DNA from: Candidatus Poriferisocius sp.
Lineage (GTDB): Bacteria > Actinomycetota > Acidimicrobiia > Acidimicrobiales > Bin134
NCBI RefSeq assembly: GCF_965202595.1
Contig: NZ_OZ241836.1
Location: forward strand, 932,202-996,201
Direction: 5' to 3'
Length of the DNA stretch: 64,000 nucleotides
Notes under the pieces: model-generated
The model's input: the letters and a program-made list of their open reading frames with translations, nothing else
The model's database searches: none
Told to the model about the DNA's origin: nothing
Position numbers and translations under genes: made by a program
In this document: one piece after another, positions 1 to 64,000 of the stretch
Layout: each line of letters starts with the position of its first letter
Numbering within the stretch: position 1 is the first letter of the stretch

Positions 1-773
1 CTTGACCATCTTAAAATCAGTGCCAGCTCCACTCGGGCCGGCGCTAAGACGATCCTTAGCCAAATCCTCACCAGCTCTGCTCAATGTATTAGCACGAATC
101 TCCACCTTATTGGAAGGTGTGCCACTCAACCTCACCGTGAAATTCGCATTCATCGTACCACTATCCCCCTCGGTCACACTCACATCACTGGACGAAATCA
201 CAAGAGGTGCCGCAGTAGGAGTGGCAGTAGCGGTGGCAGTAGGAGTGGGGGCACCAACTCTAACAAGAACGCCACCGGCTTCGGCAATTGCACTGCCGTA
301 CAGAGCATTTAGCATAGTTGCGCTATCGGCTGCGGCGAAAGCTATACCCGGACTTGTCACGGCAATGTCCGTAAAAGTAGCAGTCCAACCCCCACTATCG
401 TTTACATTAACAGTTGTATGCAGGCCTAAAGTATAATTACCTGCACAATTAATTACACCTAGGTTATCAATATTGCCATCGGTTGGCCAAGTGCAAGCAA
501 TAACCGTGACTTTTGGCACAGTCCACCCCGAACTGCTACTGACAGTAAAATTATGCTTACCAGCAGTCGCAACGGTCGCCGGAGTGGCAACGACAGTCTC
601 AACCCGCTTGGTGATCTTGTAGCCTCCTGTCAGCTGCCCCTGCGCCTGGGGACCTGAGACAACGACTGCCCCCCCCATGCCATGAGCGCCAGCGCGACCA
701 GCACCAGCAACCGCGCCATCCAGTTGACCCGGGTAAGGTCAAAAACGTGTGAACCAACTGTTTTCGTACCCAT
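1..773 (-). pseudogene. Secreted Calx-beta-like surface protein, 5' part; the gene continues past the left edge. The signal peptide is out of frame with the mature region.
   Basis: Not in the ORF track because it runs off the edge. One reverse frame is open from 738 to 1 and encodes ...VISSSDVSVTEGDSGTMNANFTVRLSG... A plausible signal peptide, MARLLVLVALALMAWGG (ATG 719-717, alternative ATG 773-771), lies in another frame. The two frames join only if the C8 run at 669-676 were C9. Confidence 0.55.
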
Positions 774-815
774 TTTGAGTTCCCCCTAACTATGAGTACC
801 GGATAAATTATGTGC

Positions 816-861
816 ACAGTACCTCAACTGATACTCCTTGTCAAATTAAAATCCTTGTCAA
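816..861 (-). promoter_or_regulatory. Putative promoter with a duplicated TTGACAAGGA box
   Basis: The reverse strand reads TTGACAaggattttaatTTGACAagg. The proximal TTGACA (844-839) is followed by a 17-nt spacer and TACTGT (821-816, a TANNNT-type -10), about 45 nt upstream of the ATG at 773. Confidence 0.3.
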
Positions 862-1050
862 GGTTAAACGGCTCACTACCTGGGCTTTTACCGGACGCGA
901 CCGGGAACCAACCCCTATCAGGCAGAATCGACAGGAGGCCATGACAGGCCAGATCCGACACCGGCAGCCACATCCGGCTCGGCCACGGCGTTGACCTCCA
1001 CCAACTTCTTGAACACCTCAAAGGGCATCCCCGCCAGGTCCTAACTGAGC

Positions 1051-1311
1051 TCAGACGCGGATTACTCGCAGTTCATCAGTAGTCTCGCCGGCCAGCGCTG
1101 CCAGGTCATCTGCCAGTGCGGCATCGGCTTGATGCATCAGCACATCACGAACGAACCTATCCCGCGCCATCCACTGAGGCCTTTCCGCTACAGGCGTAAG
1201 TTCGGCCACCGGCCGCCCGTTCACAGTGATGGTTATGCGCTCTCCATCAGCTACGCGGTCAAGCAGAGCTCGAGTCTGGTTGCGCAACTCTCGGGATGCC
1301 GCCTCAAACAT
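1051..1311 (-). CDS. Phd/YefM-family type II antitoxin
   Basis: 86 aa. The sequence ...ELRNQTRALLDRVADGERITITVNGRPVAELTP... is typical of the Phd/YefM N-terminal fold. No intact toxin ORF lies downstream. Confidence 0.7.
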   Translation of the reverse strand: MFEAASRELRNQTRALLDRVADGERITITVNGRPVAELTPVAERPQWMARDRFVRDVLMHQADAALADDLAALAGETTDELRVIRV

Positions 1312-1382
1312 ATGCGAAGTGTAGCATAAATGCTACACACCTGGACAATTGCCCGAAGTGGCCACCCCTGATCCCTGGGCTA

Positions 1383-4301
1383 CTAGGGCACCACCCTGAC
1401 GATTTGGATGTTCTGGTTGGGGTCGTAAAGCCGCATCGCCAGCTCCTGTATATCGGCCAGGTCCAGATCGGAGAGTTCTTGGTCGAGGCGATCGGGCGTG
1501 GGTAGCTCATCGTCATCGGTATGAACCCGCCGCAGCATGACGTTTATAAAGTCATAGTTGCTGATCAGGCTGTAGTCGTCGGCCACCACCGATCGGGCCT
1601 GCTCGAGCTCGGCCTGGGTGATACCACCGGAGATGATGTCATCCAGGATGCGGGTCATCTCCGCCTCTATATCGGCCATTCGATCTGGGTTGCCTGTGAC
1701 CAGGACCAGCGACTCCACCACCGGTTCGGGCATCAACCGCAGGGTCACTTCCGCAAAGGTCGTGTAGCTGCTGCCCAGATCCTCCCTAACGTCCTCGGTA
1801 AGCCGGTCGTTCAGGAGCACCTCGAGCACATCGCCGGCAACTTCGACCGCGGGAGTGATCGCAGTCAGGGGGGCTTCGTAGTAGTAGGTAGCCGAAGTGG
1901 CCGTGTTGTCGGGCCCGAGTTGTATCTCGTGGCGTATCACCCCTTCGGGCTCGGAGGGTCGGCGGTTCACGAAGCTATCGGCCTCACCGGCGGGCAGGGT
2001 GCCTACATAGGTGCGGGCCAGTTGCTCCACGGTGGCTTGATCCACATCCCCCTCTACCACAACAACGAGGTCATCCACACCGACCAACCTCTGGCGGTAA
2101 ACATCCAGCAGGGTGTCGGGAGTTAGCGAGTCGAGCGTGGCGTGGGAAGCGAGCGGATCGAACCAGCCCCATTGCCGACCGTATCGGGCCTCCAAGTAGG
2201 CCAAGCCGGCTTGCCAGTCGGGGTTGGAATCCGCCAGGGCAAGGTAATTCCTGCCGGTGCTGATCGCCTCGGCGAACGCCTGCTGCTCCACCCGGGGCTG
2301 GGTCATGTAGAGGTGCATGAGCTGGAACATGGTCTCGATATCACCAGCATCCGATGTTCCTTCTACTCCCTCGGTGGTTTCATAGATGTAGGGGGTAACC
2401 TCAACGGTGCGCCCTTCCAGGTATCTGGACAGTTGCGCGGGGCTGAAATCGCCCACACCGCTGCTGCTAACCGCGCGAGTCGCCAGGGCCTGCGCCAACG
2501 GCCGGTCTCCCGGCTCCATGGCCGACCATCCCCCCAAGGCCTCCGCTAGCAGAACGACGGTGTTATCGCTTATGTCCGAGGGCGCGAACACAACCCGGGC
2601 CCCGTTGGCGAACGACCATTCGTAAGCTTCCGGCCACACATCCAGAGGGCCGGCTGAGACGGCTTCGGCAGGGTCGGGGGCAACCAGCAGTTCGGCTATA
2701 ACCTGAATCGAAGCGGGAAGCTCTCCCGGTTCTGCCCTACCCAGAGCCGCTTCCATCTCTTCTGCGGTGGGCACCTCGGCAGGATCTGCCCCCACCGCTA
2801 TCAATATCGGGCCGCTGCTGTCGAGTATCTGCCGGTAGCGATCATTGAGTTCGCCAACCTCGATATCTTCAAGAATGTTGACGACCCGCCGCATGGTATC
2901 GGTCAAGGTTCCAATGTCGTTGCCTTCAAGGAAATGGGAGGAGTACAAGTCGGCATACTGAGAATCTTGGATGGTGGTTTCGGCCTGAAGCGCTGAGGCG
3001 AGGGCAGCTCCAATCGACTCCGCGGCCCGGGCCAGATCCTCATCGGTGAACCCGTGCTCCTTCAGGCTGAGCAGCAGCGACCAGTAGTCGGTGAGGGCGG
3101 TGGAATGGTCATCGGCCCGGAGGTTGGTACCGTAGTACCGCAATCCTCGGGTGTGCTCGAAGGTCATCCAATGCGGTGGATCTATCTGGGACAAGCCCCC
3201 CTGCTCGTAGGCGGCCTGCAAGTGGTTTTCGACCATCACTGCGATGATCTCCTCGATCCACAGTTCACGGTCGCCTTCAACGGTTCGAGAGTCCCAGGAG
3301 GGCAGGCGGATATCCAGCGACAGGTAGGAGTACCCCTGCTCGGGTGATGTGGCCACATCGAAAATCGGGTCCTGGTTCGGTGCCGACCGGTACTCGGAGG
3401 CAGAAGGAGGACCATCACCGGCTGGGATCGCGTGAAAATACGCCTGTACCAGTTCCTCCAACTCGTCCAAGGCGAGATCGCCCACTGCGATCACGGCCAT
3501 GTTGGACGGCACGTACCACGTCTCGTAGAAATCCCTCAGCTGCTCAGCGGTTACCGACTCGATGCCGGCCGCCGTACCTATCGGATCCCGACCGGCGTAG
3601 GGCGTGTCCTTGGTGTACAGGTCGTCGAACTTCGACGATATGACGCTGGAACCGGTCTCGACGCTGAGCCGGTATTCGTCGCGGACTATGCCCCGCTCCT
3701 TTTCCACATCTCGGGGGTCGAGGGTGGCCGCGTGGGCCCACTGGGACAGCACCTCAAAAGCAGTGGCCACCGATTGCTCTTGCTGGTCGATAATCAGATC
3801 CAACTCGTAGACGGTATCGTCGTAGGTGGTGTAGGCGTTGATGTCGGGTCCGAACTCTATTCCGATGCTGTGAAGCGTTTCGGTAAGTTCGTTGCCCGGA
3901 AATTTCTCGGTACCGTTGAACAGCATGTGCTCGAGGTAGTGGGCAATCCCGCTACCCGGGACCTCTTCGTTCCGCGACCCGGCGTTCACCGCCAGCCGCA
4001 GCGACAAGCTCCCGCCGGGGCTGTCGTTCGACCGCAGGTAGTAGGTGAGCCCGTTGTCCAGGGTACCGATCCTCACCTCGGGATCCACCGGCAGCGGGCG
4101 CTCGGCAATCTCGGACCCGGTTTCCCCGCTGCTCTCCCGGCCTCCAACCGCTTCTGCCTCCGGAGAGCCGGTGACCGGTGTTTCCGAAGAGCCGTTGACC
4201 GGCACGGGTGAAGAGCCGGTGACCGGCACGTTGGAGCTGTTGTCGGAGCAGGCGGACAACGCCAGAACCACGCTCAAGAACAGAATCAGTAGTTTCTTCA
4301 C
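1383..4301 (-). CDS. M16 (pitrilysin/insulinase) family zinc peptidase, double-length, lipoprotein
   Basis: HxxEH zinc motif (HYLEHMLFNGTEKFPG). I prefer the GTG start at 4301, which gives VKKLLILFLSVVLALSAC (lipobox). The track ORF extends to 4547, but that extension overlaps the neighbouring ABC gene. Confidence 0.85.
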   Translation of the reverse strand: MKKLLILFLSVVLALSACSDNSSNVPVTGSSPVPVNGSSETPVTGSPEAEAVGGRESSGETGSEIAERPLPVDPEVRIGTLDNGLTYYLRSNDSPGGSLSLRLAVNAGSRNEEVPGSGIAHYLEHMLFNGTEKFPGNELTETLHSIGIEFGPDINAYTTYDDTVYELDLIIDQQEQSVATAFEVLSQWAHAATLDPRDVEKERGIVRDEYRLSVETGSSVISSKFDDLYTKDTPYAGRDPIGTAAGIESVTAEQLRDFYETWYVPSNMAVIAVGDLALDELEELVQAYFHAIPAGDGPPSASEYRSAPNQDPIFDVATSPEQGYSYLSLDIRLPSWDSRTVEGDRELWIEEIIAVMVENHLQAAYEQGGLSQIDPPHWMTFEHTRGLRYYGTNLRADDHSTALTDYWSLLLSLKEHGFTDEDLARAAESIGAALASALQAETTIQDSQYADLYSSHFLEGNDIGTLTDTMRRVVNILEDIEVGELNDRYRQILDSSGPILIAVGADPAEVPTAEEMEAALGRAEPGELPASIQVIAELLVAPDPAEAVSAGPLDVWPEAYEWSFANGARVVFAPSDISDNTVVLLAEALGGWSAMEPGDRPLAQALATRAVSSSGVGDFSPAQLSRYLEGRTVEVTPYIYETTEGVEGTSDAGDIETMFQLMHLYMTQPRVEQQAFAEAISTGRNYLALADSNPDWQAGLAYLEARYGRQWGWFDPLASHATLDSLTPDTLLDVYRQRLVGVDDLVVVVEGDVDQATVEQLARTYVGTLPAGEADSFVNRRPSEPEGVIRHEIQLGPDNTATSATYYYEAPLTAITPAVEVAGDVLEVLLNDRLTEDVREDLGSSYTTFAEVTLRLMPEPVVESLVLVTGNPDRMADIEAEMTRILDDIISGGITQAELEQARSVVADDYSLISNYDFINVMLRRVHTDDDELPTPDRLDQELSDLDLADIQELAMRLYDPNQNIQIVRVVP

Positions 4302-4441
4302 TGGCACCCCTGGAGGGATCGGGCTCGTCACGGTTCGGCGAACATCAACGAACATCAATAGGTGCCGATGGTACCGACTCACTGCGACAAGATCGTGGCA
4401 CTCCCGATTTACCGGCGCGGTTTGCCTGCGGAGGTTGACCG

Positions 4442-5986
4442 TCAGCGTTGGCTGTAACAGGCCTCCACGATGGCCGGCTCGGTTACCGCATCCCCCTCCA
4501 GCTCGCCGACAATCCGCCCCTCGCCCAGCACCAGCACCCGGTGGCACACCCCGACCAACTCGGAGAACTCCGAGGATATGAACACCACAGCCTTTCCCTC
4601 GGCGGCCAGCTCCTCCATGATGTCGTAGATCTCCTCCTTGCCGTCCACATCCACCCCGATGGTCGGCTCATCGAAGATCAACACGTCGGCCCCTTGCTCC
4701 AGCCACTTGGCGATCACCACCTTCTGCTGGTTGCCGCCCGAAAGCAGGCGCACGAGCTGGCGGTCGCTGGGGGTGGCGATGCTGAGCCGCCCGATACGGC
4801 TGCCGGCGGCCTGCTTCTCCGAGCGGGAGGAGGGAACCGGTGCTTGACGGCGAATCCGGTGACGATCCAGGGAGGCCAGCGTGATGTTGTTGCGCACGCT
4901 GAAATCCATGATGTTGCCCTGGGTCTTGCGATCCTCCGGCAAGAGCGCCAGACCGGATGACATGGACTTGGATGGATTGTTACCGGCAACCTCGGTGCCG
5001 TGAACCCGCACCGTTCCCCCCTGGCGATGGTCGGCGCCGAACACCGCCCGAACCAACTCGGTGCGCCCGCTGCCCACCAGCCCACCCAAACCGAGGATCT
5101 CCCCCTTGCGCACATCAAAGGAGCAATCATGCACGCCGGTGTCCGCGCTCAGCCGGTGAACCTCCAGCACCACCTCGGTATCGGGCCGCCCCCCCACCTT
5201 CCGGTTCGCTCGCCGCTCTGTTGCGGTTCGGGCGTGCTCGTGGCCGGTGATATGGGCGATGAGAGAGCCCCGATCCAGCGACTCGGTGGGCTCGTCGGCC
5301 ACCAAACGCCCGTTGCGCATCACGATTACCCGCTCGGTCAACTCGAATATCTCCTCCAACCGGTGCGACACGTACACCACGGTTATGCCCTCGTCTCGCA
5401 GCCGCCGCACCACCGTGAACAAGTGCTCTATCTCCTCATCGGTCAGCGACGCGCTGGGTTCGTCCAGTACCAGCAAGCGGGCCTGCTGGGCCAACCCCCG
5501 GGCGATCATCACCAGCCTTTGCTGGGCCACGCTCAGCTCGCCCACCGCCCGGCGGGGATCGATATCCACCTCCAACCGGGCTATGGGCTCCGCAGCCCGG
5601 CTATACAACTCCGCCCAGTCCACCAGCAGGCCGAACTTGCGGGGGTAACCCAGACCCAGCATCACGTTCTCGGCCACCGACAGATCGCCCACGTCTTGAA
5701 GGTCTTGATGGACGAAGGCCAGGCCCGCAACCGTGGCATCGTGCGGGTGGTGCAGATCCAGTGGCGTGCCGTTCAACCGCAGGTGGCCCTCGTTGGCCCG
5801 CTCGGCCCCGGCCATGATCTTGATGAGCGTGCTCTTACCCGCCCCGTTCTTGCCCACCAGACCGATGATCTGGCCGGCCCCCAGCGAGACCGACACATCG
5901 TCCACCGCCAGCACACCGGGGTAGCGTTTGGTGACTCCGCAGATCTCCAGCAGGGGCACGTTGTTCGCCAAAACAGCGGCGGTCAT
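4442..5986 (-). CDS. Sugar ABC transporter ATP-binding protein (duplicated ABC domains, RbsA/MglA-like)
   Basis: Two Walker A motifs (GKNGAGKST, GLVGSGRTE). The start MTAAVLANNVPLLEICGVTKRY is at 5986. The track extension to 6100 reads through the 59-bp repeats in another register. Confidence 0.85.
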   Translation of the reverse strand: MTAAVLANNVPLLEICGVTKRYPGVLAVDDVSVSLGAGQIIGLVGKNGAGKSTLIKIMAGAERANEGHLRLNGTPLDLHHPHDATVAGLAFVHQDLQDVGDLSVAENVMLGLGYPRKFGLLVDWAELYSRAAEPIARLEVDIDPRRAVGELSVAQQRLVMIARGLAQQARLLVLDEPSASLTDEEIEHLFTVVRRLRDEGITVVYVSHRLEEIFELTERVIVMRNGRLVADEPTESLDRGSLIAHITGHEHARTATERRANRKVGGRPDTEVVLEVHRLSADTGVHDCSFDVRKGEILGLGGLVGSGRTELVRAVFGADHRQGGTVRVHGTEVAGNNPSKSMSSGLALLPEDRKTQGNIMDFSVRNNITLASLDRHRIRRQAPVPSSRSEKQAAGSRIGRLSIATPSDRQLVRLLSGGNQQKVVIAKWLEQGADVLIFDEPTIGVDVDGKEEIYDIMEELAAEGKAVVFISSEFSELVGVCHRVLVLGEGRIVGELEGDAVTEPAIVEACYSQR

Positions 5987-6106
5987 CTGGTGACTCCGCA
6001 GATCTCCAGCAGGGGCACGTTGTTCGCCAAAACAGCGGCGGTCATCTGGTGACTCCGCAGATCTCCAGCAGGGGCACGTTGTTCGCCGATGCGGTAGCAA
6101 TCATCT
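5930..6106. repeat. 59-bp tandem repeat (about 3 copies) spanning the permease stop / ATPase start junction; MIRU-like
   Basis: The string ggtgactccgcagatctccagcaggggcacgttgttcgcc recurs starting at 5930, 5989 and 6048. Copies 1-2 are identical and copy 3 diverges at its end. Confidence 0.9.
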
Positions 6107-7132
6107 CCGCTTCGCTCCCAGCGCGGTGAGCAGCATGGCCAGCACCAGGATCGACCCTCGGGAGATGTCCAGGATGTCGCGGTCGTAACCCAGGATGGTC
6201 AGCCCCGACTGCACGGCCTGCAAGAAGATAACCCCGAGCACGGTGCCCGGAATGTTGAAAAGGCCCTTCCGGGATGCCGCCGCCCCCAAGAAGGCGGCCG
6301 CGTAGGCCGATAGCAGCAACGAGATACCCACCCGGGGAATGGAGGAAGCGGTGCGGGCGGTTTGGGAAACTGCGGCCACAACCGCCACGAACCCCACCAC
6401 CATGAAGCCCAATGCCCGCAACGCCTTGACGTTGATACCCGACAGGCGGGCTGCCTCCGGGTTACCCCCGATGGCATACATGTACCGCCCCAGCTCGGTT
6501 CTCGACATCATCAGCCACAAGATGATGGCCAAACCGGCGGCGATCCACACCGGTGAGGTGAACTCCGTCCACGGTTCGGGCTTACCAATACCCAGGTCCC
6601 GATAAAGATCGGGCATGTCAGCCGCACCGGTGATGTTGCGCCCGTCGCTGATCGTGTACTCGATCCCCAGCAGTATCAAGAAGGTGGCCAGGGTGGTGAT
6701 GAACGAGGGCATCTGCATGTAAGACACCAAAAGACCGTTGATCGCCCCGATGCCGAGCCCGAACGCCATCCCGACCAGCACCGCCAGTCCCCAGGGCCAG
6801 TCGTGGTTCACGATCAGCACCACAATGGCGGCTGCTGTGGCCGAGAGCGTGCCGGCTATGGACAGGTCGAAATCGCCCATGGCCAGCACCACGGTCAAAC
6901 CCAGCGAGAGCATGAGCAGTGGAGCGGCCAGGCCGAGCTGGGTGCGCAAGTTGTCCATCTCGAAGAAGCGGCTGTCCAGTACCGAGAAGATCACGATGCA
7001 CGCCACCAGGGTGATCAGCACCCCGTAGGTGGATATGAACATGAGCGGGTCGAAGCGTCTGCGTAAGGCTCCCGAACCGGCAATGTTTGAATCCCGCTGC
7101 GTCGGGACAGTGTTGGTGTCGGCCATTGGCAT
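6101..7132 (-). CDS. Sugar ABC transporter permease (RbsC-like)
   Basis: 343 aa, polytopic and hydrophobic. It sits between the substrate-binding-protein and ATPase genes on the same strand. Confidence 0.8.
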   Translation of the reverse strand: MPMADTNTVPTQRDSNIAGSGALRRRFDPLMFISTYGVLITLVACIVIFSVLDSRFFEMDNLRTQLGLAAPLLMLSLGLTVVLAMGDFDLSIAGTLSATAAAIVVLIVNHDWPWGLAVLVGMAFGLGIGAINGLLVSYMQMPSFITTLATFLILLGIEYTISDGRNITGAADMPDLYRDLGIGKPEPWTEFTSPVWIAAGLAIILWLMMSRTELGRYMYAIGGNPEAARLSGINVKALRALGFMVVGFVAVVAAVSQTARTASSIPRVGISLLLSAYAAAFLGAAASRKGLFNIPGTVLGVIFLQAVQSGLTILGYDRDILDISRGSILVLAMLLTALGAKRR

Positions 7133-7164
7133 CCTCCCCCGTGTTGAAATTAGCCGCTGAACGC

Positions 7165-7204
7165 GATCGGGCCGGCGACAGGGGTTGCTGCCACCGGCCC
7201 GATC
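7165..7204 (-). other. Intercistronic stem-loop between the binding-protein and permease genes
   Basis: Perfect 11-bp inverted repeat, gatcgggccgg (7165-7175) / ccggcccgatc (7194-7204), with an 18-nt loop. There is no U-tract, so it is more likely an mRNA-stability or attenuation element than a terminator. Confidence 0.4.
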
Positions 7205-7242
7205 AATGAATCAGTTGTGCCCCTGTTTGCGGGGTTGATGCC

Positions 7243-8490
7243 TCAGCAGTTGGGCAGCCCGTCGTACTCCTCGCACCACTTGTTGCGGAAGTACTCCTCG
7301 TAGTCACCGGGCGGATCCGGGGCGGGCACCTCGGTGCTCTCGGGATCCATGGCGTTCACCGTTTCGATGGTGACAACCTGGCGCACCGAGAAGTTGCGCC
7401 CGTCATAGGTGGGGGCTCGCTCCTGGCTGGGCATCGTGCCGTTCTCCAGCCATGCCGCCACGGCATCCACCTGGGCCCAACTCTGCCATTCCAGCTTCTC
7501 GTCCACTGCGGCATCCACCCGTCCGGTGCGGATGTCGCCGACTGTGCCGGGGTTGGCGTAGAAGGTCAGGATCTGGGGGCGTTCCGGGTCGTCGGCCTCG
7601 TAGAGGGCACCGATGGCCTGGGCCGCGCCGATCGAGGCCACCGAGAAGTTGATCCATATTGCGTCGATGTCATCGAACTGCTGGATCTTTGTGGTTACAT
7701 CGGCTTCGGTACCGGCCACCAGGTCGGCCATATCAGCCTCCCACTGGTCGACAATCTCGATGTTGGTTCCGGCGATAACCGAGTTGAGGCCGTTGATACG
7801 CTTGTCGCTCCACGCGGTGGGAACCGTCTGCACGATGATGCGGGCCCCATCGGGGAACTGGTCCACCAGGTATTCGGCCAACTGCACGCCGAGATCGGTG
7901 TCGTCGGAAGCAAAGCTGGCAACGTAGTGGTCGCGTGGCTCCACCTCGCCGCCCGCCGATAGCACGGGTACATCCTCTTCAGCGGCCCGCTCGAGCACAT
8001 CGGTGATGAATGCCTCGGGGATGCCGTCGGTGAGCATCACATCGATGCCCTTGTCCAGGAGCAGGTTGCCGCACACCGGCATCTGGGCCGGATCCCCCGC
8101 CGCGTCGCAGGTCTCGTAGTTCCAGCCGAAGAAGTCCACGGCCTCCTTGGCCGCATCCTCGATCCGCTTGCCGGCCTCGTCGGCATAGATCCACTGGAGG
8201 TAGCCGATGGTGATGTCCGAACCGGTATTGACGACACTGGTTGCGGTGCCGTCACTGTCGTCGTGGTCGGCATCGCTACCGTCGTCGTGGTCAGCGTCGG
8301 AGTGGTCTTCACCGTCGCCGGCATCGGTGTCGTCACTGTCGGTGCCGGAACCGTCACCAGCATCGTCGCCGTCACTGCTTTGGTCGATGGTGGGTGTAGT
8401 ACCGGCATCGCTGTCGTCGTTGCCGCAGGCTCCCGCGACCAGCGTCAACGCCAGCAATGCCATGAGCAGCTTCCACAATGAACGTTTCAT
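7243..8490 (-). CDS. Sugar ABC transporter substrate-binding lipoprotein
   Basis: MKRSLWKLLMALLALTLVAGAC lipobox, followed by an Asp-rich linker and a periplasmic-binding-protein-like body. AGGAGG lies 10 nt upstream of the ATG at 8490. Confidence 0.75.
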   Translation of the reverse strand: MKRSLWKLLMALLALTLVAGACGNDDSDAGTTPTIDQSSDGDDAGDGSGTDSDDTDAGDGEDHSDADHDDGSDADHDDSDGTATSVVNTGSDITIGYLQWIYADEAGKRIEDAAKEAVDFFGWNYETCDAAGDPAQMPVCGNLLLDKGIDVMLTDGIPEAFITDVLERAAEEDVPVLSAGGEVEPRDHYVASFASDDTDLGVQLAEYLVDQFPDGARIIVQTVPTAWSDKRINGLNSVIAGTNIEIVDQWEADMADLVAGTEADVTTKIQQFDDIDAIWINFSVASIGAAQAIGALYEADDPERPQILTFYANPGTVGDIRTGRVDAAVDEKLEWQSWAQVDAVAAWLENGTMPSQERAPTYDGRNFSVRQVVTIETVNAMDPESTEVPAPDPPGDYEEYFRNKWCEEYDGLPNC

Positions 8491-8608
8491 CGAAATCAAT
8501 CCCTCCTAGATTCGCCGGCAACCCGATTGTCTGGCCGGTTCGATCCAACGATGTTAGGCAACCGCCCCCGCGCCGTACCAATCCCGCTGGATTCCCCGCT
8601 CGTTGCGT

Positions 8609-9835
8609 TCAGGACCCATCCGCGAGTTGAACCGGGTCGAACTCCACCTGAAGCTCGGCAGGGGCCCTGAGGAACACCCCGACTTCCCTCGCCTCGAAGC
8701 CGTTGGCTAGGCGAAGGTTCTGAGTGCAGTCCAAAACCATGTTGAGCGCTGTCTCTATCTCGGCCTTGGCCAGGTAGGAGCCCACACAGTGGTGCCGACC
8801 GAAGCAGAATGTGGTGTGTTCTGCGTTGGCGGCAAATGCGCTGGAAGCCGGAAGGTCCTGGCGGTTGATGTCGAACAGCTCGGGATCGGTGTGGGTGTAC
8901 TTGCGCTCGTCCCGGTTGGCCGCGCCGATGATGCCCGTCACCGTGGCCCCGGCGGGAATGGTGCCGGTGCCCGAGGGCAAATCGGCCTTCTCGTGGGGCA
9001 AACGCTGGATCCAATGCGCCGGTGGGCTGTAACGCAAGGTTTCCGCCACCGCCATGGTCACCAGGGAGCGGTCGTTACGCACCTGTTCCAACTGGTCGGG
9101 ATGTTCCAGCAGGTTCTTGAAAAGGCTGGCTATGGCCTTGTCGGTGGTCTCTCCCCCTGCCGTCAGCAGCAAGCTGGTGAACGATTTGATCTCCAAATCG
9201 GACAGGCCCTGGTCATCGATCCGGGCGTTGACCAGGTTCGACAGCAGGTCTGTGCCGGGATTGCGGCGGCGCTCGGCGATCACCGGCATCAGGTACTCCT
9301 GAAACTCCTCCCGGGTTTGCTCCCCTTCGGCGATAATCTCGGGATCCTGGTTGATGTTGGACACGAACCGGTTGATCGACTCGTACCAGTGCTGGAACTT
9401 GGGATGATCCTCATCGGGCAGTCCGAGCATGGACACGATTACCTTGATGGGCAGGTATCGCGATAGCCCCTCCACCAGATCGCAGCGGCCATCGGTGTGC
9501 CACTGATCGATCATGGATCGGGCCTGGGCCTCGATCATGGGCAGGAAGTCCTTCTCCAGAAGCGCCCCCCGGAAGAAAGGTGCCACCAGGTTCCGGTAGC
9601 GGGAGTGCTCGGCCCCGTGCTTGGACAGAAGCGTTGGGCCGTGGGCCGGCTCGATCATCCATTCGTACATGTCGGTGCTGAACGCCGGGTTCTTGAACAC
9701 GTGCTCCACATCGGCATAACGGCTCACGAACCAGGTGTCGGAGGCCTCATCGTGGAAGCACGGGTAATCGTTCCGGTACACCCGGTAAACCTCGTAGCGG
9801 TCCTCGTCGGAACTGAGCAGATCAGGCGGTGCCAT
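8609..9835 (-). CDS. Cytochrome P450
   Basis: Heme-thiolate motif FGRHHCVGSYLA and I-helix AGGETT. Confidence 0.9.
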   Translation of the reverse strand: MAPPDLLSSDEDRYEVYRVYRNDYPCFHDEASDTWFVSRYADVEHVFKNPAFSTDMYEWMIEPAHGPTLLSKHGAEHSRYRNLVAPFFRGALLEKDFLPMIEAQARSMIDQWHTDGRCDLVEGLSRYLPIKVIVSMLGLPDEDHPKFQHWYESINRFVSNINQDPEIIAEGEQTREEFQEYLMPVIAERRRNPGTDLLSNLVNARIDDQGLSDLEIKSFTSLLLTAGGETTDKAIASLFKNLLEHPDQLEQVRNDRSLVTMAVAETLRYSPPAHWIQRLPHEKADLPSGTGTIPAGATVTGIIGAANRDERKYTHTDPELFDINRQDLPASSAFAANAEHTTFCFGRHHCVGSYLAKAEIETALNMVLDCTQNLRLANGFEAREVGVFLRAPAELQVEFDPVQLADGS

Positions 9836-9886
9836 GGCAGCACTCTAGACGCGAATCGGGAAACCGGCCGGGGCAAGTGGTCCCTT

Positions 9887-10303
9887 CTACTTCTCTATCA
9901 GCTTCTCAAACAAGAGCGGCGTTATCACTGGTGATTGCTGTTCCAGGCACTCGAGCAGGTCCTTGTCGCCCGTAACGATGTAGTCGGCGGAATTTTCTCG
10001 TGCGAGGGCTACAAGGTAGTCATCGTTAACGTCACGCGTCGTAGGTTCAATAACCTGGGGGTTGGGGACGACATCGGCAAGAACCTGGATTGTCTCGATG
10101 AGACGTTGGGCAATATCTATGTTGACCCACTTGCGCATTCTTGGACGCCGGGTGAGCACATCAGTGATTTCGTTGATCAGCATCGGACATATGACGACCT
10201 CGAAGTGGTTCGATCCGGCAAGCCAGTGCATCACGATCCGCTGCGATGGGCCGGCCTGGATCAAAGCCGATACCCATACATTGGCATCCAACACCACCCG
10301 CAC
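9887..10303 (-). CDS. PIN-domain toxin
   Basis: 138 aa. N-terminal MRVVLDANVWVSA with the conserved Asp, plus a later ...IVTGDKDLL motif. Confidence 0.75.
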   Translation of the reverse strand: MRVVLDANVWVSALIQAGPSQRIVMHWLAGSNHFEVVICPMLINEITDVLTRRPRMRKWVNIDIAQRLIETIQVLADVVPNPQVIEPTTRDVNDDYLVALARENSADYIVTGDKDLLECLEQQSPVITPLLFEKLIEK

Positions 10304-10315
10304 GGCAGAGCTGGC

Positions 10316-10630
10316 TCAGCGAGCGTGCCGGCTGCGCCGCACCATCCGAACCTCCTCCACTGCCAGATTCAATGCCTCATCACCTGAAAGCTCGGAGTTG
10401 GCCGCAGAGTTTGCCACCAGATCGGCTCTGGTTCTGGAGGCGTAGTATTCCCATGCCGATTGACGAGTCATGCCGAGTGCTTCTCCGATCTCCTCCCATG
10501 TCGCACCAGATGCACGGGCCGCGGCTACCCAGCTTTGTCGCATTTTTTCCAGCTCGGTCTCAGTGCGCGTCAGCTCGCGCAGCGCGCCTAGTGGATCTGC
10601 CGGCAGGTCTTCAATGAGGGCCGAGCTCAT
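10316..10630 (-). CDS. Putative HTH antitoxin partner of the PIN toxin
   Basis: Lies immediately upstream of the PIN gene. The segment ...SGATWEEIGEALGMTRQSAWEYY... looks like a helix-turn-helix. I prefer the internal start MSSALIEDL. Confidence 0.45.
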   Translation of the reverse strand: MSSALIEDLPADPLGALRELTRTETELEKMRQSWVAAARASGATWEEIGEALGMTRQSAWEYYASRTRADLVANSAANSELSGDEALNLAVEEVRMVRRSRHAR

Positions 10631-10738
10631 ATTGTCAGGATAACCTGACAATCCCGCTTCACACAAAATCGCCGACGAGCCTCCCGGGTCGTTTACCTGC
10701 ACCACGGGCAGGCTGATTGGTGGGCCTTCCTCCGGTGG

Positions 10739-11926
10739 TTAGCGGGTGCAGATTACCGAGGAGCCGTGGCCGAACATGCCGTGGTTGATGCACAGGCCCA
10801 CTTTGGCCCCGTTTACCTGGCGGTGGCCGGCCTGGCCCCGGAGTTGCCAAACCAGCTCGCACACCTGGGCGATGGCCTGGGCGGGAACGGCCTCTCCGAA
10901 GGCCCCCAGCCCCCCCGATGGGTTCACGGGGATGCGCCCGCCCAGCGCGGTGTCGCCGGCCCGCAGCAACCGGGCGGCCTCACCCCGACCGCACAGGCCG
11001 ATGTGTTCGTACCAATCCAGCTCGTAGGCCGATGACAGGTCGTACACCTCGGCGAAATCCAGATCCTCGGGCGACACCGAGGCTTCCTCGTAGGCCCGGG
11101 CTGCGATGTTGTCCTTGAACGTCATGGTGTCGTCGCCGCCGGCGGCCCACGAGTCCGACGCCAGGTAGGGCAACTCGATGACGCTGTTGGGGTAGGTGGG
11201 GCTCACGGTGGAGATTCCCGACACCCGCACCGGATCCTCGACCCCCCGGGCCGCGGCCCATTCCAGGCTGGATACCACCAGTGCCGCCCCACCGTCGGAG
11301 GTGGCGCAGATCTCCAGCAGGCGCAGCGGGTCGGCCACCATCGGGGAGTTGGCGATGTCGTCGATGCCGTACTCCTTGGTGTAGCGGGCGTTGGGGTTGA
11401 GCGCCCCGTGGCGGGAGTTCTTCACCTTCACCGCAGCGAAATCCTCGGGGGTGTCGCCGTACAGCTCCATGCGCCGCCGGGCGTACAGGGCGAAGTAGGT
11501 GGGGTTGGTGGCCCCCACCAGATGGAACCGGAGCCAGTCGGGATCATCGTGGCGCTCGCCGGCATTGGGGGCGAAGAACCCCTTGGGGGTGGCCTCGGCC
11601 CCCACCACCAGAGCCACGTCGCAAACCCCGGACAGGATCTGGGCCCGGGCGATGCTCAGGGCGGTGGCCCCCGAGGCGCAAGCCGCATACGAACTGGCCA
11701 ACTGGCAGCCGGTGAACCCCAGGGCGTTGGCGAACGTGGAGGCCGACACGTAGCCGGGATAGCCGCACCGCACGCTGTTGGCCCCGGAGACGAACTGGAT
11801 CTCGTCCCAACCCACCTCGGCATCGGTCAGCGCCTCGCGGGCCGCCTTGACACCGTACTCCACGAAGTTGCGGCCCCACTTGCCCCACGGGTGCATACCC
11901 ACGCCCAAAACGGCGATCTCGTCCAT
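10739..11926 (-). CDS. Thiolase-like (SCP-x / lipid-transfer type) protein
   Basis: Thiolase fold with the active-site region ...SSYAACASGATAL... The MDEIAVLGVGMHPWGKW start overlaps the upstream stop as ATGA. Confidence 0.8.
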   Translation of the reverse strand: MDEIAVLGVGMHPWGKWGRNFVEYGVKAAREALTDAEVGWDEIQFVSGANSVRCGYPGYVSASTFANALGFTGCQLASSYAACASGATALSIARAQILSGVCDVALVVGAEATPKGFFAPNAGERHDDPDWLRFHLVGATNPTYFALYARRRMELYGDTPEDFAAVKVKNSRHGALNPNARYTKEYGIDDIANSPMVADPLRLLEICATSDGGAALVVSSLEWAAARGVEDPVRVSGISTVSPTYPNSVIELPYLASDSWAAGGDDTMTFKDNIAARAYEEASVSPEDLDFAEVYDLSSAYELDWYEHIGLCGRGEAARLLRAGDTALGGRIPVNPSGGLGAFGEAVPAQAIAQVCELVWQLRGQAGHRQVNGAKVGLCINHGMFGHGSSVICTR

Positions 11927-12384
11927 CAGCCTTCCCCTCTGGTGGCCGGCCCCGCCGGGGCCCACTTCCAAACCAGGTAGTCGTGCTCGTCGTCGGAGTG
12001 GAGCACATCGAGCACCAGTTCCATCTCCATGCCCACCGCCAGATCGTTCACCGCCACGCCGGGAGCCACCTGACCCAAAACCACCAGGTGTTCCTCGACG
12101 AGCTCCACCGCGGCGACTGCGTAGGGCTCGAACTTGTCACCGGGAATGACGAAGGGGGCGGGAGGGGCGTACTCGCCGGTGGTGAACGACCACAGCTTGC
12201 CGGTGCGGCTGAGCAGCACCTCCTCGATTTCGTCCCCCAGGCAGGCCGGGTCGGATCCGGCCAGCGTTCTGGGAAAGAAGTACGAGCCCCGGCTGCGGGC
12301 CCACCCCCCGATGAGGCGGGGCTCCTCGGGGTCGAGCGTGAACAGCCCCTCCACCGCCGCCACCGGCGTTCTCGTCGTGGTCAC
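11926..12384 (-). CDS. DUF35-type OB-fold protein (thiolase partner)
   Basis: 152 aa, translationally coupled to the thiolase-like gene. This is the usual pairing for such thiolases. Confidence 0.6.
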   Translation of the reverse strand: MTTTRTPVAAVEGLFTLDPEEPRLIGGWARSRGSYFFPRTLAGSDPACLGDEIEEVLLSRTGKLWSFTTGEYAPPAPFVIPGDKFEPYAVAAVELVEEHLVVLGQVAPGVAVNDLAVGMEMELVLDVLHSDDEHDYLVWKWAPAGPATRGEG

Positions 12385-12432
12385 ACCGCCAGCTTAGGCC
12401 CGCTGCCTCACGGCGGCCCATCCGGTGCCGGA

Positions 12433-12467
12433 GTTACGTTTTGACGGTGGCCGGGGTTACGTTTTGA
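12433..12467. repeat. 23-bp-period direct repeat GTTACGTTTTGA x2 abutting the cotH-like start codon
   Basis: gttacgttttga occurs at 12433-12444 and 12456-12467. The GTG start is at 12471. Confidence 0.7.
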
Positions 12468-12470
12468 TCC

Positions 12471-14384
12471 GTGCGCCGGCTATCGACCTTTTTGGTGGTG
12501 GCCATGGTGTTGTTCGGCGCTGCCTGCGGTGGCGGGGATGAAGACATCGGCCGATCCCCTGCGGGGACTCCCTCGACTGCGGCCTCCCCCGGCCCGGTCG
12601 CGCCCAGTCCTACCCCAGGAGCCACGAAACCTCCGCAGGAGCCGGCATCGGAGCCGACCGCCACTCCGGCCGCCTCACGGGAAATCGAGGCCGACCCCGA
12701 TCCCAGCGAGGCTTATTTCAACCTGGAGCGTGTGCTCGACATAAGCATCCAGATCGACACCGGGGATTGGGATGTTCTGCGCAACCAGACCCGCACTTTC
12801 CAAGATTTAATTGCCGAAATCGGGGAGTACGAACTTTCCCGGCCGTTCTCCGACATCTATTCCTGGTTCCCGGCCACGGTGACGGTGGACGGCGAGACAC
12901 ACACCGATGTCGGGGTGCGCAAGAAGGGTTTCATCGGATCCCAGAGCAACACCAAACCCGCGCTCAAGCTGCGCTTCGACAAGTACGTGGACGGTCAAAG
13001 CCTGGGCGGGGTCATCGAGAGAATGACCTTGAACAACAGCGTCCAGGACCCCTCCATGCTCAATACCTGCCTCGCCTACCGGGTGTTTACCGCCGCGGGC
13101 AATATCGCCCCGCGCTGCAACTTCGCCACGGTGTCGGTGAACGGCAGCGACCTCGGGCTGTACGTGCAGGTGGAGGAGATCAAGGCCCCGTTTTTGGCCC
13201 GCCACTTCGACAGCACCGGGGGCAACATCTATGAGGGCACGGTCAGCGATTTCACCGAAACCTACCGGGGCACCATCGAGAAGAAGAACAACGAGGATGC
13301 CGGTGACTGGTCGGACATTCAGGCAGTGGTGGAGGCGTTGGAGGATTCCTCTGAGCGAGGGTTGAAAAAGCTGGGCGAGATCGTTGATCTGGACAGGTTC
13401 CTAACCTTTTGGGCCACCGAAGTGCTGGTGGGACATTGGGACGGGTACGCGGGCAACCGCAACAACTACTGGTTCTATCGCGAGCCGCAGGGCCGTTTCG
13501 TGTTCATTCCCTGGGGTGTTGACGGCACCTTCCACCTGGAGGACGACCCCAATCCCTTCGACAACATCTCCAGCCCTCCCCCGTCGGTGCTGGCTCTGTC
13601 GGCCATCCCCAACCGCCTCTACAGCCACCCCGATTGGAGGGCGGCGTATGCCAAGAGGCTGGAGGAAATCCTCGATACCGCCTGGGACGAGGATGAACTC
13701 CTAGCCCTGGTGGACGAGATGGCGGCCATCGTTCAGCTCCATGCCCTGCCTGAGGAAGCCGAAGCCGCCGCTGCCGGCACCGAGCGGGTTCGCAAGTTCA
13801 TCCACGAGCGAAGGGGTGAGATACTCGCCGATCTCGTCCCCTCTCCACCGCACTGGCCGGGGTCGGCACCAGCCCCACCACCCCCCGCCGCCGTGGAGAC
13901 CGTGGAGGTTGCCTTCGAGACCACATGGGGCAGCCACCTCAACCCCGACCCTGTGGGGATGGGATCCATCAGCAGTCTGCTACTGAACGGCTCGGAGGAA
14001 ACCGCCGAGAACGTGGGGGTCTTCTCCGGCTATCCCAGCCCGGAGGAGAAGGCCCTGCTCCCGGACGTGGCCGAAACCGCCGCCATCGTGTTGATGAACT
14101 TCGAGGAGGACGGTTCCACCAGCGGGATGACCCTGGTTGTGGATCTGGCTCTGGTCGAAGCCGGTGCCACGCTCGCCATCGGTTCCGATGCGATCGCGGG
14201 AGGAGTGTGGTACTTGCCGCCCGGCGCTACCTCCCCCGAGTGGTTCTCCCCCTTCGTTGACGGCACGCTGGAGCTTTCCAGGGCGGGCACCGATACGGAG
14301 GATGTGATTGCCGGAAACTTCTCGGGTGTCTTCGGGGATGGCGCGGAGCCGGCCGCCGGTGTCAGGGGACTTCCGAACCGTTGA
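12471..14384 (+). CDS. CotH-family (kinase-like) lipoprotein
   Basis: Signal and lipobox MRRLSTFLVVAMVLFGAACGG. The central region ...GHWDGYAGNRNNYWFYREPQGRFVFIPWGVDGTF... resembles the CotH core. Confidence 0.65.
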   Translation: MRRLSTFLVVAMVLFGAACGGGDEDIGRSPAGTPSTAASPGPVAPSPTPGATKPPQEPASEPTATPAASREIEADPDPSEAYFNLERVLDISIQIDTGDWDVLRNQTRTFQDLIAEIGEYELSRPFSDIYSWFPATVTVDGETHTDVGVRKKGFIGSQSNTKPALKLRFDKYVDGQSLGGVIERMTLNNSVQDPSMLNTCLAYRVFTAAGNIAPRCNFATVSVNGSDLGLYVQVEEIKAPFLARHFDSTGGNIYEGTVSDFTETYRGTIEKKNNEDAGDWSDIQAVVEALEDSSERGLKKLGEIVDLDRFLTFWATEVLVGHWDGYAGNRNNYWFYREPQGRFVFIPWGVDGTFHLEDDPNPFDNISSPPPSVLALSAIPNRLYSHPDWRAAYAKRLEEILDTAWDEDELLALVDEMAAIVQLHALPEEAEAAAAGTERVRKFIHERRGEILADLVPSPPHWPGSAPAPPPPAAVETVEVAFETTWGSHLNPDPVGMGSISSLLLNGSEETAENVGVFSGYPSPEEKALLPDVAETAAIVLMNFEEDGSTSGMTLVVDLALVEAGATLAIGSDAIAGGVWYLPPGATSPEWFSPFVDGTLELSRAGTDTEDVIAGNFSGVFGDGAEPAAGVRGLPNR

Positions 14385-14430
14385 CAACCCCACACCGGGA
14401 GCTGCCAACCGGCAGTAGGCGTGTTTTTCC
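14371..14430 (+). repeat. Boundary repeat F, copy 1; overlaps the cotH-like stop codon
   Basis: ttccgaaccgttgacaaccccacaccgggagc is identical to 19804-19835. The next ~28 bp are roughly 75 percent similar. Confidence 0.85.
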
Positions 14431-14454
14431 CAATTCGTCAGGCGCTCCGCAACT

Positions 14455-16980
14455 CTATGTCTCTATCACCAAGGGCACATCGGCTTGGTTTGCTATCGGG
14501 GTCCAAAGGTCTACCTCAATCTCAGGTGATTCGACAGACACGATGAGTGCGTAGCGAACACCATCCTTGCTCCGGTCGCGTGACTTGCGCTCTTTCCACC
14601 AACCTGTCACGGGATAGACAGCGATTGCTCCGCGTGCGGCAAGCTCAACTGCGGGCCCCTTCCAGTGATCAACATGCAATGACCCGCGCACCCGTTCTTG
14701 GGGACCAAGCAACCATTGACCGCTGTCCCTCTCCGAAGTTGGGCGTTCTTCGCCCTCGGCAAGAGCGAGCTTGTTGATTCGCTTGCGAAAGTCATCGGTG
14801 GTTTCGGTAGGCTTCCGCACGTCGAATCGGAGACCGTGGGAGGCGTACCGGAACCGTCGTGTCCAGCCACGCCGAGCTGGATTAGGCTCAATGAAGTAAG
14901 ATAAAACGACTCGCATCTCCACTATTTCTTCACCGAGACCACTTAATACATCAGTGGGCCATGGGAGACTGTGCAAGTGCATCTCGCGCATCCTGCCGTC
15001 GCGATAGGGGTGAATTAGGTTCTGGCTAATTAGCGTGACCGAATCGTTGGCAGACCGTAGCGCTCGGCTTATGTCGGGCACGCCCCATCCGTAGCGACGT
15101 AGCTTCGCTACGGTACTTTGTCGATTGGCTCCGTTGAAGTGGCCTTTCATGGTCTCGGTCCAGCGGGCGGAATGAACAATCAGACCCCGAATAGTCTCTG
15201 GCCACAGGTGCGGGTACTTGGTCGACAGTTGTTGTGCGAGATGAGCTGCCTGAGCGGTGGCTGGGCTCGTACCAGCAGCCGTGGTGAGGAGCCTACCCCC
15301 AAGCACTGGCGAGCGTGTAGTGAGGAGTTGGAGGCCGGGAGGGGTATCTATCGACTGGTTCGACGGAGAGATCGCTGCGTTTCCACCCTCGAGAACTATT
15401 TCGGGTTTGTGAGGCCACTGTGTGCGAAAGCTGACTGAGGTCCGGCTGAAGGGAGACAGCTCACCTATTTGCGCAAGTGGTTTCCAACCCTTGAAGTCCT
15501 CGTGGTGAATGTGAGATAGATTGGTGTAAGCACCGACAGTCAAGGCATTCCATGCCTGGCCGGGATCTTCGACCGGTTCAATATCGCTTCGCTCAAGGTG
15601 GTTCCTGTCGTAGGGGCCGCGTACATTACCGGACGCAACGATGAACAAGCGTTGCGCATTACTAGCGGGTTTGTCGATATAGATCAGGTTGCCTTCAGAA
15701 GCAAAGACTGCGCGGCCAGCTGCAAGAGCGTCGATGGTGGATGACCACGCCGACGGCTCTCCAAGATGTGAAGGGTACATAGCTGTGTTGGTGGCTGTGA
15801 CTGCGAGAACAAATGTCCGATGCCGCTGAGGTTGGTTGATCTCAACAATCGATATTGCCTGCGCAGTTATGGCACCGTAAAACTGGGGGTCATTCTGTCC
15901 TGTGTTGGGCAGGATTTTTACCGACTCAATCCAGCCCTGAACATTGACCGGACCACCAACCATAAGGCACTTGGCTAGATCCCCATAAACCACCAGTCCG
16001 GCCATCTCGGTGCCATGTCCTCGACGATCATCGCTGCCCCAATGAGGCTGGACGCTATGAGCATCATTTTTCGAAATCGCAACACGGAGCAATGGATGGC
16101 CTATCGCAATTCCCGTGTCCAAAAGACATGTCACAGCCGCGTTATCAGGTGGCACAACAAGCCTCCCTGCCAACTCATCAACGAACTCACTCTGCTCAGA
16201 AGCGGGCAGTTCAGCCAGAAACTGGGTAGCTTCAACCGGATGGCGAAGCTCAGCAAGGTCATCAAGAAGGTCGAGTGCTGTTCCGAGCTGAGCTGGAGTG
16301 GCTCGCACGAGCATGACTATGCGATCCTCAAACGCAAGTTGTTGATGTTTTATCTCCATACCAGTGATCTCAGCGAAACTCAAAAGTCGTTGATCAGCTC
16401 TCTCACGGTGACGCAGCCACAACTCCCACCAAACTGCCACATCGCTATCAGGGAACTCGTCTGGGTTTTCGGTCCACAAAGCACGAAGCGTTGCCAGTCG
16501 CACCCCTGCGATCCTCTCGACCAGATTTTTGTTCTTTGGGTTACCGCCCGTGGTATCTTCAGAAATGTATTCCTCAAAGCGCTTTATGAATTTACCTACC
16601 CAGTCATCAGGAATAAAAACAGTAGCAAGCTGAGTGGGTTTGCCGTCAATATCTCTTGTCGTTACAGCGCACAGTTCAGGGTGAACGCTCCCCTGTTGCG
16701 GTTCGAGCGAGGTCAGTGCTAACTCGAAACCAGGTTGTGACTCGAACTCCATGTAGATGCCATCGAGAGCACCTTCAACCCGAACTGCTCCATGGTCATC
16801 CTTGCGCTTTTGAGATTCTCCGACGGCAATGCCAAACTGTTTGAGGAGTTTGTCACCGTGCTGCACCCGGTCGGACGGTGATGGCGGTGCCGTTAGCCAA
16901 GGAGCGGCTGCAAACGGTTTGTACTCATCGATATGGGGATCCCGCGTCATTATCACATGGGATCTGTTCCGTTCTGCCAC
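14455..16980 (-). CDS. S8 (subtilisin-like) serine peptidase, IetS-like
   Basis: Catalytic triad contexts LLDTGIAIGHP (Asp), GHGTEMAG (His) and AAGTSPATA (Ser). It starts 9 nt downstream of the AAA+ gene. Confidence 0.85.
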   Translation of the reverse strand: MAERNRSHVIMTRDPHIDEYKPFAAAPWLTAPPSPSDRVQHGDKLLKQFGIAVGESQKRKDDHGAVRVEGALDGIYMEFESQPGFELALTSLEPQQGSVHPELCAVTTRDIDGKPTQLATVFIPDDWVGKFIKRFEEYISEDTTGGNPKNKNLVERIAGVRLATLRALWTENPDEFPDSDVAVWWELWLRHRERADQRLLSFAEITGMEIKHQQLAFEDRIVMLVRATPAQLGTALDLLDDLAELRHPVEATQFLAELPASEQSEFVDELAGRLVVPPDNAAVTCLLDTGIAIGHPLLRVAISKNDAHSVQPHWGSDDRRGHGTEMAGLVVYGDLAKCLMVGGPVNVQGWIESVKILPNTGQNDPQFYGAITAQAISIVEINQPQRHRTFVLAVTATNTAMYPSHLGEPSAWSSTIDALAAGRAVFASEGNLIYIDKPASNAQRLFIVASGNVRGPYDRNHLERSDIEPVEDPGQAWNALTVGAYTNLSHIHHEDFKGWKPLAQIGELSPFSRTSVSFRTQWPHKPEIVLEGGNAAISPSNQSIDTPPGLQLLTTRSPVLGGRLLTTAAGTSPATAQAAHLAQQLSTKYPHLWPETIRGLIVHSARWTETMKGHFNGANRQSTVAKLRRYGWGVPDISRALRSANDSVTLISQNLIHPYRDGRMREMHLHSLPWPTDVLSGLGEEIVEMRVVLSYFIEPNPARRGWTRRFRYASHGLRFDVRKPTETTDDFRKRINKLALAEGEERPTSERDSGQWLLGPQERVRGSLHVDHWKGPAVELAARGAIAVYPVTGWWKERKSRDRSKDGVRYALIVSVESPEIEVDLWTPIANQADVPLVIET

Positions 16981-16989
16981 CTTCCGGCC

Positions 16990-17970
16990 TTACTCAGATG
17001 GTGAGATGACCGATACCTGTCGCGCCTGGAGCGCTTCCACCAGGAGCTTTGTACCTACTTTCTCCTGGTCAATTAGGATCGCTTCTTTGGCTGCCTGTTC
17101 AGCAGCAGCCGTGATCTCCGAGTGGCTCAAACCCTTTGCTATCGAGGACACCTGCTGCCAACACACCGTTCCGAGATCAAACATGGCGAGGCGATTGCGG
17201 ATCACCTGCTTGGCGATCTCCCCCGACGGCATCGGGTAGTTCAACATTACGTCGAATCGGCGGTAAAGAGCTCGGTCAAGATGCTCAGGCAGATTTGACG
17301 TGGCAATAATAACGCTGTTGGACGCGTCTTGCTCCAAAAACTGGAGGAACGAGTTGAGCACCCTGCGAATCTCGCCGACATCGTTGCTGTTGGTGCGTGC
17401 TCCGGCGAGCGCATCAACCTCGTCGAACAGGTATGCTCCTGCGGTCTCGGCTAGTTGATCGAAAATGAGTCGCAGCTTCGCCGCTGTCTCACCCATGAAC
17501 TTCGTAATTAACCCCTCTAGCCGAACGGTGAACAACGGAAGGCGCAACTCCCCTGCCAGCACCCGCGCCGTCAGTGTCTTCCCCGTCCCTGGCGGGCCAA
17601 CCAGCAACAGGCGGCGCAGAGGCGCGAAGCCTGCTGCTCTGAGCCGGTCCCGTTGCCTCTGTTCATGTAACACTCTACGCAGCGCCGACAGTACATCCTT
17701 GTCCAGCGACAAGTCCGATAGTCGCTGTTCGGGATACTCCACTGAGAGCAGCGAAGCCAGATCGCCGCGCGGCGCAACCATCGGGGTAGGTACTGCCTTC
17801 GCAGAGCGCCCTTTCGCGGCGTCAATCAACTCCCGCAAGTCCTGCGCGTACCCTGCATGACCGTTACGAGCTTCCCGAGCCGCCATCTGAAGGGCGACCG
17901 CGTAGAACTGGTAGTCGTCGCCCGCGGCGTGACTCCTGATCAAAGCCTTCACTTGATCCGCTGTAGCCAA
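16990..17970 (-). CDS. AAA+ ATPase, IetA-like
   Basis: Walker A GPPGTGKT and Walker B YLFDEVDAL. It is the first gene of a two-gene operon with the S8 peptidase. Confidence 0.85.
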   Translation of the reverse strand: MATADQVKALIRSHAAGDDYQFYAVALQMAAREARNGHAGYAQDLRELIDAAKGRSAKAVPTPMVAPRGDLASLLSVEYPEQRLSDLSLDKDVLSALRRVLHEQRQRDRLRAAGFAPLRRLLLVGPPGTGKTLTARVLAGELRLPLFTVRLEGLITKFMGETAAKLRLIFDQLAETAGAYLFDEVDALAGARTNSNDVGEIRRVLNSFLQFLEQDASNSVIIATSNLPEHLDRALYRRFDVMLNYPMPSGEIAKQVIRNRLAMFDLGTVCWQQVSSIAKGLSHSEITAAAEQAAKEAILIDQEKVGTKLLVEALQARQVSVISPSE

Positions 17971-18126
17971 CCTCTACACCTCGCTCAGTCCTTCAACCTA
18001 TGTTAGATGAAGATCATGGCCTGAGCCATGGAAAGGTTGACCATCCTGCCAGCCGCCCCAACGGTATCTGCCGTCGCAGCGTGGACGGTGGGGGCAGGGC
18101 ATCTGTGGACCGTGACGAGCTCCTCA

Positions 18127-18158
18127 CCCAACCGAACTGTCAACAACCTCCATAAGGG
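18127..18158 (-). repeat. Dispersed repeat E copy (reverse orientation)
   Basis: cccaaccgaactgtcaacaacctccataaggg is the reverse complement of the core at 30297-30328. Confidence 0.8.
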
Positions 18159-18163
18159 TGAAG

Positions 18164-18196
18164 GCTGACAGCCCGCTGCGCGTCCAAATTGTCAGC
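18164..18196. promoter_or_regulatory. Inverted repeat GCTGACA-N19-TGTCAGC in the divergent ietA / DUF4143 intergenic region
   Basis: Arms at 18164-18170 and 18190-18196. This is only a possible operator. Confidence 0.2.
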
Positions 18197-18249
18197 TAGT
18201 AGCCGTCTGATTAGTAGTGTATCTTCCGTCGATTCGGTAGTCTTGTGGT

Positions 18250-19521
18250 GTGGGGTATCAGCGCCGGATTGTTGACGAGGAACTTGATGAGCTTCTCACG
18301 GGCTTGCCGGCAGTATCACTGGAGGGCCCCAAGGCTGTGGGTAAGACCGAGACGGCGCTGCAACGTGCAGGCACTGTTCATCGGCTGGACGACCCGGGGC
18401 AACTGGAGATTTTCCGTGCCGCTCCGGAGCGTCTGATCAGCGGTGATCCACCGGTACTCGTGGATGAGTGGCAACGGCTACCAGCTTCGTGGGACCTGGT
18501 CCGCCGGGCGGTTGATAGTGACCCGGCACCGTCAAGGTTCTTGCTCACCGGCTCGGCAGCACCTGCCGAAACTCCCATCCACTCGGGTGCCGAACGAATC
18601 CTCACGGTGCGTATGCGACCGATGTCTCTGGCGGAGCGAGGCCTTGAGGTTCCTTCGGTACGACTCGCCGAGATGCTCTCCGGCTCACTTCCAGCACTCG
18701 GGGGAGCCAGTCGGATCGGGCTGGCCGACTATGCCGAGGAGATCACAAGGTCCGGGTTTCCCGCCATACGCCAGCTCAGCGGCCGGCTGCTTCGGTCGCA
18801 GCTCGATGGCTACATCGACCGCATTGTCGAGCGGGATTTCGTTGAAGCCGGTCACCGAGTGCGGAACCGAGGCGCACTTCGCCGGTGGCTCAGCGCTTAT
18901 GCTGCCGCATTATCCACGACCGCGTCCTACGAGGTGATTCGGGATGCGGCGACCCCGGGCGAGGACGACAAACCGGCCAAAACCACCACGGGCCCGTACC
19001 GTTCCACCCTTGAAGGGCTTTGGATAATCGAAGATGTTCCGGCCTGGGCACCGTCCCGCAATCGATTGCGTCGCCTCGGCGCCTCTCCTGTCCACCAACT
19101 TGTTGACCCCGCACTTGCAGCTCGGCTACTGGGTACCGATACCGACGCACTCCTGGGCAACAAACCGGCAGGACCTCCCGTGCCCCGTGATGGCACACTG
19201 CTGGGCGCGTTGTTCCAGTCGCTGGTGACCCTGTCTGTGCGCACCTACGCACAGGCCAACGAGGCTCGAGTCAGCCACCTGCGCACCCACGGGGGCGAAC
19301 ACGAGATCGACCTAATCGTGGAACGCAGGGATGGCCGGGTTGTCGCCCTTGAGGTGAAGCTCGCCGCAACAATCCATGACAACGACACCCGACATCTTCA
19401 TTGGCTTGCCAACACGATCGGCGAGGATCTCCTTGACGCAGCCATCATCACCACGGGCACCGAGGCCTACCGCCGCCCCGACAAAATCGGCATCATCCCC
19501 GCTGCCCTCCTTACTGCGTAG
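18250..19521 (+). CDS. AAA_14/DUF4143-type ATP-binding protein
   Basis: P-loop EGPKAVGKTE, followed by ...VLVDEWQRLP... and a C-terminal ...EIDLIVE...VALEVK... (restriction-endonuclease-like fold of DUF4143 proteins). Confidence 0.7.
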   Translation: MGYQRRIVDEELDELLTGLPAVSLEGPKAVGKTETALQRAGTVHRLDDPGQLEIFRAAPERLISGDPPVLVDEWQRLPASWDLVRRAVDSDPAPSRFLLTGSAAPAETPIHSGAERILTVRMRPMSLAERGLEVPSVRLAEMLSGSLPALGGASRIGLADYAEEITRSGFPAIRQLSGRLLRSQLDGYIDRIVERDFVEAGHRVRNRGALRRWLSAYAAALSTTASYEVIRDAATPGEDDKPAKTTTGPYRSTLEGLWIIEDVPAWAPSRNRLRRLGASPVHQLVDPALAARLLGTDTDALLGNKPAGPPVPRDGTLLGALFQSLVTLSVRTYAQANEARVSHLRTHGGEHEIDLIVERRDGRVVALEVKLAATIHDNDTRHLHWLANTIGEDLLDAAIITTGTEAYRRPDKIGIIPAALLTA

Positions 19522-19803
19522 CGCCCAATCCCAGAAGAGACATCACCTCGATGCGGGCACGCTCACCCGCATACAAACTCTGTGCCGTACTGAACTACCT
19601 CCACAGGTAGATTGTGAATACCTCAGACTGACCATCATGGCCGACCTGTCGCGATCACCAGTTGAGCCTGCCGTCGCTCGGGGCTGATATCGCCAACGAT
19701 GTCAGTAAACTTGCGGTGTCCCACTGGTCTTGCTCCTTTAGTCGGTTGTGTCATCGAAGGCCAGGGCCAGAGCTACGCCCGCATCCCCGACGTAACCGGG
19801 AAT

Positions 19804-19862
19804 TTCCGAACCGTTGACAACCCCACACCGGGAGCACCCAACCGCCCATAGCCGTGTTTTCC
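19804..19862 (+). repeat. Boundary repeat F, copy 2
   Basis: Direct repeat of 14371-14430. Confidence 0.85.
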
Positions 19863-19899
19863 GGGCCTGGGGCTGTCGCACGCCTGGGCTATTGTTGGG

Positions 19900-20130
19900 T
19901 TGATGCGACCCACCACCGTCAGGCTCGACGATGAGGACGAGGCGATCCTTGACGTTCTCGCCCCCGAGTACGGAGGCCGTTCAAGCGCCATTAGCCAGGC
20001 GCTTCGCAACCTTGCCCTTGAGTGGCAACGCCAGGAGGCCCTGCGAGGGTTTCTGACCGAATGGGAAGAAGAGGAAGGACCGATTTCGGACGGGGAAGTC
20101 GCTGCCATGGCCGACCGCTACGGGTTGTGA
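19900..20130 (+). CDS. Ribbon-helix-helix (CopG/VapB-like) antitoxin
   Basis: MMRPTTVRLDDEDEAILDVLAPEYGGRSSAISQALRNL is a classic RHH N-terminus. Confidence 0.7.
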   Translation: MMRPTTVRLDDEDEAILDVLAPEYGGRSSAISQALRNLALEWQRQEALRGFLTEWEEEEGPISDGEVAAMADRYGL

Positions 20131-20216
20131 TCCTCGATGCCGGCTTCCTCATCTCGGTTGATCGCAGCGATCAACCGGACAGCTTCCATGTAAATCCGGA
20201 TCAAGCAACCTCGTAG
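20127..20216 (+). pseudogene. Truncated PIN (VapC-like) toxin remnant
   Basis: The GTG overlaps the antitoxin stop. VILDAGFLISVDRSDQ... matches a PIN N-terminus, but the frame stops after 29 codons, where the lower-GC R-M gene begins (20201). Confidence 0.5.
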
Positions 20217-22843
20217 ACCTTGACGACCTCGTCGCCGTAGTCGTTGATGACCTTCACCGCTATCTTGCCGGTGGATGGCTTTGGGAATGGTCGGCTCACC
20301 GTCGAGTACAAGGTGGCCCATGCCTCATCATTGATATCTGCTCTCAACGCTGTCTTCAGTCGCTTGTAAGGTTTCTGGCCGCCGGTGAAGTAGCAGTGGC
20401 GGACGAAGAAGCTCTCCTCGTTGTAGTCGGTGTCAATCATCCAGAGGGCGACCTTGTCCGTCCCGTCCGAGCGCACCTCACCGGTGGTTGGGTCATAGAC
20501 ATCCACTCCGATCAGTTCCACTACAACCTCGCCAGCTTCCTCTCGGATCTCGATGTCCGGTTCTCCAAAGACGGTGAATAGGTTTCCGGCCCCGGTTTTC
20601 CTGAGTTCCTCGCCCATCAGCAGGTCTGCGTTCATCCGAACGAGTAGAACGGGGATACGGCCCAGAGACCTGGTGGCAGCGACATCGAAACTCTCGTCGG
20701 TGGCAACGTAGTCCTCATCAGTGTTCAACACCTGGGGATCGAAGGCGAACGCGAGAATACATAGAAGGTCCAAGTCTTTGTCCTTGTTGGCTTCTCTCAC
20801 AGCATTCTTCACAAAGGATGGGGCAACCGTCCCGTACTGGGGCCCGATAGATACCCCAACGTGATTGGGTGCGCTACCTTCACGGATGCCAACCGCCTGC
20901 ACATGTGTACTGGCATATGGTTCGATCATGTCGAATACTAGTCTTTCTGCCCTACGACCGTTCTGGATACCCGCTGTTCGTAAGTTTTCGAGGATCATTT
21001 GTTCGAAGATAGTCTCGGTATCGCCAAATGTAAGATTGTCATCCGATTTGTAGGTTTTAGGGCTGGCAAGGTTGCGGTGTGGTGAGAGGCTCTCAACCGT
21101 GAAAGGTCCTGTTACTCGAACCTTGTGAGGATCCTCGTAGGGCTTGTCGTATAGCAACTCCTGATCAGCGTGCTTGGCAATCGCAGCATCGATCTCCTCC
21201 TGCTTCATCCCATCGTGGATATCGGGGTTGTTGGCAATTGACCCAAGCGTGATGTGGGGTACACGCTCGTACACGAAACCTCGCCCGATGTCATTGGTCA
21301 TCTCCTGGGTCGGTAACTCCATACCTGCTAGTTCGCTTTCCTTCGCCCATCCCTCAATTGAATCGGCAAGCAGAAAATAGGGGTATCGAGCCCCCATCAA
21401 TCGCTGACGTGCTAACGCCAGAGCAACCCGCGAGGAGTCGATGGTGATCCATCGTCGCCCCCAACGTTCAGCCACGTAGGCGGTGGTGCCCGAGCCGCAG
21501 GTCGGATCCAGCACAAGATCGCCGGGATCGGTTGCCAGCAACAGGCATCGCTCTACAACTTTTGTGTTGGTCTGGACCACGTAGATCTTGTCATCGGTAA
21601 ATCCACCTGTTCCAGTGTCATCCCAAAAGTTGGTTCTTTTTTGATAAGGAAAATCTTGAATGAATCGTCGATAGTGAATGCTACCCTTTGTTACATGAAT
21701 ACGATTTGCATAAGCTAAGCGATTCATGCCGTCGGGATAAGATGCCTTCCAGTGGTGGTTGGGGCCCGGTCTGTAAGTCTTACCGGCATAAGTGAATGCT
21801 TGATCGGCTGATGCTGGCCCCTGGGACTTCAAATCACTGGCCTTGTAGAGAATTGAGTCTTTGGGTATATTTTCAGCAGATTCCGTTGCCTTGAGCCCAC
21901 GACTACTTCCATCTTCAAACAACAACCAGCGGTATCCCTGCCTGTCAGGCGCATTGACCCATTGGGGACGGCTCTTCAGGTTATCAAGCTGCTTGGCGTA
22001 CCAAAGCAGGTAGTCGCCATTGCGGGGGAGCGCCTTGGATTGCGTAAAACCACTCGTGGTGACAAAGGAGATCAAGCTCACAAAGTTCTCGGCCCCGAAT
22101 ACCTCGTCAAGCAGGTTTCGCACCAGGTGGACATTCTCGTCACCGATCTGCAAGAAAAGCGAACCGCTAGCGGTCAGTAGATCGCGAGCAATAGCCACTC
22201 GGTCGCGCAAGTACGACAGGTAGCTATGAACACCCAGTTCCCAGGTGTCTCGAAACGCTCTGACCTGCTCAGCTTCGCGAGCGACATCATCAACCTTTCC
22301 ATCCTTGACCTCTCGCTTCCTTGCTGATACCTGCCAGTTGGAGCCGAACTTGATCCCGTAAGGCGGGTCGATGTAGATCATCTGAACCTTTCCCCGGAGC
22401 CGTTCGCGTTCGGCGAGGCTGGCCATCACCTGGAGGCTATCACCCAGTATCATCCGGTTGGACCAGTTGGCCGAATGCTTGTAGAACTCGACGAGGTCCA
22501 GTTCACCCAGCCCGTCGAAATTGTCGAAGAGGGTGAGTTCGGGATCGGGCTCCCCCGCCGAAGCCGTCTTTCGGAGGTTCTCGATGAGGACCCGCGGGTC
22601 GATCTTTTCCTGAATGTAGATCGGGGGTGCGTCAACCTGGAGGTCATGACTATCGAGCTCCTCCTTGCCCTTCCAGACCAGCATCGGGGAATGGATGTGG
22701 CGTGGATAGGTGACCTCGACGACCTCCTCTACCTCCGGTGCCACCATGTCTCGGGCATCGGCGGTTGGAATGTTGGTTCTCTTGTCCGGGTGGACGATCG
22801 CGTCCACGGGTGTCGGGCCTTGCTGGGTCCTGCGGCGTGCCAT
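20201..22843 (-). CDS. mod: Type III R-M DNA methyltransferase (Mod, beta-class N6/N4)
   Basis: Motif IV IYIDPPYG precedes motif I VLDPTCGSGTT, with a long region between them (type III Mod order). I prefer the start MARRRTQQG, which has AGGAG 8 nt upstream. Confidence 0.85.
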   Translation of the reverse strand: MARRRTQQGPTPVDAIVHPDKRTNIPTADARDMVAPEVEEVVEVTYPRHIHSPMLVWKGKEELDSHDLQVDAPPIYIQEKIDPRVLIENLRKTASAGEPDPELTLFDNFDGLGELDLVEFYKHSANWSNRMILGDSLQVMASLAERERLRGKVQMIYIDPPYGIKFGSNWQVSARKREVKDGKVDDVAREAEQVRAFRDTWELGVHSYLSYLRDRVAIARDLLTASGSLFLQIGDENVHLVRNLLDEVFGAENFVSLISFVTTSGFTQSKALPRNGDYLLWYAKQLDNLKSRPQWVNAPDRQGYRWLLFEDGSSRGLKATESAENIPKDSILYKASDLKSQGPASADQAFTYAGKTYRPGPNHHWKASYPDGMNRLAYANRIHVTKGSIHYRRFIQDFPYQKRTNFWDDTGTGGFTDDKIYVVQTNTKVVERCLLLATDPGDLVLDPTCGSGTTAYVAERWGRRWITIDSSRVALALARQRLMGARYPYFLLADSIEGWAKESELAGMELPTQEMTNDIGRGFVYERVPHITLGSIANNPDIHDGMKQEEIDAAIAKHADQELLYDKPYEDPHKVRVTGPFTVESLSPHRNLASPKTYKSDDNLTFGDTETIFEQMILENLRTAGIQNGRRAERLVFDMIEPYASTHVQAVGIREGSAPNHVGVSIGPQYGTVAPSFVKNAVREANKDKDLDLLCILAFAFDPQVLNTDEDYVATDESFDVAATRSLGRIPVLLVRMNADLLMGEELRKTGAGNLFTVFGEPDIEIREEAGEVVVELIGVDVYDPTTGEVRSDGTDKVALWMIDTDYNEESFFVRHCYFTGGQKPYKRLKTALRADINDEAWATLYSTVSRPFPKPSTGKIAVKVINDYGDEVVKVYEVA

Positions 22844-22853
22844 TGGAGTACTC

Positions 22854-25800
22854 CTACCTGATCGGTTCACCGATGATTGGGGCATCTGCATACAACGCGT
22901 CAATCGCAGAGCCGATCCTCTCGGAAGCGTTTGTCATTGAATCGATCTCAACGTAACCCCATTTCCCCCACTCTCCGTGGTTGTTAACCGCCGTACACCA
23001 GTGATCCCGAGCCGTCTTGGCTTTGGCTGCGGTGGCTCCTGGGCTCTTCCGACCTCCTGATACCTCAATGATGAGCGTGCGGGTGAATGGGTCATCCTCG
23101 GGTTGAACGAGACGCACAAGGAAGTCGGGCAAGTAGCGGTGGCTGCGTCCCTCATGGACGTAGGGGATATCGAAGTCGAGGTGATCGTTCTTGACATACG
23201 ACGAGACTCGCTCCGTGTCACCTTCCAGGATGTCGGTGACGGTTTCCTCCCAGGTGTTACCCCTGAGTCCGTCGAGCACCACATAGTTGACCGGGGATCG
23301 CTCGGTCCCCACAACAACCTTGCGGGTGAGGAAGGAGACGTTGTCGGTTGATCCTCGGTTGTCGAATCGGCGAAACATTGGAAGAATTATCTCCTGTCGA
23401 GCATCCGGATATCGCACTATCGCGTTGTATACGGCTTCGGCAGCGGTAGCTTTGTATTGGGCCAGCAGAAGTACACCTGGGGGCGTGTCCGCCGCGAACG
23501 TTACTTTGTGCTCGAACCATCGTCGTGTTACATCGACAATAGCGGGGAAGAGCCACGGCTTGAGTGCTCCGTCATGGCCCGAGAAGAACCGTTGGAGCAC
23601 TTCGGCTGCCACCGCGTAGACAATGTGCTGTGAGCGGGTATTCCGCACTTGGGACAGGTCAACTTCCTCGGTTGCGCCGATCATGCCAGCCGATTCAACC
23701 CAAAGGGCGAGCGAGTCACGGTCGATATGAAGTGGCCTGGTGTGCTCGTGGTCAAACTCAATTGGCTCCTCCGGGACTTCTACCCGGTAGCCGTCGAGCT
23801 TTGGGAATACGATGCGGAGGTTTTGTCGTTCCGGCAGAGCCCTCACCTCGATTGCCGGCGGTGCGGGTTTCGATCCCGAAACAGTTCGATCCGTTGGTAT
23901 AAATACGAACGGCACCCCGTAGACATCGGCGTATTCGGGTTCGAACTTCCCCTCGGCATTTGCCTCGTAGCTACGCCGGCGCAAACCCCTACCAACGACC
24001 TGCTCACACAGAAGTTGGCTGCCGAACCGCCGGATGCCGAGGATGTGGGTGACGGTGTTAGCGTCCCATCCCTCGGTGAGCATCGAAACGCTCACCACAC
24101 ATCGGACGGTCTCCCCCAGCTTGCCCTTCTTCCCAACGGTGTTCATGACCTCACGGAGGAGATCCTCGTCGGTGAGTTTCTCAAGATCTGCCCCGGGATT
24201 CCTGCGGCTGTACTCGCGTTTGAACGTCTCGATTTCCTGGGAGACTGCTTGTTTGAAGTTGCTCTTGAGCGATTCGCCCGATTCTAGCTGAGCGGAGTCA
24301 ACGATGATCGTGGGAGGTCGATCCAGCCATGTGCCGTTCGCTACGTTGGTCAGCAAGTCCAGGTTTCCCTTGCGGATTCCTTTGCTGCCGTCCGGCAGCT
24401 CCACCTCCTGGCCGGCAATCCAGTCGAACACGAGCTTCGAGACCACCGTGTTGGGGCAGATCACAATCATCACCGGGGGTGGCTCGCCGTGCGGCTCGAG
24501 ATCCCGCTTCCAAACTTGGAACCGCTTCTCATAGCTCCGGTGCAAGGACTCCAGGGCTCCCTGTAACTCTACGGGCGGTATCCAACTCGAGTCCGATTCG
24601 GCATTCCTGCTCACACGCTTGGGTAACTTGTCACCGATGTGGTCCCACAGCCAGAGGTAGGTGGGTTGCTCGGTACTGACAACATCATCATCAACAGGCA
24701 CCCTTGGCACCTTCACAATGCCCGACTCGATGGCATCCATGAGCGAGAAGTCGCTGACCACCCATGGGAATATGTACCCCTCCTGGTACCCGGAGCCACC
24801 CAGGTAGTAGGGAGTGGCCGAAAGGTCGTAGATGATCTTTACACCTACGCGCCTGGATACTGCTTCGAGGCCCCGGAACCAGACGCGAGCACTTTCATTG
24901 CGCTCCTTGGCCTCCTTCCCAGGTTCGTCGGAACCAAGGGGGTTTGTCCTGATAGCAGTGGTGGGCCTCATCGTTGAGAACGAGAACCTCGCCCTTGCCG
25001 CGGCTCGAGAGATCGCGCATAACACGGTCTGCAACATCCTCATCGGTTTCGAGAAATGGGTTGGTTTCCTTGCCGGATGTCAGCAAGAGCCGTGTGTTTT
25101 TGGCAATACCTTGCATCTCCTTAGCGGTTTTTGGCAGGAACGTATGGTAGTTCGTGATGATGATTGCAGCATCGTCCAGCACCGTTCGAAGATCATGGGG
25201 AACGAGTCCACGCAGGTCGTAGTAGTTGGTTTCATCATGAGGTAGAAGCACCCTAAGCCGATCCCGAATGGTGATCCCTGGAGTCAGAACGAGAAATCTA
25301 TTGGTAAACCGTCGATCTCGTGGGCTGAAGGCTTTATTGGTGGTCTGCCACACAATTATCATACACATGACAACGGTTTTACCTGTTCCGGTGGCCATCT
25401 TCAGTGCGACCCGCGGCAGACCATTGTTGTGTTCATCGTTCTCCGGCCCGATCAGTGCCCGAAAGTCGGGTTCACCATGACGTCCTGCTACCTCTGCCAA
25501 GTAGATCGCGGTCTCAACCGCTTCTCTCTGACAGAAGAGAATCCGATCTTCACGTGTTTCGTCAGCCCAATGATTCAACAACTTCCGGCTGATCGGAGTA
25601 ACCCAGGTGTAGCCACGCACTCGCCATAATTCCACCCGATACCTGATGTCGTTGATAAGTTGATTACGTTCCCTACGTTCTCCAGTGGTGTCGAAGAGGT
25701 CTAGCATCTCCTGCTGTTGAGCCAACTCGGCAGGATCAATCCTGCGCCGACCCCGCTTCTTTCGCGACATCGGTACAGGGATGAAAGACTCACTTGGCCG

Positions 25801-25947
25801 CCTTCCTGTTTTTACTTCGCCAGTCGGGCCATTCGGGCCCAGCACAAAGTGAGCCTTCGGAGGTTCATACGGCGAGTTCAGAATAGGATTGCTGAGAGCG
25901 TCGGCAGGCTCCACCGATGGTAGCGACGGGTTCGATGCCTGGCTCAT
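22854..25947 (-). pseudogene. res: Type III restriction enzyme Res subunit (SF2 helicase + PD-ExK nuclease), frameshifted
   Basis: ATGTGKT and DEAH (LNDEAHHCY) lie in ORF 24895-25986. The helicase C-terminal part and the PDFLV...IIEVSGGRK nuclease lie in ORF 22854-25043. The two frames join if the G5 run at 24938-24942 were G4. Confidence 0.8.
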
Positions 25948-26045
25948 CAGGTTCCTCCGAGCAAACCTGTGTGATTCGACATTCAACCCATATTAGACGA
26001 AGGGTGTGACATCAGGGAGGAACTCGACGGGGTTGCCGCCTTCAA

Positions 26046-27779
26046 TCACCTGGTCAAGGGGATGTATGTGTGCGCTGGGGCATCCACGGCTGCGTGAGGC
26101 ATGGCCACAAGGTGGAGTCCTGAGCCGTGTTCATCAATGTGTCCAGCTATGAGATTCACCATCGTGCCCGCCAGCCCAACGGCATCTGCTGCCGACCCAT
26201 GGAAGGTTGGGGTGGAGCATCCACGCATGGCGATGAGTTCTTCGCCCTGCTCCGGCTTGTTCCAGAAAGTTTGGAAAGCTTCAAGCCTACCGGTGTTGAG
26301 GACCTCATGGTGGAGTTCCTCGTCGACCGCAGCGGGGCCGAGCCCGCTAGATTGACCTGATACGGCAATGAGTCCGAGCGAGGCAGTGGAGATGTCGGTT
26401 GAGACCGCGGCCAGAAGGGGGTGCTGGAGGTCCTTTGACGCTGCCCTGCTGAGGACGGCACCGAACGCCTCATTAACCGTTGCATCTATGATGAGATCGT
26501 GGTTGGCAACGTCCTCGGCTACCCGGCCTTGGCTGGGTTCGTACCTAGGGTTGACCTCAACATCGTCTGAGAGGGCTCGGAGCCGGGCGGCGAGTTGGCT
26601 TACTTTGGGAAAGCCAACATCGTCCTCGGTGTAGTTCTGCCGTACAAGCAGATCAGGTCCGACAGTGGCGAGATCCGTGACAGTCAGGTGCGAAACACCA
26701 GCGCGAACGAGCAATTCAGCAATCCAGGAACCTAGAGCACCACAGCCGCAGAGGAGTACTCGCTTGCCATGCAATCGTCGTACCGGACGCCTTATATCCC
26801 GCCGAAGAGCGGTTTCGGTGCGAAGGTCGGCGGTTCTGTACCAACTCAGTGGGACTGGGTTTTGGAGCGCGTTGTGGGGATCGTCTTGTGATGCTGCGAC
26901 TGCCGAGGAATATCGAGGGTCGATTTGAGCGGCAGCTAGATGATGCCCGGAGCCGGCATCTGCTGCCTCCCGTGAGACAGCTAGGAGCACAATGAGTGGT
27001 TTGCCTGGGCCATTCTTTGAGGCAGTACGGCGAAGCGCTCCCATAACGGCTTCGGGCTTGCTGCCTCCAGCATCGGCAACGCTTTGGAGTAGCTCCTGAA
27101 GGGTTGCTCCTGGGCCGCGTATCAGCCGTTTAGGTGAAGTCAAGGTGAGGATCCTGAGTTCGGTGTCATCGCGTGTGAAGAGATCGATTCGTTTCTCGCT
27201 TCGCATACGTGCAGAGGCGATATTGATGTTCTTGTTGAGATCTCCGAGGTGGGAGCGAACGACTGCGGTTGAGGCTTTGTGATCGTGGGGTTGGATGCCA
27301 CCAATCGGATGAAACAGGGCAGTAGTAGGATCAAAGTTGCCGTTGGCAAGTTTCTCAATGAAGTCCCAGATTCGTTCGATTGAACCCTTGATCCCTAAGT
27401 CAGGATGCCACTCCCTATGCGGATCTAGGTAGGTGCAGAGGCGGACACCATTGCGATTCCATAAGCCTCCTGCAAGAGTATGGGCACAACCGAGCCAGCG
27501 TTCATGATTGACTTCTATGAGCGGGGGGCAGTCGGGGAACATCTCTGGAAATCCGACGAAGAACTTTTCAGTGTCATGAAGTTCAATGTGCTCACTGTCA
27601 TTTCTGAAGTGAGACATCGATAATGTGATAGCTATGACTAGGCTCTTGTCTTGGAATAGGCAGGGAGCACCAAGTGATAATATGAAACCAGGATATTCAT
27701 GCGCAAGCTTATGCAAATCATAGATCGCGTCATATTGTTGTTTATTGCCGCGTTGTTGGCTAACAGAACGCCGACTCAT
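26046..27779 (-). CDS. cap2: CBASS Cap2-like E2/E1 fusion protein
   Basis: N-terminal E2-like FPEMFPDCPPLIEVNH...RLCTYLDPHREWHP. C-terminal ThiF/E1 Rossmann motif VLLCGCGALGSWIAELLVRAG, with a Cys in MRGCSTPTFHG. Its start overlaps the CD-NTase stop (ATGA). Confidence 0.75.
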   Translation of the reverse strand: MSRRSVSQQRGNKQQYDAIYDLHKLAHEYPGFILSLGAPCLFQDKSLVIAITLSMSHFRNDSEHIELHDTEKFFVGFPEMFPDCPPLIEVNHERWLGCAHTLAGGLWNRNGVRLCTYLDPHREWHPDLGIKGSIERIWDFIEKLANGNFDPTTALFHPIGGIQPHDHKASTAVVRSHLGDLNKNINIASARMRSEKRIDLFTRDDTELRILTLTSPKRLIRGPGATLQELLQSVADAGGSKPEAVMGALRRTASKNGPGKPLIVLLAVSREAADAGSGHHLAAAQIDPRYSSAVAASQDDPHNALQNPVPLSWYRTADLRTETALRRDIRRPVRRLHGKRVLLCGCGALGSWIAELLVRAGVSHLTVTDLATVGPDLLVRQNYTEDDVGFPKVSQLAARLRALSDDVEVNPRYEPSQGRVAEDVANHDLIIDATVNEAFGAVLSRAASKDLQHPLLAAVSTDISTASLGLIAVSGQSSGLGPAAVDEELHHEVLNTGRLEAFQTFWNKPEQGEELIAMRGCSTPTFHGSAADAVGLAGTMVNLIAGHIDEHGSGLHLVAMPHAAVDAPAHTYIPLTR

Positions 27780-28783
27780 CCGGCACGGCTTGCTGAGGTT
27801 GAAGCTGGTACGACTACTGGGGGTCCGAGTGGGGACGAAGCAGTCTCCACAGATTCTGTGGGTTCAAAGTCTTCACCGAAGATCTCCTGCCAGCGGCGCA
27901 TGGAAGATTTATAGTCAGAGTCGCGATAGGCGACTTTGATGAGAGTTGTGTAGTGATGCATCTTACTCCGGAATGAGTGGTAAATTGTGTCGTTCCATCG
28001 ATGATCAAAGGTGACGGGATTGCCTTGTGGGTCGCACGCGCCGGAAGGATCCTCAATAGTGGGTTTGTAGGGATTGGCTTGCAAGTAGTAATTGAGGTCA
28101 ATCATTACTTGGTAAAGAGTAGAGGGAACATCTCCATATCGTCCATTGTACTTGTTCTCAGTGGTGATGGTATCTCCGATTAGCTTGGTGATGATGATCG
28201 AAGGTACGTCAGGAAAAGCGTCGTGGTAGTCACGTAGGTACTTCACAAGCCGAATGACCTTACGCAGGTTGTTGTTGGCGGTTTCGTCACGGGACTGCAT
28301 CCATGAGATGAATCTCTCTGGGTTAGTGTCCTCCCAGTCGTTATCATCGCGGCAAACAATCACCTTCCGTCCGTCAGCAAGAGTAAGGTAAGGAACGATG
28401 TCCACATGGTGATTATTGGCGTAGATGACACGAACACACCTGGACTTAGTTTCATCGTCAATCATATCTCCATAAACTCCGTGGGTTCGTAGTGCCTGCT
28501 CGAGCCTTATGAGGTAGCTCCTCGGGTTAGCCGACCAGTTGACATCCTCTTCAAGGTGCAACAGGAAGTCAGCATCGAACTCAAGGTCATCGACCGGACG
28601 GATTATGGTGCGGTGGCTCCATGATCCTTGAGGGATCTTTGCAATAACTAGATGACCGATTATGTCAGAGTTAACCAGGGCCGCAAAGATGGCATCAACA
28701 TTGGTCTCCAATTGGTCGAGTCGGTGCTGGGGTAGGTTGACGACGTTGGTGAGGAACTTGTTGAAAGTGGGTGTGTGTCTCAT
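27776..28783 (-). CDS. cdnA: CD-NTase / SMODS nucleotidyltransferase
   Basis: Pol-beta NTase signature QGSWSHRTIIRP...DLEFDADFLL, with a third acidic residue in HHVDIVP. It also has LRKVIRLVKYLRD and a disordered tail ending ...SASRAG. Confidence 0.75.
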   Translation of the reverse strand: MRHTPTFNKFLTNVVNLPQHRLDQLETNVDAIFAALVNSDIIGHLVIAKIPQGSWSHRTIIRPVDDLEFDADFLLHLEEDVNWSANPRSYLIRLEQALRTHGVYGDMIDDETKSRCVRVIYANNHHVDIVPYLTLADGRKVIVCRDDNDWEDTNPERFISWMQSRDETANNNLRKVIRLVKYLRDYHDAFPDVPSIIITKLIGDTITTENKYNGRYGDVPSTLYQVMIDLNYYLQANPYKPTIEDPSGACDPQGNPVTFDHRWNDTIYHSFRSKMHHYTTLIKVAYRDSDYKSSMRRWQEIFGEDFEPTESVETASSPLGPPVVVPASTSASRAG

Positions 28784-29943
28784 GGCGGTGTGATCTCCAT
28801 AGCAAATCGATAGGTTTTGTTGATGAGGTCGTAAGTGACAAGGTTAGGGTGTATCCCCCATCCGATGCTGCGTCCTATGGTTATGGCGACGGAAACGGGA
28901 GCAGCGGCCAGAACGTGTAACCGTTCGAGGTTCTTGACACTGCTTTCGAGTTCTCCAAGAAGATCGCGAAGTATCCGCTCGAAAGACATCAATGTTGCTC
29001 TCGATGATACTGTTCCAACCTTAGGTGTTTCGCCTACTGGTTCGATTGTATATGTGGGTAGGGGAGCAAGCTGAGTGGGTGGAGTGTGGGTTGTTCCAGA
29101 GGCATTAACAACCAAAACAGCCTCGGTTGAAGTGTCTGAAGGTTCACTGTTACACCGCCATATGAATTCGACTGGCTTGGTTTTCTCGCCCCATATCCAA
29201 GGTGCGATTTCGCTACGAGGCTCGTAGATATCGCAATCAATTGTGTCGTCAAGGCGCGAGCCAAAGTAAACCAGCAAGGGCAGTCGAGCCATCGCGAAAA
29301 CGCTTATATGCTGAATCTCACCTTTTCTAATAGCTGGTCGAATGATACGATCAAGCTGTTCATCAATACGCCGCGCACAGTTTTGGTAATACAAATCAGT
29401 TGGAATTGACTCATCTGGGAAGTCCCGTAAGTCTATCTCAACACCTTGCCGGTCATAAGTAAATCGTAGACTGGGAAAGCGGTCCGAGGTTTTTAGTATG
29501 GCGTTTGCAGCGATCTTGGCAGATATTTCAACAGGGGCATCGCGGATGAGTGCGCTTAGGCGTACGATAGCGGTGCTTTCTGAACCCACCTGCTTGGTTG
29601 CAGCCCGAATACGAGCCTCGTGTTGATACTTGATCTTCTTCATCTTGCAAATCGGGAAAAGGTCTGCATGGGCTAGCTTGTCGACCTCATTGTGGCAATT
29701 TTCACACAAAAGAATGAGGTTGTCCGCACAGTCTCGTTCTTTAGGGGTCAGATTGCTGATACCTCGTGGGGAGTTGGCGGAGTTGGTCTGCCCCACAATG
29801 TGGGCCAATTCCCCCAATGTAAACTCCCGGTAGGATAAGCCCGACTCCAGTAGATAGCGATTGCAGAGCGCACAACGGCCCCCGGACCGTACCCACACAG
29901 CAAGCCGGACCTTCTCATCAATCTTGCGGCGGTTGCTCGTCAC
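28780..29943 (-). CDS. cap5: HNH endonuclease-SAVED effector (Cap5-like)
   Basis: HNH motif CALCNRYL...ELAHIVG...NLILLCENCHNEVDK, followed by a ~250-aa C-terminal sensor-like domain. Its stop overlaps the CD-NTase start (ATGA). Confidence 0.8.
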   Translation of the reverse strand: MTSNRRKIDEKVRLAVWVRSGGRCALCNRYLLESGLSYREFTLGELAHIVGQTNSANSPRGISNLTPKERDCADNLILLCENCHNEVDKLAHADLFPICKMKKIKYQHEARIRAATKQVGSESTAIVRLSALIRDAPVEISAKIAANAILKTSDRFPSLRFTYDRQGVEIDLRDFPDESIPTDLYYQNCARRIDEQLDRIIRPAIRKGEIQHISVFAMARLPLLVYFGSRLDDTIDCDIYEPRSEIAPWIWGEKTKPVEFIWRCNSEPSDTSTEAVLVVNASGTTHTPPTQLAPLPTYTIEPVGETPKVGTVSSRATLMSFERILRDLLGELESSVKNLERLHVLAAAPVSVAITIGRSIGWGIHPNLVTYDLINKTYRFAMEITPP

Positions 29944-30136
29944 GATGCTCTCCGGCTGCTCGATCTTCCTGAGGCCGAGAATGCCCCAATGCCTTTAGCT
30001 GCTAGCCTCGGCATGAGATGAAGTGCCATAAATGCTGACTTGGGTGGATTGACCCAGCCCCATTATAACCGGTCAGGTGACCCCATGGCGGTGGCAACGT
30101 TTTGAGTGCTCATCATGTCCTCTGGTTTTCCCTCTG

Positions 30137-30160
30137 TTGAATTACACGGTTGGAATTCAA
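30137..30160. promoter_or_regulatory. Palindrome TTGAATT-N10-AATTCAA upstream of the CBASS operon
   Basis: Perfect 7-bp arms at 30137-30143 and 30154-30160, about 200 bp upstream of the cap5-like start, in an AT-rich leader. Confidence 0.25.
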
Positions 30161-30285
30161 GCATATCGGCCCTCTCAAACAATCACACCTGATTTTTAGA
30201 AAATTTGTGAGGAGGGAGTAGATGAGGTTCAGTGTGCGTGAAGTGGGTTGATGGGAATCACCACCATCAGGCTCGACTACGAGGA

Positions 30286-30328
30286 CTAGGTGTAACCCTT
30301 ATGGAGGTTGTTGACAGTTCGGTTGGGG
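30286..30328 (+). repeat. Dispersed repeat E copy (forward) at the right island boundary
   Basis: ctaggtgtaacccttatggaggttgttgacagttcggttgggg is near-identical to 54690-54733. Confidence 0.85.
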
Positions 30329-30340
30329 GTCGCTCTGCTG

Positions 30341-31594
30341 CTAGTACGTGGCGATGTACTCGGGGTGGAAGGCGTAGGAGGTGGAGTCGGCGGGTGCGGC
30401 TTCCAGGGGTACTGCCAACTCTGAGAATGTGGGTCCCACCTGTGCGGCCCGATCGTTCAGCGCGCTGAGGTTGAATCCGTACAGGGATGCGGCGTTTTCA
30501 CCCAGCATGGCCCGGGTTTCGCCGGCGGGTACCTCGGCAAAGGTGGCTCGTAGGGCCTCGCGGCTGTGGGGGGTGGTGCCTTCCCTGTGGGGGTAGTCGC
30601 TGCCCCACATGATGCGGTGCACACCCACGTCGTAGCGATGCGGCATCTCGTGGGGCTGGCAGAAGCTGGCCCCCAGCCAGCAATTCCGGGCGATGTGTTC
30701 CGATGGCAGCATCGAGCGGGAAACCATCTCCTGGTTGTCGAATCGAACGGTCTGCTTGTTGGGGTCGACCAGGGTTTCGAACTTGGTGTCCAGTGCGACC
30801 TTCAGCCGGGACAGCCAGCTAGGGCCACCTTGCTCGGTGATCACGTACCTCAACCCGGGATGGCGCTCGAACACACCCCCCAGCACCAGGTGCCATAGGG
30901 TGCGATGCGACCAGAAGCCGTACTCGTAGATGAGCACGGGCAGGGTAGCCGGGTCTGCGGGCAGGGTGGGTGCCCCTCCTCTGGCGTGGGTCACCACCGG
31001 AAAACCGGCCTCCGCGCACAGCCGCCAGATGGGGTCGTAGAGCCGGCGGTAAACCGGCTCGAGCGTGTTCGGGGGAACCGAGGGAAACAGCACCCCGCAC
31101 AGGCCGGGCTGGCCCAACGCCCATTCGATCTCACCAACCGCGTCCTCGACCACGTTGGGGAACACTTGGATCAGGCCCCGCCTGAACCCCGCGGCTTCGG
31201 CGCAGAAGTCCACCAACCAGCGGTTGTGGGCCCGCAAGCCGGCCCAGCGTCGCCGGTATTCCCCTTCGTTGGCAGGAAGCGTTCCGGCCAGGTGGGGCTC
31301 GGGATAGAACGGTGGGCTGGTGTTGGGAAACACCACCTCGGCCACAATGCCGTCGGCTTCCAACTCGCCCCGCCGCCGGTCGGTGTTCCAGTTCCGGTTG
31401 GCATCCTCATCGAGCAGGTCGGGCCATTCGGTCGAATGATCGTCGGCCCAAGCGTCGAACTCCTCATGCAGATCGGACTCCAGGTACCAGCGGTAGCCAC
31501 GAAGGTCGGCTCCACCATGGGTATCGGCAGAAACGATTGTCACCCGCTCGCCACCAGCCGGTGCCTCGAATCCACGCGGATGTTCGGAGCTCAC
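30341..31594 (-). CDS. Amidohydrolase-2 family metal-dependent hydrolase
   Basis: N-terminal ...VSADTHGG... and C-terminal ...WGSDYPHREG... motifs. Confidence 0.7.
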   Translation of the reverse strand: MSSEHPRGFEAPAGGERVTIVSADTHGGADLRGYRWYLESDLHEEFDAWADDHSTEWPDLLDEDANRNWNTDRRRGELEADGIVAEVVFPNTSPPFYPEPHLAGTLPANEGEYRRRWAGLRAHNRWLVDFCAEAAGFRRGLIQVFPNVVEDAVGEIEWALGQPGLCGVLFPSVPPNTLEPVYRRLYDPIWRLCAEAGFPVVTHARGGAPTLPADPATLPVLIYEYGFWSHRTLWHLVLGGVFERHPGLRYVITEQGGPSWLSRLKVALDTKFETLVDPNKQTVRFDNQEMVSRSMLPSEHIARNCWLGASFCQPHEMPHRYDVGVHRIMWGSDYPHREGTTPHSREALRATFAEVPAGETRAMLGENAASLYGFNLSALNDRAAQVGPTFSELAVPLEAAPADSTSYAFHPEYIATY

Positions 31595-31701
31595 CCCGCG
31601 AACCCTACCGGTTTTGCCAGAGGCGCCTGGCAGGGGGGCGGGGGGCTCGACGGGACTCCATCCCGCCTAAACCGGAAGGTTTCGCCGGGGCTGCTCGGGG
31701 A

Positions 31702-32454
31702 TTAGCGGCAGATCATTCCGCCGTCCACCACCATTGTGTTGCCCGACACCCATCGGGCCTCGTCGCTGCATAGCCAGACTGCGGCCTCGGCCACCTCCTC
31801 GGGTTGACCCAGGCGACGGCCCGGCATGTGCTGGATCACCGCCTCGGCCATTTCCGGGCTGGATTCCCGCCAGGATGCCACCATGGGGGTGTCGATCATG
31901 CCCGGGCACACCGAGTTGACCCGGATCCCCTGGTTGTTCAGCTCGTCGGCCGCGTGGGTGGTCAGCCCCAGCACGCCCCGCTTGGCCGCGGTGTAGTGAG
32001 GTTGGCCGGGTGCGGGCACGATGGCCGCCCCCGAAGCGGTGTTGACGATGGCCCCACCGTCACCTTGGGCCAGCATCTGGATTATCTCGTGCTTCATGCA
32101 CAGGAACACCGAGGTCAGGTTCACCACGATCATCTCGTTCCACTGGTCCAGGGTGAGTTCGTGGAACGGCCGGGATGGGTGGGTGATGCCCGCGTTGTTG
32201 AAGGCGCAATCCAGCTTCCCGAACTCGCCCACCGTGGCCGCCACCAGCTCCTCCACCCCGGCCTCGTCGGTCACGTCGGTGGCGAAGAACCGGCCCCGGC
32301 CACCCCCGGCCTCGATCATGGCTACGGTCTCCGCCCCGCCGCCGAGGTCAAGGTCGGCCACCGCCACCCCGGCCCCCCGGTGGGCGAACAGCACCGCCGC
32401 CGCCCGGCCGATCCCGCTGCCACCCCCGGTCACCAGGGCCACCTTGCCCCTCAT
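31702..32454 (-). CDS. SDR family oxidoreductase
   Basis: MRGKVALVTGGGSGIGRA and YTAAKRGV (YxxxK). The track ORF extends to 32649 through an in-frame 33-bp repeat array. Whether that extension is translated is unresolved. Confidence 0.8.
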   Translation of the reverse strand: MRGKVALVTGGGSGIGRAAAVLFAHRGAGVAVADLDLGGGAETVAMIEAGGGRGRFFATDVTDEAGVEELVAATVGEFGKLDCAFNNAGITHPSRPFHELTLDQWNEMIVVNLTSVFLCMKHEIIQMLAQGDGGAIVNTASGAAIVPAPGQPHYTAAKRGVLGLTTHAADELNNQGIRVNSVCPGMIDTPMVASWRESSPEMAEAVIQHMPGRRLGQPEEVAEAAVWLCSDEARWVSGNTMVVDGGMICR

Positions 32455-32463
32455 GGGGTCGTC

Positions 32464-32595
32464 CTTCTGGGGGTTTGCGTCCCTGGTGGGGTTGTTCTTC
32501 TGGGGGTTTGCGTCCCTGGTGGGGTTGTTCTTCTGGGGGTTTGCGTCCCTGGTGGGGTTGTTCTTCTTGGGATTTGCGTCCCTGGTGGGAGCTCG
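32464..32595. repeat. 33-bp tandem repeat x4 directly upstream of the SDR core
   Basis: The unit cttctgggggtttgcgtccctggtggggttgtt is found at 32464, 32497 and 32530, with a variant at 32563. If translated it encodes (PTRDANPQKNN)x4. Confidence 0.9.
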
Positions 32596-32688
32596 CTTGC
32601 TGATGATGTCACCATGACGGCATAAGGTAGGCCGAGATGGCATCGGCACACTAGATGTCGCCCGGTGCCGGTAAGCGAAAGGACATTT

Positions 32689-33786
32689 ATGACCATCTCC
32701 TCATGGGACGAGTTCCCGGTTCACCAATCCCCCGACTGGATCCGCAACGTCAGCACCTCCGACCGGAACTTCTACGACCGCAACTACTTCTGCCTGCACG
32801 GTTCCAGCGGCGAGCTGTTCGCCATCTTCGGGATGGGCCAGTACCCGAATCTGGGGGTTCAGGATGCCTTCTGCTGCGTGCGCCGGGGGGATGAGCATCA
32901 TGTGGTTCGGGGCTCCCGGCCGCTCACCGACCGTATGGACATGTCGGTCGGCCCCATGCGCATCGAGGTGATCGTGCCCCTCCAAAAGGTGCGCTTCATC
33001 GTGGAGCCCAGCGAGCACACCATTGCCATGGATGTGACCTGGGATGCCGCCATCCGGGCCATCGAGGAGCCCAACCAGTTCATTCGTCAGGAGGGGCGGG
33101 TGGTGTTCAACACCCAGCGTTTCGCCCAACTCGGCCGGTGGGAGGGTACCCTGTCGGTGGGGGGCGAGGATTATGCCGTCACCCCCGACCGCTGGGGCGG
33201 GGCCCGCGACCGCTCGTGGGGTATCCGGCCGGTGGGCGAACCCGAGGGCGACGGCATACGCCAGGGTGTCAACGTGATGTCGGGCATGTGGAACTACTTC
33301 CCCATGATGTTCGACGACCATGCCGTGTTGTACATGAACAACGAGCGCGACGACGGTCACCGGAGGCTGGTGGAGGCCAGGCGGGTGTGGGCCGACGGTC
33401 GCCCCGACGAGGACCTGGGCCGTCCCGAGCACGACCACACCTTCGAGTCGGGCACCCGGGTGCTGACCCACTCCACCATCACCTTTCCCGAGGCCGGGAT
33501 CCAGATCGACTGCCAACCCCTGCTGGTCAACTTCGTATCGGTGGGTACCGGTTACGGCATGGATGCCGACTGGCGCCACGGCATGTACCAGGGGCCGGAT
33601 CTGGTGGTGCAGGGCAAGGTGCTGAGCGTGGAATCCGAGGTCAAGCCGATCGGCCAGTACGGGGTGGTGGATCATGTGGCCCGCTACAGCTATGACGGCA
33701 ATGTGGGCTACGGGTTGTACGAGCACGGCTTCTTCGGGCCCTTTCACCGTTACGGGCTGACCGACGCGGCCGCGGTGGCCCCCTGA
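32689..33786 (+). CDS. Conserved hypothetical protein
   Basis: A long ORF with backbone-like codon usage. AAAGGA lies upstream of the ATG at 32689 ([13 protein letters not shown]). I recognise no motif. Confidence 0.55.
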
Positions 33787-33803
33787 GCCGGACCGGTAAG
33801 GTT

Positions 33804-36731
33804 GTGGTGTCGCTCGTTCCGCCTCCCGTGGGCCTGGTTCATCTGGAGAACCCCGACGAGTTTCGGGCCCGCCACATCGGGCCCAGCCCGCAGGATCGGG
33901 CCGCGATGCTGTCCGAGCTGGGTTTCGAAAGCCTGGATGCCCTCGTGGACGCGGCGGTGCCCCCCAACATCCGCTCCGACGGCCCCCTGGAGTTGCCGCC
34001 ACCGATGACCGAGGCTGCCACCACAGAGGCCCTGAGGACCCTGGCCGATCGCAACCAGGTGGTCACCTCACTGATAGGCATGGGCTACTACGACACCTTC
34101 ACCCCGCCGGTGATCCGCCGCAACGTGCTGGAGAACCCCGCCTGGTACACCGCCTACACCCCGTACCAGCCGGAGATCTCCCAGGGCCGCCTGGAGGCGC
34201 TGATCAATTTCCAGACCATGGTCACCGATCTGTGCGCCATGGGCATGGCCAACGCCTCGCTGCTGGACGAGGGCACCGCGGCGGCCGAGGCCATGACGCT
34301 GTTGCGACGTGTCAACCGCAAGGCCCCCGGCGACCGGTTCATCGTGGATGCCGATACCCATCCCCAGACGATTGGGGTGATAAGAACCCGGGCCGAACCG
34401 CTGGGCATCGAGGTGGTGGTTGCCGATCTGGAGCAGGCCAACGTCGAACAGCTCGCGGCCGGGGCGTTCGGGATGCTGGTCTCCTACCCCGCCGGCTCGG
34501 GGCGTATCTGCGACCTGAGTTCGTTGATCGCCGCCGCTCACAACGAGAACGCCATGGTGGTGGTGGCCACCGACCTTTTGGCCCTGTGCTTGCTAACACC
34601 CCCGGGGAGGCTGGGGGCCGATGCGGTGGTGGGATCGTCGCAGCGCTTCGGGGTGCCGCTGGGTTTCGGCGGCCCCCACGCCGGGTTCATCGCGGTACCC
34701 GAGTCGGCAATGCGGTCGCTGCCCGGCCGCCTGGCCGGTGTGTCGGTGGACGACTCCGGGGCGGTGGCCTACCGGTTGACCCTCCAAACCCGGGAGCAGC
34801 ACATCCGCCGGGAACGGGCCACCAGCAACATCTGCACCGCCCAGGTTCTGCTGGCGGTGATGGCCTCCATGTACGCGGTTTACCACGGTCCCGAGGGTCT
34901 GGCTCGTATCGCCCGGCGGGTCCACCGGCTCACCGCCATAGCGGCCGCCCGGTTGCGCCAGTCCGGTTACGAGATCGCGGCCGAGCACTTCTTCGACACC
35001 GTCACCGTCGAGGTGCCGGGCCGGGCCGCCGAGATCATGGCCGCGGCCCGGGCCGAGGGGCTCAACCTGCGTCCCGTGGACGGCGATACCGTGGGGTTCT
35101 CTCTGGATGAAACCACCACCCGGGCCACGGTGGTCGCCCTGTGGCGGGCTTTCGGGATCGAGGCCGATGTTGCCGACCTGGACACCCTGGATGCCGCCAC
35201 CCCCGATGCCCTGCCCCCCGGCAGTATCAGAAACCGCGACTACCTGACCCATCCGACCTTCAACCGTTACCACAGCGAGACCGAGATGCTGCGCTACCTG
35301 CGCCACCTGGCCTCCAAGGATCTGGCCCTGGATCGCACCATGATCCCGCTGGGATCGTGCACCATGAAGCTCAACGCCACCTCTCAGATGGAGCCGGTGA
35401 GCTGGCCCGAGTTCGCCCGGATTCACCCGTTCGCGCCGCAGGATCAGACCGCGGGTTACCGGACCATGATTGCCGATCTGGAACGGATGCTGGTGGCCAT
35501 CACCGGTTACGCCGCGGTGTCGCTCCAACCCAACGCCGGATCACAGGGCGAGCTGGCAGGGCTGCTTGCCATCCGGGCCTATCACCGCGCCCGGGGCCAG
35601 TCGCAGCGCGAGGTGTGCCTCATCCCCGCCTCGGCCCACGGCACCAACGCGGCCAGCGCTGTCATGGCCGGTATGCGGGTGGTGGTGGTGGGCTGCGATG
35701 GCGACGGCAACGTGGATATGAACGATCTCAGGGCCAGGGTCACCGAGTGCGGCGACCGGCTCAGCACCCTGATGATCACCTACCCGTCCACCCACGGGGT
35801 GTACGAAGCCACCGTGGTCGAGGTGTGCGACCTCATCCACGCCTCCGGGGGCCAGGTGTACCTGGACGGTGCCAACCTGAACGCCCTGATGGGGGTGGCT
35901 CAGCCGGGACGATTCGGTGCCGATGTGTCCCATCTGAACCTGCACAAGACCTTCTGCATTCCCCACGGCGGTGGCGGGCCGGGAGTGGGCCCGGTGGCGG
36001 TCGGTGCCCACCTGGCCCCCTACCTGCCCAACCATCCGGTTGTGGCCGGGGTCGGGCCCACCACCGGGGTGGGCGCGATCTCGGCCGCCCCCTGGGGATC
36101 GGCCGGCATCCTGCCCATCTCCTGGGCCTACATCACCGCGATGGGGGGCGAGGGCCTGACCGAGTCCACCGGGGTGGCCCTGCTCAACGCCAACTACCTG
36201 GCCGCCCGCCTCAACAGCCTGTTCCCCGTGCTCTACACCGGCAACAACGGCCTGGTGGCCCACGAGTGCATCATCGATCTGCGACCCCTGCACGCCCTCA
36301 CGGGGGTAACCGTTGAGGACGTGGCCAAGAGGCTCATCGACTTCGGCTTCCACGCTCCCACCGTCTCGTTCCCGGTGGCGGGAACCCTCATGGTCGAGCC
36401 CACCGAGTCGGAGTCCAAGGCGGAGCTCGACCGCTTCGTGGCCGCCATGGCCGCAATCCGCGCCGAGATCGACCAGGTGGCCGGTGGGCTGGTGGCCATG
36501 GACGAAAGCCCCCTGCGCCACGCCCCCCACACAGCGGTCGCCATAGCCGCCGGCGGCTGGGACCGCCCCTACAGCCGGGAGCAAGCCGCTTTCGCCCTGC
36601 CCGAGATACGGGCCGGCAAGTACTGGCCCCCCGTGGGCCGGATCGACGGTGCCCATGGCGACAAGAACGTTTTCTGCGCCTGCCCGCCGATCCAAGAACT
36701 ATCCCAACCCTCACCAACCAAGGAGAGCTAG
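33804..36731 (+). CDS. gcvP: Glycine dehydrogenase (decarboxylating), glycine cleavage P protein
   Basis: 975 aa. The sequence contains FRARHIGPS...MLSELGF, ...[14 protein letters not shown]... and a PLP-lysine region ...[16 protein letters not shown]... Confidence 0.95.
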
Positions 36732-36733
36732 CG

Positions 36734-37534
36734 ATGCCCGATGCCATAGTCGAACGTGAAGGCCCAATCGTCATCATCACGATGAACCGCCCCGAGAGGT
36801 ACAACGCGCTGTCCGGGGCGATGCTGGTGAGGATGTACGACGCCTACCAGGAGGCATCCAGCAACGACGACGTTCGCTGCATCATCGTCACCGGTGCCGG
36901 GGGCAACTTCAGCTCGGGTGCCGATCTGAAGGCCATGAGCGGCAACTCCGGCAACGCCGACCCCGAAATCGATGTGGAGGCCCGCATGGCCGCCGATCCC
37001 GAAATCCACTGGAAGGCGCTGCTGCGCAGCTATCGCCCCACCAAACCGATCATTGCCGCGGTGGAGGGGGTGGCCATCGCCGGAGGCACCGAGATCCTCC
37101 AGGCCATGGACATCCGGGTGGCCGGCGAGAGCGCCCGGTTCGGGGTGTCCGAGGCCCGCTGGTCGCTGTACCCCATGGGTGGCTCCGCGGTTCGGCTTCG
37201 CCGCCAGATCCCCTACACCCATGCTGCGGAGATCCTGCTCACCGGCAAGCACATCACCGCCACCGAGGCGGCCCGGATGGGCCTCATCGGCCATGTGGTG
37301 CCCGACGGCCAGGCTCTGGCCAAGGCCAGGGAGATCGCCGCCACGATCTGCGATAACGGCCCGCTGGCCGTGGAGGCCATCCTGCGCACCCTGCACGAGA
37401 CCGACGGCATGACCGAGGAGCAGGCTCTGGCCCACGAGTTCGAGTACGGCTGGGCGGTGTTCCAAAGCGAGGACTCCAAGGAGGGGCCTCGGGCATTCAG
37501 CGAGAAGCGCAAGCCGAACTTCAAGCGCAGCTAA
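36734..37534 (+). CDS. Enoyl-CoA hydratase/isomerase (crotonase) family
   Basis: ...[12 protein letters not shown]...[17 protein letters not shown]... Confidence 0.85.
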
Positions 37535-37570
37535 GCGCAGCTAAGCGCAGCTAAGCGCAGCTAAGCGGAG
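37524..37570. repeat. 10-bp tandem repeat (aagcgcagct x4 plus a partial copy) copying the stop-codon region
   Basis: aagcgcagct is found at 37524, 37534, 37544 and 37554, then aagcggaggt. The gene's TAA is at 37532-37534. Confidence 0.9.
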
Positions 37571-37611
37571 GTGGACATGGCCGCAGACATGGTGTCCAAG
37601 CGCAGGTAAAC

Positions 37612-38433
37612 ATGGCAATTGCCGTCTTCGATATCCACCACCATGTGGGCGATGCCTCCGGGGCTTTGGGGTTGCCTCCCGAGCAGGCCCCCGATCCTGA
37701 GGCCTATGCCGCTCTGGAACTGGCCAAGCGCATCGAGATCATGGACACCGGTGGCGTGGATCAGGCCGCGGTGATCCCCGGCCACGGTTACCCGCGGCCC
37801 AACGGTCACGCCGATACCCGGGCAGTGAACGACCGCATTGCCGCCTACCGCGACGCAACGCCGAGCCGCTTCCCGGTGGCCATCGGCATCGTGGAGCCTC
37901 GCGACGGCGACCTCAGCCTGGGCGAGTTGGAGCGGGCCGCCGGGCCGCTCGGCCTGGTCGGGATGAGCTTCCATACCCGCTTTCAGGGGGTGAGCCTCGA
38001 CAACCACTGGGTGTCCACCTATGTGGGGGCCATGGGCGAGCTGGGCCTGCTGCCGGTGATCCACGCGCTGGATGAGACCGCCGAGGAGTCCTTGTGGAAG
38101 GTGGGTTTGCTCGCCTCCCGTCACCCGGATCTCACCATGCTGGTGCTCGACGGCTACTCCACCCACGAGGGCACCAAGCACTGTGGCCACCTGGCCGCGA
38201 CCCATCCCAATCTGGTGTTCGATTGCAGCCTCTCCTACAACTTCGACTTCATCGCCGACCACGTGCGCGCCCACGGTGCCCACCGCTACGTCTACGGCAC
38301 CGACCTTTACTCCTGGCCCCTGGGGCGGCGCATCAGCCACATCCTGGGCCAGCTTCTGGAGTCCGATCTCCCCGACGAGGCCAAGGCTGCGGTAGCCGGC
38401 GACAATGCCCGCCGCCTGCTGGGGCTGTGCTGA
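37612..38433 (+). CDS. Amidohydrolase-2 family protein
   Basis: MAIAVFDIHHHVG (HxH) and ...YGTDLYSWP... Confidence 0.7.
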   Translation: MAIAVFDIHHHVGDASGALGLPPEQAPDPEAYAALELAKRIEIMDTGGVDQAAVIPGHGYPRPNGHADTRAVNDRIAAYRDATPSRFPVAIGIVEPRDGDLSLGELERAAGPLGLVGMSFHTRFQGVSLDNHWVSTYVGAMGELGLLPVIHALDETAEESLWKVGLLASRHPDLTMLVLDGYSTHEGTKHCGHLAATHPNLVFDCSLSYNFDFIADHVRAHGAHRYVYGTDLYSWPLGRRISHILGQLLESDLPDEAKAAVAGDNARRLLGLC

Positions 38434-38502
38434 TGACAATGCCCGCCGCCTGCTGGGGCTGTGCTGATGACAATGCCCGCCGCTTGCTGGGGTTGTGCTG
38501 AT
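38401..38502. repeat. 34-bp tandem repeat x3 duplicating the last 10 codons plus the stop
   Basis: gacaatgcccgccgcctgctggggctgtgctgat is found at 38401 and 38435, with a variant at 38469. The unit encodes DNARRLLGLC*. Confidence 0.9.
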
Positions 38503-38516
38503 CTAGTCTCTGATCC

Positions 38517-39719
38517 ATGACCGTCACCCTCGATGAGTTCCGGGAGCGGGCCCGGGAGTTCCTGGCCGCCAACTGCGTTCCCCGAAACGACCCCCCTGTT
38601 GAACGCAGCGAGGCCGACTATGTGGCGGAGTGCCGCCGGTTCCACCAGGCGCTGGCCGATGCCGGGCTGGGGGGCATCACCTACCCGGTGGCCTACGGCG
38701 GGTTGGGACTCGACAAAACCTACCTGGAGGTGTTCAACCGGGAGCTGTCCCAGTACCAGGCACCGCTGGTACCCGCGGCCATCTCCCACGGCATGTGCCT
38801 GCCGGTGATGAACGATTTCGGCACTCCCGAGCAGCGGACCCGCTACCAGGCCCGGATCATCCGGTGCGACGACATATGGTGCCAGATGTTCTCCGAGCCC
38901 GGTGCCGGGTCGGACGTGGCCTCGCTGGCCACCCGGGCGGTACGAGACGGCGACGAGTGGGTGCTGAACGGCCAAAAGGTATGGACCTCGGGGGCGCAGT
39001 ACTGCGAGTACGGGCTGTGCGTGGCCCGCACCGACCCGGCTCAGCCCAAGCATCGGGGGCTGTCCATGTTCATCGTGGATCTGTCGCTTCCCGGGGTGGA
39101 TATCAGGCCGCTGCGCCAGATCAACGGCAGCTCGCACTTCAACGAGATCTACCTGACCGATGTGAGGGTGGGCCATGACTGCCTGGTGGGGGATGAGGGC
39201 AACGGCTGGAACGTGGCCGTGGCCATGCTCATGTACGAGCGGGTGGCCATCGGTGCCGGCGGCTCCGGGGCCCTGGGAGGCACCATGACCAGCACCAAGC
39301 TGATCAAGGAGGCTCGTAGCCGGGGTCGCGCCGGCGATCCCGTGGTTCGCGATGCTCTGGCCGATCTCCACATCCGCGAGCGCATCCAGACTTTCATCGG
39401 CATGCGTATCCGCCAAGCCGCCGAGGCCGGGCGGGCACCGGGGCCCGAGGGTTCCATCGCCAAACTGAACGCCGCTCTGATAGGCCGCCGAGCTGCTGAT
39501 GTGGCCATGGAACTGGTGGGACCGTCGAGCCAGGCCTGGGAGGCGGCCGGTGACGACGGCGACCAGTGGGCCGGAGCGGTCATAGGGGCTCCGGCCATGG
39601 CCATTGCCGGGGGCACCAACGAGGTGCAGCGCAACATCATCGGCGAGCGGGTACTGGGTCTGCCCAAGGAACCCGACCCCTACAAGGGACAACCCTGGGA
39701 GCAGGTCCCCCGCTCCTGA
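38517..39719 (+). CDS. Acyl-CoA dehydrogenase
   Basis: ...CQMFSEPGAGSDVASL... and ...GGTNEVQRNIIGERVLGLP... Confidence 0.9.
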   Translation: MTVTLDEFRERAREFLAANCVPRNDPPVERSEADYVAECRRFHQALADAGLGGITYPVAYGGLGLDKTYLEVFNRELSQYQAPLVPAAISHGMCLPVMNDFGTPEQRTRYQARIIRCDDIWCQMFSEPGAGSDVASLATRAVRDGDEWVLNGQKVWTSGAQYCEYGLCVARTDPAQPKHRGLSMFIVDLSLPGVDIRPLRQINGSSHFNEIYLTDVRVGHDCLVGDEGNGWNVAVAMLMYERVAIGAGGSGALGGTMTSTKLIKEARSRGRAGDPVVRDALADLHIRERIQTFIGMRIRQAAEAGRAPGPEGSIAKLNAALIGRRAADVAMELVGPSSQAWEAAGDDGDQWAGAVIGAPAMAIAGGTNEVQRNIIGERVLGLPKEPDPYKGQPWEQVPRS

Positions 39720-39744
39720 TCGGCAAGAAAGGGTTAAGAAAGAG

Positions 39745-40356
39745 TTATTGCCCCGTCAACTCAGCCCAAACCCGGTCCACCGCTGCGGCCAGATCGGAGG
39801 GGCTGCCGCTGTTCACTATCACGTGGTCGGCCAGGGCTCGGCGCCGGGCATCGGTGGCCTGGCTGGCCATGCGGGCCCGGGCCTGCTCCTCGGTCAGACC
39901 CCGCTGGATGAGCCGGGGCAGGCGCACCGCCTCTGGGGCTTCCACCACCACCACCTTGGTATATCCCCGCCCCGACTCCAGACGCCCCAGCCGGCTCTCG
40001 GCCAGCACCGCCATGTCCAGGACCACCACCTGAACCTCTCCCCCGCCGGCCAGCTCCCCGAGCCGTTGGTCCAACTCGGCGTTGATGGCGGGATGGCTGA
40101 TCGCTTCCAGGGTCGCCAGACGGTCGGGGCGACCGAACACCTCGGCGGCCACCCGGGCCCGGTCGATGCGACCGTGCTCATCCAGTATCCCGGGGCCGAA
40201 AGCATCGATCACCCCTCGCTCGGCCCGTCCCCCGGGGGCCAGAACCTCCCGCCCGATGGCATCCACGTCGATCACCACCGCCCCCCGCTCGGCAAATCGC
40301 TCCGCAGCAGTGGATTTACCCGCGCCTATCCCCCCGGTCAGCCCCACTACCAGCAT
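39745..40356 (-). CDS. coaE: Dephospho-CoA kinase
   Basis: MLVVGLTGGIGAGKST P-loop, about 200 aa. Confidence 0.9.
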   Translation of the reverse strand: MLVVGLTGGIGAGKSTAAERFAERGAVVIDVDAIGREVLAPGGRAERGVIDAFGPGILDEHGRIDRARVAAEVFGRPDRLATLEAISHPAINAELDQRLGELAGGGEVQVVVLDMAVLAESRLGRLESGRGYTKVVVVEAPEAVRLPRLIQRGLTEEQARARMASQATDARRRALADHVIVNSGSPSDLAAAVDRVWAELTGQ

Positions 40357-40366
40357 GTCCGGGAGA

Positions 40367-40476
40367 CTACCCGTCCCGGATGGCCCGACCGGATTTGCTG
40401 CTTGTTTCCCTGGTGCTACCCGTCCCGGATGGCTGCTTGTTTCCCTGGTGCTACCCGTCCCGGATGGCCCGACCGG
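40367..40476. repeat. Nested tandem duplications (35-bp unit x2 plus flanking partial copies) in a divergent intergenic region
   Basis: gctgcttgtttccctggtgctacccgtcccggatg is found at 40397 and 40432. ctacccgtcccggatggcccgacc is also found at 40367 and 40451. Confidence 0.85.
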
Positions 40477-40499
40477 GCTGGAGCTGGCACACTTTGTTT

Positions 40500-41687
40500 A
40501 TGCGTGTTGAGCTGACCGACGACCAACTGGCGCTCCAGCAGGAGGTGCGGGGCTACTTCTCCCGCCTGATGACCGATGAGGTGCGCGAGAGGATTCGCCA
40601 CACCGAGACCGGGCCCAACGAGCACTACAAGGCCCTGATCCGCCGGATCGGTGGTGACGGCTGGCTGGGAGTGGGTTGGCCCACCGAGTACGGGGGCAAG
40701 GGGTTCACGCCCATCGAGCAGTACATCTTCTTCAACGAGTCCTGGGCCGCTCAGGTACCGGTTCCGTTTCTCACCATCAACACGGTGGGCCCGACCATCC
40801 GGGAATACGGCACCGACCGCCAGAAGGACTTCTTCCTGAAGAAGATCCTGGCCGGTGAGATGCATTTCTCCATCGGCTACTCCGAGCCCACCGCGGGCAC
40901 CGATCTGGCTGCGCTCAGGACCAGGGCGGTGCGTGACGGCGACGAGTGGATCATCAACGGCCAGAAGATGTTCACCAGCCTGGCCTACGATGCCGATTAC
41001 ATCTGGCTGGCCGCTCGCACCGATCCCGATGCCCCCGCTCACAAGGGCATAACCATGTTTTTGGTGCCCACCGATGATCCCGGCTTCGACATCCAGCCGT
41101 TCATCACCATGGGCAACAGCCATACCACCGCCACGTTCTACGACAACGTGCGGGTACCCGACTGGTTGCGGGTGGGCGAGGTGAACGGGGGCTGGGGACT
41201 GATCACCAACCAGCTCAACCACGAGAGGGTGTCGCTGTGCGCCTCCGGCGGCATCGCCAACCTGGTGGACCAGGCGGTGGAGTGGGCCCGCGAGGCCAAG
41301 CTGCCCGACGGCCGCCGGGTCATCGACCAGGAGTGGGTGCAGGTGAAGTTGGCCGAATGCCGGGCCCGGGTCGAGTTCCTCGACCTGTTGAACTGGAAGG
41401 TGGCCCACGACAGCACGGTGGGTGGCAACGTGAACCCCGCCCTGGCATCCACCGTCAAGGTGTGGGGCTCCGAGTCGATGCATCTCATCTACTCGGGGCT
41501 CACCGAGGTGGTGGGGGCCACCGGGCACCTGAAGAAGGGTTCCTCCCACGCCGACTTCTCCCACCGCATGGAGGAGTCCTACCGGGGCTGCTGGGTGTTG
41601 ACCTTCGGCGGCGGTACCAACGAGATCCAGCGCGACATCATTGGAATGGCAGGTTTGGGTCTGCCCCGCGAGAAGCGCCGCAAGTAG
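40500..41687 (+). CDS. Acyl-CoA dehydrogenase
   Basis: The start MRVELTDDQLALQQEVRGYF is at 40500. The sequence also has ...YSEPTAGTDLAAL... and ...GGTNEIQRDIIG... Confidence 0.9.
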   Translation: MRVELTDDQLALQQEVRGYFSRLMTDEVRERIRHTETGPNEHYKALIRRIGGDGWLGVGWPTEYGGKGFTPIEQYIFFNESWAAQVPVPFLTINTVGPTIREYGTDRQKDFFLKKILAGEMHFSIGYSEPTAGTDLAALRTRAVRDGDEWIINGQKMFTSLAYDADYIWLAARTDPDAPAHKGITMFLVPTDDPGFDIQPFITMGNSHTTATFYDNVRVPDWLRVGEVNGGWGLITNQLNHERVSLCASGGIANLVDQAVEWAREAKLPDGRRVIDQEWVQVKLAECRARVEFLDLLNWKVAHDSTVGGNVNPALASTVKVWGSESMHLIYSGLTEVVGATGHLKKGSSHADFSHRMEESYRGCWVLTFGGGTNEIQRDIIGMAGLGLPREKRRK

Positions 41688-41715
41688 GGCCGGGGAGCAC
41701 TAGCCCAAAGGAGCA

Positions 41716-42831
41716 TTGGCCATGGATTTCACTTTGACCGAGGAGCAGCAGGCGGTGGCCGATCTGGCCAACCGGATCATGGGTGACCGGATCGACATGG
41801 AGAGGCTGGCGGCCGTTGAGACAGCAGGAGGATGGTTCGACCGGGATGTCTACGGCGAGCTGGCCGCGGCCGGGCTGGTGGGTATCGCCCTGGGTACCGA
41901 TGTGGGCGGAGGAGGGCTCGATCTGATCGCCGCCGGCCAGGTGCTGGAGGCTCAAGGTCGCCATGTGGCCCCGGTACCGCTGTGGAGCGGGATGCTGGCG
42001 GCCATGGCGGTGGACGACTTCGGCACCCCCGAGCAACGCCGCCGGGAACTGCCCGGCTGTGCCGACGGGTCGAATGTGCTGACCGTGGGGCTCCAGGAGT
42101 ACCTGAACGACGATGTTGCCAATCCCATGGCCCGGGTGGTTGGCGGCAAGCTGGTGGGCACCAAGGAGGTGGTGGAGTTCGCCGCCGAGTCGTCGAGGAT
42201 CGTGGTGGTGGCGGGCCTCGACGATGGCACCGACAACGGCACCATCAGCGGCACCGGGCTGTTCATGGCCGACCTGTCCGACCCGGCGGTGACGATGGAG
42301 GCGGGTATTTCCACCCGGCACCAGCCCGTGCACCAGGTGAGCTTTTACGGAGCCCCTTGCGAACCTCTGGGACCGGCCGACGGGGCTTCGGCAAGATGGC
42401 TGGCCGACTGGGCGGTGGCTCTGCTGTGCGCCACCCAGGTGGGCGTGGTGGACCGGGCTCTGCGCCTGGCTGCCGAGTACACGTCGGAGCGCGAGCAGTT
42501 CGGCCGGCCGGTGGCCACCTTCCAGGCGGTCACCCAGCGCCTCGCCGACCAGTTCATGCACGTCGAAGCGGTGCGGTTGTGCACCTATGCCGCCCTTTAC
42601 GACCTGGCCAACGGTAACGATGCCTCGCTACGGCTGCCCATAGCCAAGTGGTACGCCTCCCACTGGGCCCACGATGTGGCCCATGCCACCCAGCACGTCC
42701 ACGGGGGAATGGGAGTGAGCATCGACTACCCCCTCCACCGCTACACGCTGTGGAACAAGCACATCGAATGCAGCCTGGGGGCCGGCACCCAGCAGCTTCG
42801 CACCCTGGGGGCGCGCCTGGCCGCTGGATGA
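41716..42831 (+). CDS. Acyl-CoA dehydrogenase family protein
   Basis: MAMDFTLTEEQQAVADL... and ...EREQFGRPVATFQAV... Confidence 0.8.
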   Translation: MAMDFTLTEEQQAVADLANRIMGDRIDMERLAAVETAGGWFDRDVYGELAAAGLVGIALGTDVGGGGLDLIAAGQVLEAQGRHVAPVPLWSGMLAAMAVDDFGTPEQRRRELPGCADGSNVLTVGLQEYLNDDVANPMARVVGGKLVGTKEVVEFAAESSRIVVVAGLDDGTDNGTISGTGLFMADLSDPAVTMEAGISTRHQPVHQVSFYGAPCEPLGPADGASARWLADWAVALLCATQVGVVDRALRLAAEYTSEREQFGRPVATFQAVTQRLADQFMHVEAVRLCTYAALYDLANGNDASLRLPIAKWYASHWAHDVAHATQHVHGGMGVSIDYPLHRYTLWNKHIECSLGAGTQQLRTLGARLAAG

Positions 42832-42932
42832 AGCCAGGCACCCTGGGGGCGTGCCTGGCCGCCGGATGAAGCACCCTGGGGGCGCGCCTGGCCGCTGGAT
42901 GAAGCACCCTGGGGGCGCGCCTGGCCGCCGAG
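42801..42932. repeat. ~33-bp tandem repeat x4 duplicating the gene's 3' end and stop
   Basis: caccctgggggcgcgcctggccgctggatgaag is found at 42801, 42839, 42872 and 42905 (last copy partial). The unit encodes TLGARLAAG*. Confidence 0.9.
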
Positions 42933-42939
42933 GGGAACC

Positions 42940-43980
42940 TCAGTAGCCCCGGTCGGGGTCCACCACGTTCAGCAACGGTTCGCCCGCCAGGTAGCGTTCC
43001 AGGTTGTCGCAGAACAGTTCCAGCAGGGCCTCGTTGTATCCCTCCCGGGCGGTGGAGCAGTGGGGCGACAGGTACATGTTGGGGGCATCCCACAGCGGGC
43101 TGCTCGCCGGCAGAGGCTCCTCGCGGGTGACATCCAGCACGGCAGCCCCCAGGTGGCCCGATTCCAGGGCTTCCACCAGGGCGGTTTCGTCGATGATGGA
43201 TCCCCGCCCCACGTTCGCAACCACCGCCCCGGGTTTGAGCCGGGCCAGGCGTTCGGTGTCGAACAGGTCGATGGTCTCGGGGGTCTGGGGGGCGCACAGC
43301 ACCACCGCATCGCAGCGGGCCAGCATCTCATCCAGCCCATCGGGGCCGTAGATCTCGTCGGCATCGGGGTCGGTGTCGCCCGGCCGGGCCGAGCGGCGGT
43401 TGGCCAGCACCGTCATCTCGAAGGCCCGGGCCCGCCGGGCCACGTCCCGGCCGATGGCTCCCAGCCCGACTATGCCGATGCTCCGGCCCTTCACCAGCAG
43501 GCCCTGGTGCATCCGCCAATCGCGGTCGCGTTGCTGGCGCTCCAGCACCCGTATGTCCTTCCACACCTCCAGCAGCCGGCCGATCACGAACTCGGCGATA
43601 GGAACGGAAGCCACCCCGGCGGCGTTGGTCAACATGATGTTCTTGGCGTGCAGCTCCTTGGGTTCAAGATGACCGATCCCCGCTCCGATTGCCTGCACCC
43701 AGCGCAGCCGGGTTGCCCAATCCCTTATGCCGGGGGGCAGGTCCAGGGCCATCAGCACATCGGCACCGGCGATCACCTTTCTTTGTGCCTCCGTCAGCAC
43801 CGGTGCGGTGGCCAGCAGATCCTCGGTGACCCGGCCCTTGGCCTTGGCATCTCGCAATCCGTGGGGATCCAGGTAGCCGATATTGTGGAACGCAACGGTG
43901 CCGAAGCGGCGCTCCAGACGCTCCAGTTCCGACTGGTCCATGTTCGGGGGAAACATCAACACCGCGCAGAGATCACTCAC
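42940..43980 (-). CDS. D-isomer-specific 2-hydroxyacid dehydrogenase (NAD-binding)
   Basis: ...GIVGLGAIGRDVARRA... and ...NVGRGSIIDE... Confidence 0.85.
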   Translation of the reverse strand: MSDLCAVLMFPPNMDQSELERLERRFGTVAFHNIGYLDPHGLRDAKAKGRVTEDLLATAPVLTEAQRKVIAGADVLMALDLPPGIRDWATRLRWVQAIGAGIGHLEPKELHAKNIMLTNAAGVASVPIAEFVIGRLLEVWKDIRVLERQQRDRDWRMHQGLLVKGRSIGIVGLGAIGRDVARRARAFEMTVLANRRSARPGDTDPDADEIYGPDGLDEMLARCDAVVLCAPQTPETIDLFDTERLARLKPGAVVANVGRGSIIDETALVEALESGHLGAAVLDVTREEPLPASSPLWDAPNMYLSPHCSTAREGYNEALLELFCDNLERYLAGEPLLNVVDPDRGY

Positions 43981-44151
43981 CGCTAAAACCTACTTCCCGA
44001 ACTGCGGGGCCGGATTCGAGGGACAAACCTTCCGGATCACTCACCGCTAGAACCCTAGTACTCCCGGCTCGTGACCGCGATCAACCATGGGGGAGGCGGG
44101 GGCCCGCAACTGTTTCGGCCTAGTACTCCTGGCCAATAACCGCGGTCAACC
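43971..44151. repeat. Degenerate ~63-bp tandem repeat (about 3 copies) beginning on the gene's start codon
   Basis: gatcactcaccgcta is found at 43971 and 44034. ctagtactcc.ggc...accgcg.tcaacca is found at 44055 and 44119. Confidence 0.75.
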
Positions 44152-44187
44152 AAGGTTCTGGTGGCACGGAGGTTGTAGGTTCGTTAC

Positions 44188-45078
44188 ATGGAAACTTTCG
44201 AGGGCAAAGCGGCGGTTATCACGGGCGGAGCCAGTGGGATGGGCCGGGCCATGGCCGAGCGGTTCGGCGCGGCCGGTGCCCGCATCATGATTGCTGATGT
44301 GGAGGGCCCCGCCATGGATGCTGCCGTGGCCGAGTTGAACCAGGCCGGCATCGACGCGGTGGGCGTGCTCACCGACGTGAGTTCGGAGCGCGACATGGAC
44401 GAGCTGGCCACCGCCGCCCTGTCCCGGTTCGGGCAGGTGAACGTGGTTTGCAACAACGCCGGGGTGGGCGGCGGCGGATTGATGGACGAGCTCACCACCG
44501 CCGACTGGGAGTGGATTCTCGGGGTGAACCTGTGGGGGGTGATTCACGGCATCCGGGTGTTCCTGCCCCACCTGCTGGAGCATGGTGACGGCCATATCAT
44601 CAACACCGGTTCGGTTGCCGGTCACACGTCGTATCCCAACATCGGCCCCTACAACGCCTCCAAGCACGCCGTGGTGACCATTTCCGAGACCCTTTACAGC
44701 GAGCTTCAGGATCGGGGGTCGCCGGTGGGGGTGTCGGTTCTGTGCCCGGGCCTGGTGAAGACCAACATCATCAACTCCGAGCGGAACCGCCCCGAAACTC
44801 TGCGCTCACCGATCATTCCCCCCGACCCCACCGCCGCCGACGAGGAGCGGATCCAGATGATGCTGGCCATTTACGAGGACGCGGTGAAGCCGCCCGAGGT
44901 GGCCGAACTGGTGTACCGGGCGGTGCTCAACCAGCAGTTCTACATCTGGACCGACTACGTGTACGCCGAGGCCATCATGCAGCGCCACGAGGACATCCGA
45001 TTGGGCCGCAACCCCAGCCGCCGCCACCAGCTCATCGAGGAGGACCAAACCGTCAAGGGCCCGCCTCAAGGGGCCTGA
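44188..45078 (+). CDS. SDR family oxidoreductase
   Basis: AAVITGGASGMGRA and YNASKHAV. Confidence 0.85.
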   Translation: METFEGKAAVITGGASGMGRAMAERFGAAGARIMIADVEGPAMDAAVAELNQAGIDAVGVLTDVSSERDMDELATAALSRFGQVNVVCNNAGVGGGGLMDELTTADWEWILGVNLWGVIHGIRVFLPHLLEHGDGHIINTGSVAGHTSYPNIGPYNASKHAVVTISETLYSELQDRGSPVGVSVLCPGLVKTNIINSERNRPETLRSPIIPPDPTAADEERIQMMLAIYEDAVKPPEVAELVYRAVLNQQFYIWTDYVYAEAIMQRHEDIRLGRNPSRRHQLIEEDQTVKGPPQGA

Positions 45079-45099
45079 GCTAACCCAGGTTGAAAACCA

Positions 45100-46458
45100 A
45101 TGGTGGAACACTTCGATTTGGTGGTGGTGGGTACCGGCTCGGGCAACAGCGTACTGACCCCCGATTTCGACGGCTGGCGGGTGGCGCTGATCGAACGGGA
45201 CACCTTCGGCGGCACCTGCCTCAACCGGGGTTGCATACCCTCCAAGATGTTCGTTTACGCCGCCGATGTTGCCCATCAGGCCGGTCGTACCGGCCATCTG
45301 GGGGTGGATACCTCGCTTGTGGGGGTGCGCTGGGGTGAGATGGTCGGCCGGGTGTTCGGGCGCATCGACCCCATCGCCCGGGGCGGCGAGGACTACCGCC
45401 ACAGCCTGGACAACGTCACCGTGTTCAAGGGCGATGCCCGTTTCGTCGGCCACAAGGTGCTGGAGGTGGGTGGGCGGCGGATAACCGGGGATCACATCGT
45501 GCTGGCGGCTGGGGCCCGGCCGTTCATCCCGCCGATTCCCGGCCTGGAGCAGGTTCCCTACCACACCTCCGACACTGTCATGCGTCTGGAGGCGCTGCCC
45601 GAGCGGTTGGTGATCCTGGGAGGGGGCTACATCGCTGCTGAGTTGGGCCACGTTTTCGATGCCATGGGGGTGTCGGTGTCGATCGTCAACCGATCAAAGC
45701 GGCTGCTGCGGGCCGCCGATGAGGACGTGTCGGCAACGTTCACCGAGATCGTGGCCGGACGCATGGATTGCGCGCTGGGTTCACCCATCGTTGAGGTAAC
45801 CAGAGCCAAAGCGGGTATCAAGGTGCGCACGGAGGCCCGTGACGTGATCGGCGATTTGTTGCTGGTGGCCACCGGTAGGGTGCCCAACGGCGAGCAGTTG
45901 GGGGTGACCCGTTCGGGGGTGGAGTTGGATCGCGCCGGCTACGTGGTGACCGATGAGTTCTGCCGCACCGGTGTCGAGGGGGTTTGGGCGCTGGGCGATA
46001 TCTGCCACTCCGCCCAGCTCAAGCACACCGCCAACGAGGACACCCGGGCCGTGGCCCACAACATCGCCCATCCCGACGATCTGCGCCGCCCCGACCACTC
46101 CGGCATACCCCACGCGGTGTTCGCCCACCCGCAAGTGGCCGCGGTTGGTGCCACCGAACAGGCCCTGCGAGCCGGCAATCAGCCCTACGTGAAAGCGGTT
46201 CGCCCCTACGGCGATACCGCCTACGGGTGGGCCATGGAGGACACCACCAGCTTTGTCAAGGTTCTGGCCGATCCTGCCACCCGCCTGCTGCTGGGAGCCC
46301 ACATCATCGGCCCCCAGGCTCCCACCCTCATCCAGCAGCTAATCCAGGGCCGCCAGTTCGGCCTCACCACCGATCAGATGGCCCGGGGCCAGCTCTACAT
46401 CCACCCCGCTCTCACCGAAGTGGTCGAACAAGCCCTCCTCGACCTGCCCTATCCGTAA
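45100..46458 (+). CDS. mtr: Mycothione reductase-like FAD/NAD(P) disulfide oxidoreductase
   Basis: FDLVVVGTGSGNS...FGGTCLNRGCIPSKMFVYAADVA closely follows the N-terminus I recall for mycobacterial Mtr. Confidence 0.75.
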   Translation: MVEHFDLVVVGTGSGNSVLTPDFDGWRVALIERDTFGGTCLNRGCIPSKMFVYAADVAHQAGRTGHLGVDTSLVGVRWGEMVGRVFGRIDPIARGGEDYRHSLDNVTVFKGDARFVGHKVLEVGGRRITGDHIVLAAGARPFIPPIPGLEQVPYHTSDTVMRLEALPERLVILGGGYIAAELGHVFDAMGVSVSIVNRSKRLLRAADEDVSATFTEIVAGRMDCALGSPIVEVTRAKAGIKVRTEARDVIGDLLLVATGRVPNGEQLGVTRSGVELDRAGYVVTDEFCRTGVEGVWALGDICHSAQLKHTANEDTRAVAHNIAHPDDLRRPDHSGIPHAVFAHPQVAAVGATEQALRAGNQPYVKAVRPYGDTAYGWAMEDTTSFVKVLADPATRLLLGAHIIGPQAPTLIQQLIQGRQFGLTTDQMARGQLYIHPALTEVVEQALLDLPYP

Positions 46459-46712
46459 ACAACCAGAGTGCTTCCCACCAATTGTCACTGCTGGTGCCTA
46501 CGCATCTAGTGCGGGGTGCGGATCAGCTAAAAAGGAACCTCACCTCCGTTTCTTGCGGGGCTCGTCGCCCCGGGTCCATGACAGCGATACGCCCCCGTCG
46601 CGGGCCGCGACATCGAGGTTGATCGGCGCGTCTACCGACACAGCCACAACCCCTTCACCGGAAGAGCCCCCCGCCCCCCCGAACAAGTCAAGCCAAGCGC
46701 GAGTTCACATCC

Positions 46713-47492
46713 TCACTTGGGCGGGGCGTAGATGGTGACGCGGTGGATGCGGCGGTGGTCGTTGCCGTAGTCGTTCAGGGCGTAGTGCATGGTGCAGCGG
46801 TTGTCCCATAACGCAGCATCGCCGGTGCTCCATCGCCACCGGACGGTGTATTCGGGCTGTTCCATGTGGTCGCACAGCAGCTTCAGCAGGTGGCTGCTCT
46901 CCAGGTTGCTCAGCCCGTTCAGGCGGGATGTCCAACCCCGGTTCACGAACAACACCCGCTTTCCGGTGTCGGGGTGGATCGTTACCACCGGGTGATCGGT
47001 GAAATCGGTCAGTCCTGCCCTTCCGTGGCAGGCGGTTAGGTTTTCTACGGTTGCTTTTATGGGAGACGACAGGCCCTCGTAGGCGGCCTGGGTGTTGGCC
47101 CACATGGTGTCTCCTCCACTGGGTGGCGACACTTTCATCGACAGCAATGACCCCAGCGGCGGGTTGCGGGCGAATGTCACGTCGGTGTGCCAGAAGTTGG
47201 CCCGGGAATGCTGGTCGGAGCTGTCCAGCACCAGTATCTTGCCCTCGTCGTCCACGGTCTCGTGCCGGCGATGGTCGGTGTCGTCGTTGCTGACCGCAGA
47301 CAGATCACCGAATATCGAACCAAGGGCCACGTGCTGCTCGTCGCTCAGGTGGATCCCGGGGAAGAACAGCACCTTGTGGGCCCAGAACGCCTCTCGCAGC
47401 TCGGCCACCGTGTTCTCATCGAGCCGGTTCGCGTCCAGCCCCTCCACCGTGGCCCCCAGAGCCGCCGGCAGCGCTTTCACTCGGATGCTCAT
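46713..47492 (-). CDS. TauD/TfdA family Fe(II)/2-oxoglutarate dioxygenase
   Basis: ...NFWHTDVTF... (HxD) and a distal His in ...HYALNDY.../...HRVT... Confidence 0.8.
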   Translation of the reverse strand: MSIRVKALPAALGATVEGLDANRLDENTVAELREAFWAHKVLFFPGIHLSDEQHVALGSIFGDLSAVSNDDTDHRRHETVDDEGKILVLDSSDQHSRANFWHTDVTFARNPPLGSLLSMKVSPPSGGDTMWANTQAAYEGLSSPIKATVENLTACHGRAGLTDFTDHPVVTIHPDTGKRVLFVNRGWTSRLNGLSNLESSHLLKLLCDHMEQPEYTVRWRWSTGDAALWDNRCTMHYALNDYGNDHRRIHRVTIYAPPK

Positions 47493-47504
47493 GGTCCTAT
47501 CGTT

Positions 47505-49022
47505 TCAGGTGAAGCGCCGGCGGAGGCGGAACTTTTCGACTTTGCCGTTGCCGGTGCGGGGGAGTTCGTGGATGGTCTCGATAGTGGTGGGTACCTTGTA
47601 GGGGGCCAGGATGCCTTGGGTGTGGGTTCGCAGGTTGTCCTCGGTCGGAAGCTCGCAGCCGTCGGCCAGCACTATGAACGCGGCCACCGTCTCGCCCAGA
47701 ACCGGGTCGGGGCGGGCCACAACCGCCACATCGGCCACCGCCGGGTGGGTGCGCAGCGCGGTCTCCACCTCGATGGTGGACAGGTTCTCCCCGCCCCGGC
47801 GCACGATGTCCTTCTGGCGGTCCACGAAATACAGGTAGCCGTCACTGTCCATGTAGCCCAGGTCGCCGGTACGGAACCAGTCACCCGCCACCGCGGCGCC
47901 GGTGGCTTCGGCATCCTCGAGGTAGCCGTTGAACCCGATGCTGGAGCGCAAGAAGCAGATCTCCCCCGGCTCTCCCACCGGTGCCTCACGGCCGTCGGGC
48001 AGGAAGATCCTCAGCACCGATCCCTCGAAGGGTTTGCCCACCGAACCGGGGCGACGGGCCTCGTCCAGGCGGGTGTAGGTGCCCGATCCGGCCTCGGTCA
48101 TGCCGTACCAGTCCATGCACGGCACGCCGTAGCGCTCCTCTATCTGGTCGATGATCGGGGCGCATCCCAGAGGGATCATCACCCGAAGCGAGTGCGACTT
48201 CTCGTACGGGCCGGGGGGCAGGGTCATCAAGATGTTCACGATGGGCACCAGCGTGAGGAAGTAGGTGGGGCGGTACAGGTCCACCAGCGACCAGAACCGC
48301 GATGCCGAGAACTTCCTTTGCATCACCACGCTGGCCCCCCGACTCAAAGCCGACATGGCCCCACCCATGGCGTTGCCGTGGAACAGTGGGGTCACCACCA
48401 ACGACCGATCGGTGTGGCTGAGGCCGAACATCTCCTCGTAGGGCACCGCCCCGCCGGAGAACAACTCCGGGCTCATGGGCACGGCCTTGGGTCGTCCGGT
48501 GGTGGTGCCCGACGTGTAGAGCACGTTGCCCTCCACGAACCCATCCACCGGGGGTAGATCCAGACCCGCACCCTCGGGGGCATCGTGGATTAGGTCGGCC
48601 AGCCACAAGGCTCCGTCCACCGGCTCGTCCACGCTGACCACCGCATCCACCCAGTCCATGCACGCGGTCACCGCCAGAGCCCGCTCGGCCCGCTCGGCCT
48701 CGGTGAACACCAGGCTGCACCGGGAGTGGCCGAGCACGAACTCCAGCTCGGGGTCGGACCACTCCGGGTTGATCGGCACGCCGGCCACACCGACGGCCTG
48801 CATCCCAAGCTGACACTCGATGTACTCCGGGCGGTTCCGCATCCATAGGCAGGCACGATCCCCCAGCCCCAAACCGAAACGGTTCTGCAACTGGTGGGCG
48901 ATGGCTCCCCCGCGAGCGGCCAGCTCCCGGTAGGTGCGGTGGCCGTCCTGCTCGGTGAGCAGGGCCAGCTTTTCGGGCCAGGTGTTGCTGAAATCCCGAA
49001 CCACGTCATAAAGGGTTGGCAT
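47505..49022 (-). CDS. AMP-dependent acyl-CoA synthetase/ligase
   Basis: AMP-binding motif [13 protein letters not shown], plus ...[21 protein letters not shown]... I prefer the start MPTLYDVV. Confidence 0.85.
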
Positions 49023-49137
49023 CGCCGGCCAGCTTAATCCTTTGAGCTGCACCCTTCGTTTAGTTCCTTGTTGGGTGTTTGATCATTGCCGTTGTGGTGC
49101 TGGCCACGTCGGCTGCGCTCTTCGTCTCGATGCGGGG

Positions 49138-49920
49138 TCAAGTCACCACGTCGGCAGCGCCGCCGTCGATGCGCAGGTGGGCTCCGTTGATCTGGCGAGC
49201 CCGGTCGCTGCACACGAAGGTCACCAGCTCCCCCACATCGGAAACGGTGGCTATGTGGCCGGTGAGCGTGGGCATCTGCACGCTGGTCACGTGGCGTTCG
49301 ATGTCGCCCCAATCGGTGGAGCGACCCTCCCGCTCGGCCTGGCTGCTCCACATCTCCACCAGCTCGGGGGTGGCGATGACTCCGGGACTGACGCAGTTCA
49401 CCGTCACCCCGGTGCCGGCCAGTTCCCGGGCCAGGCTCACGGTCATGGCCGGCAGAGCACCCTTGGCCGCGTAGTAACCCGGGATGCGGTCACCGGGTCG
49501 GGTGGCTCCAATGGTGGATACCAGCACGATCCGCCCCCAACCCCGATCCCGCATGGCCGGAACCAGGAGGCGGGTCATCCGCACCGCAGTCAAAACATTG
49601 CGGTTGTAGGCATCCATCCAAACCTCGGCACCGTCATCTCCCCAGTTACCGCCCACCGCAACTCCGTAGTTGTTCACCAAGATGTCAACCGGGCCGCACT
49701 GTTTGGCCACCCGTTCCGCTCCCTCATCGGTGCAGATGTCGCCCCACACCGCACGGGCGGGAGCCCCCAACTCCTCGATCAGCCCGCCGGCTTGGCCTGG
49801 CTCGAAACCGTGAACCACAACCTCTGCACCTTCGGCGGCCAGAACCCGGGCTATCCCGCTGCCCGTCCCCCGGTAGCTGCCCGTCACCAGCGCAACCCGT
49901 CCCACCAGATTCAGATCCAT
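49138..49920 (-). CDS. SDR family oxidoreductase
   Basis: [24 protein letters not shown] and YYAAKGAL. The track ORF extends to 50106 through an in-frame 60-bp repeat array. Confidence 0.85.
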
Positions 49921-49967
49921 CCGCTCATGCTGGCACAGTGCAGGCGCTTGTGGCGGGATGCAGTTAT

Positions 49968-50120
49968 GCCACAAGCGGCCAGGCGGGCCCATCTTCGGAG
50001 GTTCTTTGGATGGGTTGCGGTGTCGATACCACAAACGGCCAGGTGGGCCCATCTTCAGAGGTTCTTTGGATGGGTTGCGGTGTCGATGCCACAAGCGGCC
50101 AGGCACCAGGTGGGCCCAAC
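49968..50120. repeat. 60-bp tandem repeat (about 2.5 copies) in the divergent SDR/aroC intergenic region
   Basis: The unit gccacaagcggccaggcgggcccatcttcggaggttctttggatgggttgcggtgtcgat is found at 49968 and 50028, with a partial copy at 50088. Confidence 0.9.
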
Positions 50121-50142
50121 CCTCGTACTACCCTGGTTGGCG

Positions 50143-51246
50143 ATGAGCAGTTCGACGGGAAGGTTGTTTCGGGTCACAACCTTTGGTGAATCGCACGGCG
50201 GGGGCATAGGCGTTGTGGTGGACGGATGCCCACCCCGTCTGGAGCTGGACGCGGCAATGATCCAGCACGACCTGGACCGCCGCCGCCCCGGTCAGAGCCG
50301 CCTCACCACGCAACGAGATGAAGCCGACCGGGTGGAGATCCTCTCCGGGGTATTCGAGGGCCGGACACTGGGCTCACCCATAGCCCTTCTGGTAAGAAAC
50401 TCCGATGCCAACCCCGGTGCCTACGAGCATCTCAAGGACGTTTACCGACCCTCGCACGCCGACTACACCACCGAAGCCAAGTACGGCATCCGCAACTGGC
50501 AAGGGGGAGGCCGGGCCAGCGCCCGGGAGACCATAGGCCGGGTTGCCGCCGGAGCCATTGCCCGCCAACTCCTGCGCGCCGCAGCCGGCATCGAGGTTCT
50601 GGGGTGGGTTCACCAGATCGGTCGGGTCACCGCCCCCGTGGACTCCACCAGCGTTACTTACGACCAGGTGGAAGCCCACCCCACTCGCTGCCCCTCCCCC
50701 GACCATGCCCAGGTCATGGCCGATGCGATAGAGGCGGCAAGGCGTGACGGCGACTCATTGGGAGGAGTGGTGCGCACCATCGCCCGGGGAGTGCCACCCG
50801 GCCTCGGGGCACCGGTGTTCGACAAGTTGGAAGCCGACCTGGCCAAAGCCGCCCTCTCGCTGCCGGCGGCCAAGGGGTTCGAGATCGGTTCGGGGTTTGC
50901 CGCTGCGGCCATGACCGGCCGGGAGCACAACGACCCCTTCACTCCCGGCCCCGATTCCCGGCCCCGAACCGCCTCCAATCATTCCGGCGGGGTGCAGGGC
51001 GGTATCAGCAACGGCGACGACATAGTGATCCAGGTTGCGTTCAAGCCCACCGCCACCATCGCCTCGGCCCAACGAACCGTGGACCGCCGAAACAACCCTG
51101 TCACCCTGTCGGCAAGAGGCCGCCACGACCCCTGCGTTCTTCCCCGCGCCGTGCCCATGGTGGAGGCGCAGATGTTGCTGGTGCTGGCCGACCACTGGCT
51201 GCGCCAGCAAGCCGTTGACGTGCTCGGATGTGAAGCCCAGAGCTGA
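50143..51246 (+). CDS. aroC: Chorismate synthase
   Basis: [31 protein letters not shown]... The upstream half of track ORF 49042-51246 is antisense to the SDR gene and is not part of aroC. Confidence 0.9.
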
Positions 51247-51256
51247 TGTTTCTCCA

Positions 51257-52087
51257 ATGACCGGCCAGTCGGATAGCACAAAGGCGTGCACTCCCGAGGA
51301 TCAGCGCCTGCTGCTCGAGGTGGACAACCGTGTCGCGGTGGTAAGGCTGAACCGGCCCGAGGCCCGCAACGCCATGACCAGGCGAATGCGCAACGACTTG
51401 TGTGCGATGCTGAGAGCCGCCGATACCGATGACAAGGTGAGCGTCGTCATCCTGACCGGCACCGACCCGGCCTTTACCGGTGGGGTGGATCTGCGCGAAG
51501 TCGCGGCCCAGGAGCAGGCGGTAATTGGCACCTCCAAGCGCCAAGCCCAGGATCCGGCGGTAATTGGTGACGGCAAGCGCCAAGCTGAGGATCCGGCCCA
51601 GGCGTGCCGGGATACCTCCAAGCCGTTGATTTGCGCGGTGAACGGCACTTGCGTCACGGGGGGCCTGGAGATCGCCCTTAGTTGTGACTTCATCGTGGCC
51701 TCCGATCGGGCCCGGTTCGCCGACACCCACGCCAAGATCGGGGTTATTGCCGCCTGGGGCATGACGGCCCTGCTGCCACGGGCGGTGGGCAAGCGCATGG
51801 CCAAGGAGATGACCGCCACCGCCCGCTTTGTGGAAGCGGACGAGGCCCTGCGCATCGGCCTGGTCAACCACGTGGTGCCCCACTACCAACTGCTGGCCCA
51901 CGCCCGAGCGCTGGCCGGTCGGGTCGCCGAGGTGGCAACCCCGGCGACGGCGACCACCATGAGCCTCTACGACGATGGTGACGGCAAGAGCTTCGCCGAG
52001 TCCAGGGCCATGGAGGAGGTGGCCATGCGCAACTGGAAAGTGGACACCGAGGACATGCAGCGCCGCGGCCTCGGCAGGGGTAACTGA
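51257..52087 (+). CDS. Enoyl-CoA hydratase/isomerase family with an internal 13-aa tandem duplication
   Basis: ...VVRLNRPEARNAM...LTGTDPAFTGGVDLREV... ATG at 51257. Confidence 0.8.
   Translation: MTGQSDSTKACTPEDQRLLLEVDNRVAVVRLNRPEARNAMTRRMRNDLCAMLRAADTDDKVSVVILTGTDPAFTGGVDLREVAAQEQAVIGTSKRQAQDPAVIGDGKRQAEDPAQACRDTSKPLICAVNGTCVTGGLEIALSCDFIVASDRARFADTHAKIGVIAAWGMTALLPRAVGKRMAKEMTATARFVEADEALRIGLVNHVVPHYQLLAHARALAGRVAEVATPATATTMSLYDDGDGKSFAESRAMEEVAMRNWKVDTEDMQRRGLGRGN
51518..51595. repeat. 39-bp in-frame tandem duplication inside the crotonase gene
   Basis: The units at 51518-51556 and 51557-51595 encode AVIGTSKRQAQDP / AVIGDGKRQAEDP. Confidence 0.85.
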
Positions 52088-52146
52088 AATGGCCTCCACC
52101 CAGCCCCAGGTTCGAGCCGGCCATACAGGTCATATGATGCCTGCCC

Positions 52147-52860
52147 ATGGGCTTGGAAGGCGGCATGGATAGCCCACGAAGGTTCAAGGAAGCACTCGTG
52201 GCCACCGCCGAGGTGGCGATCATTGCCGAGATCAAGCGCCGATCCCCGTCCCGGGGCGATTTGAACATCCACCTCGATCCGGCGGAGTTGGCCGCGGCCT
52301 ACCGGGCCGGCGGGGCATCCTGCCTGTCGGTGCTCACCAACCGGGCCATGTTCGGCGGCACCGGCGACGACCTGGCCGCCGCGTCCGGGGCCTCGGGCCT
52401 TCCCGTGCTCCGCAAGGATTTCATCACCAGCGTCGAGGATGTGTACGAGTCCCACCGGATGGGGGCCGATGCGCTGCTGCTGATAGTTGCCGACCTGCCC
52501 AAAGCCAAGCTGGCCGAGCTTCACGACCTGGCCCTGTCGCTGGGCATGGATGTGTTGACCGAGATCAAGTCGGAGGCCGAGCTGGAGATCGCCCTCGAAG
52601 CCGGTGCCGACCTCATCGGGGTCAACCAGCGGGAAAAGCCCAAGAGCGCGGCGTTCACCATGGACTACCAGCGAGCCGAGCGCATGGCCGGTCTGCTCCC
52701 CGACCATGTGGTGAAGGTGGCGGAGTCCGGCATCGCCGTTGCCGGCGGGACGACCCTTGAATCCGTAAGGAATGCCGGCTACGACGCTGCCCTGGTGGGT
52801 GAGGCTCTGGTCACCGCCAACGATCCCGCCGAACGCCTCCGGGATCTGCTGGCCCGATAA
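52147..52860 (+). CDS. trpC: Indole-3-glycerol phosphate synthase
   Basis: ...IIAEIKRRSPSRGDL... and ...LRKDFI... The N-terminus is shorter than usual, so the true start may lie upstream on a non-ATG codon. Confidence 0.8.
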   Translation: MGLEGGMDSPRRFKEALVATAEVAIIAEIKRRSPSRGDLNIHLDPAELAAAYRAGGASCLSVLTNRAMFGGTGDDLAAASGASGLPVLRKDFITSVEDVYESHRMGADALLLIVADLPKAKLAELHDLALSLGMDVLTEIKSEAELEIALEAGADLIGVNQREKPKSAAFTMDYQRAERMAGLLPDHVVKVAESGIAVAGGTTLESVRNAGYDAALVGEALVTANDPAERLRDLLAR

Positions 52861-52913
52861 ATCCTGATCCCCGCGATCAGGGCAGTTGGCCGAACCGGAT
52901 CAATTTTCTCCGA

Positions 52914-53873
52914 TCAGGGCACCAGCACGATCTTTCCGAAGAACGCCGAACTTTCCATCAGCCGGTGGGCTTGGGCGATCTCCTCCAGGGGGAAAGTGGC
53001 GGCGATCACCGGGGTAACCCGGCCCTGGTGGATCATGGCCAGCAGCTCTCGCATGGTGGCTGCGATCCGCTGATTGTCGGGACGTCCCACCCCCATCAGG
53101 CTTATGCCCTTCACGAACAGTTGGCCCAGGTGCAACTCTGCCATGGGCCCGGCGGTGACCCCGCAGGTCACGAACCGACCCTCGGGGGCCAGCGAACGCA
53201 TGGCCGCGGCGAACACCGGGGTTCCCACGTGGTCGAGCACCACATCCACCCCCCGGCCATCGGTGGCATCCCGCACTGTGGAAACGATGTCGCCGTCGTA
53301 GTGATCGACCGCCAGCTCCGCGCCCAGTTCCATCGCCCGGGCCCGCTTGCTCGCAGTACCCGCGGTGGCGATGACCCGGCATCCCGTTGCCCGGGCGATC
53401 TGCACCCCGAAGCTGCCCACGCCCGACCCGGCCGCCATCACCAGCACCGTCTCCCCCGGCTGGATCCGGGCTTTCTGGATGAGGGCCTGGTGGGCGGAGC
53501 GACCGGCGGTGGGAGTGGCTCCCCCAGCCTCGAAGGTGATTCCTCCGGGCAGCGGGAACACCAGCTCCGCGGGGGCTAGGGCCAGGGTGGCGTGGGCCCG
53601 CTCGCCCGAGGCCACCACCCGATTTCCGGGGGCCACCGTTGTCACCCCGGGGCCGACCGATTGCACTACTCCGGCGATGTCCCTCCCGCCCACATGCCGA
53701 GGCCATCGCAGCCTCATCCCGTGGGATCCCTCCCGCCAATACACATCCACCCGGTCCATCGAGGTGGCCCTCACCCCGATGAGCACCTCACCTGGGCCAG
53801 GCTCGGGGTCGGCCAGCTCCCCCACCCGCAGCACTTCCAGCCCCCCCTGAGCCTCGTGATAGGCGGCCCGCAT
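52914..53873 (-). CDS. Zinc-type alcohol dehydrogenase / quinone oxidoreductase (MDR family)
   Basis: ...GPGEVLIGVRATSMDRVD... and ...VMAAGSGVGSFGVQIA... Confidence 0.85.
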   Translation of the reverse strand: MRAAYHEAQGGLEVLRVGELADPEPGPGEVLIGVRATSMDRVDVYWREGSHGMRLRWPRHVGGRDIAGVVQSVGPGVTTVAPGNRVVASGERAHATLALAPAELVFPLPGGITFEAGGATPTAGRSAHQALIQKARIQPGETVLVMAAGSGVGSFGVQIARATGCRVIATAGTASKRARAMELGAELAVDHYDGDIVSTVRDATDGRGVDVVLDHVGTPVFAAAMRSLAPEGRFVTCGVTAGPMAELHLGQLFVKGISLMGVGRPDNQRIAATMRELLAMIHQGRVTPVIAATFPLEEIAQAHRLMESSAFFGKIVLVP

Positions 53874-53958
53874 GATCAGCGGACCCGCACATGGGGTGGT
53901 TCGGGCAATGGGGGTCTCCGGGCGAACGTGTCCAGATCAGCGGACCCGCACATGGGGT
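53874..53958. repeat. 61-bp-period duplication copying the 3' end of the upstream gene onto the next gene's start
   Basis: gatcagcggacccgcacatggggt occurs at 53874-53897 (abutting the CAT start at 53871-53873) and at 53935-53958 (containing the stop at 53937-53939). Confidence 0.85.
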
Positions 53959-54566
53959 AGCCCCTCGGTGCTGTGCCGGAGGAACGCCAGGAACTCCCCC
54001 ACCGGCACGGGTTCGGACACATCGGTGGGCTCGTCGGGGTGAGACTCCCAGAACTCCCGGTAGGTGGGCCAGAACTCGTGCCAGGCCCCCTCGTAGGGCT
54101 CCTCACCGGGCCAGCGCATCTTGTTCTCCCCCAGCGGCGGCGCGTTCAGATCGGTGGCGTACCAGTACAGGGGCAGCCTCCGCCGGAAGTACCACCGGCC
54201 GTCGATGCGCTCGTAATCGTCCCAGTACATCATGGTCATTATCACCCACTCATCGCCGGTCTCGTGCTCGTTGCGGGAGTAGACCACCCCGTGAGCCCGG
54301 TCGGGGCCGTCGAACTCGATGATGTGGTTGCCGGTCACGTGGGCGGTACCGCTGAACTTGCCGCCCATCGTCTCGCGGAACCATTCGGCCAGCGCGGCCC
54401 GTCCCGAACGCCCCCGACCCACCCGCACATCGGCCGGGAACAGGCCGACCCAGGCCTCGGTGGCCCGCATGTCCAGTGCCAGGCAGTAACGGGCGGCCAG
54501 ACCTCGGATCTCCTCGATCGACTCCAACCGCTCCAGCCGTTCCTCCATCGATTCCCCGGTTCCCAT
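53937..54566 (-). CDS. SnoaL-like / NTF2-fold protein
   Basis: ...LERLESIEEIRGLAARYCLALDMRATEAWVGLFPADV... is typical of SnoaL_4-type proteins. I prefer the start MGTGESMEERL. Confidence 0.6.
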   Translation of the reverse strand: MGTGESMEERLERLESIEEIRGLAARYCLALDMRATEAWVGLFPADVRVGRGRSGRAALAEWFRETMGGKFSGTAHVTGNHIIEFDGPDRAHGVVYSRNEHETGDEWVIMTMMYWDDYERIDGRWYFRRRLPLYWYATDLNAPPLGENKMRWPGEEPYEGAWHEFWPTYREFWESHPDEPTDVSEPVPVGEFLAFLRHSTEGLPHVRVR

Positions 54567-54689
54567 GGCCGGCAACCTACCCGGTCGGTTCCACCCGTAT
54601 GCGGCCCGTACTTCACTGTCAGCTATTTCCATCCTGGTGTTGCAGTTGCTCACACCCGCACGCGGCCCGTACCGCTAGCCGGTTCCCCA

Positions 54690-54969
54690 CTAGGTGTAAC
54701 TCTTATGGAGGTTGTTGACAGTTCGGTTGGGTGAGCCTGCGATGCCGTTGTGGTGGTTGTAATCATGTCCATCTGGGTGGCGGGGGAGGCTCTGTGTCAC
54801 ATGCTAATGCGTTTTTGATGCCTGGGGGGCGGTTGTTGATGGTTCAGCGGGTTGGGGATGGTTCGGGCTCACAAACCCACCGCCGAAACCAACTCCAACA
54901 CCGCACCCACCACCACACCGCCATCGGCAACACACCCACATCAACAACCTCCACGAATGTTACAACTAG
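54690..54969. mobile_element. MITE-like unit bounded by inverted copies of repeat E
   Basis: The left arm is ctaggtgtaactcttatggaggttgttga (54690-54718). The right arm is tcaacaacctccacgaatgttacaactag (54941-54969). The arms are about 80 percent complementary with CTAG outermost. No coding capacity is seen inside. Confidence 0.45.
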
Positions 54970-55030
54970 TTAGGGAATACCACCTGGGTGGTGCGGGGTC
55001 GGCCACCAAGAATCGGTTGAAAGCAAAGGT

Positions 55031-55052
55031 GGGTCCCCGTCGGGGTTGACCC
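55031..55052 (-). terminator. Possible terminator hairpin downstream of the FN3-array gene
   Basis: gggtccccgtcggggttgaccc is an imperfect hairpin about 50 nt past the stop. On the reverse strand it is followed by acctttgctttc, a weak U-tract. Confidence 0.3.
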
Positions 55053-55100
55053 AGGGTGGTGGGGGGGCACCCCGGCGGGGAGAAATTAGGCGGAGGTGGG

Positions 55101-58100
55101 TTAGTTGTTGCAGATGTCGTTGTTCAGATCGGCAACGCGGTCGCCGTAGTTGCCACGGCCCAGGCGGCGGCACTCCTCAGCGAGGGCGGCTCTGTACTCG
55201 TCGCGGTAGGTGGCGGCCAGGGTGTCGCCGGCTTTTTGGCGGGCTATGGCCTCACGCCGGGTGTAGGGCAGCGAGCACACATCGGCCACGCCGTCACCGT
55301 CGCTGTCGAGGGGGTAGGTGGTGGGCCCACCCAGGGAGCGGTTGGCGCACCAGGAAGGCCCGGTGATGGTGCCCGAGTAGTAGGGGCCCCCGTCGTTGGG
55401 AGGCGGGAACCCCGGTGCGGCCAACTCATCACCCCCGCAAGCCTCGTTGCCGGGCTGGTTGGCGCACTCGGCGTTGACGAGATCCCGGTACAGGTCTGGG
55501 TACCGGTTGGCCAGGGTGATCACCGCGTTTTGTCGGGCTATGGCCTCACGGCGGGTGTAGGGCAGCGAGCAAATATCGGCCACCCCATCCCCATCGCTGT
55601 CGAGGGCGAACAAGCGGACCCCACCCAAAGAGAACTCCGCACAAAAACTCGGACCGGTGACCGGACCGGAGTAATAAACCTGATCACTGGGGGTGTCACC
55701 ACCAGGAGCATCGTCGCCGGAGGTGATGGTGGACGATGTGCCTGCGGAGCCGGCACCCACTGCGTTGATGGCTCGCACCTCGAACACATAGGCCACCGGA
55801 CCGGTACCAGTATTAGTACCGGTTATGACCGTGCTCATCGTGGCCGCCCCAACATCGGCCCACTCACCAAAACCAGCGCTCTCGATGCGGGTACGCCACT
55901 GCCAACCCGTCACCGCAGAACCCCCATCGGCACCCGCCATCCAAGTAACGGTGATGGTCCCATCGGTAGCCGTCGCTGTGACGCTGGGAGCAGCAGGTAC
56001 CGCAGCAGGTGTCGCCGACACCGAAGCCACAGCACCAGCACCCATAGCGTTCCGGGCCCTTAGGTGGAACGCGTAGCTAGTGCCATTGACCAGATCCGAC
56101 ACCGGCACCGAGGTGGCATCATCCATCCCGGCCAAATCCACCCACTGGCCTTCATCGACCCGCAAATGCCAACCCGTCACCACAGACCCACCATCGGTGC
56201 CCGGTGTCCACGACAAAGTCACCGTTTCGTCACCGGGCGTGGCGGTAACCATGGGAGCATCAGGCACCGTGGCCGGCATCGCAGTGTCAACCCCAACGGC
56301 ACCGGCACCCATCACGTTTCGGGCTCGAACCTGGAAGGTGTAGGTGGTGCCGTTGGCGAGATTCTGAACCGGCACCGAGGTGGTACCCGCAGGATAACTA
56401 GCCCACTGGTCGGTACCGGTGCGCAACTGCCAACCCGTCACCGCAGAACCACCATCACCACCCGGGGTCCAGCTCACCGTCACCGCCTTGTCACCAGCCA
56501 TGGTGGTCACCGCCGGCGCATCAGGCACCGTCGCCGGCATCACCGTCGCAGTACCAGCGGGGCCGGCACCAATCCTGTTCAGCGCTCTGACCTCAAAGGT
56601 GTAGGCAACACCATTGGTGAGACCATCGATGTCGCGGGTGGTGGTAGCGGCAGGCACATCAACCCAAGCCCCGTAACCAGCGGTGCCGGTTTTCATCCGG
56701 TACTGCCACCCGGTAACCGCAGCAGCCCAGTTGGACTCCCCCGCCACCCCGCCAGCACCAGCGGCCCAGTTCAAAGTGACCTTCATATCCGCAGCGGTGG
56801 CGGTCACCGACGGGGCGGGGGGCACCGCCGATGGGGTGACAGGATCGGACTCGAACGCCGCCCCAATCACCTGAACATTGGTGGTCACCGCCCGCACCTG
56901 GAACGTGTAAGCCCGCCCGTTAGCGAGATCATCCACCACCAGGCTACGCGCCGCCGCCCCACCGGTTACCGCGGTCCACGAACCGTAACCCCCACCATCG
57001 GTTTTCATACGATACTGCCAACCCGTAACCGTGCTACCCCCCGTGTTCGGTGCATCCCACGACAACGTGACCCGACCATCACCAGCAGTCGCAGTTAATG
57101 AACCGCCAGCGGGTGCGCCGATCGGTGTTATCGGACCAACCACCCCCGCGGCGGGGCCGGCACCGAACTGGTTCACCGCTCGCACCTCGAACTCATAGGC
57201 CACCCCGTTGGTCAGGCCCCGCACCGGCACCCCTGCTGATTCGGCCAAATGGCGGGCCGGTGGGGTGATACGAGCTCCCAACGATTGCCACGCATCAAAA
57301 CTGCTGCTACCGCTGCGACGCACCCGAACCTCATAACCCAAAACCGCAGAACCACCCTGAGGGGCCAACAAAGTGACCCTCACCCCACCATCGGCCGGTG
57401 TCACTGCCACCTGGCGAGGCGCAGTGGGCGTATTGCCAGGGGTAACCGGCAACGACTGCGCCGGCGCGCCCTTGTTGACAGTGGTAGTCACAGTATCCAA
57501 AACACCCTCGCTGTCGAGGGCCATCAAAGCGTTCACCGCCCGCAGGCGGAACCGGTACGTCGAGCCGTTGGTCAAACCTTTTATCACCGCTTGAGTCGTC
57601 GACGGCCCACTACCCGGAACCGGAGTCCACTCATCGTCCCAACCACTCCATGAGGTATTCGCGCCCGCAGCTTTTGAATCCTTGATGTATTCCCAGCGGA
57701 TGATCGGCGGACCCCCCGAACCCACCGACATCCACGACAGGGTTACCTGACCATCACCACCGGCAGCAGCCAACCCTGCCGGGGCGGGGGGTGCCACACC
57801 CGGTATCACCACCTTGTCGGGGTAAACATCGGCAGCTTTGTTGTGCAAACCGGCACCGTTGGAATACAACGCAGGACCCGCCAACCAACCGGTGCCGTGC
57901 CGGTTCCGCGCCCTGACCCGGAACTCGTAGGCCACCCCATTGCGCAAACCCGACACCACGATCCCGTCGCCAGCCACATCGGCGCTGTTCGCAGCCCGCC
58001 CCGCGAACCTTTGACCAACGTTGGACACCGCCCACGGCGACCACTCACCACCGGCGGGACGATACGAATACTCCCAAACCGTCTCACCAGAATAAGTGCC

Positions 58101-60431
58101 ATTGGTGTTGGTGAAAGCATTCTCATAACCAATTACAAAACGACCACCGCGGCTTACAAACCTTGCTTTGGGTCGAACGATGTTCAACTTCACCTGACCA
58201 TTACCCGGCACCGCCAACACCTCCGGACGAGCGGAGGATGAACCCGGCCAACCATCAGCACCGGGCAAAGGCGGAGCCCCGAACACAAACGGCACCGACT
58301 CGACCGCATAACCCGCCCCCACATCAGACACCGTCCGGGTCCTGAACGTGTAAGTCTCCCCAACCCGGAAAGTGACCTCATCGAAACGTTCGGTTGCTCT
58401 ACCCAAGCTACCCTGTTGAGTAACCCATCCACCCCACGGCCCATCACCGACCTTCCACGACCACTCAAACCGCAAACGCTTACCACCATGAAGATAACTC
58501 AAAGGAGAGGTTACCCCCATGTGAGGGCGACCACCGGTGCGGGGATCACCAGTATAACCCCTCAAAACCGCCGTCAACGCCATCGAGGGAACACCCTTAG
58601 CAATGTTCACCCTCACAACTCCAGACTCCAAACCCAAACCCCTGGCATTCTCCGCCCGCAACACGAAAAAATGATCCCCCACCTTCAAACTCCCCACACA
58701 CAACCTAGCAAAACACGAAGTTGCATTCTCGTGATCCAAGGTCCGATTCCTGGGCAGCTTCACCGTCGACAACCCCGCACACATCGGATCCAACCCCGCT
58801 GTGTTATCACACAAATCCCGCCACAACGCGCTGGTCAACCCGTCCACCGTTGTCGCATGTTTCAACTGCCACTTCGTCACCGGAGAACCACCATCGGAAC
58901 CCGTCCACGACAAAACCACCTGATGCAACCCTATCGCGTAATCCGACACCATCTCCGCGGACACCGCCGGTGCCGCCGGAACCGTCCCCGGATAAACAAC
59001 ACCCGTCTCAGCCACCGCACCCGCACCAACACTACTCACCGCCCGCACCCGGAACCAATACCCCACACCCGCCGTCAAACCCGTAACCGTAAACTCTCTG
59101 GTCGTGTAGTCACCCGGTATCGCCACCCAACCACCCCACTCACCATCACTAGCCCGCACCGAATACTCATAACGCCTAAACCCATCACTATTTATTAAAT
59201 TAGTCGGCTGGCGCCACCTCAACGTTACCGACGACTCCGTCACCTTCGTCGTCTCCAACTCACGAGGCACCTCCAACACCGTACCCAAATACACGAACCC
59301 GGAACGCGCCCCCACACCCCCGCCCAACGCGCTGACAGCCCGCACCTCAAACAAATAACTCTCGGTATTATCCAAACCAGTCACAAAATAAGACCTGGCC
59401 CCGGCCCCACCAGGAACCCGGTTCCAACCAGCTTCCGCCAAAGTGCTGTAATTACCGTCCGACCACCGAACTTCCCAACCCGTCACCGGCGAGCCAACCA
59501 CCCCCGGCGGCTGCCACGACAACAACACCGACTTATCCCCCGGTGTCACCACAAAGTTACGAGGAGCACCCGGCGCACCCCCCACTACCACCGGCCCCAC
59601 CTCACCTGTGGCACCGTTGCCATGCTTGTTAACCGCCCGCACCCGGAACGAATACCCAACATCATTAACCAAACCCAAAACCACGAACGAATCACGATCC
59701 CCAGCCGAACTACCATCATCGGCCATCACCGACCACCCCGACCACTTTCCATCACCTTGTTTGGTCGCGTACTCGTACCGCAAAATAGGAGCAAACCCCG
59801 ACCCCGCCACCTCACCGGAAGCCTTGGTCCACTTCAACTCCACCTGAGAATCCCCAGCAACCGCCCGCAAACCCCCCGGCACCGGCGCAACACTGGACAC
59901 CAAATGCCCATCCACCGGACTCATACTCAAAATCTGGCCCACTCCCGCAGCGTTCACCGCCCTTAAGAAGAACCGGTACCTACTACCAACCGTCAAACCC
60001 GACACCACCACCGACCGAGCAGCCCCACCACCGGGCACCGGCCGCCACACAACCCCACTACGATCCCCCGAAGTAGGCGCTAAACTCGTAGAAGTATCCA
60101 CCACCCTGTCCTCCGGCGGATCCCACGTGGTCCCATCATCGGTCGATTGCGAAAACACATACTCATAACCCACAACCCCCACAGTGGCCGGCGGCGGCCC
60201 CCACGACAACCGCACCGCACCACCACCCAACACCACCACCTGCGGCGACGACAGAGTATTCGGCACACTTTGCGCACCCGCACCCCCCACCCAAACCAAC
60301 ACCGACCCCAACAACCCCACCAAAACCAGGAGCCCAAAACAGGGCAGCCCTAAACGACTACCCCCCCCCCCCCCCCGGCTAGAACCCAAACCAACCCGCA
60401 AAAAACTCAACATAACCCCCACTATAACCAC
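55101..60431 (-). CDS. Giant secreted protein: signal peptide, ~14 fibronectin type III repeats, and two C-terminal Cys-containing DSDGDGVAD (TSP3/Ca-binding-like) modules
   Basis: The FN3 signature (Y.F.VRA.N..G.G) recurs 14 times. The C-terminus carries two copies of ...YYSG..TGPS.C...LDSDGDGVAD.CSLPYTRREAIARQ... The N-terminus ...RLGLPCFGLLVLVGLLGSVLVWVGGAGAQS is a signal peptide. Confidence 0.85.
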   Translation of the reverse strand: MVIVGVMLSFLRVGLGSSRGGGGGSRLGLPCFGLLVLVGLLGSVLVWVGGAGAQSVPNTLSSPQVVVLGGGAVRLSWGPPPATVGVVGYEYVFSQSTDDGTTWDPPEDRVVDTSTSLAPTSGDRSGVVWRPVPGGGAARSVVVSGLTVGSRYRFFLRAVNAAGVGQILSMSPVDGHLVSSVAPVPGGLRAVAGDSQVELKWTKASGEVAGSGFAPILRYEYATKQGDGKWSGWSVMADDGSSAGDRDSFVVLGLVNDVGYSFRVRAVNKHGNGATGEVGPVVVGGAPGAPRNFVVTPGDKSVLLSWQPPGVVGSPVTGWEVRWSDGNYSTLAEAGWNRVPGGAGARSYFVTGLDNTESYLFEVRAVSALGGGVGARSGFVYLGTVLEVPRELETTKVTESSVTLRWRQPTNLINSDGFRRYEYSVRASDGEWGGWVAIPGDYTTREFTVTGLTAGVGYWFRVRAVSSVGAGAVAETGVVYPGTVPAAPAVSAEMVSDYAIGLHQVVLSWTGSDGGSPVTKWQLKHATTVDGLTSALWRDLCDNTAGLDPMCAGLSTVKLPRNRTLDHENATSCFARLCVGSLKVGDHFFVLRAENARGLGLESGVVRVNIAKGVPSMALTAVLRGYTGDPRTGGRPHMGVTSPLSYLHGGKRLRFEWSWKVGDGPWGGWVTQQGSLGRATERFDEVTFRVGETYTFRTRTVSDVGAGYAVESVPFVFGAPPLPGADGWPGSSSARPEVLAVPGNGQVKLNIVRPKARFVSRGGRFVIGYENAFTNTNGTYSGETVWEYSYRPAGGEWSPWAVSNVGQRFAGRAANSADVAGDGIVVSGLRNGVAYEFRVRARNRHGTGWLAGPALYSNGAGLHNKAADVYPDKVVIPGVAPPAPAGLAAAGGDGQVTLSWMSVGSGGPPIIRWEYIKDSKAAGANTSWSGWDDEWTPVPGSGPSTTQAVIKGLTNGSTYRFRLRAVNALMALDSEGVLDTVTTTVNKGAPAQSLPVTPGNTPTAPRQVAVTPADGGVRVTLLAPQGGSAVLGYEVRVRRSGSSSFDAWQSLGARITPPARHLAESAGVPVRGLTNGVAYEFEVRAVNQFGAGPAAGVVGPITPIGAPAGGSLTATAGDGRVTLSWDAPNTGGSTVTGWQYRMKTDGGGYGSWTAVTGGAAARSLVVDDLANGRAYTFQVRAVTTNVQVIGAAFESDPVTPSAVPPAPSVTATAADMKVTLNWAAGAGGVAGESNWAAAVTGWQYRMKTGTAGYGAWVDVPAATTTRDIDGLTNGVAYTFEVRALNRIGAGPAGTATVMPATVPDAPAVTTMAGDKAVTVSWTPGGDGGSAVTGWQLRTGTDQWASYPAGTTSVPVQNLANGTTYTFQVRARNVMGAGAVGVDTAMPATVPDAPMVTATPGDETVTLSWTPGTDGGSVVTGWHLRVDEGQWVDLAGMDDATSVPVSDLVNGTSYAFHLRARNAMGAGAVASVSATPAAVPAAPSVTATATDGTITVTWMAGADGGSAVTGWQWRTRIESAGFGEWADVGAATMSTVITGTNTGTGPVAYVFEVRAINAVGAGSAGTSSTITSGDDAPGGDTPSDQVYYSGPVTGPSFCAEFSLGGVRLFALDSDGDGVADICSLPYTRREAIARQNAVITLANRYPDLYRDLVNAECANQPGNEACGGDELAAPGFPPPNDGGPYYSGTITGPSWCANRSLGGPTTYPLDSDGDGVADVCSLPYTRREAIARQKAGDTLAATYRDEYRAALAEECRRLGRGNYGDRVADLNNDICNN
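60361..60376 (-). repeat. C16 (coding-strand G16) homopolymer inside the first 25 codons of the FN3-array gene
   Basis: I counted 16 consecutive c at 60361-60376. They are read as CGG GGG GGG GGG GGG GGT (RGGGGG). Confidence 0.95.
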
Positions 60432-60492
60432 ACCCTCCCCCCGCGCAAGTACCCCCTACAAAACCGTCACGACCACCAGCAGAGCTAGCCCA

Positions 60493-60524
60493 CTGTCAAC
60501 AACCTCCGTAGGCGCTACAACTAG
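60493..60524 (-). repeat. Dispersed repeat E copy (reverse), 60-90 bp upstream of the FN3-array gene start
   Basis: ctgtcaacaacctccgtaggcgctacaactag matches the right arm at 54941-54969 and the reverse complement of 30286-30316. Confidence 0.8.
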
Positions 60525-60559
60525 GGTGCAGCTTTGAACACAGGAAAGGAGGAGGTCTC

Positions 60560-61594
60560 ATGGAGTATCGCACTTTGGGGGCGAGTGGGGTCCGGGTGAG
60601 CGCGTTGTGCCTGGGAGCCATGATGTTCGGCCCGGCGGGGAACGACGACGAGGCCGAGTGTGCGGCCATGATCCACCGAGCCCTCGATTCGGGGATCAAC
60701 TTCATCGATACCGCCGACCGCTACAGCCTGGGTATATCGGAGGAGATCGTCGGGCGAGCCATCCGGAACCGCCGGGATGAGGTGGTGCTTGCCACCAAGT
60801 TCTACGGGCCGATGGGTGAGGACATCAACAGCCAGGGAGGGTCCCGCCGCTGGGTTACCCGAGCGGTGGAGGACAGCCTGCGCCGCCTCGGTACCGACTA
60901 CATCGACCTGTACCAGATGCATCGGCCCGATCCCCACACCGATTTCGGCGACACCCTGGCTGCGCTCACCGACCTGGTGCGGGCGGGCAAGATCCGCATG
61001 ATCGGCACCTCCACCTTTCCGGCCGAACTGATCGTGGAGGGCCAGTGGGCAGCCGAGCGCCGGAGTCTGGAGCGGGTCCGCTGCGAGCAACCCCCCTACT
61101 CCATTTTCACCCGGGAGATCGAGCGGGCGGTGCTCCCCGCCTGCCAGTCGTACTCCATGGGGGTGATCGTGTGGAGCCCACTCAATGGCGGGTGGCTCAC
61201 CGGCAAGTACCGCAAGGATGCCGAGTGGCCGGACAACTCCAGGGCTACCCGCAATCTGGTAAGTGCCAAGCGCTGGGACCGGGCCAACCCGGTGGTGCAG
61301 CACAAGCTGGATCTGGTGGAAGAGTTGGATGGGCTGTCCGCCGAGTTGGGCTGCTCGATGGCCGGTCTGGCCTATGCCTTCACCCTGGCCCACCCGGCGG
61401 TTACCTCCACCATCATCGGCCCCCGCACCCCCCAGCAGCTCGATGCCGCCCTCGATTACGCCGACTTGCGCCTCTCCCACGATGTCCTGGACCGGATCGA
61501 CGACCTGGTTCCCCCCGGCACCGACCTCAACCCCGACGACGCTTTCTACGTTCCCCCCGCCCTCGCCGATGCCACCCTCAGAAGGAGGATGTGA
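60560..61594 (+). CDS. Aldo/keto reductase
   Basis: MEYRTLGASGVRVSALCLGAMMFG...IDTADRY...IDLYQMHRPD... Confidence 0.9.
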   Translation: MEYRTLGASGVRVSALCLGAMMFGPAGNDDEAECAAMIHRALDSGINFIDTADRYSLGISEEIVGRAIRNRRDEVVLATKFYGPMGEDINSQGGSRRWVTRAVEDSLRRLGTDYIDLYQMHRPDPHTDFGDTLAALTDLVRAGKIRMIGTSTFPAELIVEGQWAAERRSLERVRCEQPPYSIFTREIERAVLPACQSYSMGVIVWSPLNGGWLTGKYRKDAEWPDNSRATRNLVSAKRWDRANPVVQHKLDLVEELDGLSAELGCSMAGLAYAFTLAHPAVTSTIIGPRTPQQLDAALDYADLRLSHDVLDRIDDLVPPGTDLNPDDAFYVPPALADATLRRRM

Positions 61595-61631
61595 CCTTTC
61601 CCCGGATGGGTTGCTCCTAAACGGATAGTTC

Positions 61632-64000
61632 CTAGACGGATCGTTCCCCGGAGCGTTCTATGGCTCGGGCATCGGTGCCCAGGTAGGAGGCTATGACCAG
61701 GGGGTCGTTGCGGACGGCCTCCGGTGATCCCTCGGATATGACCGATCCCGCTTCCAGGCAGTACACCCGGTCGCTGATGCTCATTACCAGCGGCATGTCG
61801 TGCTCGATCACCACCACCGCCGCGTCCAGCTCGGTCTGAATGCGCCGGATGAGGGGTCCAAAGGCCTCGCTCTCCCTCTGGGCGACCCCACCGGTGGGCT
61901 CGTCCAGCAACAGCACCTTGGCATCCACCGCCAGCAGGCTGGCCAGCTCCACGATGCGCCGGGTGCCGGTGGACAGGTTGGATATGAAATGGTCGGCGTA
62001 GCGACCCAGGCCCACGAAGTCCATGAGGTTGTCCACCTCGAGGCGCTTGCGCCGCTCCTGGCCGGGCGATGGCGGTATGCCCAGGAGCGACGGGACCAGC
62101 AGGGAGCGATCCCGGGCTTCCATCGCCACCATCAGTGCTTCCCGAACCGTCAGGTCGGGATACAGCTTGGCGTGCTGGAATCCCCGGCCCAGGCCACCAC
62201 GGTGGCGCCGGTGGGGCGGTAGCCGGGAGACATCCTGACCCAGAACCTCAACCTGGCCGCCGAACGGTACGAAACCGCTGATGGCGTTCATCAGGGTTGA
62301 CTTGCCCGCTCCGTTGGAGCCGATAAGCCCGACCAGCTCTCCCTGATGGACTTGGATGGAAACATTGTCCACCGCCACCTTGCCGCCGAAGTGCACGTGG
62401 CATCCCCGGACCGCCAGCCACGGATGCCCCGGCTCCGCCTTCACGGTGCGCGCGCTGGTTACCGGCACCGGCTTGGCTGCCGCCGGAACCGGATCGGGCA
62501 CATCCCGAGCCGCCAGCCGATGGTCGGCCAGCCCCAGCAGGAAGTCCCGCAGCTTGTATAGGAGCTGCATGATCCCGCCGGGGAAGTACATGAGCAGGAG
62601 CAGCAGGCCCACCCCGGACGTAAGCAGCCGGACCTCATCCGAAGCCCCGAATATGGCGGGGATGCCCTTGACCCACAGCACCCCCAACAGCGGCCCGGCA
62701 ATCGACCCCAGCCCTCCGATGATGGCTATGGCGATGACATTGATGGATTCATTGGCGTTGAACAGCACCTGGGGATTGATGGTGGGCTCGCCGGTTATGA
62801 TCAGCCCCCCGCCCAGAGCGGCCAAACCCCCGGCCAGCGTGAACGAGATGAGCTTGATTCGGCTGCCCGACACGGTGGATGCCGCCGCCATGTCCTCGTT
62901 GTCGCGCACCGCGATCATCATCCTCCCGATCCCGGTACGGCGCAGGTGGGCGACCATTCCCACGGCCAGGGCCAGCAGCACCAGCACCAGGAAGAAGTAC
63001 GACTTGCGGGAAGCGGTGAAGTCGAACGGCCCCCACACCGGCGGGATCACCTTGGGGGTGTTGGTGCTCCCCTGGGTGAAGACATCCTGCACGAAGATCC
63101 ACGACATGGCGGCGATGGCGAAGGCCAGCGTGGTCACCGCCAGCATCAGGCCCTTCACCCGCAACACGGGTACCCCGATGATGAACGCGGTGATCATGCC
63201 CGCGGCCACCGCGATCACCATGGCCACCCCCCAGGGCAGGTCGAGCGACCAGTCCCCCCAGTCGAACGGGATCGGTATGTCCCCGTTCTCGGTCAGGGCC
63301 ACCACGGTCAGGCCCCCCACACCGGCAAAGGCGAACTGGCCCAGGGAGAGCTGCCCGGCCCAGCCGGTGAGCATCGACACCGACAGGGCGACCAGCGCGA
63401 AGCCCAGGATGCGGGTCCAGGTGTACAAGTTGGAGTTCTTGGTGAGGAACACTCCGACCAGCACCAGCGCCCCGAACAGGACTGCGAACCCGAATCGGGA
63501 CAGGTTGCGGATGTACCACAAGCTTTGCAGCCGTTCGGGAACAGCCTTCACCTTGGGCGACAGCGACCAGTCCCCCTCGTCCTGCCGGCCCCGGCGGGCG
63601 AAGAGCACCGTAATGACCAGGATGGCGATGAAGAAGATGATGTCAACCGCCTCCCGGAGCTCCCGGTCCACGTTGCCCTGGAACAAGCGCTGGAAGATGC
63701 CCAGGCCGATGCCGGCGATCAGCGTGACCCAAAGTGACCGCATGCGGGCGATCAGCGCCACCAGCAGCACCCGTAGCAACAGCCCGGGGCCGAGGCTGGC
63801 GGTTCCCGCGTCGGCCGCGCTGACCCGGAAGGGGGCCAGCAGGATCAGGGTCACCCCGGCCAGCGCTCCCCCGATGGTCCACACCATGGTGGACACCCGC
63901 CGCACGCTTATGCCGAACAGCCTTCCGGTATCGGCGTTGTCGGCCGAAGCCCGGATGGCCAGCCCGAACCGGGTCCGGCTCAGGAACAGGGCCAGGAGCG
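61632..64000 (-). CDS. Fused branched-chain amino acid ABC transporter permease(s)/ATP-binding protein (LivH/LivM-LivG-like); the 5' end lies beyond the window
   Basis: The C-terminal ABC domain has GLIGSNGAGKST, LSTGTRRIVELA and LLLDEPTGG. Upstream of it are polytopic permease segments. The frame stays open past 63905 to the window edge (...RTRFGLAIRASADNADTGRLFGISVRR...). Confidence 0.85.
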   Translation of the reverse strand, partial: LLALFLSRTRFGLAIRASADNADTGRLFGISVRRVSTMVWTIGGALAGVTLILLAPFRVSAADAGTASLGPGLLLRVLLVALIARMRSLWVTLIAGIGLGIFQRLFQGNVDRELREAVDIIFFIAILVITVLFARRGRQDEGDWSLSPKVKAVPERLQSLWYIRNLSRFGFAVLFGALVLVGVFLTKNSNLYTWTRILGFALVALSVSMLTGWAGQLSLGQFAFAGVGGLTVVALTENGDIPIPFDWGDWSLDLPWGVAMVIAVAAGMITAFIIGVPVLRVKGLMLAVTTLAFAIAAMSWIFVQDVFTQGSTNTPKVIPPVWGPFDFTASRKSYFFLVLVLLALAVGMVAHLRRTGIGRMMIAVRDNEDMAAASTVSGSRIKLISFTLAGGLAALGGGLIITGEPTINPQVLFNANESINVIAIAIIGGLGSIAGPLLGVLWVKGIPAIFGASDEVRLLTSGVGLLLLLMYFPGGIMQLLYKLRDFLLGLADHRLAARDVPDPVPAAAKPVPVTSARTVKAEPGHPWLAVRGCHVHFGGKVAVDNVSIQVHQGELVGLIGSNGAGKSTLMNAISGFVPFGGQVEVLGQDVSRLPPHRRHRGGLGRGFQHAKLYPDLTVREALMVAMEARDRSLLVPSLLGIPPSPGQERRKRLEVDNLMDFVGLGRYADHFISNLSTGTRRIVELASLLAVDAKVLLLDEPTGGVAQRESEAFGPLIRRIQTELDAAVVVIEHDMPLVMSISDRVYCLEAGSVISEGSPEAVRNDPLVIASYLGTDARAIERSGERSV

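Follow-up and report, generated by a model that had tools for sequence, protein, structure and literature searches.

The stretch of DNA analysed here, a 64,000-nt window of a 'Candidatus Poriferisocius' chromosome, carries a real, lineage-specific, MIRU-like variant of tandem repeat, whose units are copied from gene ends at their own locus and do not form a dispersed family. The units, 10-65 nt in size, are made of the terminal codons of the gene next to them. Tandem repeats were called with TRF, and two spaced pairs (43971/44034 and 53874/53935) are described separately as direct repeats. Many gene starts were taken from our own codon-usage caller, with key starts checked by ortholog alignment. 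The host, a member of the Acidimicrobiia, is a sponge symbiont. The arrays and related copies in window coordinates are as follows.

5929-6104, minus strand: three head-to-tail 59-nt units, whose source is the first 20 codons of a sugar ABC-transporter ATPase gene (TRF: 5929-6087, 59 nt x 2.7, 100% identical)
12423-12467, no strand assigned: 23 nt x 2.0, divergent region between a ChsH2-like OB-fold gene (minus strand) and a CotH gene (TRF)
32454-32589, minus strand: 33 nt x 4.1, upstream side of a short-chain dehydrogenase start (TRF)
37523-37609, plus strand: expanded junction between an enoyl-CoA hydratase stop and an amidohydrolase start, containing a 10 nt x 4.5 array at 37523-37567 (TRF)
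38401-38502, plus strand: 34 nt x 3.0, amidohydrolase 3' end (TRF)
40369-40475, no strand assigned: units of 49 and 35 nt, divergent promoter region of coaE and an acyl-CoA dehydrogenase (TRF)
42800-42930, plus strand: units of 38/33 nt x 3.8, 3' end of a second acyl-CoA dehydrogenase, ACAD2 (TRF)
43971-44155, minus strand: direct repeats with spacers between them, divergent region at a 2-hydroxyacid dehydrogenase start, two of them (43971/44034) about 20 nt each with a period of 63
49104-49134, minus strand: diverged copy of a dehydrogenase 3' end (49146-49173), between that gene and the next one
49969-50104, no strand assigned: 60 nt x 2.3, divergent promoter region of a dehydrogenase and aroC (TRF)
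51506-51597, plus strand: eleventh array, 39 nt x 2.4, in frame inside an enoyl-CoA hydratase gene
53874-53958, minus strand: spaced 24-nt direct repeat x 2, period 61, junction of a SnoaL-like gene and a quinone-oxidoreductase gene

Nine arrays with a period of at least 10 and a score of at least 76 were observed, compared to none in 50 Markov-simulated windows, and repeats were recovered at all ten coordinates listed by a first-pass annotation of this DNA. That annotation had estimated about one per 4-5 kb of backbone, which was correct at a spacing of about 4.5 kb, and had seen none inside the low-GC island, where we likewise found no internal array, the one at 12423 lying at its left edge only. 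It had also placed the arrays beyond ordinary microsatellites, and their frequency and concentration at gene junctions are indeed far too high for such. Its statement that all of them are anchored on start or stop codons stood for 7 of 10 arrays, which re-copy or abut a true terminal codon in ortholog-checked gene models (5929, 32454, 37523, 38401, 42800, 43971 and 53874), but not securely for the other three. These lie in divergent promoter regions, where the supposed start codons are unreal (40369, 49969) or uncertain (12423).

The array at 5929 lies at an expanded same-strand junction. It consists of copies A (6104-6046), B (6045-5987) and C (from 5986 onward), and copy C is the true start of the 514-aa ATPase protein, since the ORF from ATG 5986 is identical to database proteins, one of them NCBI-named, and 514-aa orthologs were also found. 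The permease stop (6103-6101) and the ATG of copy A overlap as ATGA, and copies A and B are 20-codon mini-ORFs, the TGA of each overlapping the following ATG. In congeners L085 and L086 this junction is a bare ATGA overlap with no additional copy. The sister species has one copy of 62 nt with the same right breakpoint as in the window, which, strongly diverged as it is, is still an open 21-codon ORF with an ATGA overlap at each end. There is mosaic structure at 5929, with 18 diverged nt next to 41 identical nt; a trace for the source of the 18 nt found none.

Other gene starts and ends carry copies too. The 32454 array directly adjoins the short-chain dehydrogenase ATG (32455-32453), and each unit re-copies the region bearing the Shine-Dalgarno (SD) sequence, with GAAGAA replacing the SD GAAGGA in the three distal copies. 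The SDR domain begins at residue 69 of the long ORF there (Pfam), and the sister ortholog, of 250 aa, bears small arrays of its own at this position. At 37523 the array re-copies GCGCAGCTAA, including the stop TAA (37532-37534), and is followed by an older, diverged gene-end copy forming a mini-ORF (37571/37577-37609), which ends as TAA-AC-ATG at the true amidohydrolase start, 37612; this junction is of the stop-NN-start type in 19 of 22 congeners. The 38401 unit comprises the last 10 amidohydrolase codons, TGA and one base; TGATG is generated at unit junctions, and a 22-codon mini-ORF (38433-38501) closes at the last TGA, at the native 15 nt before the next ATG (38517). The 53874 repeat (53874-53897 and 53935-53958) holds the last 6 SnoaL-like codons, TGA and TC, its proximal copy adjoining the quinone-oxidoreductase ATG (53873-53871). 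The two copies are separated by a 37-nt spacer unrelated to the surrounding sequence, for which a trace found no source; the gap at this junction is 2 nt in congener L084 and 1 nt in the sister. The copy at 49104-49134 is an old, decayed duplication of the dehydrogenase 3' end.

At the convergent ACAD2 end, the 42800 unit is the final 29 nt of the gene plus TGA and one base, with 5 nt of filler (GCCAG) at the first unit junction, and the array occupies the gap up to the convergent 2-hydroxyacid dehydrogenase stop (42940-42942). In most congeners the convergent stops at this 3' end overlap and there is an extra gene of about 300 aa, and the sister's array here, a different one of 43 nt, is likewise anchored on the ACAD2 stop codon. 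The segment repeated at 43971 and 44034 includes both the leaderless promoter box and the GTG (43980-43978) at which the 2-hydroxyacid dehydrogenase starts, the TAGGGT box and the GTG having been fixed by congener alignment; a second repeat pair of this region lies at about 44057 and 44122. Codon anchoring is absent from 40369 and 49969 in the window and from 26868 and 43222 in the sister. Ortholog alignments put the true start of the acyl-CoA dehydrogenase at 40500, ruling out ATG 40380, and that of aroC at 50143, ruling out the ATGs at 50011 and 50071, and the facing starts are 40356 (coaE) and about 49920 (dehydrogenase), both on the minus strand. Both arrays thus lie within divergent promoter regions, away from start codons, and at these sites the sister has unrelated arrays of 47 nt x 2.3 and 67 nt x 2.6, respectively. 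The coaE region is short in congeners, about 25 nt in the shortest; a trace for the source of 26 nt in the 40369 array found none. The 12423 array is promoter-proximal, with no secure tie to a start codon, as the CotH start beside it is uncertain (GTG 12471 or ATG 12504). It was also considered as an attachment-site duplication of the island (12.4-31.7 kb), a defence island, and rejected, as a search for direct repeats flanking the island found none. Inside the enoyl-CoA hydratase gene, the duplication at 51506-51597 adds 12 residues in a variable loop, according to a protein alignment with the sister and L084.

The burst of arrays is lineage-specific and confined to one small clade. Strong arrays numbered 19 in the 120 kb examined in all from the window and the sister genome (about 1.6 per 10 kb), against 2 in 381 kb from 17 congener long-read chromosomes, an approximately 30-fold higher density (P=2e-10). 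The median junction gap was 70 nt in the window and 116 nt in the sister compared to 33 nt in congeners, and gene-edge copies were present in 6 of 17 and 6 of 29 gaps, respectively, against 3 of 118. Congener junctions at the matching sites are compact, with an ATGA overlap or stop-NN-start. At four places, namely coaE/ACAD, dehydrogenase/aroC, the ACAD2 end and the SDR start, both species carry arrays at the same junction with different units. Copies differ in age, from perfect to decayed; several are diverged (76-97%), and certain ones are common to the sister in decayed form. The only other contig of the species found by exact-protein look-up, L001, is identical at three arrays, 38401 among them, and no within-species change in copy number was seen at the three arrays of this sole second sample. 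JGI metagenomes were also scanned, with a 28-nt flank that the window and the sister have in common, and gave no match.

The arrays have clearly been filtered by selection. Only 4 of the 19 strong arrays lie inside genes where 13.8 were expected, a value reached in 0 of 5000 placements, and all four have periods that are multiples of 3, against 12 of 15 outside genes that are not. Every same-strand expansion (9/9) forms a chain of mini-ORFs in which the stop overlaps the next start (ATGA) or lies 0-2 nt away from it, and the stop of the final mini-ORF stands at the native distance from the real downstream start; at two window junctions, 36 and 28 nt stand before a single mini-ORF. Units carrying a start had the required length modulo 3 in every case, which at 1 in 3 each has a chance of about (1/3)^7. 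The first-pass annotation had compared the arrays to MIRUs, aptly, since the same-strand expansions are chains of small ORFs oriented as the flanking genes. It had further held that the pattern points to a specific mechanism, but a mechanism that recognises codons is not required: purifying selection on random local duplications accounts for the location of the arrays, as seen in their depletion and uniform frame inside genes, and also for the frame rule, because start-carrying units are all of a length that places the pseudo-ORF stop at the next start.

We believe that local short tandem duplication combined with purifying selection, giving a MIRU-like coupling relay in a lineage burst, is the best explanation and probably the right one. 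Tandem duplications of 10-65 nt would be born locally from gene ends and promoter regions, at an unusually high rate in the ancestor lineage of the window genome and the sister species, and their copy number would later rise and fall in the manner of minisatellites. Purifying selection would remove out-of-frame intragenic duplications, and the survivors would be intergenic or span a gene end, leaving one intact copy for each flanking gene. The tight ancestral same-strand junctions (ATGA, stop-NN-start) suggest translational coupling, and surviving duplications would rebuild the stop/start geometry at each unit junction, such that the inserted DNA could be read as a relay of mini-ORFs handing terminating ribosomes to the real downstream start. 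We infer from this geometry that the mini-ORF chains maintain translational coupling. The mutational step was presumably ordinary template switching or slippage, not one aware of codons.

The positions of breakpoints were nevertheless not fully as this selection model predicts. Of the 14 arrays at termini, 7-9 had a unit boundary no more than 2 nt from the edge of a start or stop codon, against 22% predicted by a viability-filtered simulation (P about 0.001-0.02, for a post hoc statistic on 14 events). Either the selection model may be not strict enough, or there may be a bias in the breakpoints, and a transcription- or translation-linked one is possible. Boundaries stand 0-2 nt off codons at 38401 (+1), 42800 (+1), 5929 (-1), 32454 (0) and 53874 (0), and exactly at codons for the 18-nt and 43-nt units of the sister (0 each). 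Most unit junctions have 0-2 nt of microhomology, and one has the 5 nt filler, a picture unlike that of classical slippage between short direct repeats. Together with the different units that the two species anchored on one ACAD2 stop codon, this would fit breakpoints set by expression, with template switching or R-loop-primed re-copying at sites of stop release or start loading producing anchored births. We consider this unlikely, as 3 of 10 arrays in the window and about six in the sister are intergenic and away from any codon, the boundaries of three large, perfect arrays in the sister stand 12-46 nt away from codons, and in-frame intragenic arrays are also commoner in the lineage, indicating that duplication rose generally. 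That duplications were born with breakpoints set by translation itself, by re-copying starts and stops where ribosomes terminate and initiate, perhaps via R-loops or an uncoupled RNA polymerase beyond the stop codon, is quite unlikely; if true, minisatellites would arise preferentially at start and stop codons as hotspots of mutation, with MIRU-type elements as long-term products of such a process. A literature search for codon-anchored tandem duplications in bacteria returned mainly papers on mitochondrial genomes, and one for Poriferisocius only unrelated coral work.

It is improbable that the arrays are kept as useful contingency or rheostat loci, which would adjust promoter spacing, or the translational coupling of neighbouring genes, through a variable number of copies. 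The recurrence of different units at the same junctions in both species is what such loci would show, and several perfect multi-copy arrays imply a recent change in copy number. However, this recurrence is equally expected where only such sites tolerate insertions, the genes concerned encode ordinary enzymes of housekeeping and catabolism, and the arrays of the only second sample are invariant. Insertion of dispersed mobile repeats (MIRU, MITE or REP) or insertion-sequence footprints is largely refuted and very improbable, despite the general resemblance to MIRUs (PMC4473831, PMC3184786) and an 11-nt motif, CCGACCCGAAC, common to two 35-nt sister units. The units match the last or first codons of the neighbouring gene, seven sampled segments, five of them variant or spacer sequence and two of them sister units, matched only themselves by BLAST in 1.5 Mb, with no cross-matches between loci, the window as a whole has no match in Rfam at gathering thresholds, and periods of 10-65 nt with nothing between the copies do not fit target-site duplications. 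An artefact of long-read metagenome assembly, for which nothing specific speaks beyond the metagenome-assembled origin of the chromosome, is hardly credible: the independent metagenome contig carries the three arrays base for base, several copies are diverged and some are shared with the sister in decayed form, arrays are 30 times scarcer in congener chromosomes that were assembled in a like manner, and the arrays are far shorter than HiFi reads.

The local duplications proposed here bear on a wider question, as the origin of MIRU-like repeats, with small ORFs overlapping their neighbours, has been puzzling since 1997. This lineage shows a MIRU architecture arising from local gene ends, with empty ancestral sites kept in many sister species, and random local duplication passed through a translational-coupling filter is a testable model. 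Two genomes with a 30-fold excess over at least 17 congeners also offer a natural contrast for finding the driving change in repair or replication. On the practical side, junction arrays swell the space between genes, and gene callers are misled by the spurious start codons that they bring.

Among known systems, coupled gene junctions with ATGA, TGATG or stop-NN-start overlaps represent the ancestral state of the junctions studied here, and their geometry is repeated in every duplicated unit; the difference is that the junction itself has been multiplied, turning one coupling point into a relay of two to four. Locus-specific VNTR or minisatellite loci, including the ETR/QUB-type loci of M. tuberculosis, are similar in their head-to-tail local copies, mostly intergenic or in frame within genes, in copy numbers that differ between related genomes, and in the single-copy or compact state found in congeners. 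The arrays here differ from them in their density, which is reached in one small clade only, in units built systematically from gene termini, and in the conserved stop/start relay. Phase-variable simple-sequence contingency loci, where surface or restriction genes have 1-9 nt units in their promoters or frames, were rejected on account of periods of 10-65 nt and metabolic neighbours. Insertion-sequence target-site duplications are about 2-14 nt, so that periods here are mostly too long for such a footprint, and the copies abut and number up to 4.5. MITE and REP elements, which come in many dispersed copies and have terminal inverted repeats or a palindromic stem, were rejected as well, with no dispersed copies of the sampled segments and no Rfam family. 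The closest likeness is to MIRUs, which, according to PMC4473831 and PMC3184786, drawing on Supply et al. 1997, are tandem intergenic units between same-strand genes and, according to PMC3184786, a dispersed family whose units at about 40-50 loci share sequence. Both are tandem units of tens of bp lying intergenically between same-strand genes of an actinobacterium, with empty and filled sites between related genomes, and nine junctions here have mini-ORF chains with ATGA overlaps or 0-2 nt to the next start. Units of 10-65 nt are in some cases shorter than the MIRU range of about 40-100 bp for units inside operons. MIRUs lack dyad symmetry and occur in Mycobacterium genomes; the host here is a sponge symbiont of the Acidimicrobiia. 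Above all, unlike MIRUs, the arrays of this lineage copy the end of their own neighbouring gene, and the loci, as judged from the sampled segments, share no consensus.

The first-pass annotation had described ten short tandem duplications, and Tandem Repeats Finder, by which repeats in the window were detected, showed repeats at all ten coordinates, eight of them true head-to-tail arrays and two spaced direct repeats.

Repeats in the window, arrays named by left coordinate
5929-6087, array, 59 nt x 2.7, 100% identical
12423-12467, array, 23 nt x 2.0
32454-32589, array, 33 nt x 4.1
37523-37567, array, 10 nt x 4.5
38401-38502, array, 34 nt x 3.0
40369-40475, array, 49- and 35-nt units
42800-42930, array, 38- and 33-nt units, x 3.8
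49969-50104, array, 60 nt x 2.3
43971 and 44034, spaced direct repeat, ~20 nt
53874 and 53935, spaced direct repeat, 24 nt

An eleventh array found by the same program is intragenic. The described repeats are real. Nine arrays in the window had a period of at least 10 and a score of at least 76; a second-order Markov model was used to simulate 50 windows, and none of them contained such an array. Since L001, a contig of the same organism from an independent metagenome, matches the window base for base over arrays 37523, 38401 and 40369, and since copies within several arrays have diverged, an assembly artefact was ruled out.

The gene map of the GC-rich backbone was drawn from codon-position GC, Pfam and orthologs, and several gene starts were corrected by alignment of orthologous junctions. 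This placed the ABC ATPase start at 5986, the short-chain dehydrogenase start at 32455, the 2-hydroxyacid dehydrogenase start at GTG 43980, preceded by a conserved TAGGGT box, and the aroC start at 50143. The ATPase product of 514 aa has identical database proteins (one of them named by NCBI), and all its orthologs are equal in length. For the acyl-CoA dehydrogenase, every species aligned has the start at the position of 40500, and the repeated ATG at 40380 was rejected on this alignment. With these models, the earlier claim that every array begins or ends on a start or stop codon held for seven of the ten (5929, 32454, 37523, 38401, 42800, 43971 and 53874), where true terminal codons are either duplicated or immediately adjacent to the repeat, while 12423, 40369 and 49969 lie in divergent promoter regions.

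Conserved TANNNT-like boxes were observed 7-8 nt upstream of the starts of coaE, the 40500 dehydrogenase, aroC and the 2-hydroxyacid dehydrogenase (window 40340-40500, 43960-44190 and 50105-50145, and orthologous loci), which suggests leaderless or very short-leader transcripts. The promoter arrays lie immediately 5′ of these boxes. In front of the short-chain dehydrogenase ATG (window 32456-32649), the 33-nt repeats are in frame and the ORF is open to GTG 32649, so that a 64-residue N-terminal extension of TRDANPQKNNP repeats is formally possible for this protein.

A genome scan assigned the window to 'Candidatus Poriferisocius', a member of the Acidimicrobiia associated with sponges. Syntenic loci were available from ~30 related species, among them the close sister OZ220474.1 (88% nucleotide identity), of which 56 kb stitched from L082, L002 and L083 was compared. 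The corresponding junctions in the congeners are compact: the permease gene and the ATPase gene share an ATGA overlap, the hydratase/amidohydrolase junction reads stop-NN-start in 19 of 22 species, the SnoaL to oxidoreductase gap is 2 nt, and the stops of the convergent pair at the end of ACAD2, the second acyl-CoA dehydrogenase gene, overlap. Median junction gaps were 33 nt (congeners), 70 nt (window) and 116 nt (sister). We counted 7 strong arrays (period 10-100, score at least 100) for the window, 12 for the sister, and only 2 for the 17 congener long-read chromosomes, which together contributed 381 kb; the difference is 30-fold (P=2e-10). Among gaps of at least 40 nt, statistically supported copies of an adjacent gene edge were found in 6/17 for the window, 6/29 for the sister and 3/118 for the congeners. 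Perfect junction arrays in the sister are even larger than those of the window.

Arrays in the sister
L082 18229-18394 and 19479-19673
L083 7714-7886 and 9838-9941
L002 5463-5554, 11261-11385 and 12507-12629
Units: 41 nt x 4, 65 x 3, 67 x 2.6, 36 x 2.9, 35 x 2.6, 35 x 3.6 and 43 x 3

Window and sister arrays frequently occupy the same junction with different units; for several sister arrays these units are unrelated to those of the window. Older diverged copies are common to both genomes at the permease/ATPase and hydratase/amidohydrolase junctions. Judged from these sequences, the duplication process predates the split of the two species and has gone on after it. Gene-end duplication is not exclusive to the two array-rich genomes and is far rarer in the others: congeners L003 and L004 (~11210-11235) and L069 (~3075-3110) have sporadic small duplications re-copying the last codons and stop, such as two copies of CGGCAAGTAG following the first acyl-CoA dehydrogenase and two of AGCTGA following the hydratase. 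L074 ('Candidatus Poriferisocius aerobius', 947-1080) has an array of 2.8 perfect copies of a 48-nt unit. When window 42832-42939 was compared with L002 12512-13605 and most congeners, a minus-strand gene of ~300 aa was seen between ACAD2 and the 2-hydroxyacid dehydrogenase in most congeners; it is absent from L008 and from the window, where array 42800 occupies the deletion site.

The lower-GC segment at 12.4-31.7 kb is absent from the sister, in which the OB-fold gene adjoins the dehydrogenase. It is an insertion relative to that genome and carries a CotH-domain gene and a defence island.

Genes of the lower-GC segment
12471-14384, CotH-domain protein
14455-16980, subtilase
16990-17970, AAA ATPase paired with the subtilase
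18250-19521, DUF4143 ATPase
20201-22903, N6/N4 DNA methylase
24895-25986, ResIII helicase paired with the methylase
26046-27779, CBASS ThiF/E2-like
27776-28783, CBASS SMODS cyclase
28780-29943, CBASS SAVED+HNH effector

Direct repeats flanking the segment (window 12400-31700) were looked for and none was found. Elsewhere in the window, a PIN-domain (toxin-like) gene (9887-10303, minus strand) stands by itself, flanked by the genes for P450 and thiolase, and 55101-60431 (minus strand) encodes a 1776-aa protein of fibronectin type III repeats, whose composition is very strongly skewed between the strands (GC skew of -0.39 over 58-60 kb). Eukaryote-like repeat proteins of this kind are common in sponge symbionts.

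Array placement carries a clear mark of selection. Of the 19 strong arrays, only 4 fall within called genes, versus 13.8 by random placement, and none of 5000 placements was that low. The period of each of these four is a multiple of three, and the window's intragenic array lengthens a variable loop by 12 residues; outside genes, the period is not divisible by three in 12 of 15. We walked every expanded same-strand junction (n=9) from the stop codon of the first gene up to the second gene, and at all nine the inserted DNA forms a chain of mini-ORFs, in which each stop overlaps the next start (ATGA) or precedes it by 0-2 nt, and the spacing between the last stop and the real start is the native one. 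Two window junctions have 36 and 28 nt ahead of a single mini-ORF.

Examples of expanded same-strand junctions
Window permease to ATPase, two 20-codon ORFs, ATGA overlaps throughout
Sister OB-fold gene to thiolase, 41 nt x 4, three 14-codon ORFs
Sister thiolase to P450, 65 nt x 3
Sister GcvP to hydratase, 35 nt, repeated TGA-CC-ATG
Sister hydratase to amidohydrolase, TAG/GTG...TAG/ATG...TAG-TC-GTG

For start-carrying units the stop/start outcome requires one length class modulo 3, which was satisfied every time (roughly (1/3)^7), and the diverged copy at the sister's permease junction still reads as an open ORF of 21 codons, bounded on each side by ATGA. Tight same-strand junctions are probably translationally coupled.

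It is possible that the duplications are born by a codon-anchored mutational mechanism, as the first-pass annotation proposed. Unit ends lie 1 nt past the stop in 38401 and 42800 and on the stop in two sister units, of 18 and 43 nt; the 5929 unit starts 1 nt ahead of ATG, and 32454 and 53874 abut ATG. Of 14 terminus arrays, 7 (firm) to 9 had a boundary no more than 2 nt from a codon edge, compared to 22% of random duplications of the observed lengths simulated in congener sequence and counted only if genes stayed intact and a terminus was touched; this comparison (P ~0.02 to 0.001) is post hoc and from a small sample. However, the boundaries of three large perfect arrays in the sister are 12-46 nt away from codons, promoter arrays take no fixed position relative to codons, and in-frame coding arrays are likewise elevated in the window/sister lineage.

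The unit junctions themselves are nearly devoid of microhomology, one carries a filler of 5 nt, and the copies of 53874 are separated by a 37-nt spacer. Array 5929 is a mosaic (window 5987-6104): of the copies of the ATPase 5′ end, the outermost departs from the inner two at ~10 of its first 18 nt and is identical to them over the next 41 nt. This outer copy (MIATAS) is nearer to the ortholog consensus (MTATAP) than the inner copies, for whose version a source was looked for and not found.

The simplest account of the arrays would be a lineage-specific increase in short local duplications, followed by ordinary minisatellite expansion and decay, under a strong viability filter. The filter would require an intact copy of each flanking gene and, at tight junctions, the stop/start relay.

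The arrays are a lineage-specific form of a known repeat type. No match was obtained from Rfam, nor at other loci by BLAST of sampled unit and spacer segments. Mycobacterial interspersed repetitive units (MIRUs), to which the first-pass annotation had likened the arrays, are described in a passage of PMC4473831 as small ORFs that share the orientation of the adjacent ORFs and overlap these at their ends, and in a passage of PMC3184786 as dispersed, with ~40-50 copies per genome. Membership of the MIRU family was rejected, since each unit here copies its own gene end, and the BLAST result agrees. The likeness stands for how the arrays work, as their mini-ORF chains match the published small-ORF overlap and orientation.

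Follow-up and report, generated by a model that had tools for sequence, protein, structure and literature searches.

The window analysed here is a 64-kb stretch of the chromosome of a Candidatus Poriferisocius sp. (Acidimicrobiales). A low-GC defence island (~14.4-30.3 kb, GC 0.50-0.58 versus 0.62-0.68) lies beside a cotH ORF (12471-14384), and a giant FN3 gene (55101-60431, -) lies further downstream. A preliminary description had reported seven copies of a short dispersed repeat in this DNA, five of a long form (E) and two of a short form (F), as one family marking cassette boundaries. Motif searches and shuffles confirmed that all seven copies are present where they had been placed, in numbers well above chance. 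The E core GGAGGTTGTTGACAGTTCGG matches exactly at 18132-18151 (-), 30303-30322 (+) and 54707-54726 (+) and with 3 mismatches at 60488-60507 (-), against 0.02 matches expected by chance, and at least four matches were found in 0 of 100 shuffles. A fifth and more divergent E copy at 54941-54970 (-) forms an inverted repeat with 54689-54718 (30 nt, 83%). The E copies are referred to below as c1 (30286), c2 (54690), c3 (18127), c4 (60493) and c5 (54941). The F core GGGGTTGTCAACGGTTCGG matches exactly at 14373-14391 (-) and 19806-19824 (-) (0.03 expected), and the two copies, F1 and F2, constitute a 63-nt direct repeat (14365-14427 and 19798-19860, 87% identity), in which an identical 32-nt core is shared between diverged arms.

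The placement of the copies was likewise borne out. F1 and c1 lie at the outer edges of the island, c3 and F2 lie in its interior, and the FN3 gene is flanked by c2 and c5 on one side and by c4 on the other; the junction of the RM-like (20201-25986) and CBASS (26046-29943) modules carries neither an E nor an F copy. All copies avoid long ORFs except F1, which overlaps the stop of the cotH ORF. Chance similarity or a local duplication artefact, for which nothing but the small size of the motif speaks, has practically no probability left and is already refuted by the shuffle controls (0/100 for both the E and the F core) and by the identity of the c4 region in the independent assembly L069 and of the F1 region in another assembly, L077.

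Dissection of the E copies revealed a common layout, in which a CTAG target flank is followed by the terminus TGTA and, 8-9 nt further in, by the core GGAGGTTGTTGAC. Copies c1, c2, c4 and c5 start with (G/T)TGTA(A/G)C beside the flank, and CTAG abuts each of them (30286-30289, 54690-54693, 60521-60524 and 54966-54969, respectively). The copies at 30286, 54690 and 18127 are of the transposase-proximal (IRL) type and those at 54941 and 60493 of the distal (IRR) type; at least two sub-types are present, c4 resembling the element of locus L051 and c1-c3 and c5 resembling another. Copy c1 (30286..30328, +) is a solo IRL-type end of the IS481 family, reading CTAG followed by GTGTAACCCTTATGGAGGTTGTTGACAGTTCGGTTGGG. 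On its inner side the IS interior is deleted and the end of an amidohydrolase gene follows (30341), and on its outer side it adjoins the truncated start of an RHH antitoxin gene. This 5′ remnant (30244..30290, +) is 85% identical to 19896-19942, with the similarity ending at the outer end of c1; its in-frame TAG derives from the CTAG flank and is not explained by simple insertion into an intact gene. Copy c3 (18123..18159, -), located between IetA (start 17970, -) and a DUF4143 ATPase gene (18250, +), is 37 nt long and represents an internal piece of an IRL-type end, with neither the terminal GTGTA nor a CTAG flank; the terminus is missing because the copy is truncated on both sides. Copy c4 (60492..60524, -) is a solo IRR-type end, reading CTAG followed by TTGTAGCGCCTACGGAGGTTGTTGACAG on the - strand, and agrees with the IRL of the complete L051 element at 25/27 positions (manual count). 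Its neighbours are the FN3 gene start (60431, -) on one side and an aldo/keto reductase gene (60560, +) on the other.

The remaining two copies belong together. Copy c2 (54690..54735, +) is the IRL and c5 (54941..54970, -, ending in GTTACAA next to CTAG) the IRR of an internally deleted IS481-family element of 282 bp (54689-54970), which retains both ends, CTAG on both flanks and the first ~33 and last ~25 codons of the transposase. The remnant of the transposase gene start (VSHANAFLMPGGRLLMVQRVGDG..., 54794..54895, +), identified by tblastn with 120 IS481-family transposases, corresponds to residues 1-33 of many of them with 56-70% identity, and the 3′ end remnant (..HHTAIGNTP.., 54869..54943, +) aligns to 2335-2427 of L078. 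Against the full-length L078 element, 54727-54850 aligns to the 5′ part (E 4e-15) and 54869-54943 to the 3′ part (E 5e-8), with ~780 bp of that element absent in between. The resulting 59-aa fusion ORF scores on no profile, a protein search with it returned no candidates, and tblastn of two transposases against the window revealed no full gene. The sole two-ended copy, at 282 bp instead of ~1.0-1.1 kb, is thus a derivative and not an intact member of the family. Like MITE-like derivatives, 54689-54970 keeps inverted repeats and target flanks while the transposase body is gone, and a related internal-deletion copy also occurs in Ca. Poriferisodalis (L011); it differs from a true MITE family in being a single copy with no sign of amplification.

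The identity of the E copies was established by comparison with relatives in other genomes. A combined genome scan with the E and F cores returned 68 loci, most of them apparently chance matches, and located the core within the ends of elements encoding IS481-family transposases. Clear IS481-type ends were found in 8/68 loci (L011, L020, L037, L038, L043, L050, L051 and L061) and possible remnants in two more, both from Nocardia (L031 and L064). L051 contains a complete 1093-bp IS, in which CTAG and GTGTAGCGACTACGGAGGTTGTTGACG open the element and CGCTACAT and CTAG close it, with 31-nt inverted repeats (84%); its transposase of 330 aa reaches 290 bits against the NCBIfam profile NF033577 (cut-off 224 bits). 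Its hexanucleotide flanks are unequal (CCTAGG and TCTAGC), so that duplication is demonstrable for CTAG alone and not for NCTAGN. In L037 (Ca. Poriferisodalis) the repeats are 26 nt long (96%) and the transposase scores 274 bits on the same profile, and L020, L038 and L043 carry the same type of end, broken at contig ends. CTAG also flanks the related elements in L051, L037, L038, L020, L043 and L076. On a 3,037,168-bp contig, the genome from which the window comes encodes a transposase annotated as IS481-family (P0225/WP_419917605.1); its L076 copy is flanked by CTAG and 5′-truncated. In alignment A3 the five window copies stand in register, the IRL type (..GACRGTTCGG) separating from the IRR type. 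The E copies align column for column with the ends of complete IS481-family elements from other Actinomycetota whose transposases pass NF033577, and represent the terminal inverted repeats of insertion sequences of this family.

This assignment agrees with what is known of actinobacterial members of the family: ISLxc2 and ISRe46 have repeats starting with TGT and a NCTAGN/CTAG target, and ISLxc2 is ~1.1 kb in size (PMC2516522, PMC6794481). The E copies share with the IS481 family (ISLxc2 of Leifsonia xyli, ISRe46/TnRErm46 of Rhodococcus equi and IS481 of Bordetella pertussis) the TGT start of the repeats and the CTAG/NCTAGN target flank. Full-length relatives are ~1.1 kb long, and their transposase gene, which begins ~100 nt inside the left end, specifies a DDE (rve) enzyme whose N-terminus carries an HTH or leucine zipper; in L078, the closest full-length relative, the TAG of the flanking repeat provides the transposase stop. 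The window differs in holding no intact copy within its 64 kb, but a single deletion derivative of 282 bp besides three solo ends, and the E repeat TGTAAC-N6-GGAGGTTGTTGAC is unlike the published repeats of ISLxc2 and ISRe46.

The F copies have a different origin, namely the duplicated 3′ coding end of a cotH-LTD gene. F1 (14353..14427, +) comprises the last 21 codons (PPVSGDFRTVDNPTPGAANRQ and stop) and ~10 nt of 3′ flank of such a gene, out of frame by 1 relative to the cotH ORF, and F2 (19756..19860, +), a displaced gene-end fragment, comprises the last 31 codons (EGQGQSYARIPDVTGNFRTVDNPTPGAPNRP and stop) and again ~10 nt of 3′ flank. The translations GDFRTVDNPTPGAANRQ and EGQGQSYARIPDVTGNFRTVDNPTPGAPNRP represent the conserved C-terminus of CotH-LTD proteins and match the end (..GQSYARVPDTTGDFQTVDNPTPGAANQP) of long-form CotH+LTD homologues, which was confirmed by tblastn for F2 (19756-19848, 73.5% over 34 aa, E 2e-11) and F1 (14353-14412, 75% over 20 aa, E 1e-5). 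Where the homologous nucleotides of L073 depart from F, the changes are synonymous or conservative, in line with selection at the protein level. The CotH of the window has no LTD domain. Between F1 and F2 lies a segment (14428..19755) encoding the S8 peptidase IetS (14455-16980, -), the AAA protein IetA (16990-17970, -) and the DUF4143/AAA_14 ATPase (18250-19521, +) and including c3, so that the two copies bracket a 5.4-kb IetAS/DUF4143 module. With this bracket, the cotH 3′ end bears the scar of a recombination or integration event. A hairpin in F (CTGCC-AACC-GGCAG) was considered and dropped, being present in F1 only and not kept in F2.

With E consisting of IS481-family terminal inverted repeats and F of a duplicated cotH-LTD gene end, the proposal of a single family was not upheld. 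The resemblance that had suggested it is real in sequence, 15/19 positions matching ungapped, and the 12-bp deletion invoked to relate the two forms is unnecessary. Apart from the E copies themselves, 19-mers with at most 4 mismatches to the E core occur in the whole window only at F1, F2 and one site in the transposase remnant. That F resembles the E core is most probably a coincidence. The family-wise chance of such a likeness, by a rough estimate, is a few percent and not negligible, which keeps some room for a link via a cryptic transposase site. We hold it very probable that the supposed seven-member family conflates rearrangement scars of two kinds that lie in a variable region.

The following history would account for both. 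IS481-family elements of ~1.1 kb with a DDE transposase insert at CTAG; one insertion persists as the 282-bp internal-deletion derivative with both ends, and the other three persist only as 33-45-bp solo ends, deletions having presumably taken the remainder of each element. Since diverged IS481-family elements have the core GGAGGTTGTYGAC in common, this core is predicted to be the subterminal stretch of the repeat that the transposase binds. As the F copies, in which the final 17-31 codons of cotH-LTD are followed by the first ~10 nt of its 3′ flank, bracket the IetAS/DUF4143 module, DNA appears to have been inserted at the cotH 3′ end, probably via recombination with a donor bearing its own copy of that gene end, and the LTD-coding part may have been lost in the same event or afterwards. 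Stacked foreign modules are where insertions and decay of IS elements and recombination junctions build up, which would explain why the copies lie at apparent cassette boundaries; neither E nor F would mediate cassette exchange.

A site-specific origin of the F bracket has to be weighed against this history. F1 and F2 might be attL and attR of a decayed island that integrated into the cotH-LTD 3′ end and supplied a replacement end from its attP. As in islands that duplicate the 3′ end of a tRNA or protein gene, F1 and F2 are direct repeats of the adjacent gene end around foreign DNA: they represent the 3′ end of a conserved gene, enclose a 5.4-kb module of lower GC and share a 32-nt identical core between diverged arms, and the gene content 3′ of cotH varies among the relatives examined. 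Such islands differ from the present case, in which the F1-F2 segment encodes neither integrase nor excisionase, the similarity runs past the identical core on both sides, as expected for homologous gene ends, cotH is not restored, with LTD deleted and the frame shifted, and no second example was found; we regard this origin as rather unlikely. A comparison of strains could draw only on L069 and L077 among other contigs of the organism, and these are 99.9-100% identical and thus provide no presence/absence information. More speculative, and improbable in our view, is that the cotH-LTD 3′ end serves these sponge-associated Acidimicrobiia as a dedicated integration site for defence modules, F1 and F2 being att scars of an IetAS/DUF4143 island that a recombinase moved in trans, or else that the IS481-like core within F is more than coincidental and served an IS481-family transposase as a surrogate end in mobilising the adjacent defence genes.

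That E and F together are dedicated attC- or att-like sites assembling the defence cassettes is less probable still, to the point of being barely credible, even though copies mark the edges of the island and two of its internal junctions and one module lies between direct repeats with a 32-nt identical core. The E copies show the full anatomy of IS481-family ends, c3 being truncated on both sides and three copies being solo fragments, and F is cotH-LTD coding sequence. The RM-like and CBASS modules are not separated by any copy, and Pfam scans covering the larger ORFs of 14.4-30.3 kb and several ORFs flanking the island detected no integrase or recombinase gene. The 19-nt F core recurs in no related context in the genome and metagenome collections: none of the F-type core matches among the 68 loci carries the flanking sequence of F, and the metagenome scan returned one unrelated Ruminococcaceae-like match only. 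The likeness to integron attC sites and cassette arrays is superficial, residing in short repeats between gene cassettes, whereas no integron integrase was detected among the scanned ORFs and the modules are multi-gene, lie in both orientations and are not each bounded by a copy. The earlier suggestion of a recombination or mobilisation site is accordingly retained in part: the copies are non-random, are tied to DNA mobility and rearrangement and lie at junctions of a variable region, but a dedicated cassette-boundary site is not among them.

The preliminary description had also raised the possibility of a portable promoter or operator. Solo E fragments would then supply TTGACA as a -35 box directed into IetA and FN3. 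Hybrid promoters and outward promoters of IS elements are a known phenomenon, and every long copy contains TTGACA, which faces IetA in c3 (~165 nt) and the FN3 start in c4 (~60 nt). The reported position of the latter copy upstream of FN3 is correct, at 60 nt from its start, but the aldo/keto reductase gene (60560, +) likewise begins 36 nt downstream of this copy. Consensus scans revealed no -35/-10 pair at any copy, with 0 sigma-70-type sites (16-18 nt spacing) in 14000-20300, 29900-30500 and 54400-60700, and by eye c1-c4 have no TANNNT 16-18 nt downstream of TTGACA, the -10 box being the main determinant of actinobacterial promoters. Moreover, TTGACA is part of the core conserved at both ends of diverged IS481-family elements, so the hexamer is explained by the function of the repeat, and we consider a promoter or operator highly improbable. 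Terminator-like sites near the copies are at or under shuffle expectation, Rfam at gathering threshold gave 0 matches in the whole window, and the motif shows no evident fit to the GlnR, LexA, PafBC/RecA-NDp promoter, IdeR or dif sequences.

The significance of these results is chiefly corrective, in that the supposed cassette-boundary family consists of IS481-family debris and a duplicated gene end, and the repeats do not qualify as a new element of recombination or regulation. They also depict a defence island (IetAS, DUF4143 ATPase, RM-like and CBASS) of a sponge-symbiont lineage as built and remodelled beside cotH with IS481-family activity around it, and the two cotH 3′ ends around the IetAS module offer a usable marker for tracing the arrival of this module.

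Finally, c2 and c4 were considered as the ends of one transposon carrying the FN3 gene, as both are flanked by ACTAGG and their ends match at 85%. This was judged unlikely: the complete element in L051 shows that hexanucleotide flanks need not match, and L071, from a Ca. Poriferisodalis relative, also has a giant FN3 gene, its cotH/RHH/amidohydrolase surroundings being similar in part.

A scan of the window for the E core GGAGGTTGTTGACAGTTCGG, for which 0.02 matches are expected by chance, returned exact copies at 18132-18151(-), 30303-30322(+) and 54707-54726(+), and a further copy with three mismatches at 60488-60507(-). The fifth copy, at 54941-54970(-), has diverged further and pairs in inverted orientation with 54689-54718 over 30 nt (83%). 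The F core GGGGTTGTCAACGGTTCGG occurs exactly at 14373(-) and 19806(-), within a 63-nt direct repeat (14365-14427 versus 19798-19860, 87% identity). The preliminary description was correct in its seven copies and in their placement; its interpretation is supported in part, but not as one cassette-boundary repeat family, since they are two ordinary kinds of scar, one left by IS481-family members and the other a duplicated gene end. GC is low in the block from ~14.4 to 30.3 kb, which holds IetS (S8 peptidase, 14455-16980), IetA (AAA, 16990-17970), a DUF4143/AAA_14 ATPase (18250-19521), a methylase/ResIII block (20201-25986) and a CBASS operon (E1/E2, 26046-27779; SMODS, 27776-28783; SAVED-HNH, 28780-29943).

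From outside to inside, the long E copies read CTAG, (G/T)TGTA(A/G)C, six variable bases and GGAGGTTGTTGA. Scanning 185,579 species genomes with one pattern spanning the E and F cores yielded 68 loci, the majority chance-like, and eight had exactly the E anatomy; three of these lie at the end of a contig, as is typical of repeated IS elements. Two of the eight are complete elements. That of a Frankiales MAG (L051) is a 1093-bp unit, GTGTAGCGACTACGGAGGTTGTTGACG...CGCTACAT between two CTAG; its inverted repeats are 31 nt long, and its ORF of 330 aa reaches 290 bits on NF033577 ('IS481 family transposase'; cut-off 224 bits). In the element of a Candidatus Poriferisodalis chromosome (L037), the repeats span 26 nt and match at 96%, and the transposase reaches 274 bits. 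All five E copies align in register with the ends of these elements (alignment A3), c1 (30286), c2 (54690) and c3 (18127) being of the transposase-proximal type (IRL, ..GACRGTTCGG) and c4 (60493) and c5 (54941) of the distal type (IRR). The same design is found in published actinobacterial IS481 members, namely ISLxc2 (1105 bp, repeats beginning TGT, direct repeat NCTAGN) and ISRe46 (target CTAG, transposase stop provided by the TAG of the right repeat) (PMC2516522 and PMC6794481). The E copies are scars from unnamed IS481-family members.

Copies c2 and c5 are the ends of a 282-bp segment (54689-54970) with CTAG on both sides. Searching the window by tblastn with 120 IS481-family transposases gave a single coherent match, 54794-54895, to transposase residues 1-33 (MSHANARLTPAGRLLMVQR..., 56-70% identity). 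Against the full-length element in L078 (transposase P0151, 319 aa), 54727-54850 corresponds to the 5' UTR together with the beginning of the gene (74%, E 4e-15) and 54869-54943 to the 3' end of the transposase gene (72-86%), with ~780 bp absent between them; the segment is an internal-deletion derivative. The remaining E copies are solo fragments: c1 retains the terminus and 43 nt, c4 the terminus and ~33 nt, and c3, at 37 nt, no longer has even the terminus. No intact transposase gene was found in the window; the source genome, Candidatus Poriferisocius sp., carries at least one gene annotated as an IS481-family transposase (P0225, WP_419917605.1), and the copy in L076 is 5'-truncated and flanked by CTAG. 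A second internally deleted copy, which retains a whole IRL but whose transposase gene lacks its 5' part, was seen in Ca. Poriferisodalis (L011, 7177-7723), so decay by internal deletion is common for these elements. The inverted-repeat core is also resembled twice in the transposase N-terminal coding region (54829-54866; GCGGTTGTTGATGGTTCAG and GGTTGGGGATGGTTCGG), which could reflect an internal binding site or coincidence.

At the outer end of c1 stops a remnant of an RHH antitoxin gene (30244-30290), a truncated second copy of the gene start at 19896-19942 (85% identical). The CTAG flank of c1 puts an in-frame TAG in this remnant; simple insertion into an intact RHH gene is therefore insufficient, and one must assume an earlier nonsense mutation or a deletion next to it. 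The RHH ORF itself (19900-20130) is followed, to 20216, by a PIN-type-like toxin N-terminal fragment (..VVILDAGFLISVDRSD) cut off at the end of the methylase gene (20201-22903, -); Pfam gave no match for either. Nor did it match a 729-aa ORF (22854-25043) that has the methylase on one side and the ResIII helicase-like ORF on the other; its overlap with both neighbours makes frameshifts possible in a Type III/ISP-like restriction module.

The F copies lead to the cotH gene (12471-14384). Most homologues of its product are ~780 aa long with a C-terminal lamin-tail domain (LTD, PF00932) ending ..GQSYARVPDTTGDFQTVDNPTPGAANQP before the stop, and F1 (14353-14427) and F2 (19756-19860) translate, each up to a stop, as PPVSGDFRTVDNPTPGAANRQ and EGQGQSYARIPDVTGNFRTVDNPTPGAPNRP. 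The C-terminal 200 aa of homologues P0018 and P0057 matched 19756-19848 (E ~2e-11) and 14353-14412 (E ~1e-5) by tblastn, with no match in the window to the rest of the domain. These translations and matches identify F1 and F2 as two copies of the 3' coding end of cotH-LTD, each with ~10 nt of flank. The window cotH has lost the LTD body and is joined to F1 one base out of frame, so its ORF ends ..AAGVRGLPNR inside F1. F1 and F2 bracket 14428-19755, containing IetS, IetA, c3 and the DUF4143 ATPase, a geometry that is the signature of insertion from a donor with its own copy of the gene end; the segment would have entered at the 3' end of the gene, the donor DNA bringing that copy. Either a decayed integrative island or a recombinational swap could account for the segment, in which no recombinase was found. 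Genes downstream of cotH differ in content in every relative examined, and this organism is otherwise represented only by contigs L069 and L077, at 99.9-100% identity. The LTD is also absent from several CotH homologues (P0109; P0070 in L071), P0109 (L072, 11860-11920) ending ..DDSGA-ANQP, apparently through loss of the LTD in frame with the last four codons kept; LTD loss seems recurrent in this lineage.

The idea of a single family drew on a real likeness: the E and F cores match ungapped at 15 of 19 positions, and the only 19-mers in the window within four mismatches of the E core are F1, F2 and one site in the transposase remnant. That F harbours a cryptic transposase site is nevertheless improbable. 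F is constrained as protein, homologous DNA in L073 (CCAAACCGTGGACAACCCC) still encoding QTVDNP, and dozens of repeat families could have been compared; for these reasons we judge the likeness probably coincidental. The proposed portable promoter was likewise not borne out, no copy having a sigma-70-like -35/-10 pair; the TTGACA lies within the core that diverged IS481-family elements share at both of their ends (A3). Against a recombination or mobilisation site at cassette boundaries, no recombinase was found among the ORFs scanned within and next to the island, leaving a dedicated cassette-recombination system unsupported, the junction of the RM-like and CBASS modules is without any copy, and the copies are truncated. 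Rfam gave no matches.

Around the giant FN3 ORF (55101-60431, -), c2 (IRL type) and c4 (IRR type) have the orientation required of a left and a right end, match each other at 85% and share the flanking hexanucleotide ACTAGG, formally making 54696-60518 a transposon-like unit. The FN3 gene is probably not a passenger, as a Ca. Poriferisodalis relative (L071) has a giant FN3 gene with partly similar cotH/RHH/amidohydrolase surroundings. Some 55-70 nt inside the 5' end of the window's FN3 ORF is a tract of 16 C (60361-60376; poly-G on the coding strand). Over 400 nt the independent contig L069 differs only in having 17 C, which could represent phase variation or, L069 being at 2x coverage only, homopolymer error. 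Near-perfect short tandem duplications (33-60 nt units, 2-4 copies), several of them where a gene starts or ends, occur at 5929-6087, 32454-32589, 38401-38502, 40389-40468, 42800-42928 and 49969-50104; a 34-nt unit has a stop codon inside, and a 59-nt unit, its array also present in the independent assembly L077, comprises the start codon and first ~19 codons of an ABC ATPase gene.

Follow-up and report, generated by a model that had tools for sequence, protein, structure and literature searches.

A three-gene type II CBASS operon without Cap3 in a defence island of 'Candidatus Poriferisocius'

The window, by which we mean the whole 64-kb stretch of 'Candidatus Poriferisocius' DNA that was analysed, carries an intact CBASS operon consisting of a Cap5-like nuclease, a cGAS-like cyclase (CD-NTase), and a Cap2 E2/E1 enzyme, without Cap3. 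The operon most probably encodes a working type II system of three genes and belongs to a Cap3-less clade found widely in Actinomycetota; here it lies in a low-GC defence island. Within that large actinobacterial clade the Cap3-less three-gene layout is the rule, and the window operon is another member. An earlier note on this DNA had proposed an HNH-SAVED effector, a CD-NTase, and a Cap2-like E2/E1 protein with no Cap3 in the operon or nearby, and Pfam, PADLOC, Foldseek, and JAB searches bear out each part of that description.

Operon components and genomic setting

The ORF listing places the three genes on the minus strand (Table 1). They are translationally coupled, as the earlier note had claimed, via 4-nt ATGA overlaps that can be read directly in the sequence at positions 28783-28780 and 27779-27776.

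Table 1. Features of the CBASS operon and its flanks (window coordinates).
Feature	Position	Strand	Basis or remark
Cap5-like effector, 387 aa: N-terminal HNH endonuclease and C-terminal SAVED sensor domain	28780..29943	-	Pfam, PADLOC, PDB
CD-NTase (cGAS/DncV-like cyclase), 335 aa	27776..28783	-	Pfam, PADLOC, PDB, residues
Pro/Ser/Ala-rich CD-NTase C-terminal tail, ending SASRAG; presumed Cap2 substrate end	27779..27868	-	Sequence and homologue tails
Cap2, 577 aa: E2 domain, linker, E1/ThiF adenylation domain	26046..27779	-	Pfam, PADLOC, invariant columns, AF2/Foldseek
59-bp spacer, Cap2 stop to first type III res ORF	25987..26045	-	No gene room, no terminator-like site
397-bp non-coding stretch 5' of the effector gene; putative promoter region and edge of the island	29944..30340	-	Sequence, GC

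The effector has the domain arrangement of Cap5, with an HNH nuclease motif at its N terminus and SAVED at its C terminus. Its Pfam matches are SAVED (E = 2.4e-25) and, weakly, HNH_2 (E = 9e-4), while PADLOC returned an endonuclease effector (E = 1e-122) and SAVED_HNH (E = 2e-88). The HNH residues read from the sequence are a Cys24/Cys27/Cys80/Cys83 zinc knuckle, His48, Asn75, and His84. Near full-length alignment to PDB entries supports the SAVED assignment further: 7rwk matches over residues 5 to 359 (E = 1.3e-32) and 8ysq at E = 6e-32. We take 7rwk, labelled in the PDB only as "SAVED domain-containing protein", to be a Cap5 structure. Likewise, the solved HNH-SAVED effectors of CdnG-Cap5 CBASS (7RWK, 7RWM, and 8FM1), which the window effector matches along almost all of its length, are presumably Cap5. 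By analogy, the nuclease would be switched on by a cyclic nucleotide.

The second protein is indeed a CD-NTase. Pfam matched SMODS (E = 4.6e-28) and DncV-like_NTFase (E = 2.3e-10), PADLOC matched a cyclase (E = 1e-114), and the PDB matches are CD-NTase/CdnG entries, with CdnG 8hsb at only E = 3e-7. The GS...DxD...D nucleotidyltransferase core is present in the sequence as Gly53-Ser54, Asp70, Asp72, and Asp128, and Asp70 is the counterpart of the residue changed in M. abscessus CmaB D70A, a loss-of-function mutant. The protein ends in ...PASTSASRAG, exactly at the SASRAG terminus that the earlier note had pointed out.

Profile searches and structure prediction agree on the E2/E1 nature of Cap2. 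The protein matches ThiF (E = 4.8e-21) and, along its full length, the PADLOC E1-E2 family PDLC00857 (E = 6e-143; profile positions 7 to 583 of 589). Prok-E2_A fell slightly short, at 22.7 bits against a cutoff of 25, a threshold that homologues of the window Cap2 exceed. The E2 domain (residues ~30 to 160) contains His100 and Cys115, and the E1/ThiF domain (residues ~330 to 577) contains GCGALGS, Arg380-Gln381-Asn382, Asp432, and Cys521. Across 44 Cap2 homologues with 31 to 55% identity, H100, C115, C346, R380, Q381, D432, and C521 never vary. An AF2 model (pLDDT 88) had as its best Foldseek match E. cloacae Cap2 (7TO3_A; E = 2.2e-24, TM 0.66), a match of the full-length fold; phmmer and hmmsearch against the PDB aligned only the linker and the Rossmann part of 7TO3 by sequence. 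The likely role of C115 and C521 as the catalytic cysteines is drawn from their invariance and this fold match rather than from residue-by-residue mapping onto 7TO3.

The operon lies in a low-GC mosaic defence island that also holds IetAS, PDC-S01, and type III R-M genes (GC 0.50 to 0.59 versus ~0.66). Upstream, the 397-bp region adjoins a GC-rich host amidohydrolase gene, and GC drops there from ~0.67 to ~0.50. No sigma-70-like site was found in this region, and a scan for promoters and terminators returned sites no commoner than expected by chance. Neither the 59-bp nor the 397-bp spacer contains an ORF of meaningful size that could be a hidden small gene. The res gene next to Cap2 is split by an apparent frameshift at a C5 run around position 24,945, which may be genuine or a sequencing error.

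Absence of Cap3 and relationship to other systems

No Cap3/JAB ORF was detected in any unannotated frame near the operon. Pfam found no JAB in any of the 95 six-frame stop-to-stop segments of at least 60 aa between 18.2 and 32.1 kb, and a JAMM-motif regex run on all six translated frames of the entire window found none either. A local JAB HMM, built from fused JAB domains only and run with no free-standing Cap3 to serve as a positive control (partly compensated by the Pfam scans), gave no JAB near the operon or in related loci (window plus 87 loci). PADLOC run on all six-frame segments gave no JAB in the best 25 of 161 families, which excludes only a strong JAB (E below ~1e-26). The earlier note had argued that ~60 to 100 bp between Cap2 and res left no room for Cap3, and the spacer of 59 bp upholds this.

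The absence extends well beyond the window. A genome scan by alignment found relatives, and a scan with Cap2 alone gave no confirmed relative. Our survey of homologous operons comprised ~85 loci across many genera of Actinomycetota, with unrelated neighbour genes, and Cap3 was absent from all of them. These operons, which occur in metagenomes, 80 genomes, and one Rhodococcus plasmid, combine a Cap5 or patatin effector with a CD-NTase and Cap2. Regex and HMM found no JAB in 84 related loci, and no recurrent JAB appeared among 113 flanking ORFs of ~40 nonredundant loci. We found no explicit mention of Cap3-less or JAB-less CBASS, or of clade-wide absence of Cap3, in the searchable literature.

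A terminal Gly on the cyclase is equally general. Homologue CD-NTase tails end in Gly in 80 of 81 cases and in Ala in the other, with the consensus R-S-G-R-A-G. According to the literature, type II CBASS cyclases normally carry Gly/Ala at the C terminus of a disordered tail: among 1,583 sequences, CD-NTases from type II systems that have Cap2 and Cap3 finish in Gly/Ala in nearly every case (Jenson et al., PMC10097602), the Ledvina preprint likewise reports a terminal Gly/Ala on CD-NTases, and the SASRAG end resembles that of E. cloacae CdnD (...KTGRFA; Ledvina preprint). Cap3, moreover, is described as a deconjugase and not a maturase (Jenson et al., PMC10097602; Ledvina preprint). The suggestion that the Gly is a special, "ready-made" substitute for trimming therefore does not stand. 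A conserved Gly-ended tail under selection implies active Cap2 chemistry.

The effector-first gene order, previously called atypical, is in fact the commonest in related loci and is also found in M. abscessus cmaABC. The V. cholerae order, capV-dncV-cap2-cap3, is effector-first too. cmaABC (Mab_2091-2093) encodes a patatin, a CD-NTase, and an E2/E1 protein, with no Cap3 mentioned, and it protects M. smegmatis against phage TM4, a protection that requires CmaC, including its E1 and E2 domains (PMC12359967). It thus shares with the window operon three genes in the same order and no Cap3, but it carries a patatin phospholipase (CapV-like) as effector in place of an HNH-SAVED nuclease, and its host is a mycobacterium rather than an acidimicrobial sponge symbiont. 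The cmaABC residues that were mutated (CD-NTase D70, Cap2 Q385 and L99, and G52) sit on conserved motifs of mycobacterial loci L026 and L047, and the cmaABC domain positions likewise agree with the motifs of the family. The window proteins are 35% (Cap2) and 45% (CD-NTase) identical to those of the actinobacterial loci that we took as cmaABC orthologues. Agreement in residue numbering and architecture makes cmaABC a probable member of the Cap3-less clade.

Among described classes, the window operon accords with a cmaABC-like arrangement of effector, CD-NTase, and E2/E1 without JAB, its Cap2 belonging to the same PADLOC family noted above (PDLC00857). It also has the NTase core, fused E2 and E1 domains, and Gly-ended tail of E1E2/JAB type II systems, but not the operon-encoded Cap3. 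Canonical E1E2/JAB CBASS (V. cholerae, E. coli TW11681, E. cloacae, and P. aeruginosa; Ledvina 2023, Jenson 2023) has the same E2-linker-E1 fold and also a disordered, Gly/Ala-ended CD-NTase tail, whereas the window operon has no Cap3/JAB gene, and its Cap2 has only 14 to 16% identity to E. cloacae Cap2. Type II-short CBASS has a stand-alone E2 without E1 and a longer CD-NTase with a folded C-terminal motif (PMC12948482); the window operon differs in having an E1/ThiF domain and a 335-aa CD-NTase with a low-complexity tail.

Proposed priming without an operon-encoded deconjugase

Our model for the system extrapolates from what has been characterised in E. cloacae, V. cholerae, and E. coli, and the conjugation chemistry, target, irreversibility, ligand, and nuclease outcome are all predicted by analogy with these. 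The Cap2 E1 domain would adenylate the terminal Gly335 of the CD-NTase tail, which would form a thioester on Cys521 and then pass to the E2 Cys115. Ligation of the cyclase to a cellular target by Cap2 would prime it, and upon infection the primed CD-NTase would produce a cyclic nucleotide that binds the SAVED domain of the effector and turns on the HNH nuclease, leading to abortive infection. Conjugation would proceed with no operon-encoded isopeptidase to reverse it, and in this clade expression level, protein turnover, or target availability presumably keeps priming in check in place of a dedicated Cap3. The Cap2-only, non-reversible priming proposed in the earlier note is viable, but for the whole clade rather than for one operon.

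It is improbable, in our estimation, that this is a canonical reversible type II system that draws its deconjugase in trans from a host JAMM/JAB protein or another isopeptidase elsewhere in the genome. Actinobacteria do carry JAMM proteins, including Mec of the CysO pathway, and our JAB search at the home locus covered the 64-kb window of a roughly 3-Mb genome; Cap3 also modulates immunity in some systems (PMC11153139). Against this, the ~85 operons travel without a linked JAB in many genera and in unrelated contexts, including a plasmid, and cmaABC functions in a heterologous host (PMC12359967). Near-identical CD-NTase tails occur in different genera, which indicates that the operon moves by horizontal transfer, so reliance on a specific host partner is unlikely.

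Decay of the operon into a non-functional remnant is considerably less likely still. The adjoining frameshifted res gene and the mosaic island would be in keeping with decay, yet the three ORFs are uninterrupted and match their family profiles at full length, all catalytic residues and the Gly terminus are kept, and the coupled start/stop overlaps are preserved. Recent loss of Cap3 upon insertion of the type III R-M genes beside Cap2, as the earlier note had suggested from the proximity of res (59 bp), can be set aside almost entirely, since the closest relatives (L001 and L002; 51 to 55% identity) and all others lack Cap3 despite different downstream genes, the Cap2 C terminus is full length against the PADLOC profile, and no JAB remnant occurs in any frame.

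The favoured reading, a functional member of a Cap3-less clade, bears on the role of Cap3, which is disputed between systems. Cap3 antagonises priming in V. cholerae, is required against certain phages in E. coli, and contributes in B. cereus; in V. cholerae and P. aeruginosa, immunity is reported not to depend on it (PMC11153139). Here, a large natural clade has Cap2, its predicted catalytic cysteines, and a conserved Gly-ended cyclase tail but never Cap3. Retention of Cap2 chemistry without Cap3 suggests that conjugation alone can be maintained by selection, and the clade lends itself to comparative study of how priming is held back in the absence of a deconjugase. That phage defence needs a Cap2 homologue is already known from the probable clade member cmaABC (PMC12359967). 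The value of the window itself lies mainly in annotation, as a Cap5-armed clade member in the defence island of an uncultured sponge-associated actinobacterium.

Ancestry of the Cap3-less clade

In an NJ tree, the window Cap2 nests inside the JAB-less clade. The nearest sequence outgroups, with 26 to 28% identity, are single-chain E2-E1-JAB fusions (P0115-P0117, Rhodococcus pDK1 L085, and Rhizobium pRLa11 L086), which carry the JAB part that the window Cap2 lacks. One nested lineage keeps an apparent dead JAB remnant in 718-aa proteins (P0029, P0034, and P0060). Together, the fusion outgroups and this remnant suggest that the clade may descend from a fused E2-E1-JAB ancestor. It is possible, though we put it forward only tentatively, that Cap3-less E1E2 CBASS constitutes a third, unnamed architectural class of type II systems, apparently common in Actinomycetota, in which the JAB of a single-chain ancestor was first inactivated (as in the three remnant-bearing proteins) and then deleted, and in which cyclase conjugation is truly irreversible, as in a natural "Cap3 knockout". 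If so, the class would reveal the purpose of Cap3 and how autoimmunity is avoided without it.

Two plasmid matches (H7 and H11) considered as stand-alone Cap3 controls both proved to be E2-E1-JAB fusion systems. The best NCBIfam match of the window Cap2 is 6A-MBL_cap2_3 (NF058523; E = 1e-37), a family of E2-E1-JAB fusions, covering profile positions 5 to 513 of 665. We rejected membership in that family, because the score of 130 bits is far below the cutoff of 320 and the JAB part of the profile is unmatched.

The Cap3-less CBASS operon

The three ORFs of the CBASS operon (see table) are present as the earlier note described them, and direct reading of the sequence confirmed both the ATGA start/stop overlaps (...gccATGAgac at 28783-28780 and ...ggATGAgtc at 27779-27776) and the CD-NTase C terminus, ...PASTSASRAG. 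The GC content of the operon stretch is 0.50 to 0.59, versus ~0.66 in its flanks, and 59 bp separate the Cap2 stop from the first ORF of the type III res gene. An identical Cap2 sequence is on record under a "Candidatus Poriferisocius sp." protein.

Coordinates of the features discussed
Feature	Location	Strand	Length
Effector ORF	window 28780-29943	minus	387 aa
CD-NTase ORF	window 27776-28783	minus	335 aa
Cap2 ORF	window 26046-27779	minus	577 aa
Type III res gene, two ORFs	window 22854-25986	minus	363 aa; 729 aa
S8 subtilase and AAA ATPase	window 14455-17970	minus	841 aa; 326 aa
PDC-S01	window 18250-19521		
SDR gene	window 31702-32649	minus	
Large ORF	window 55101-60431	minus	1,776 aa
Cap2 homolog P0034	L088 5001-7157		
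Divergent four-gene block	L001 1209-3530; L088 1637-3902		
Small DUF2188 and DUF1508 genes	L002 3529-3777; L003 4418-4881		82 aa; 68 aa

The effector carries a SAVED domain (Pfam E 2.4e-25) with a weak HNH_2 match, is matched over its full length by the PADLOC endonuclease-effector (E 1e-122) and SAVED_HNH (E 2e-88) models, and retains HNH residues H48, N75, and H84 along with four zinc cysteines. Nearly the entire protein aligns with solved HNH-SAVED effector structures (7rwk, E 1.3e-32), which we take to be Cap5. The cyclase is a CD-NTase, being SMODS/DncV-like (E 4.6e-28; PADLOC cyclase, E 1e-114) with motif residues G53-S54, D70, D72, and D128 in place. Cap2 combines a ThiF domain (E 4.8e-21) with a subthreshold Prok-E2_A match (22.7 versus 25 bits), and it is covered end to end by the PADLOC E1-E2 model PDLC00857 (E 6e-143). 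The best PDB match of its AlphaFold2 model (pLDDT 88) over the whole chain is Enterobacter cloacae Cap2 (7TO3_A; E 2.2e-24, TM 0.66). Both catalytic cysteines are present: in an alignment of 44 Cap2 homologs (31 to 55% identity), H100 and C115 of the E2 part, GCGALGS, R380-Q381, and C521 within the GCSxPTFHGSAAD loop of the E1 part are all invariant.

The absence of Cap3 in or near the operon, also proposed from the sequence alone, was borne out. No JAB was among the 23 Pfam families found in 95 six-frame stop-to-stop segments of at least 60 aa (18.2 to 32.1 kb), and a JAMM-motif regular expression run over six frames of the whole 64 kb gave five matches, none like the HTHP...S..D of fused JAB relatives. 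A local JAB HMM, seeded with the JAB domains of five such relatives and applied without filters to the window plus 87 loci, found only its own seeds, with everything else at E above 4; since no stand-alone Cap3 served as its positive control, the Pfam scans carry the weight. The PADLOC matches listed include no strong JAB match, which is weak evidence.

Related operons and the cyclase tail

An alignment-based genome scan recovered 80 loci, from 199 confirmed relatives in total, in hosts that include Streptomyces, Mycobacterium/Mycolicibacterium, Microbacterium, Arthrobacter, Rhodococcus, Nocardia, Solirubrobacterales, and Acidimicrobiia. In all complete loci the CD-NTase gene lies directly upstream of Cap2, mostly with a 4-nt overlap, and the gene just upstream encodes the effector, either a Cap5 homolog or a patatin phospholipase. 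The effector-first order, regarded in the earlier note as atypical, is the commonest arrangement across these loci; one relative at 41% identity places the CD-NTase first, followed by Cap2 and then the effector. No ORF of the related loci matched the JAMM motif or the JAB HMM, and when the ORFs flanking ~40 nonredundant loci (113 in all) were compared with Pfam, the families found were patatin, HTH, M78 peptidase, and an assortment of others, with no JAB recurring. A Rhodococcus fascians plasmid encodes CapV, CD-NTase, Cap2, and a SAVED protein, and JAB was not found there. The absence of Cap3 is not peculiar to the window locus. The two closest loci (L001 and L002, 51 to 55% identity) share all three genes and their order with the window operon and are followed downstream by unrelated genes; since relatives of this kind also lack JAB, the suggestion that Cap3 was lost when the restriction-modification (R-M) genes arrived is refuted.

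The CD-NTase ends in Gly in 80 of 81 related tails and in Ala in the other, within a strongly conserved consensus (...R-[SPT]-G-R-A-G) that the SASRAG of the window fits. A C-terminal Gly or Ala is the rule for type II CBASS in general: it is the final residue of 1,583 aligned cyclases from Cap2- and Cap3-containing operons, and deleting the last cyclase residue abolished conjugation and defense (Jenson et al., PMC10097602). The same extended, disordered tail was reported by Ledvina et al., with ...KTGRFA in E. cloacae. Because Cap3 in these systems acts as a deconjugase, and no maturase role in exposing Gly is ascribed to it (PMC10097602; Ledvina et al.), a "ready-made" Gly needing no trimming does not distinguish the window cyclase. 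What its conservation does show is that selection acts on the tail, and with it on the Cap2 chemistry, across the Cap3-less clade.

Identical CD-NTase tails (SAKFPAAAPAAASTVGRSGRAG) with equal BLAST scores occur at L018, L019, L021 to L023, L030, L058, L063, L073, L078, and other loci, in genera that include Microbacterium, Agromyces, Herbiconiux, Arthrobacter, Nostocoides, Actinotalea, Tersicoccus, and Gordonia. This pattern indicates that one patatin-type operon has spread horizontally among genera in recent times.

Classification, mechanism, and origin

Type II CBASS has been split into E1E2/JAB (1,583 systems) and E2-only (616 systems) classes (PMC12948482), and according to Ledvina et al., Cap2 and Cap3 are encoded by all type II systems. 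The window operon falls outside the first class, lacking Cap3, and outside the second, having an E1. An E1E2-without-JAB class is not explicitly described in the literature searched, which did not extend to the original census. The operon fits the three-gene architecture (effector, CD-NTase, E2/E1 protein) of Mycobacterium abscessus cmaABC (Mab_2091-2093), a type II CBASS whose effector is a patatin and for which Cap3 is nowhere mentioned (PMC12359967). cmaABC protects Mycobacterium smegmatis from phage TM4; CmaA and CmaB without CmaC give no protection, and mutation of the CmaC E1 (Q385A) or E2 (L99A) abolishes it (PMC12359967). In the mycobacterial loci L026 and L047, position 385 of Cap2 corresponds to the Q of the invariant VRQN and position 99 to the L of PHVLAG; position 70 of the CD-NTase is the leading Asp of DxD, and position 52 of the patatin is a Gly of the DGGG motif. 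Since the mutated positions fall on these motifs, cmaABC very probably belongs to the same clade as the window operon, so judged by residue numbers; defense and its dependence on Cap2 have been shown by others for this probable clade member. According to reviewed Cap3 deletions, Cap3 is dispensable for immunity in Vibrio cholerae and Pseudomonas aeruginosa systems and only partly needed in those of Escherichia coli and Bacillus cereus (PMC11153139).

The gene content, conserved residues, and lack of JAB were observed here directly. The window operon is an ordinary representative of a large, experimentally sampled clade, and all that is new locally is its combination with a Cap5 effector in a lineage of sponge symbionts. 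At the level of the clade, E1E2 without JAB is worth a note, though it is less of a surprise than a new system would be. In the proposed mechanism, Cap2 would activate Gly335 of the cyclase, pass the tail from C521 to C115, and ligate the cyclase to a target. The primed cyclase would then make a nucleotide, the putative ligand through which the SAVED domain would switch on the Cap5-like HNH nuclease. The operon encodes no means of reversal, and priming may be irreversible.

Outside the clade, the nearest relatives are E2-E1-JAB fusions on a single chain, with Pfam Prok-JAB matches (P0115 to P0117; Rhodococcus pDK1 and Rhizobium pRLa11). The best NCBIfam match of the window Cap2 is a Cap2-Cap3 fusion model, "6A-MBL_cap2_3," matched only over positions 5 to 513 of 665 and far below cutoff. 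In a neighbor-joining tree rooted on the fusions, all JAB-less Cap2 proteins form one large clade, within which three homologs (P0029, P0034, and P0060; 718 aa) are nested. Their C-terminal extension of ~140 aa, as a profile built from the three sequences, aligns with the N-terminal part of JAB over 80 columns (hhalign probability 84.6%, E 6.8e-6). Within this block another residue takes the place of the catalytic Glu (ETGG), and the HxH...S..D metal site, looked for by eye, is apparently missing beyond the block. The P0034 operon consists of CD-NTase, Cap2 with the apparently dead JAB, and then patatin, with no other JAB. The extension resembles a Cap3 domain left as a vestige within the Cap3-less clade, and it points to a fused E2-E1-JAB ancestor whose JAB may have been inactivated and then deleted. 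Neither a neighbor-joining topology nor a profile of three sequences is strong evidence, so we treat this descent as a lead.

Surroundings of the operons

In the window, the subtilase matches the PADLOC model for IetS (E 1e-40) and the ATPase that for IetA (E 2e-67), by which we identify the pair as an IetAS defense system. Together with PDC-S01 (E 6e-70), the type III R-M genes, and CBASS, it makes up a ~16-kb defense island. The res gene is broken into two ORFs that overlap, the shorter with a ResIII/DEAH motif, and the frame changes near 24,940 to 24,950 at a C5 run (...CAAACCCCCTTGG...) just past the DEAHH motif. It is likewise called as two genes on L090, a second contig from the same sample (99.989% identical), and the frameshift may mark a genuine pseudogene, phase variation, or a sequencing error in the homopolymer.

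Two unrelated metagenomic contigs, L001 and L088, carry a divergently transcribed block of four genes that adjoins the CBASS operon on its upstream side and is not present in the window. Its products are a small RHH-like protein, Fic and Peptidase_M78 proteins, and an unknown protein of ~310 aa; the M78 peptidase is reminiscent of CapP-type CBASS regulators. Small DUF2188 and DUF1508 genes, with no equivalent in the window, lie immediately upstream of two other related operons.

The predicted product of the SDR gene, a short-chain dehydrogenase, begins with four tandem 11-residue units (PTRDANPQKNN; window 32,450 to 32,640), which may be a miscalled upstream extension or a real repeat-bearing N terminus. 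Across the large ORF, especially at 58 to 60 kb, strand asymmetry is extreme (GC skew reaching -0.46, AT skew +0.30) and GC is lower, which suggests that the large protein is repetitive or biased in composition.

Follow-up and report, generated by a model that had tools for sequence, protein, structure and literature searches.

A G16 tract within signal-peptide codons as a candidate phase-variation switch of a giant FN3-repeat gene in a sponge-symbiotic actinobacterium

The run of 16 guanines at positions 60361–60376 of the window (the whole stretch of DNA analysed here, 64,000 nucleotides) is probably a hypermutable tract through which a giant secreted FN3-repeat gene of Candidatus Poriferisocius sp., a sponge-associated member of the Acidimicrobiia, undergoes slipped-strand (simple-sequence-repeat) phase variation. 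This gene lies on the minus strand (55101–60413; 1,770 codons counted from its ATG); with its paralogs it makes up a family of about 24 in one complete 3.04-Mb genome. Its product contains at least nine fn3 domains, followed by a Cys-rich C-terminal module that is duplicated and carries DSDGDGVAD motifs. For this module, Pfam gave only sub-threshold matches to calcium-binding motifs, and no anchor motif was recognised in it. Among Acidimicrobiia, sponge symbionts are enriched in fn3 proteins (PMC11706023). Judging from the signal peptide, which was assigned by hydropathy and comparison, the product may be a surface or host-interaction molecule.

The tract (tract B in the following) is a G run on the coding strand and a C16 on the plus strand. 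It forms part of the codons CGG GGG GGG GGG GGG GGT, which encode R-G-G-G-G-G in the n-region of the signal peptide within an open reading frame that spans 55101–60431 on the minus strand. As assembled it is in frame, and both its position and its frame are those claimed in an earlier note on this DNA. That note's claim that one extra G leads straight into a stop is reproduced by our register analysis: with G17 the window gene reads GGG TAG, while with G15 or G18 it reads GTA GTC GTT TAG and stops three codons on. Only tract lengths of 1 mod 3 are therefore ON, and the other two registers terminate within 0–3 codons. The stops of both OFF registers are contained in TAGTCGTTTAG (60350–60360, minus strand), directly 3' of the tract, which gives the immediate TAG for lengths of 2 mod 3 and the delayed one for 0 mod 3. 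Directly 5' of the tract, a conserved TAG within TCTAGCC (60379–60381, minus strand) shuts the downstream frame at lengths of 0 mod 3. The stop codons on both flanks are kept in all paralogs, and the gain or loss of a single G is thus predicted to flip expression.

Tract B is by far the longest homopolymer of the window. The runner-up is a C8 and runs of 9–15 are absent, the number of C runs dropping about threefold with each extra base (C5, 103; C6, 34; C7, 4; C8, 1). A G/C run of at least 16 has an i.i.d. expectation of 8e-4 in 64 kb, and in first-order Markov simulations (n = 100) the maximum run averaged 10.4 and reached 16 at most. The position of the tract argues against chance more strongly than these length statistics: in 214 kb of related loci, all G/C runs of nine or more are found at the 5' end of an FN3 paralog. 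G/C runs become hypermutable from roughly eight nucleotides, a length reached by the G16 of the window, by the G10–G17 of its paralogs and by the G17–18 of a second species. A known RNA element or a hairpin-based mechanism was dropped from consideration, as Rfam gave no match on either strand of 60150–60600 and DNA folding around the tract gave no notable hairpin (z = -0.8).

The most likely start codon is the ATG at 60411–60413 (minus strand), giving a protein that begins with MLSFLRVGLGSSRG5SRLGL. Both GGGGGTTATG and the distance of 37 nt between this ATG and tract B are invariant in nine aligned 5' ends, and the ENA gene callers begin P0004 and P0132 at this same codon. A -10 box, TATAGT (60421–60426, minus strand), precedes the ATG by 7 nt. 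Across the aligned 5' ends GGTTATAGT hardly varies, L005 having TATAAT. The -35-like hexamer of the window copy, TTGCGC (60443–60448, minus strand), has a 3/6 match, its CTTG being invariant in the alignment; the corresponding hexamer is TTGACG in paralog L008 and TTGACC or TTGACG in species 2. A promoter scan picked up TTGACG-16-TATAGT in L008 (10/12), as well as the species-2 promoters, and nothing above threshold in the window copy. Because the gap between the -10 box and the ATG is only 7 nt and no properly spaced Shine–Dalgarno (SD) sequence is present, the mRNA is probably leaderless, with its 5' end at the ATG. The signal-peptide coding region (60273–60413, minus strand; 47 codons, from hydropathy and register analysis) comprises an n-region with Arg6, Arg13, Arg20 and the Gly run, the h-region LGLPCFGLLVLVGLLGSVLVWV and the c-region GGAGA↓Q. 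Tract B falls between two of the n-region arginines, and the 22-residue hydrophobic core and the cleavage-type site A-G-A↓Q lie downstream of it.

A start codon downstream of the tract, which the earlier note had named as the finding that would speak against a switch, is not borne out. The G run would then be a non-coding 5'-UTR or promoter element and the gene would start as in RefSeq, where the window gene (P0001) begins at Val56 (GTG, 60266–60264). The NCBI annotation begins most paralogs after the tract, and the homologous family of species 2 has its poly-G in the promoter and not in the reading frame. We nevertheless regard this reading as extremely improbable. The Val56 start removes the signal peptide, with its hydrophobic core and AxA↓Q site, which is conserved in frame throughout the family and also in relatives without tracts, where equivalent LLATLLTPLSTASA↓Q signal peptides occupy the same place. 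It would leave a 1,721-residue FN3 protein without an export signal, which is implausible. In addition, the ATG-to-tract distance does not vary and the indels 3' of the tract come in multiples of three (+3 and -9).

In the species of the window (species 1), tract B was read in twelve 5' ends with near-identical flanks. Its lengths are 16, 17, 10, 12, 16, 15, 16, 13, 10, 16, 14 and 11, or eight different lengths between 10 and 17, in a sample that is biased in that five of the ends were fetched because they looked ON. Each copy read has its own tract in the signal-peptide codons and its own register. Among them, L005 (G12), L007b (G15), L017a (G14) and L017b (G11) are in an OFF register. The reading frames that follow these tracts are uninterrupted, two being complete with 1,734 and 1,765 residues and the other two staying open up to the contig ends, and the OFF copies are therefore not a case of pseudogene decay. 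In the complete genome, about 14 of the 24 paralogs appear to have open reading frame calls that are not joined to the canonical ATG; these states are deduced from two sets of gene calls, and gene callers also truncate genes that are in frame (P0001, and P0028 in species 2). The paralogs are partly arranged in tandem arrays, and the identity of the nearest paralog changes along the gene. A contig scan of genomes with the N-terminal alignment returned two distant loci only, both without tracts. Of two JGI metagenome scans with the conserved 5' motifs, the first gave no matches and the second five unrelated chance matches.

All species-1 paralogs show an extreme richness in G and T at the synonymous sites of their first 1.5–3 kb (C3 of 0.08–0.12). 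Over the promoter-proximal 2–3 kb, every species-1 copy has an extreme G-over-C skew on the non-template strand, with synonymous C at about 9%, compared with 38–50% in housekeeping genes. Such a composition favours G runs, and these could be its non-adaptive by-product, a mutational hotspot from which out-of-frame copies are becoming pseudogenes. The G8 gene at the left edge of the window, for which no ON allele is known, and the splitting of one paralog (P0021/P0127) would agree with this. Nevertheless, it is a very unlikely explanation. In all paralogs the tracts keep to two fixed positions whose flanks, stops included, are conserved, and no G/C run of nine or more occurs elsewhere in these G-rich genes. 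No second lesion is present in the retrieved OFF reading frames, two of which are complete at about 5 kb, and species 2 has its G17–18 at the promoter position without this bias in composition. As to the bias itself, singleton substitutions among six paralogs show a mild excess of C>T over G>A in the first 1.8 kb (0.138 versus 0.088 per site), with a similar C>T value at the 3' end. The C depletion looks largely ancestral rather than the work of ongoing strand-specific C-to-T mutation, and we do not claim active hypermutation. It also seems unlikely that the two poly-G tracts belong to a wider system devoted to surface diversification. In that case R-loops and G-quadruplexes, which the G-skewed first 2–3 kb favours, could drive gene conversion among the paralogs, as the changing nearest paralog along the gene might reflect. 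Together with stochastic ON/OFF switching at two levels, this would amount to antigenic variation as known from pilE and VSG, but in a mutualistic sponge symbiont.

Next, the same loci were compared between assemblies. The independent metagenome contig L001 matches the window over 3,815 nt with no difference other than the tract itself, which is G17 in this contig and G16 in the window. Proteins encoded on ENA contigs are 100% identical to paralogs of the complete genome over 1,373–1,783 aligned residues, and despite this identity the N-terminal register differs between the assemblies at five of the eight comparable loci, at one of them by two nucleotides (a deduced G14 for P0006 and G16 for L010). 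At the other three the register agrees. Two of these are OFF states (P0010 with G12, and P0137 with G11, which corresponds to L017b), so these OFF lengths are reproducible. All length differences have to be read with the caveat that the comparison contigs are long-read (metaMDBG-style) assemblies of 2–4x coverage.

These contigs contain apparent indel errors, such as a change from G5 to G6 inside the L009 gene and the fragmentation of paralogs on a 161-kb contig, and a difference of one nucleotide at the G16 run could thus be technical. The tract would then be real, its lengths would be unreliable, and every copy would have an in-frame length in vivo (10, 13 or 16 G) and encode a short poly-glycine, with the OFF states reflecting long-read errors of ±1. 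Each OFF length seen (17, 12, 15, 14 and 11) is indeed a single step away from an ON length. We consider such an artefact highly improbable, given the recurrence of two OFF states in independent assemblies, the locus that differs by two nucleotides and, in the complete 3.04-Mb assembly, calls that do not reach the ATG in around half of the paralogs. Moreover, faithful replication of a G16 run is expected in no bacterium, as is well established (see PMC9187656 for G11). The G16 and G17 alleles of one locus, the paralogs with 10–17 G and the intact OFF reading frames together lend support to the ON/OFF switch that had been proposed for this tract.

How strictly such a switch would operate is a separate matter. 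RNA-polymerase slippage or ribosomal frameshifting could restore the frame in some transcripts, or an internal TTG could serve as the start in the 2 mod 3 register, turning the tract into a leaky rheostat. That transcription can slip on long homopolymers is well established. A TTG-initiated frame is present in the window sequence with G17, where its product, MVWVLAG(n)SRLGL, is still signal-peptide-like, and this form is the gene-caller version of P0006, P0137, P0149 and P0154. We think this rather unlikely, since the internal TTG has no SD sequence and would be located inside a leaderless mRNA, and since the 0 mod 3 register has a TAG directly before the tract and hence no upstream start. Leakiness of this kind is in any case compatible with phase variation and does not exclude it.

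The view of a single tract taken in the earlier note is right as far as tract B is concerned, but the system is larger and involves a family of about 24 genes, most of which contain a second poly-G. This tract A (G10–G16) is located between the -35-like hexamer and the -10 box. In the twelve 5' ends, in the same order as above, it reads G6AG3 (twice), 10, G4AG12, 13, 16, 11, none, 13, 13, 16 and 11, and spacer lengths across the copies are 16–22 nt. The window copy has a degenerate tract A, G6-A-G3 (60433–60442, minus strand), in a promoter spacer fixed at 16 nt. Because of this interruption, the window copy probably no longer varies at the promoter level.

Comparing tract length among relatives, as had been suggested earlier, showed that lengths vary among the paralogs and assemblies of species 1, that species 2 has its tract in the promoter and that a third species has none. 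In species 2, the proteins of which are about 45% identical, a G17–G18 is placed exactly between TTGACC/G and GATGAT/GATACT, 6 nt before the ATG, and the reading frame is free of tracts. The third species and a more distant relative that were examined both have plain signal peptides and no tracts, and an SD-like AAGGAG precedes at least the genes of the third species. By this distribution, the tracts are a derived and maintained feature. Truncated N-termini in species 2 were considered as OFF states and rejected, as the DNA is in frame with an upstream ATG. They are gene-caller choices, which calls for caution with all start-based inferences. Automatic annotation truncates or misplaces the starts of FN3 paralogs, so that their export signals and likely location are missed in databases.

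A second secreted gene, of the Calx-beta type, is found at the left edge of the window. It had been described as having the same arrangement in the OFF register, and it is indeed out of frame as assembled: a G8 tract (669–676, minus strand) lies just after the signal-peptide-like MARLLVLVALALMAW, and a G9 or a G6 would bring the gene in frame. A homolog search with the frame-repaired protein returned only its own truncated annotation (P0168, Calx-beta) and no ON allele. This G8 is a candidate switch.

The proposed mechanism is as follows. Transcription would start at or next to the ATG at 60413, directed by the TATAGT box 7 nt upstream, and the ribosome would read 12 codons before entering the tract. 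At tract lengths of 10, 13, 16 or 19 G, translation would pass through three to six n-region glycines into the 1,770-residue protein (ON), whereas one G more or fewer would lead to the conserved TAG within 0–3 codons and yield no exportable protein (OFF). Replication slippage on the 16-G run is likely to alter its length often and reversibly, and each lineage would consequently switch the gene stochastically. With the same device in about 24 paralogs, and with the spacer tract of most of them predicted to set promoter strength, a population would express shifting subsets of the family. The purpose may be defence against phagocytes of the host or against phages, by changing the proteins that are displayed on the surface or that interact with the host.

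Contingency loci are considered characteristic of host-adapted pathogens and of vertebrate commensals. Here the same logic would operate in an uncultivated actinobacterial sponge mutualist, which suggests that surface variation like that of pathogens also occurs in a mutualist. The switch would govern 'eukaryotic-like' FN3 proteins, which comparative genomics has tied to sponge symbiosis (PMC11706023). Should the tracts switch in vivo, individual symbiont cells would differ in which of about 24 giant secreted proteins they express, and escape from sponge phagocytosis or phage, host selection of variants and the reason for the expansion of the family would become testable.

In Neisseria opa, a family of up to 12 paralogs, the leader-peptide codons contain CTCTT repeats (PMC5354566, PMC3745409). 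The FN3 family resembles opa in being a multi-copy family, possibly of surface proteins, in which each copy has its own repeat in the signal-peptide codons, with ON/OFF states that depend on the frame and would give combinatorial expression. It differs in its mononucleotide G run, its 1,770-residue FN3 arrays, its host, an actinobacterial sponge symbiont, and the promoter tract in most copies. Since opa genes use a CTCTT pentamer and encode eight-stranded β-barrels without homology to the FN3 proteins, the FN3 family is an analogue and not a member.

The earlier note had called this layout rarely documented in high-GC actinobacteria; the layout holds, yet precedents exist. In Bifidobacterium breve, sortase-dependent pilus genes have an intragenic G10–12 that separates the Sec signal from the remainder of the pilin, and Bifidobacterium G11 tracts vary in length even within single-colony cultures (PMC9187656). 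As in the present case, this is a 5' poly-G in an actinobacterial gene for a secreted protein, putatively a surface protein in the FN3 family, that is split or truncated by annotation. In contrast to the FN3 family, each of the two operons per genome has a single tract, the tracts are shorter, a promoter tract is absent and the switch is experimentally verified. The B. breve tract also follows the signal peptide, whereas tract B precedes the hydrophobic core, within the n-region; in logic the two agree. The Gardnerella sialidase gene nanH3 has a poly-C of 8–14 directly after the signal peptide, with lengths that vary by clone sequencing (10.1101/2020.09.16.300947). It shares with the FN3 genes an actinobacterial host, a homopolymer about 100 nt into the reading frame by the signal peptide and a full-length protein at some lengths only, but it is a single gene and encodes an enzyme instead of a repeat protein. 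Mycobacterium tuberculosis, likewise a high-GC actinobacterium, shows homopolymer phase variation, for example at the 7C of glpK (PMC10334774, bioRxiv 10.1101/717272). Reversible frameshifts in G/C runs would be common to both, but the M. tuberculosis tracts are short (7–9), scattered in metabolic and other genes, away from signal peptides and without a dedicated surface family.

At the promoter level, Bordetella fim2, fim3 and fimX have a C-stretch (PMC1891110), which in B. bronchiseptica fim3 is a C19. The tracts described here, with lengths of up to G18, come near to this. Promoter-spacer homopolymer switches also act on Neisseria porA and opc and on the Mycoplasma hyorhinis vlp family. The sole tract of species 2, and tract A in the species-1 paralogs, are of this type in that they are placed between a -35-like and a -10 box, and vlp, like the FN3 family, is a multigene family with one tract per promoter. 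Differences are the interrupted tract A of the window copy (G6AG3) and the effect of spacer length on transcription, which is putative here. porA combines promoter and coding tracts but is a single gene, and to our knowledge the two together in each member of a large family have not been described. On the best reading, the FN3 switch would be analogous to Neisseria opa and to the Bifidobacterium pilus G-tract, in a lineage and a gene family that are new.

The poly-G tract of the giant FN3 gene (tract B) occupies positions 60361–60376, where the forward strand reads C16 and the coding (−) strand G16. It lies within an ORF at 55101–60431 (− strand), and its codons CGG GGG GGG GGG GGG GGT specify R-G5. 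The second-longest homopolymer in the 64 kb window is a C8, runs of 9–15 are absent and observed run counts drop about threefold per added base. An i.i.d. model gives 8 × 10−4 such runs in the window, and in 100 first-order Markov simulations the maximum run averaged 10.4, with a largest maximum of 16. In 214 kb of fetched loci, G/C runs of at least 9 are found exclusively at FN3 5′ ends. Around tract B, an Rfam search of both strands returned no family and a hairpin check found none that was unusual. When tract B is resized in silico, lengths of 1 mod 3 (10, 13, 16, 19) leave the frame open, 2 mod 3 brings a TAG immediately 3′ of the tract and 0 mod 3 leads to a stop at GTA GTC GTT TAG. The sequence statements of the earlier note, that G16 is in frame and that one extra G creates an immediate stop, are therefore all correct. 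TAG codons flank tract B on either side in every aligned copy.

At least nine fn3 domains are present in the encoded protein. Its C-terminal module is Cys-rich, duplicated and marked by DSDGDGVAD motifs, and Pfam matches to it stay below threshold. A search with the full protein retrieved an identical RefSeq protein from Candidatus Poriferisocius sp. on a 3,037,168 bp contig, which carries 22 additional paralog clusters with 52–84% identity to it. The cluster listings put the family in the source genome at about 24 genes, and the protein search found families of comparable kind in other Poriferisocius genomes. Paralogs often stand head-to-tail in tandem arrays of three or four genes (contigs L006, 1–21473; L007; L011, 4908–20000; L017). 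The closest paralog of the window protein switches about every 100 residues (identity 0.76–0.97), a mosaic that is compatible with gene conversion.

RefSeq starts the window gene (protein P0001) at V56 (60264–60266), downstream of the tract, a placement that the earlier note had considered. We rejected it in favour of the ATG at 60411–60413 for four reasons. Firstly, an alignment of nine 5′ ends from unlinked loci shows no change in the motif GGTTATAGT-GGGGGTT-ATG (apart from TATAAT in one copy) or in the 37 nt distance from the ATG to tract B, and the indels found 3′ of tract B measure +3 and −9. Secondly, the stretch after the tract codes for a 22-residue hydrophobic core and GGAGA followed by Q, a signal peptide that is lost with V56. 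Thirdly, tract-free relatives have an ordinary signal peptide ending in RARRRVTTWAALGVLALLATLLTPLSTASA followed by Q at the equivalent place. Finally, a −10 box (TATAGT) lies 7 nt upstream of the ATG and a properly spaced Shine–Dalgarno sequence is absent, a geometry suggestive of a leaderless actinobacterial mRNA. A promoter scanner scored no promoter in the window copy, as its −35-like TTGCGC matches at only 3/6 positions; it scored TTGACG-16-TATAGT in the paralog on L008 (10/12) and TTGACG-17-GATGAT in a second species with homologous FN3 genes. The RefSeq (PGAP) starts of nearly all paralogs (P0001–P0023), the in-frame window copy included, fall after the signal peptide (MGAQ..., MPNT...), and a second gene caller chose longer starts that are inconsistent among paralogs. 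Database records thus conceal the export signal and tracts of the family.

Upstream of the window gene, a block of about 60–70 nt beginning with GTAGCGCCTACGGAGGTTGTTGACAGTGGGCTAGCTCTGCTGG (60455–60520, − strand) contains a perfect TTGACA. It is near-exact in three paralogs at unlinked loci with differing neighbours (window; L004, 9880–9960; L005, 9775–9850), and the remaining paralogs have other sequence in its place. It may represent a second promoter, the site of a regulator or the boundary of a duplicated unit.

Tract length, which the earlier note had proposed comparing in related genomes, differs among paralogs and between assemblies. L001, an independent ENA metagenome contig of 2× coverage reached via the neighbouring aldo-keto reductase, equals window positions 60166–63979 at every base except in tract B, which is G17 (OFF register). 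The comparison contigs have 2–4× coverage and probable indel errors elsewhere (one L009 gene; fragmented paralogs), so that a lone ±1 difference at a 16-mer is weak by itself. We read 12 5′ ends of the window species, from the window and eight contigs, a sample skewed toward ON copies because these were located via long N-termini. Their tract B lengths are 16, 17, 10, 12, 16, 15, 16, 13, 10, 16, 14 and 11. A second poly-G tract (tract A) in the −35/−10 spacer reads G6AG3 (window and L001), 10, G4AG12, 13, 16, 11, none, 13, 13, 16 and 11; the resulting spacers span 16–22 nt. Uninterrupted ORFs follow the tract in the OFF-register copies L005, L007b, L017a and L017b; the complete ones have 1,734 and 1,765 aa and the two others are still open at contig ends.

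Across 1,373–1,783 residues, ENA-contig proteins match complete-genome paralogs with 100% identity. Despite this identity, the N-terminal register differs between the assemblies at five loci, in one of which the complete-genome protein P0006 implies G14 and contig L010 has G16. The register agrees at three loci, two of them OFF. Two independent gene-call sets suggest that about 14 of the 24 complete-genome paralogs are disconnected from the canonical ATG, a figure that carries the caveat that gene callers also truncate in-frame genes (P0001; species 2). Frameshifts also occur within FN3 genes on low-coverage contigs (L009, ∼7337–7383; P0123, P0125, P0133, P0135 and P0136 on a 161 kb ENA contig); in the L009 example, GATGATGGGGGGTTCT has G6 where the protein frame (GGT GAT GAT GGG GGT TCT) implies G5. 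These frameshifts are homopolymer errors of long-read sequencing or else genuine lesions, and set the error background for weighing tract-length differences. Two JGI metagenome scans gave no relevant match.

Species 2 (3.37 Mb genome, proteins about 45% identical, FN3 paralogs in tandem) has a signal peptide without a long tract. Its poly-G runs (G18, G17 and G17) are instead found precisely between TTGACC/G and GATGAT/GATACT, 6 nt upstream of the ATG. Neither a third species (3.81 Mb) nor a more distant MAG showed tracts at the FN3 genes examined; an SD-like AAGGAG precedes the species 3 genes. This pattern indicates that the poly-G tracts are derived, placed at two functional sites and kept across a clade.

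Comparative genomics makes it probable that tract B is a slipped-strand phase-variation switch, and the interpretation in the earlier note is supported by the tract-length differences, the intact OFF ORFs and the conserved flanking TAGs. Replication slippage would alter the length of tract B and so shift the gene among three registers, one ON and two OFF; in copies with an intact tract A, slippage would alter promoter spacing. The window copy, in which an A interrupts tract A and fixes the spacer at 16 nt, would with its G16 be both transcribed and translated. The switch could be leaky, through slippage in transcription or use of an internal TTG (MVWVLAG...). With switching at about 24 genes, many display combinations could arise across a population.

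All paralogs of the window species (window 57500–60413, − strand; L004, L005, L007, L008, L010) show an extreme 5′-to-3′ gradient at synonymous sites. Third-position C is 0.08–0.12 over the first 1.5 kb and reaches about 0.2 over the following 1.5 kb and about 0.4 over the final 1.5 kb; the housekeeping genes nearby have 0.38–0.50. G3 and T3 show a corresponding increase and the forward-strand GC skew reaches −0.46. Homologs in species 2 and 3 lack the gradient, and singleton substitutions among paralogs show no strong ongoing asymmetry.

Elsewhere in the window, a second secreted gene (1–773, − strand) with T-rich third codon positions has a frameshift at a G8 (669–676), just after the signal-peptide-like MARLLVLVALALMAW; a G9 or G6 would restore its frame. 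The out-of-frame tract described in the earlier note stands, and a homolog search with the protein found nothing comparable elsewhere. Its Calx-beta assignment comes from a sole database match, a 323 aa truncated annotation in the same genome. A Phd/YefM-type antitoxin gene adjoins it (1051–1311, − strand); a weak Phd/YefM match also lies between FN3 paralogs of the species 2 array (L006, 15630–16019). The region 20201–29943 has a lower GC content (0.50–0.59 versus about 0.65) and contains a defence island with a type III R-M-like DNA methylase and ResIII helicase, and a CBASS-like set of SMODS/DncV-like cyclase, ThiF/Prok-E2 protein and SAVED-HNH effector.

Sponge-symbiotic Acidimicrobiia are enriched in fn3 proteins, among `eukaryotic-like' proteins, in a study that does not mention phase variation (PMC11706023), and full-text literature searches found no paper tying sponge symbionts to phase-variable repeats. 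A switch here would extend contingency of the kind seen in pathogens to a sponge mutualist, and would make the role of the FN3 proteins testable. Among the closest analogues are the Neisseria opa genes, in which up to 12 paralogs carry repeats within the leader-peptide codons (PMC5354566), although the FN3 genes lack the sequence features that define opa. In Bifidobacterium breve a G-tract inside the gene separates the Sec signal from the pilin, with G11 and G12 coexisting in culture (PMC9187656), Gardnerella nanH3 has a poly-C 3′ of its signal peptide (10.1101/2020.09.16.300947) and the Bordetella fim genes have a C-stretch in the promoter (PMC1891110). The likeness to these systems is a functional analogy without homology. 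The mechanism is of a known kind; the lineage and the gene family are new to it, and its two-tract layout, repeated over a large family, is unusual.
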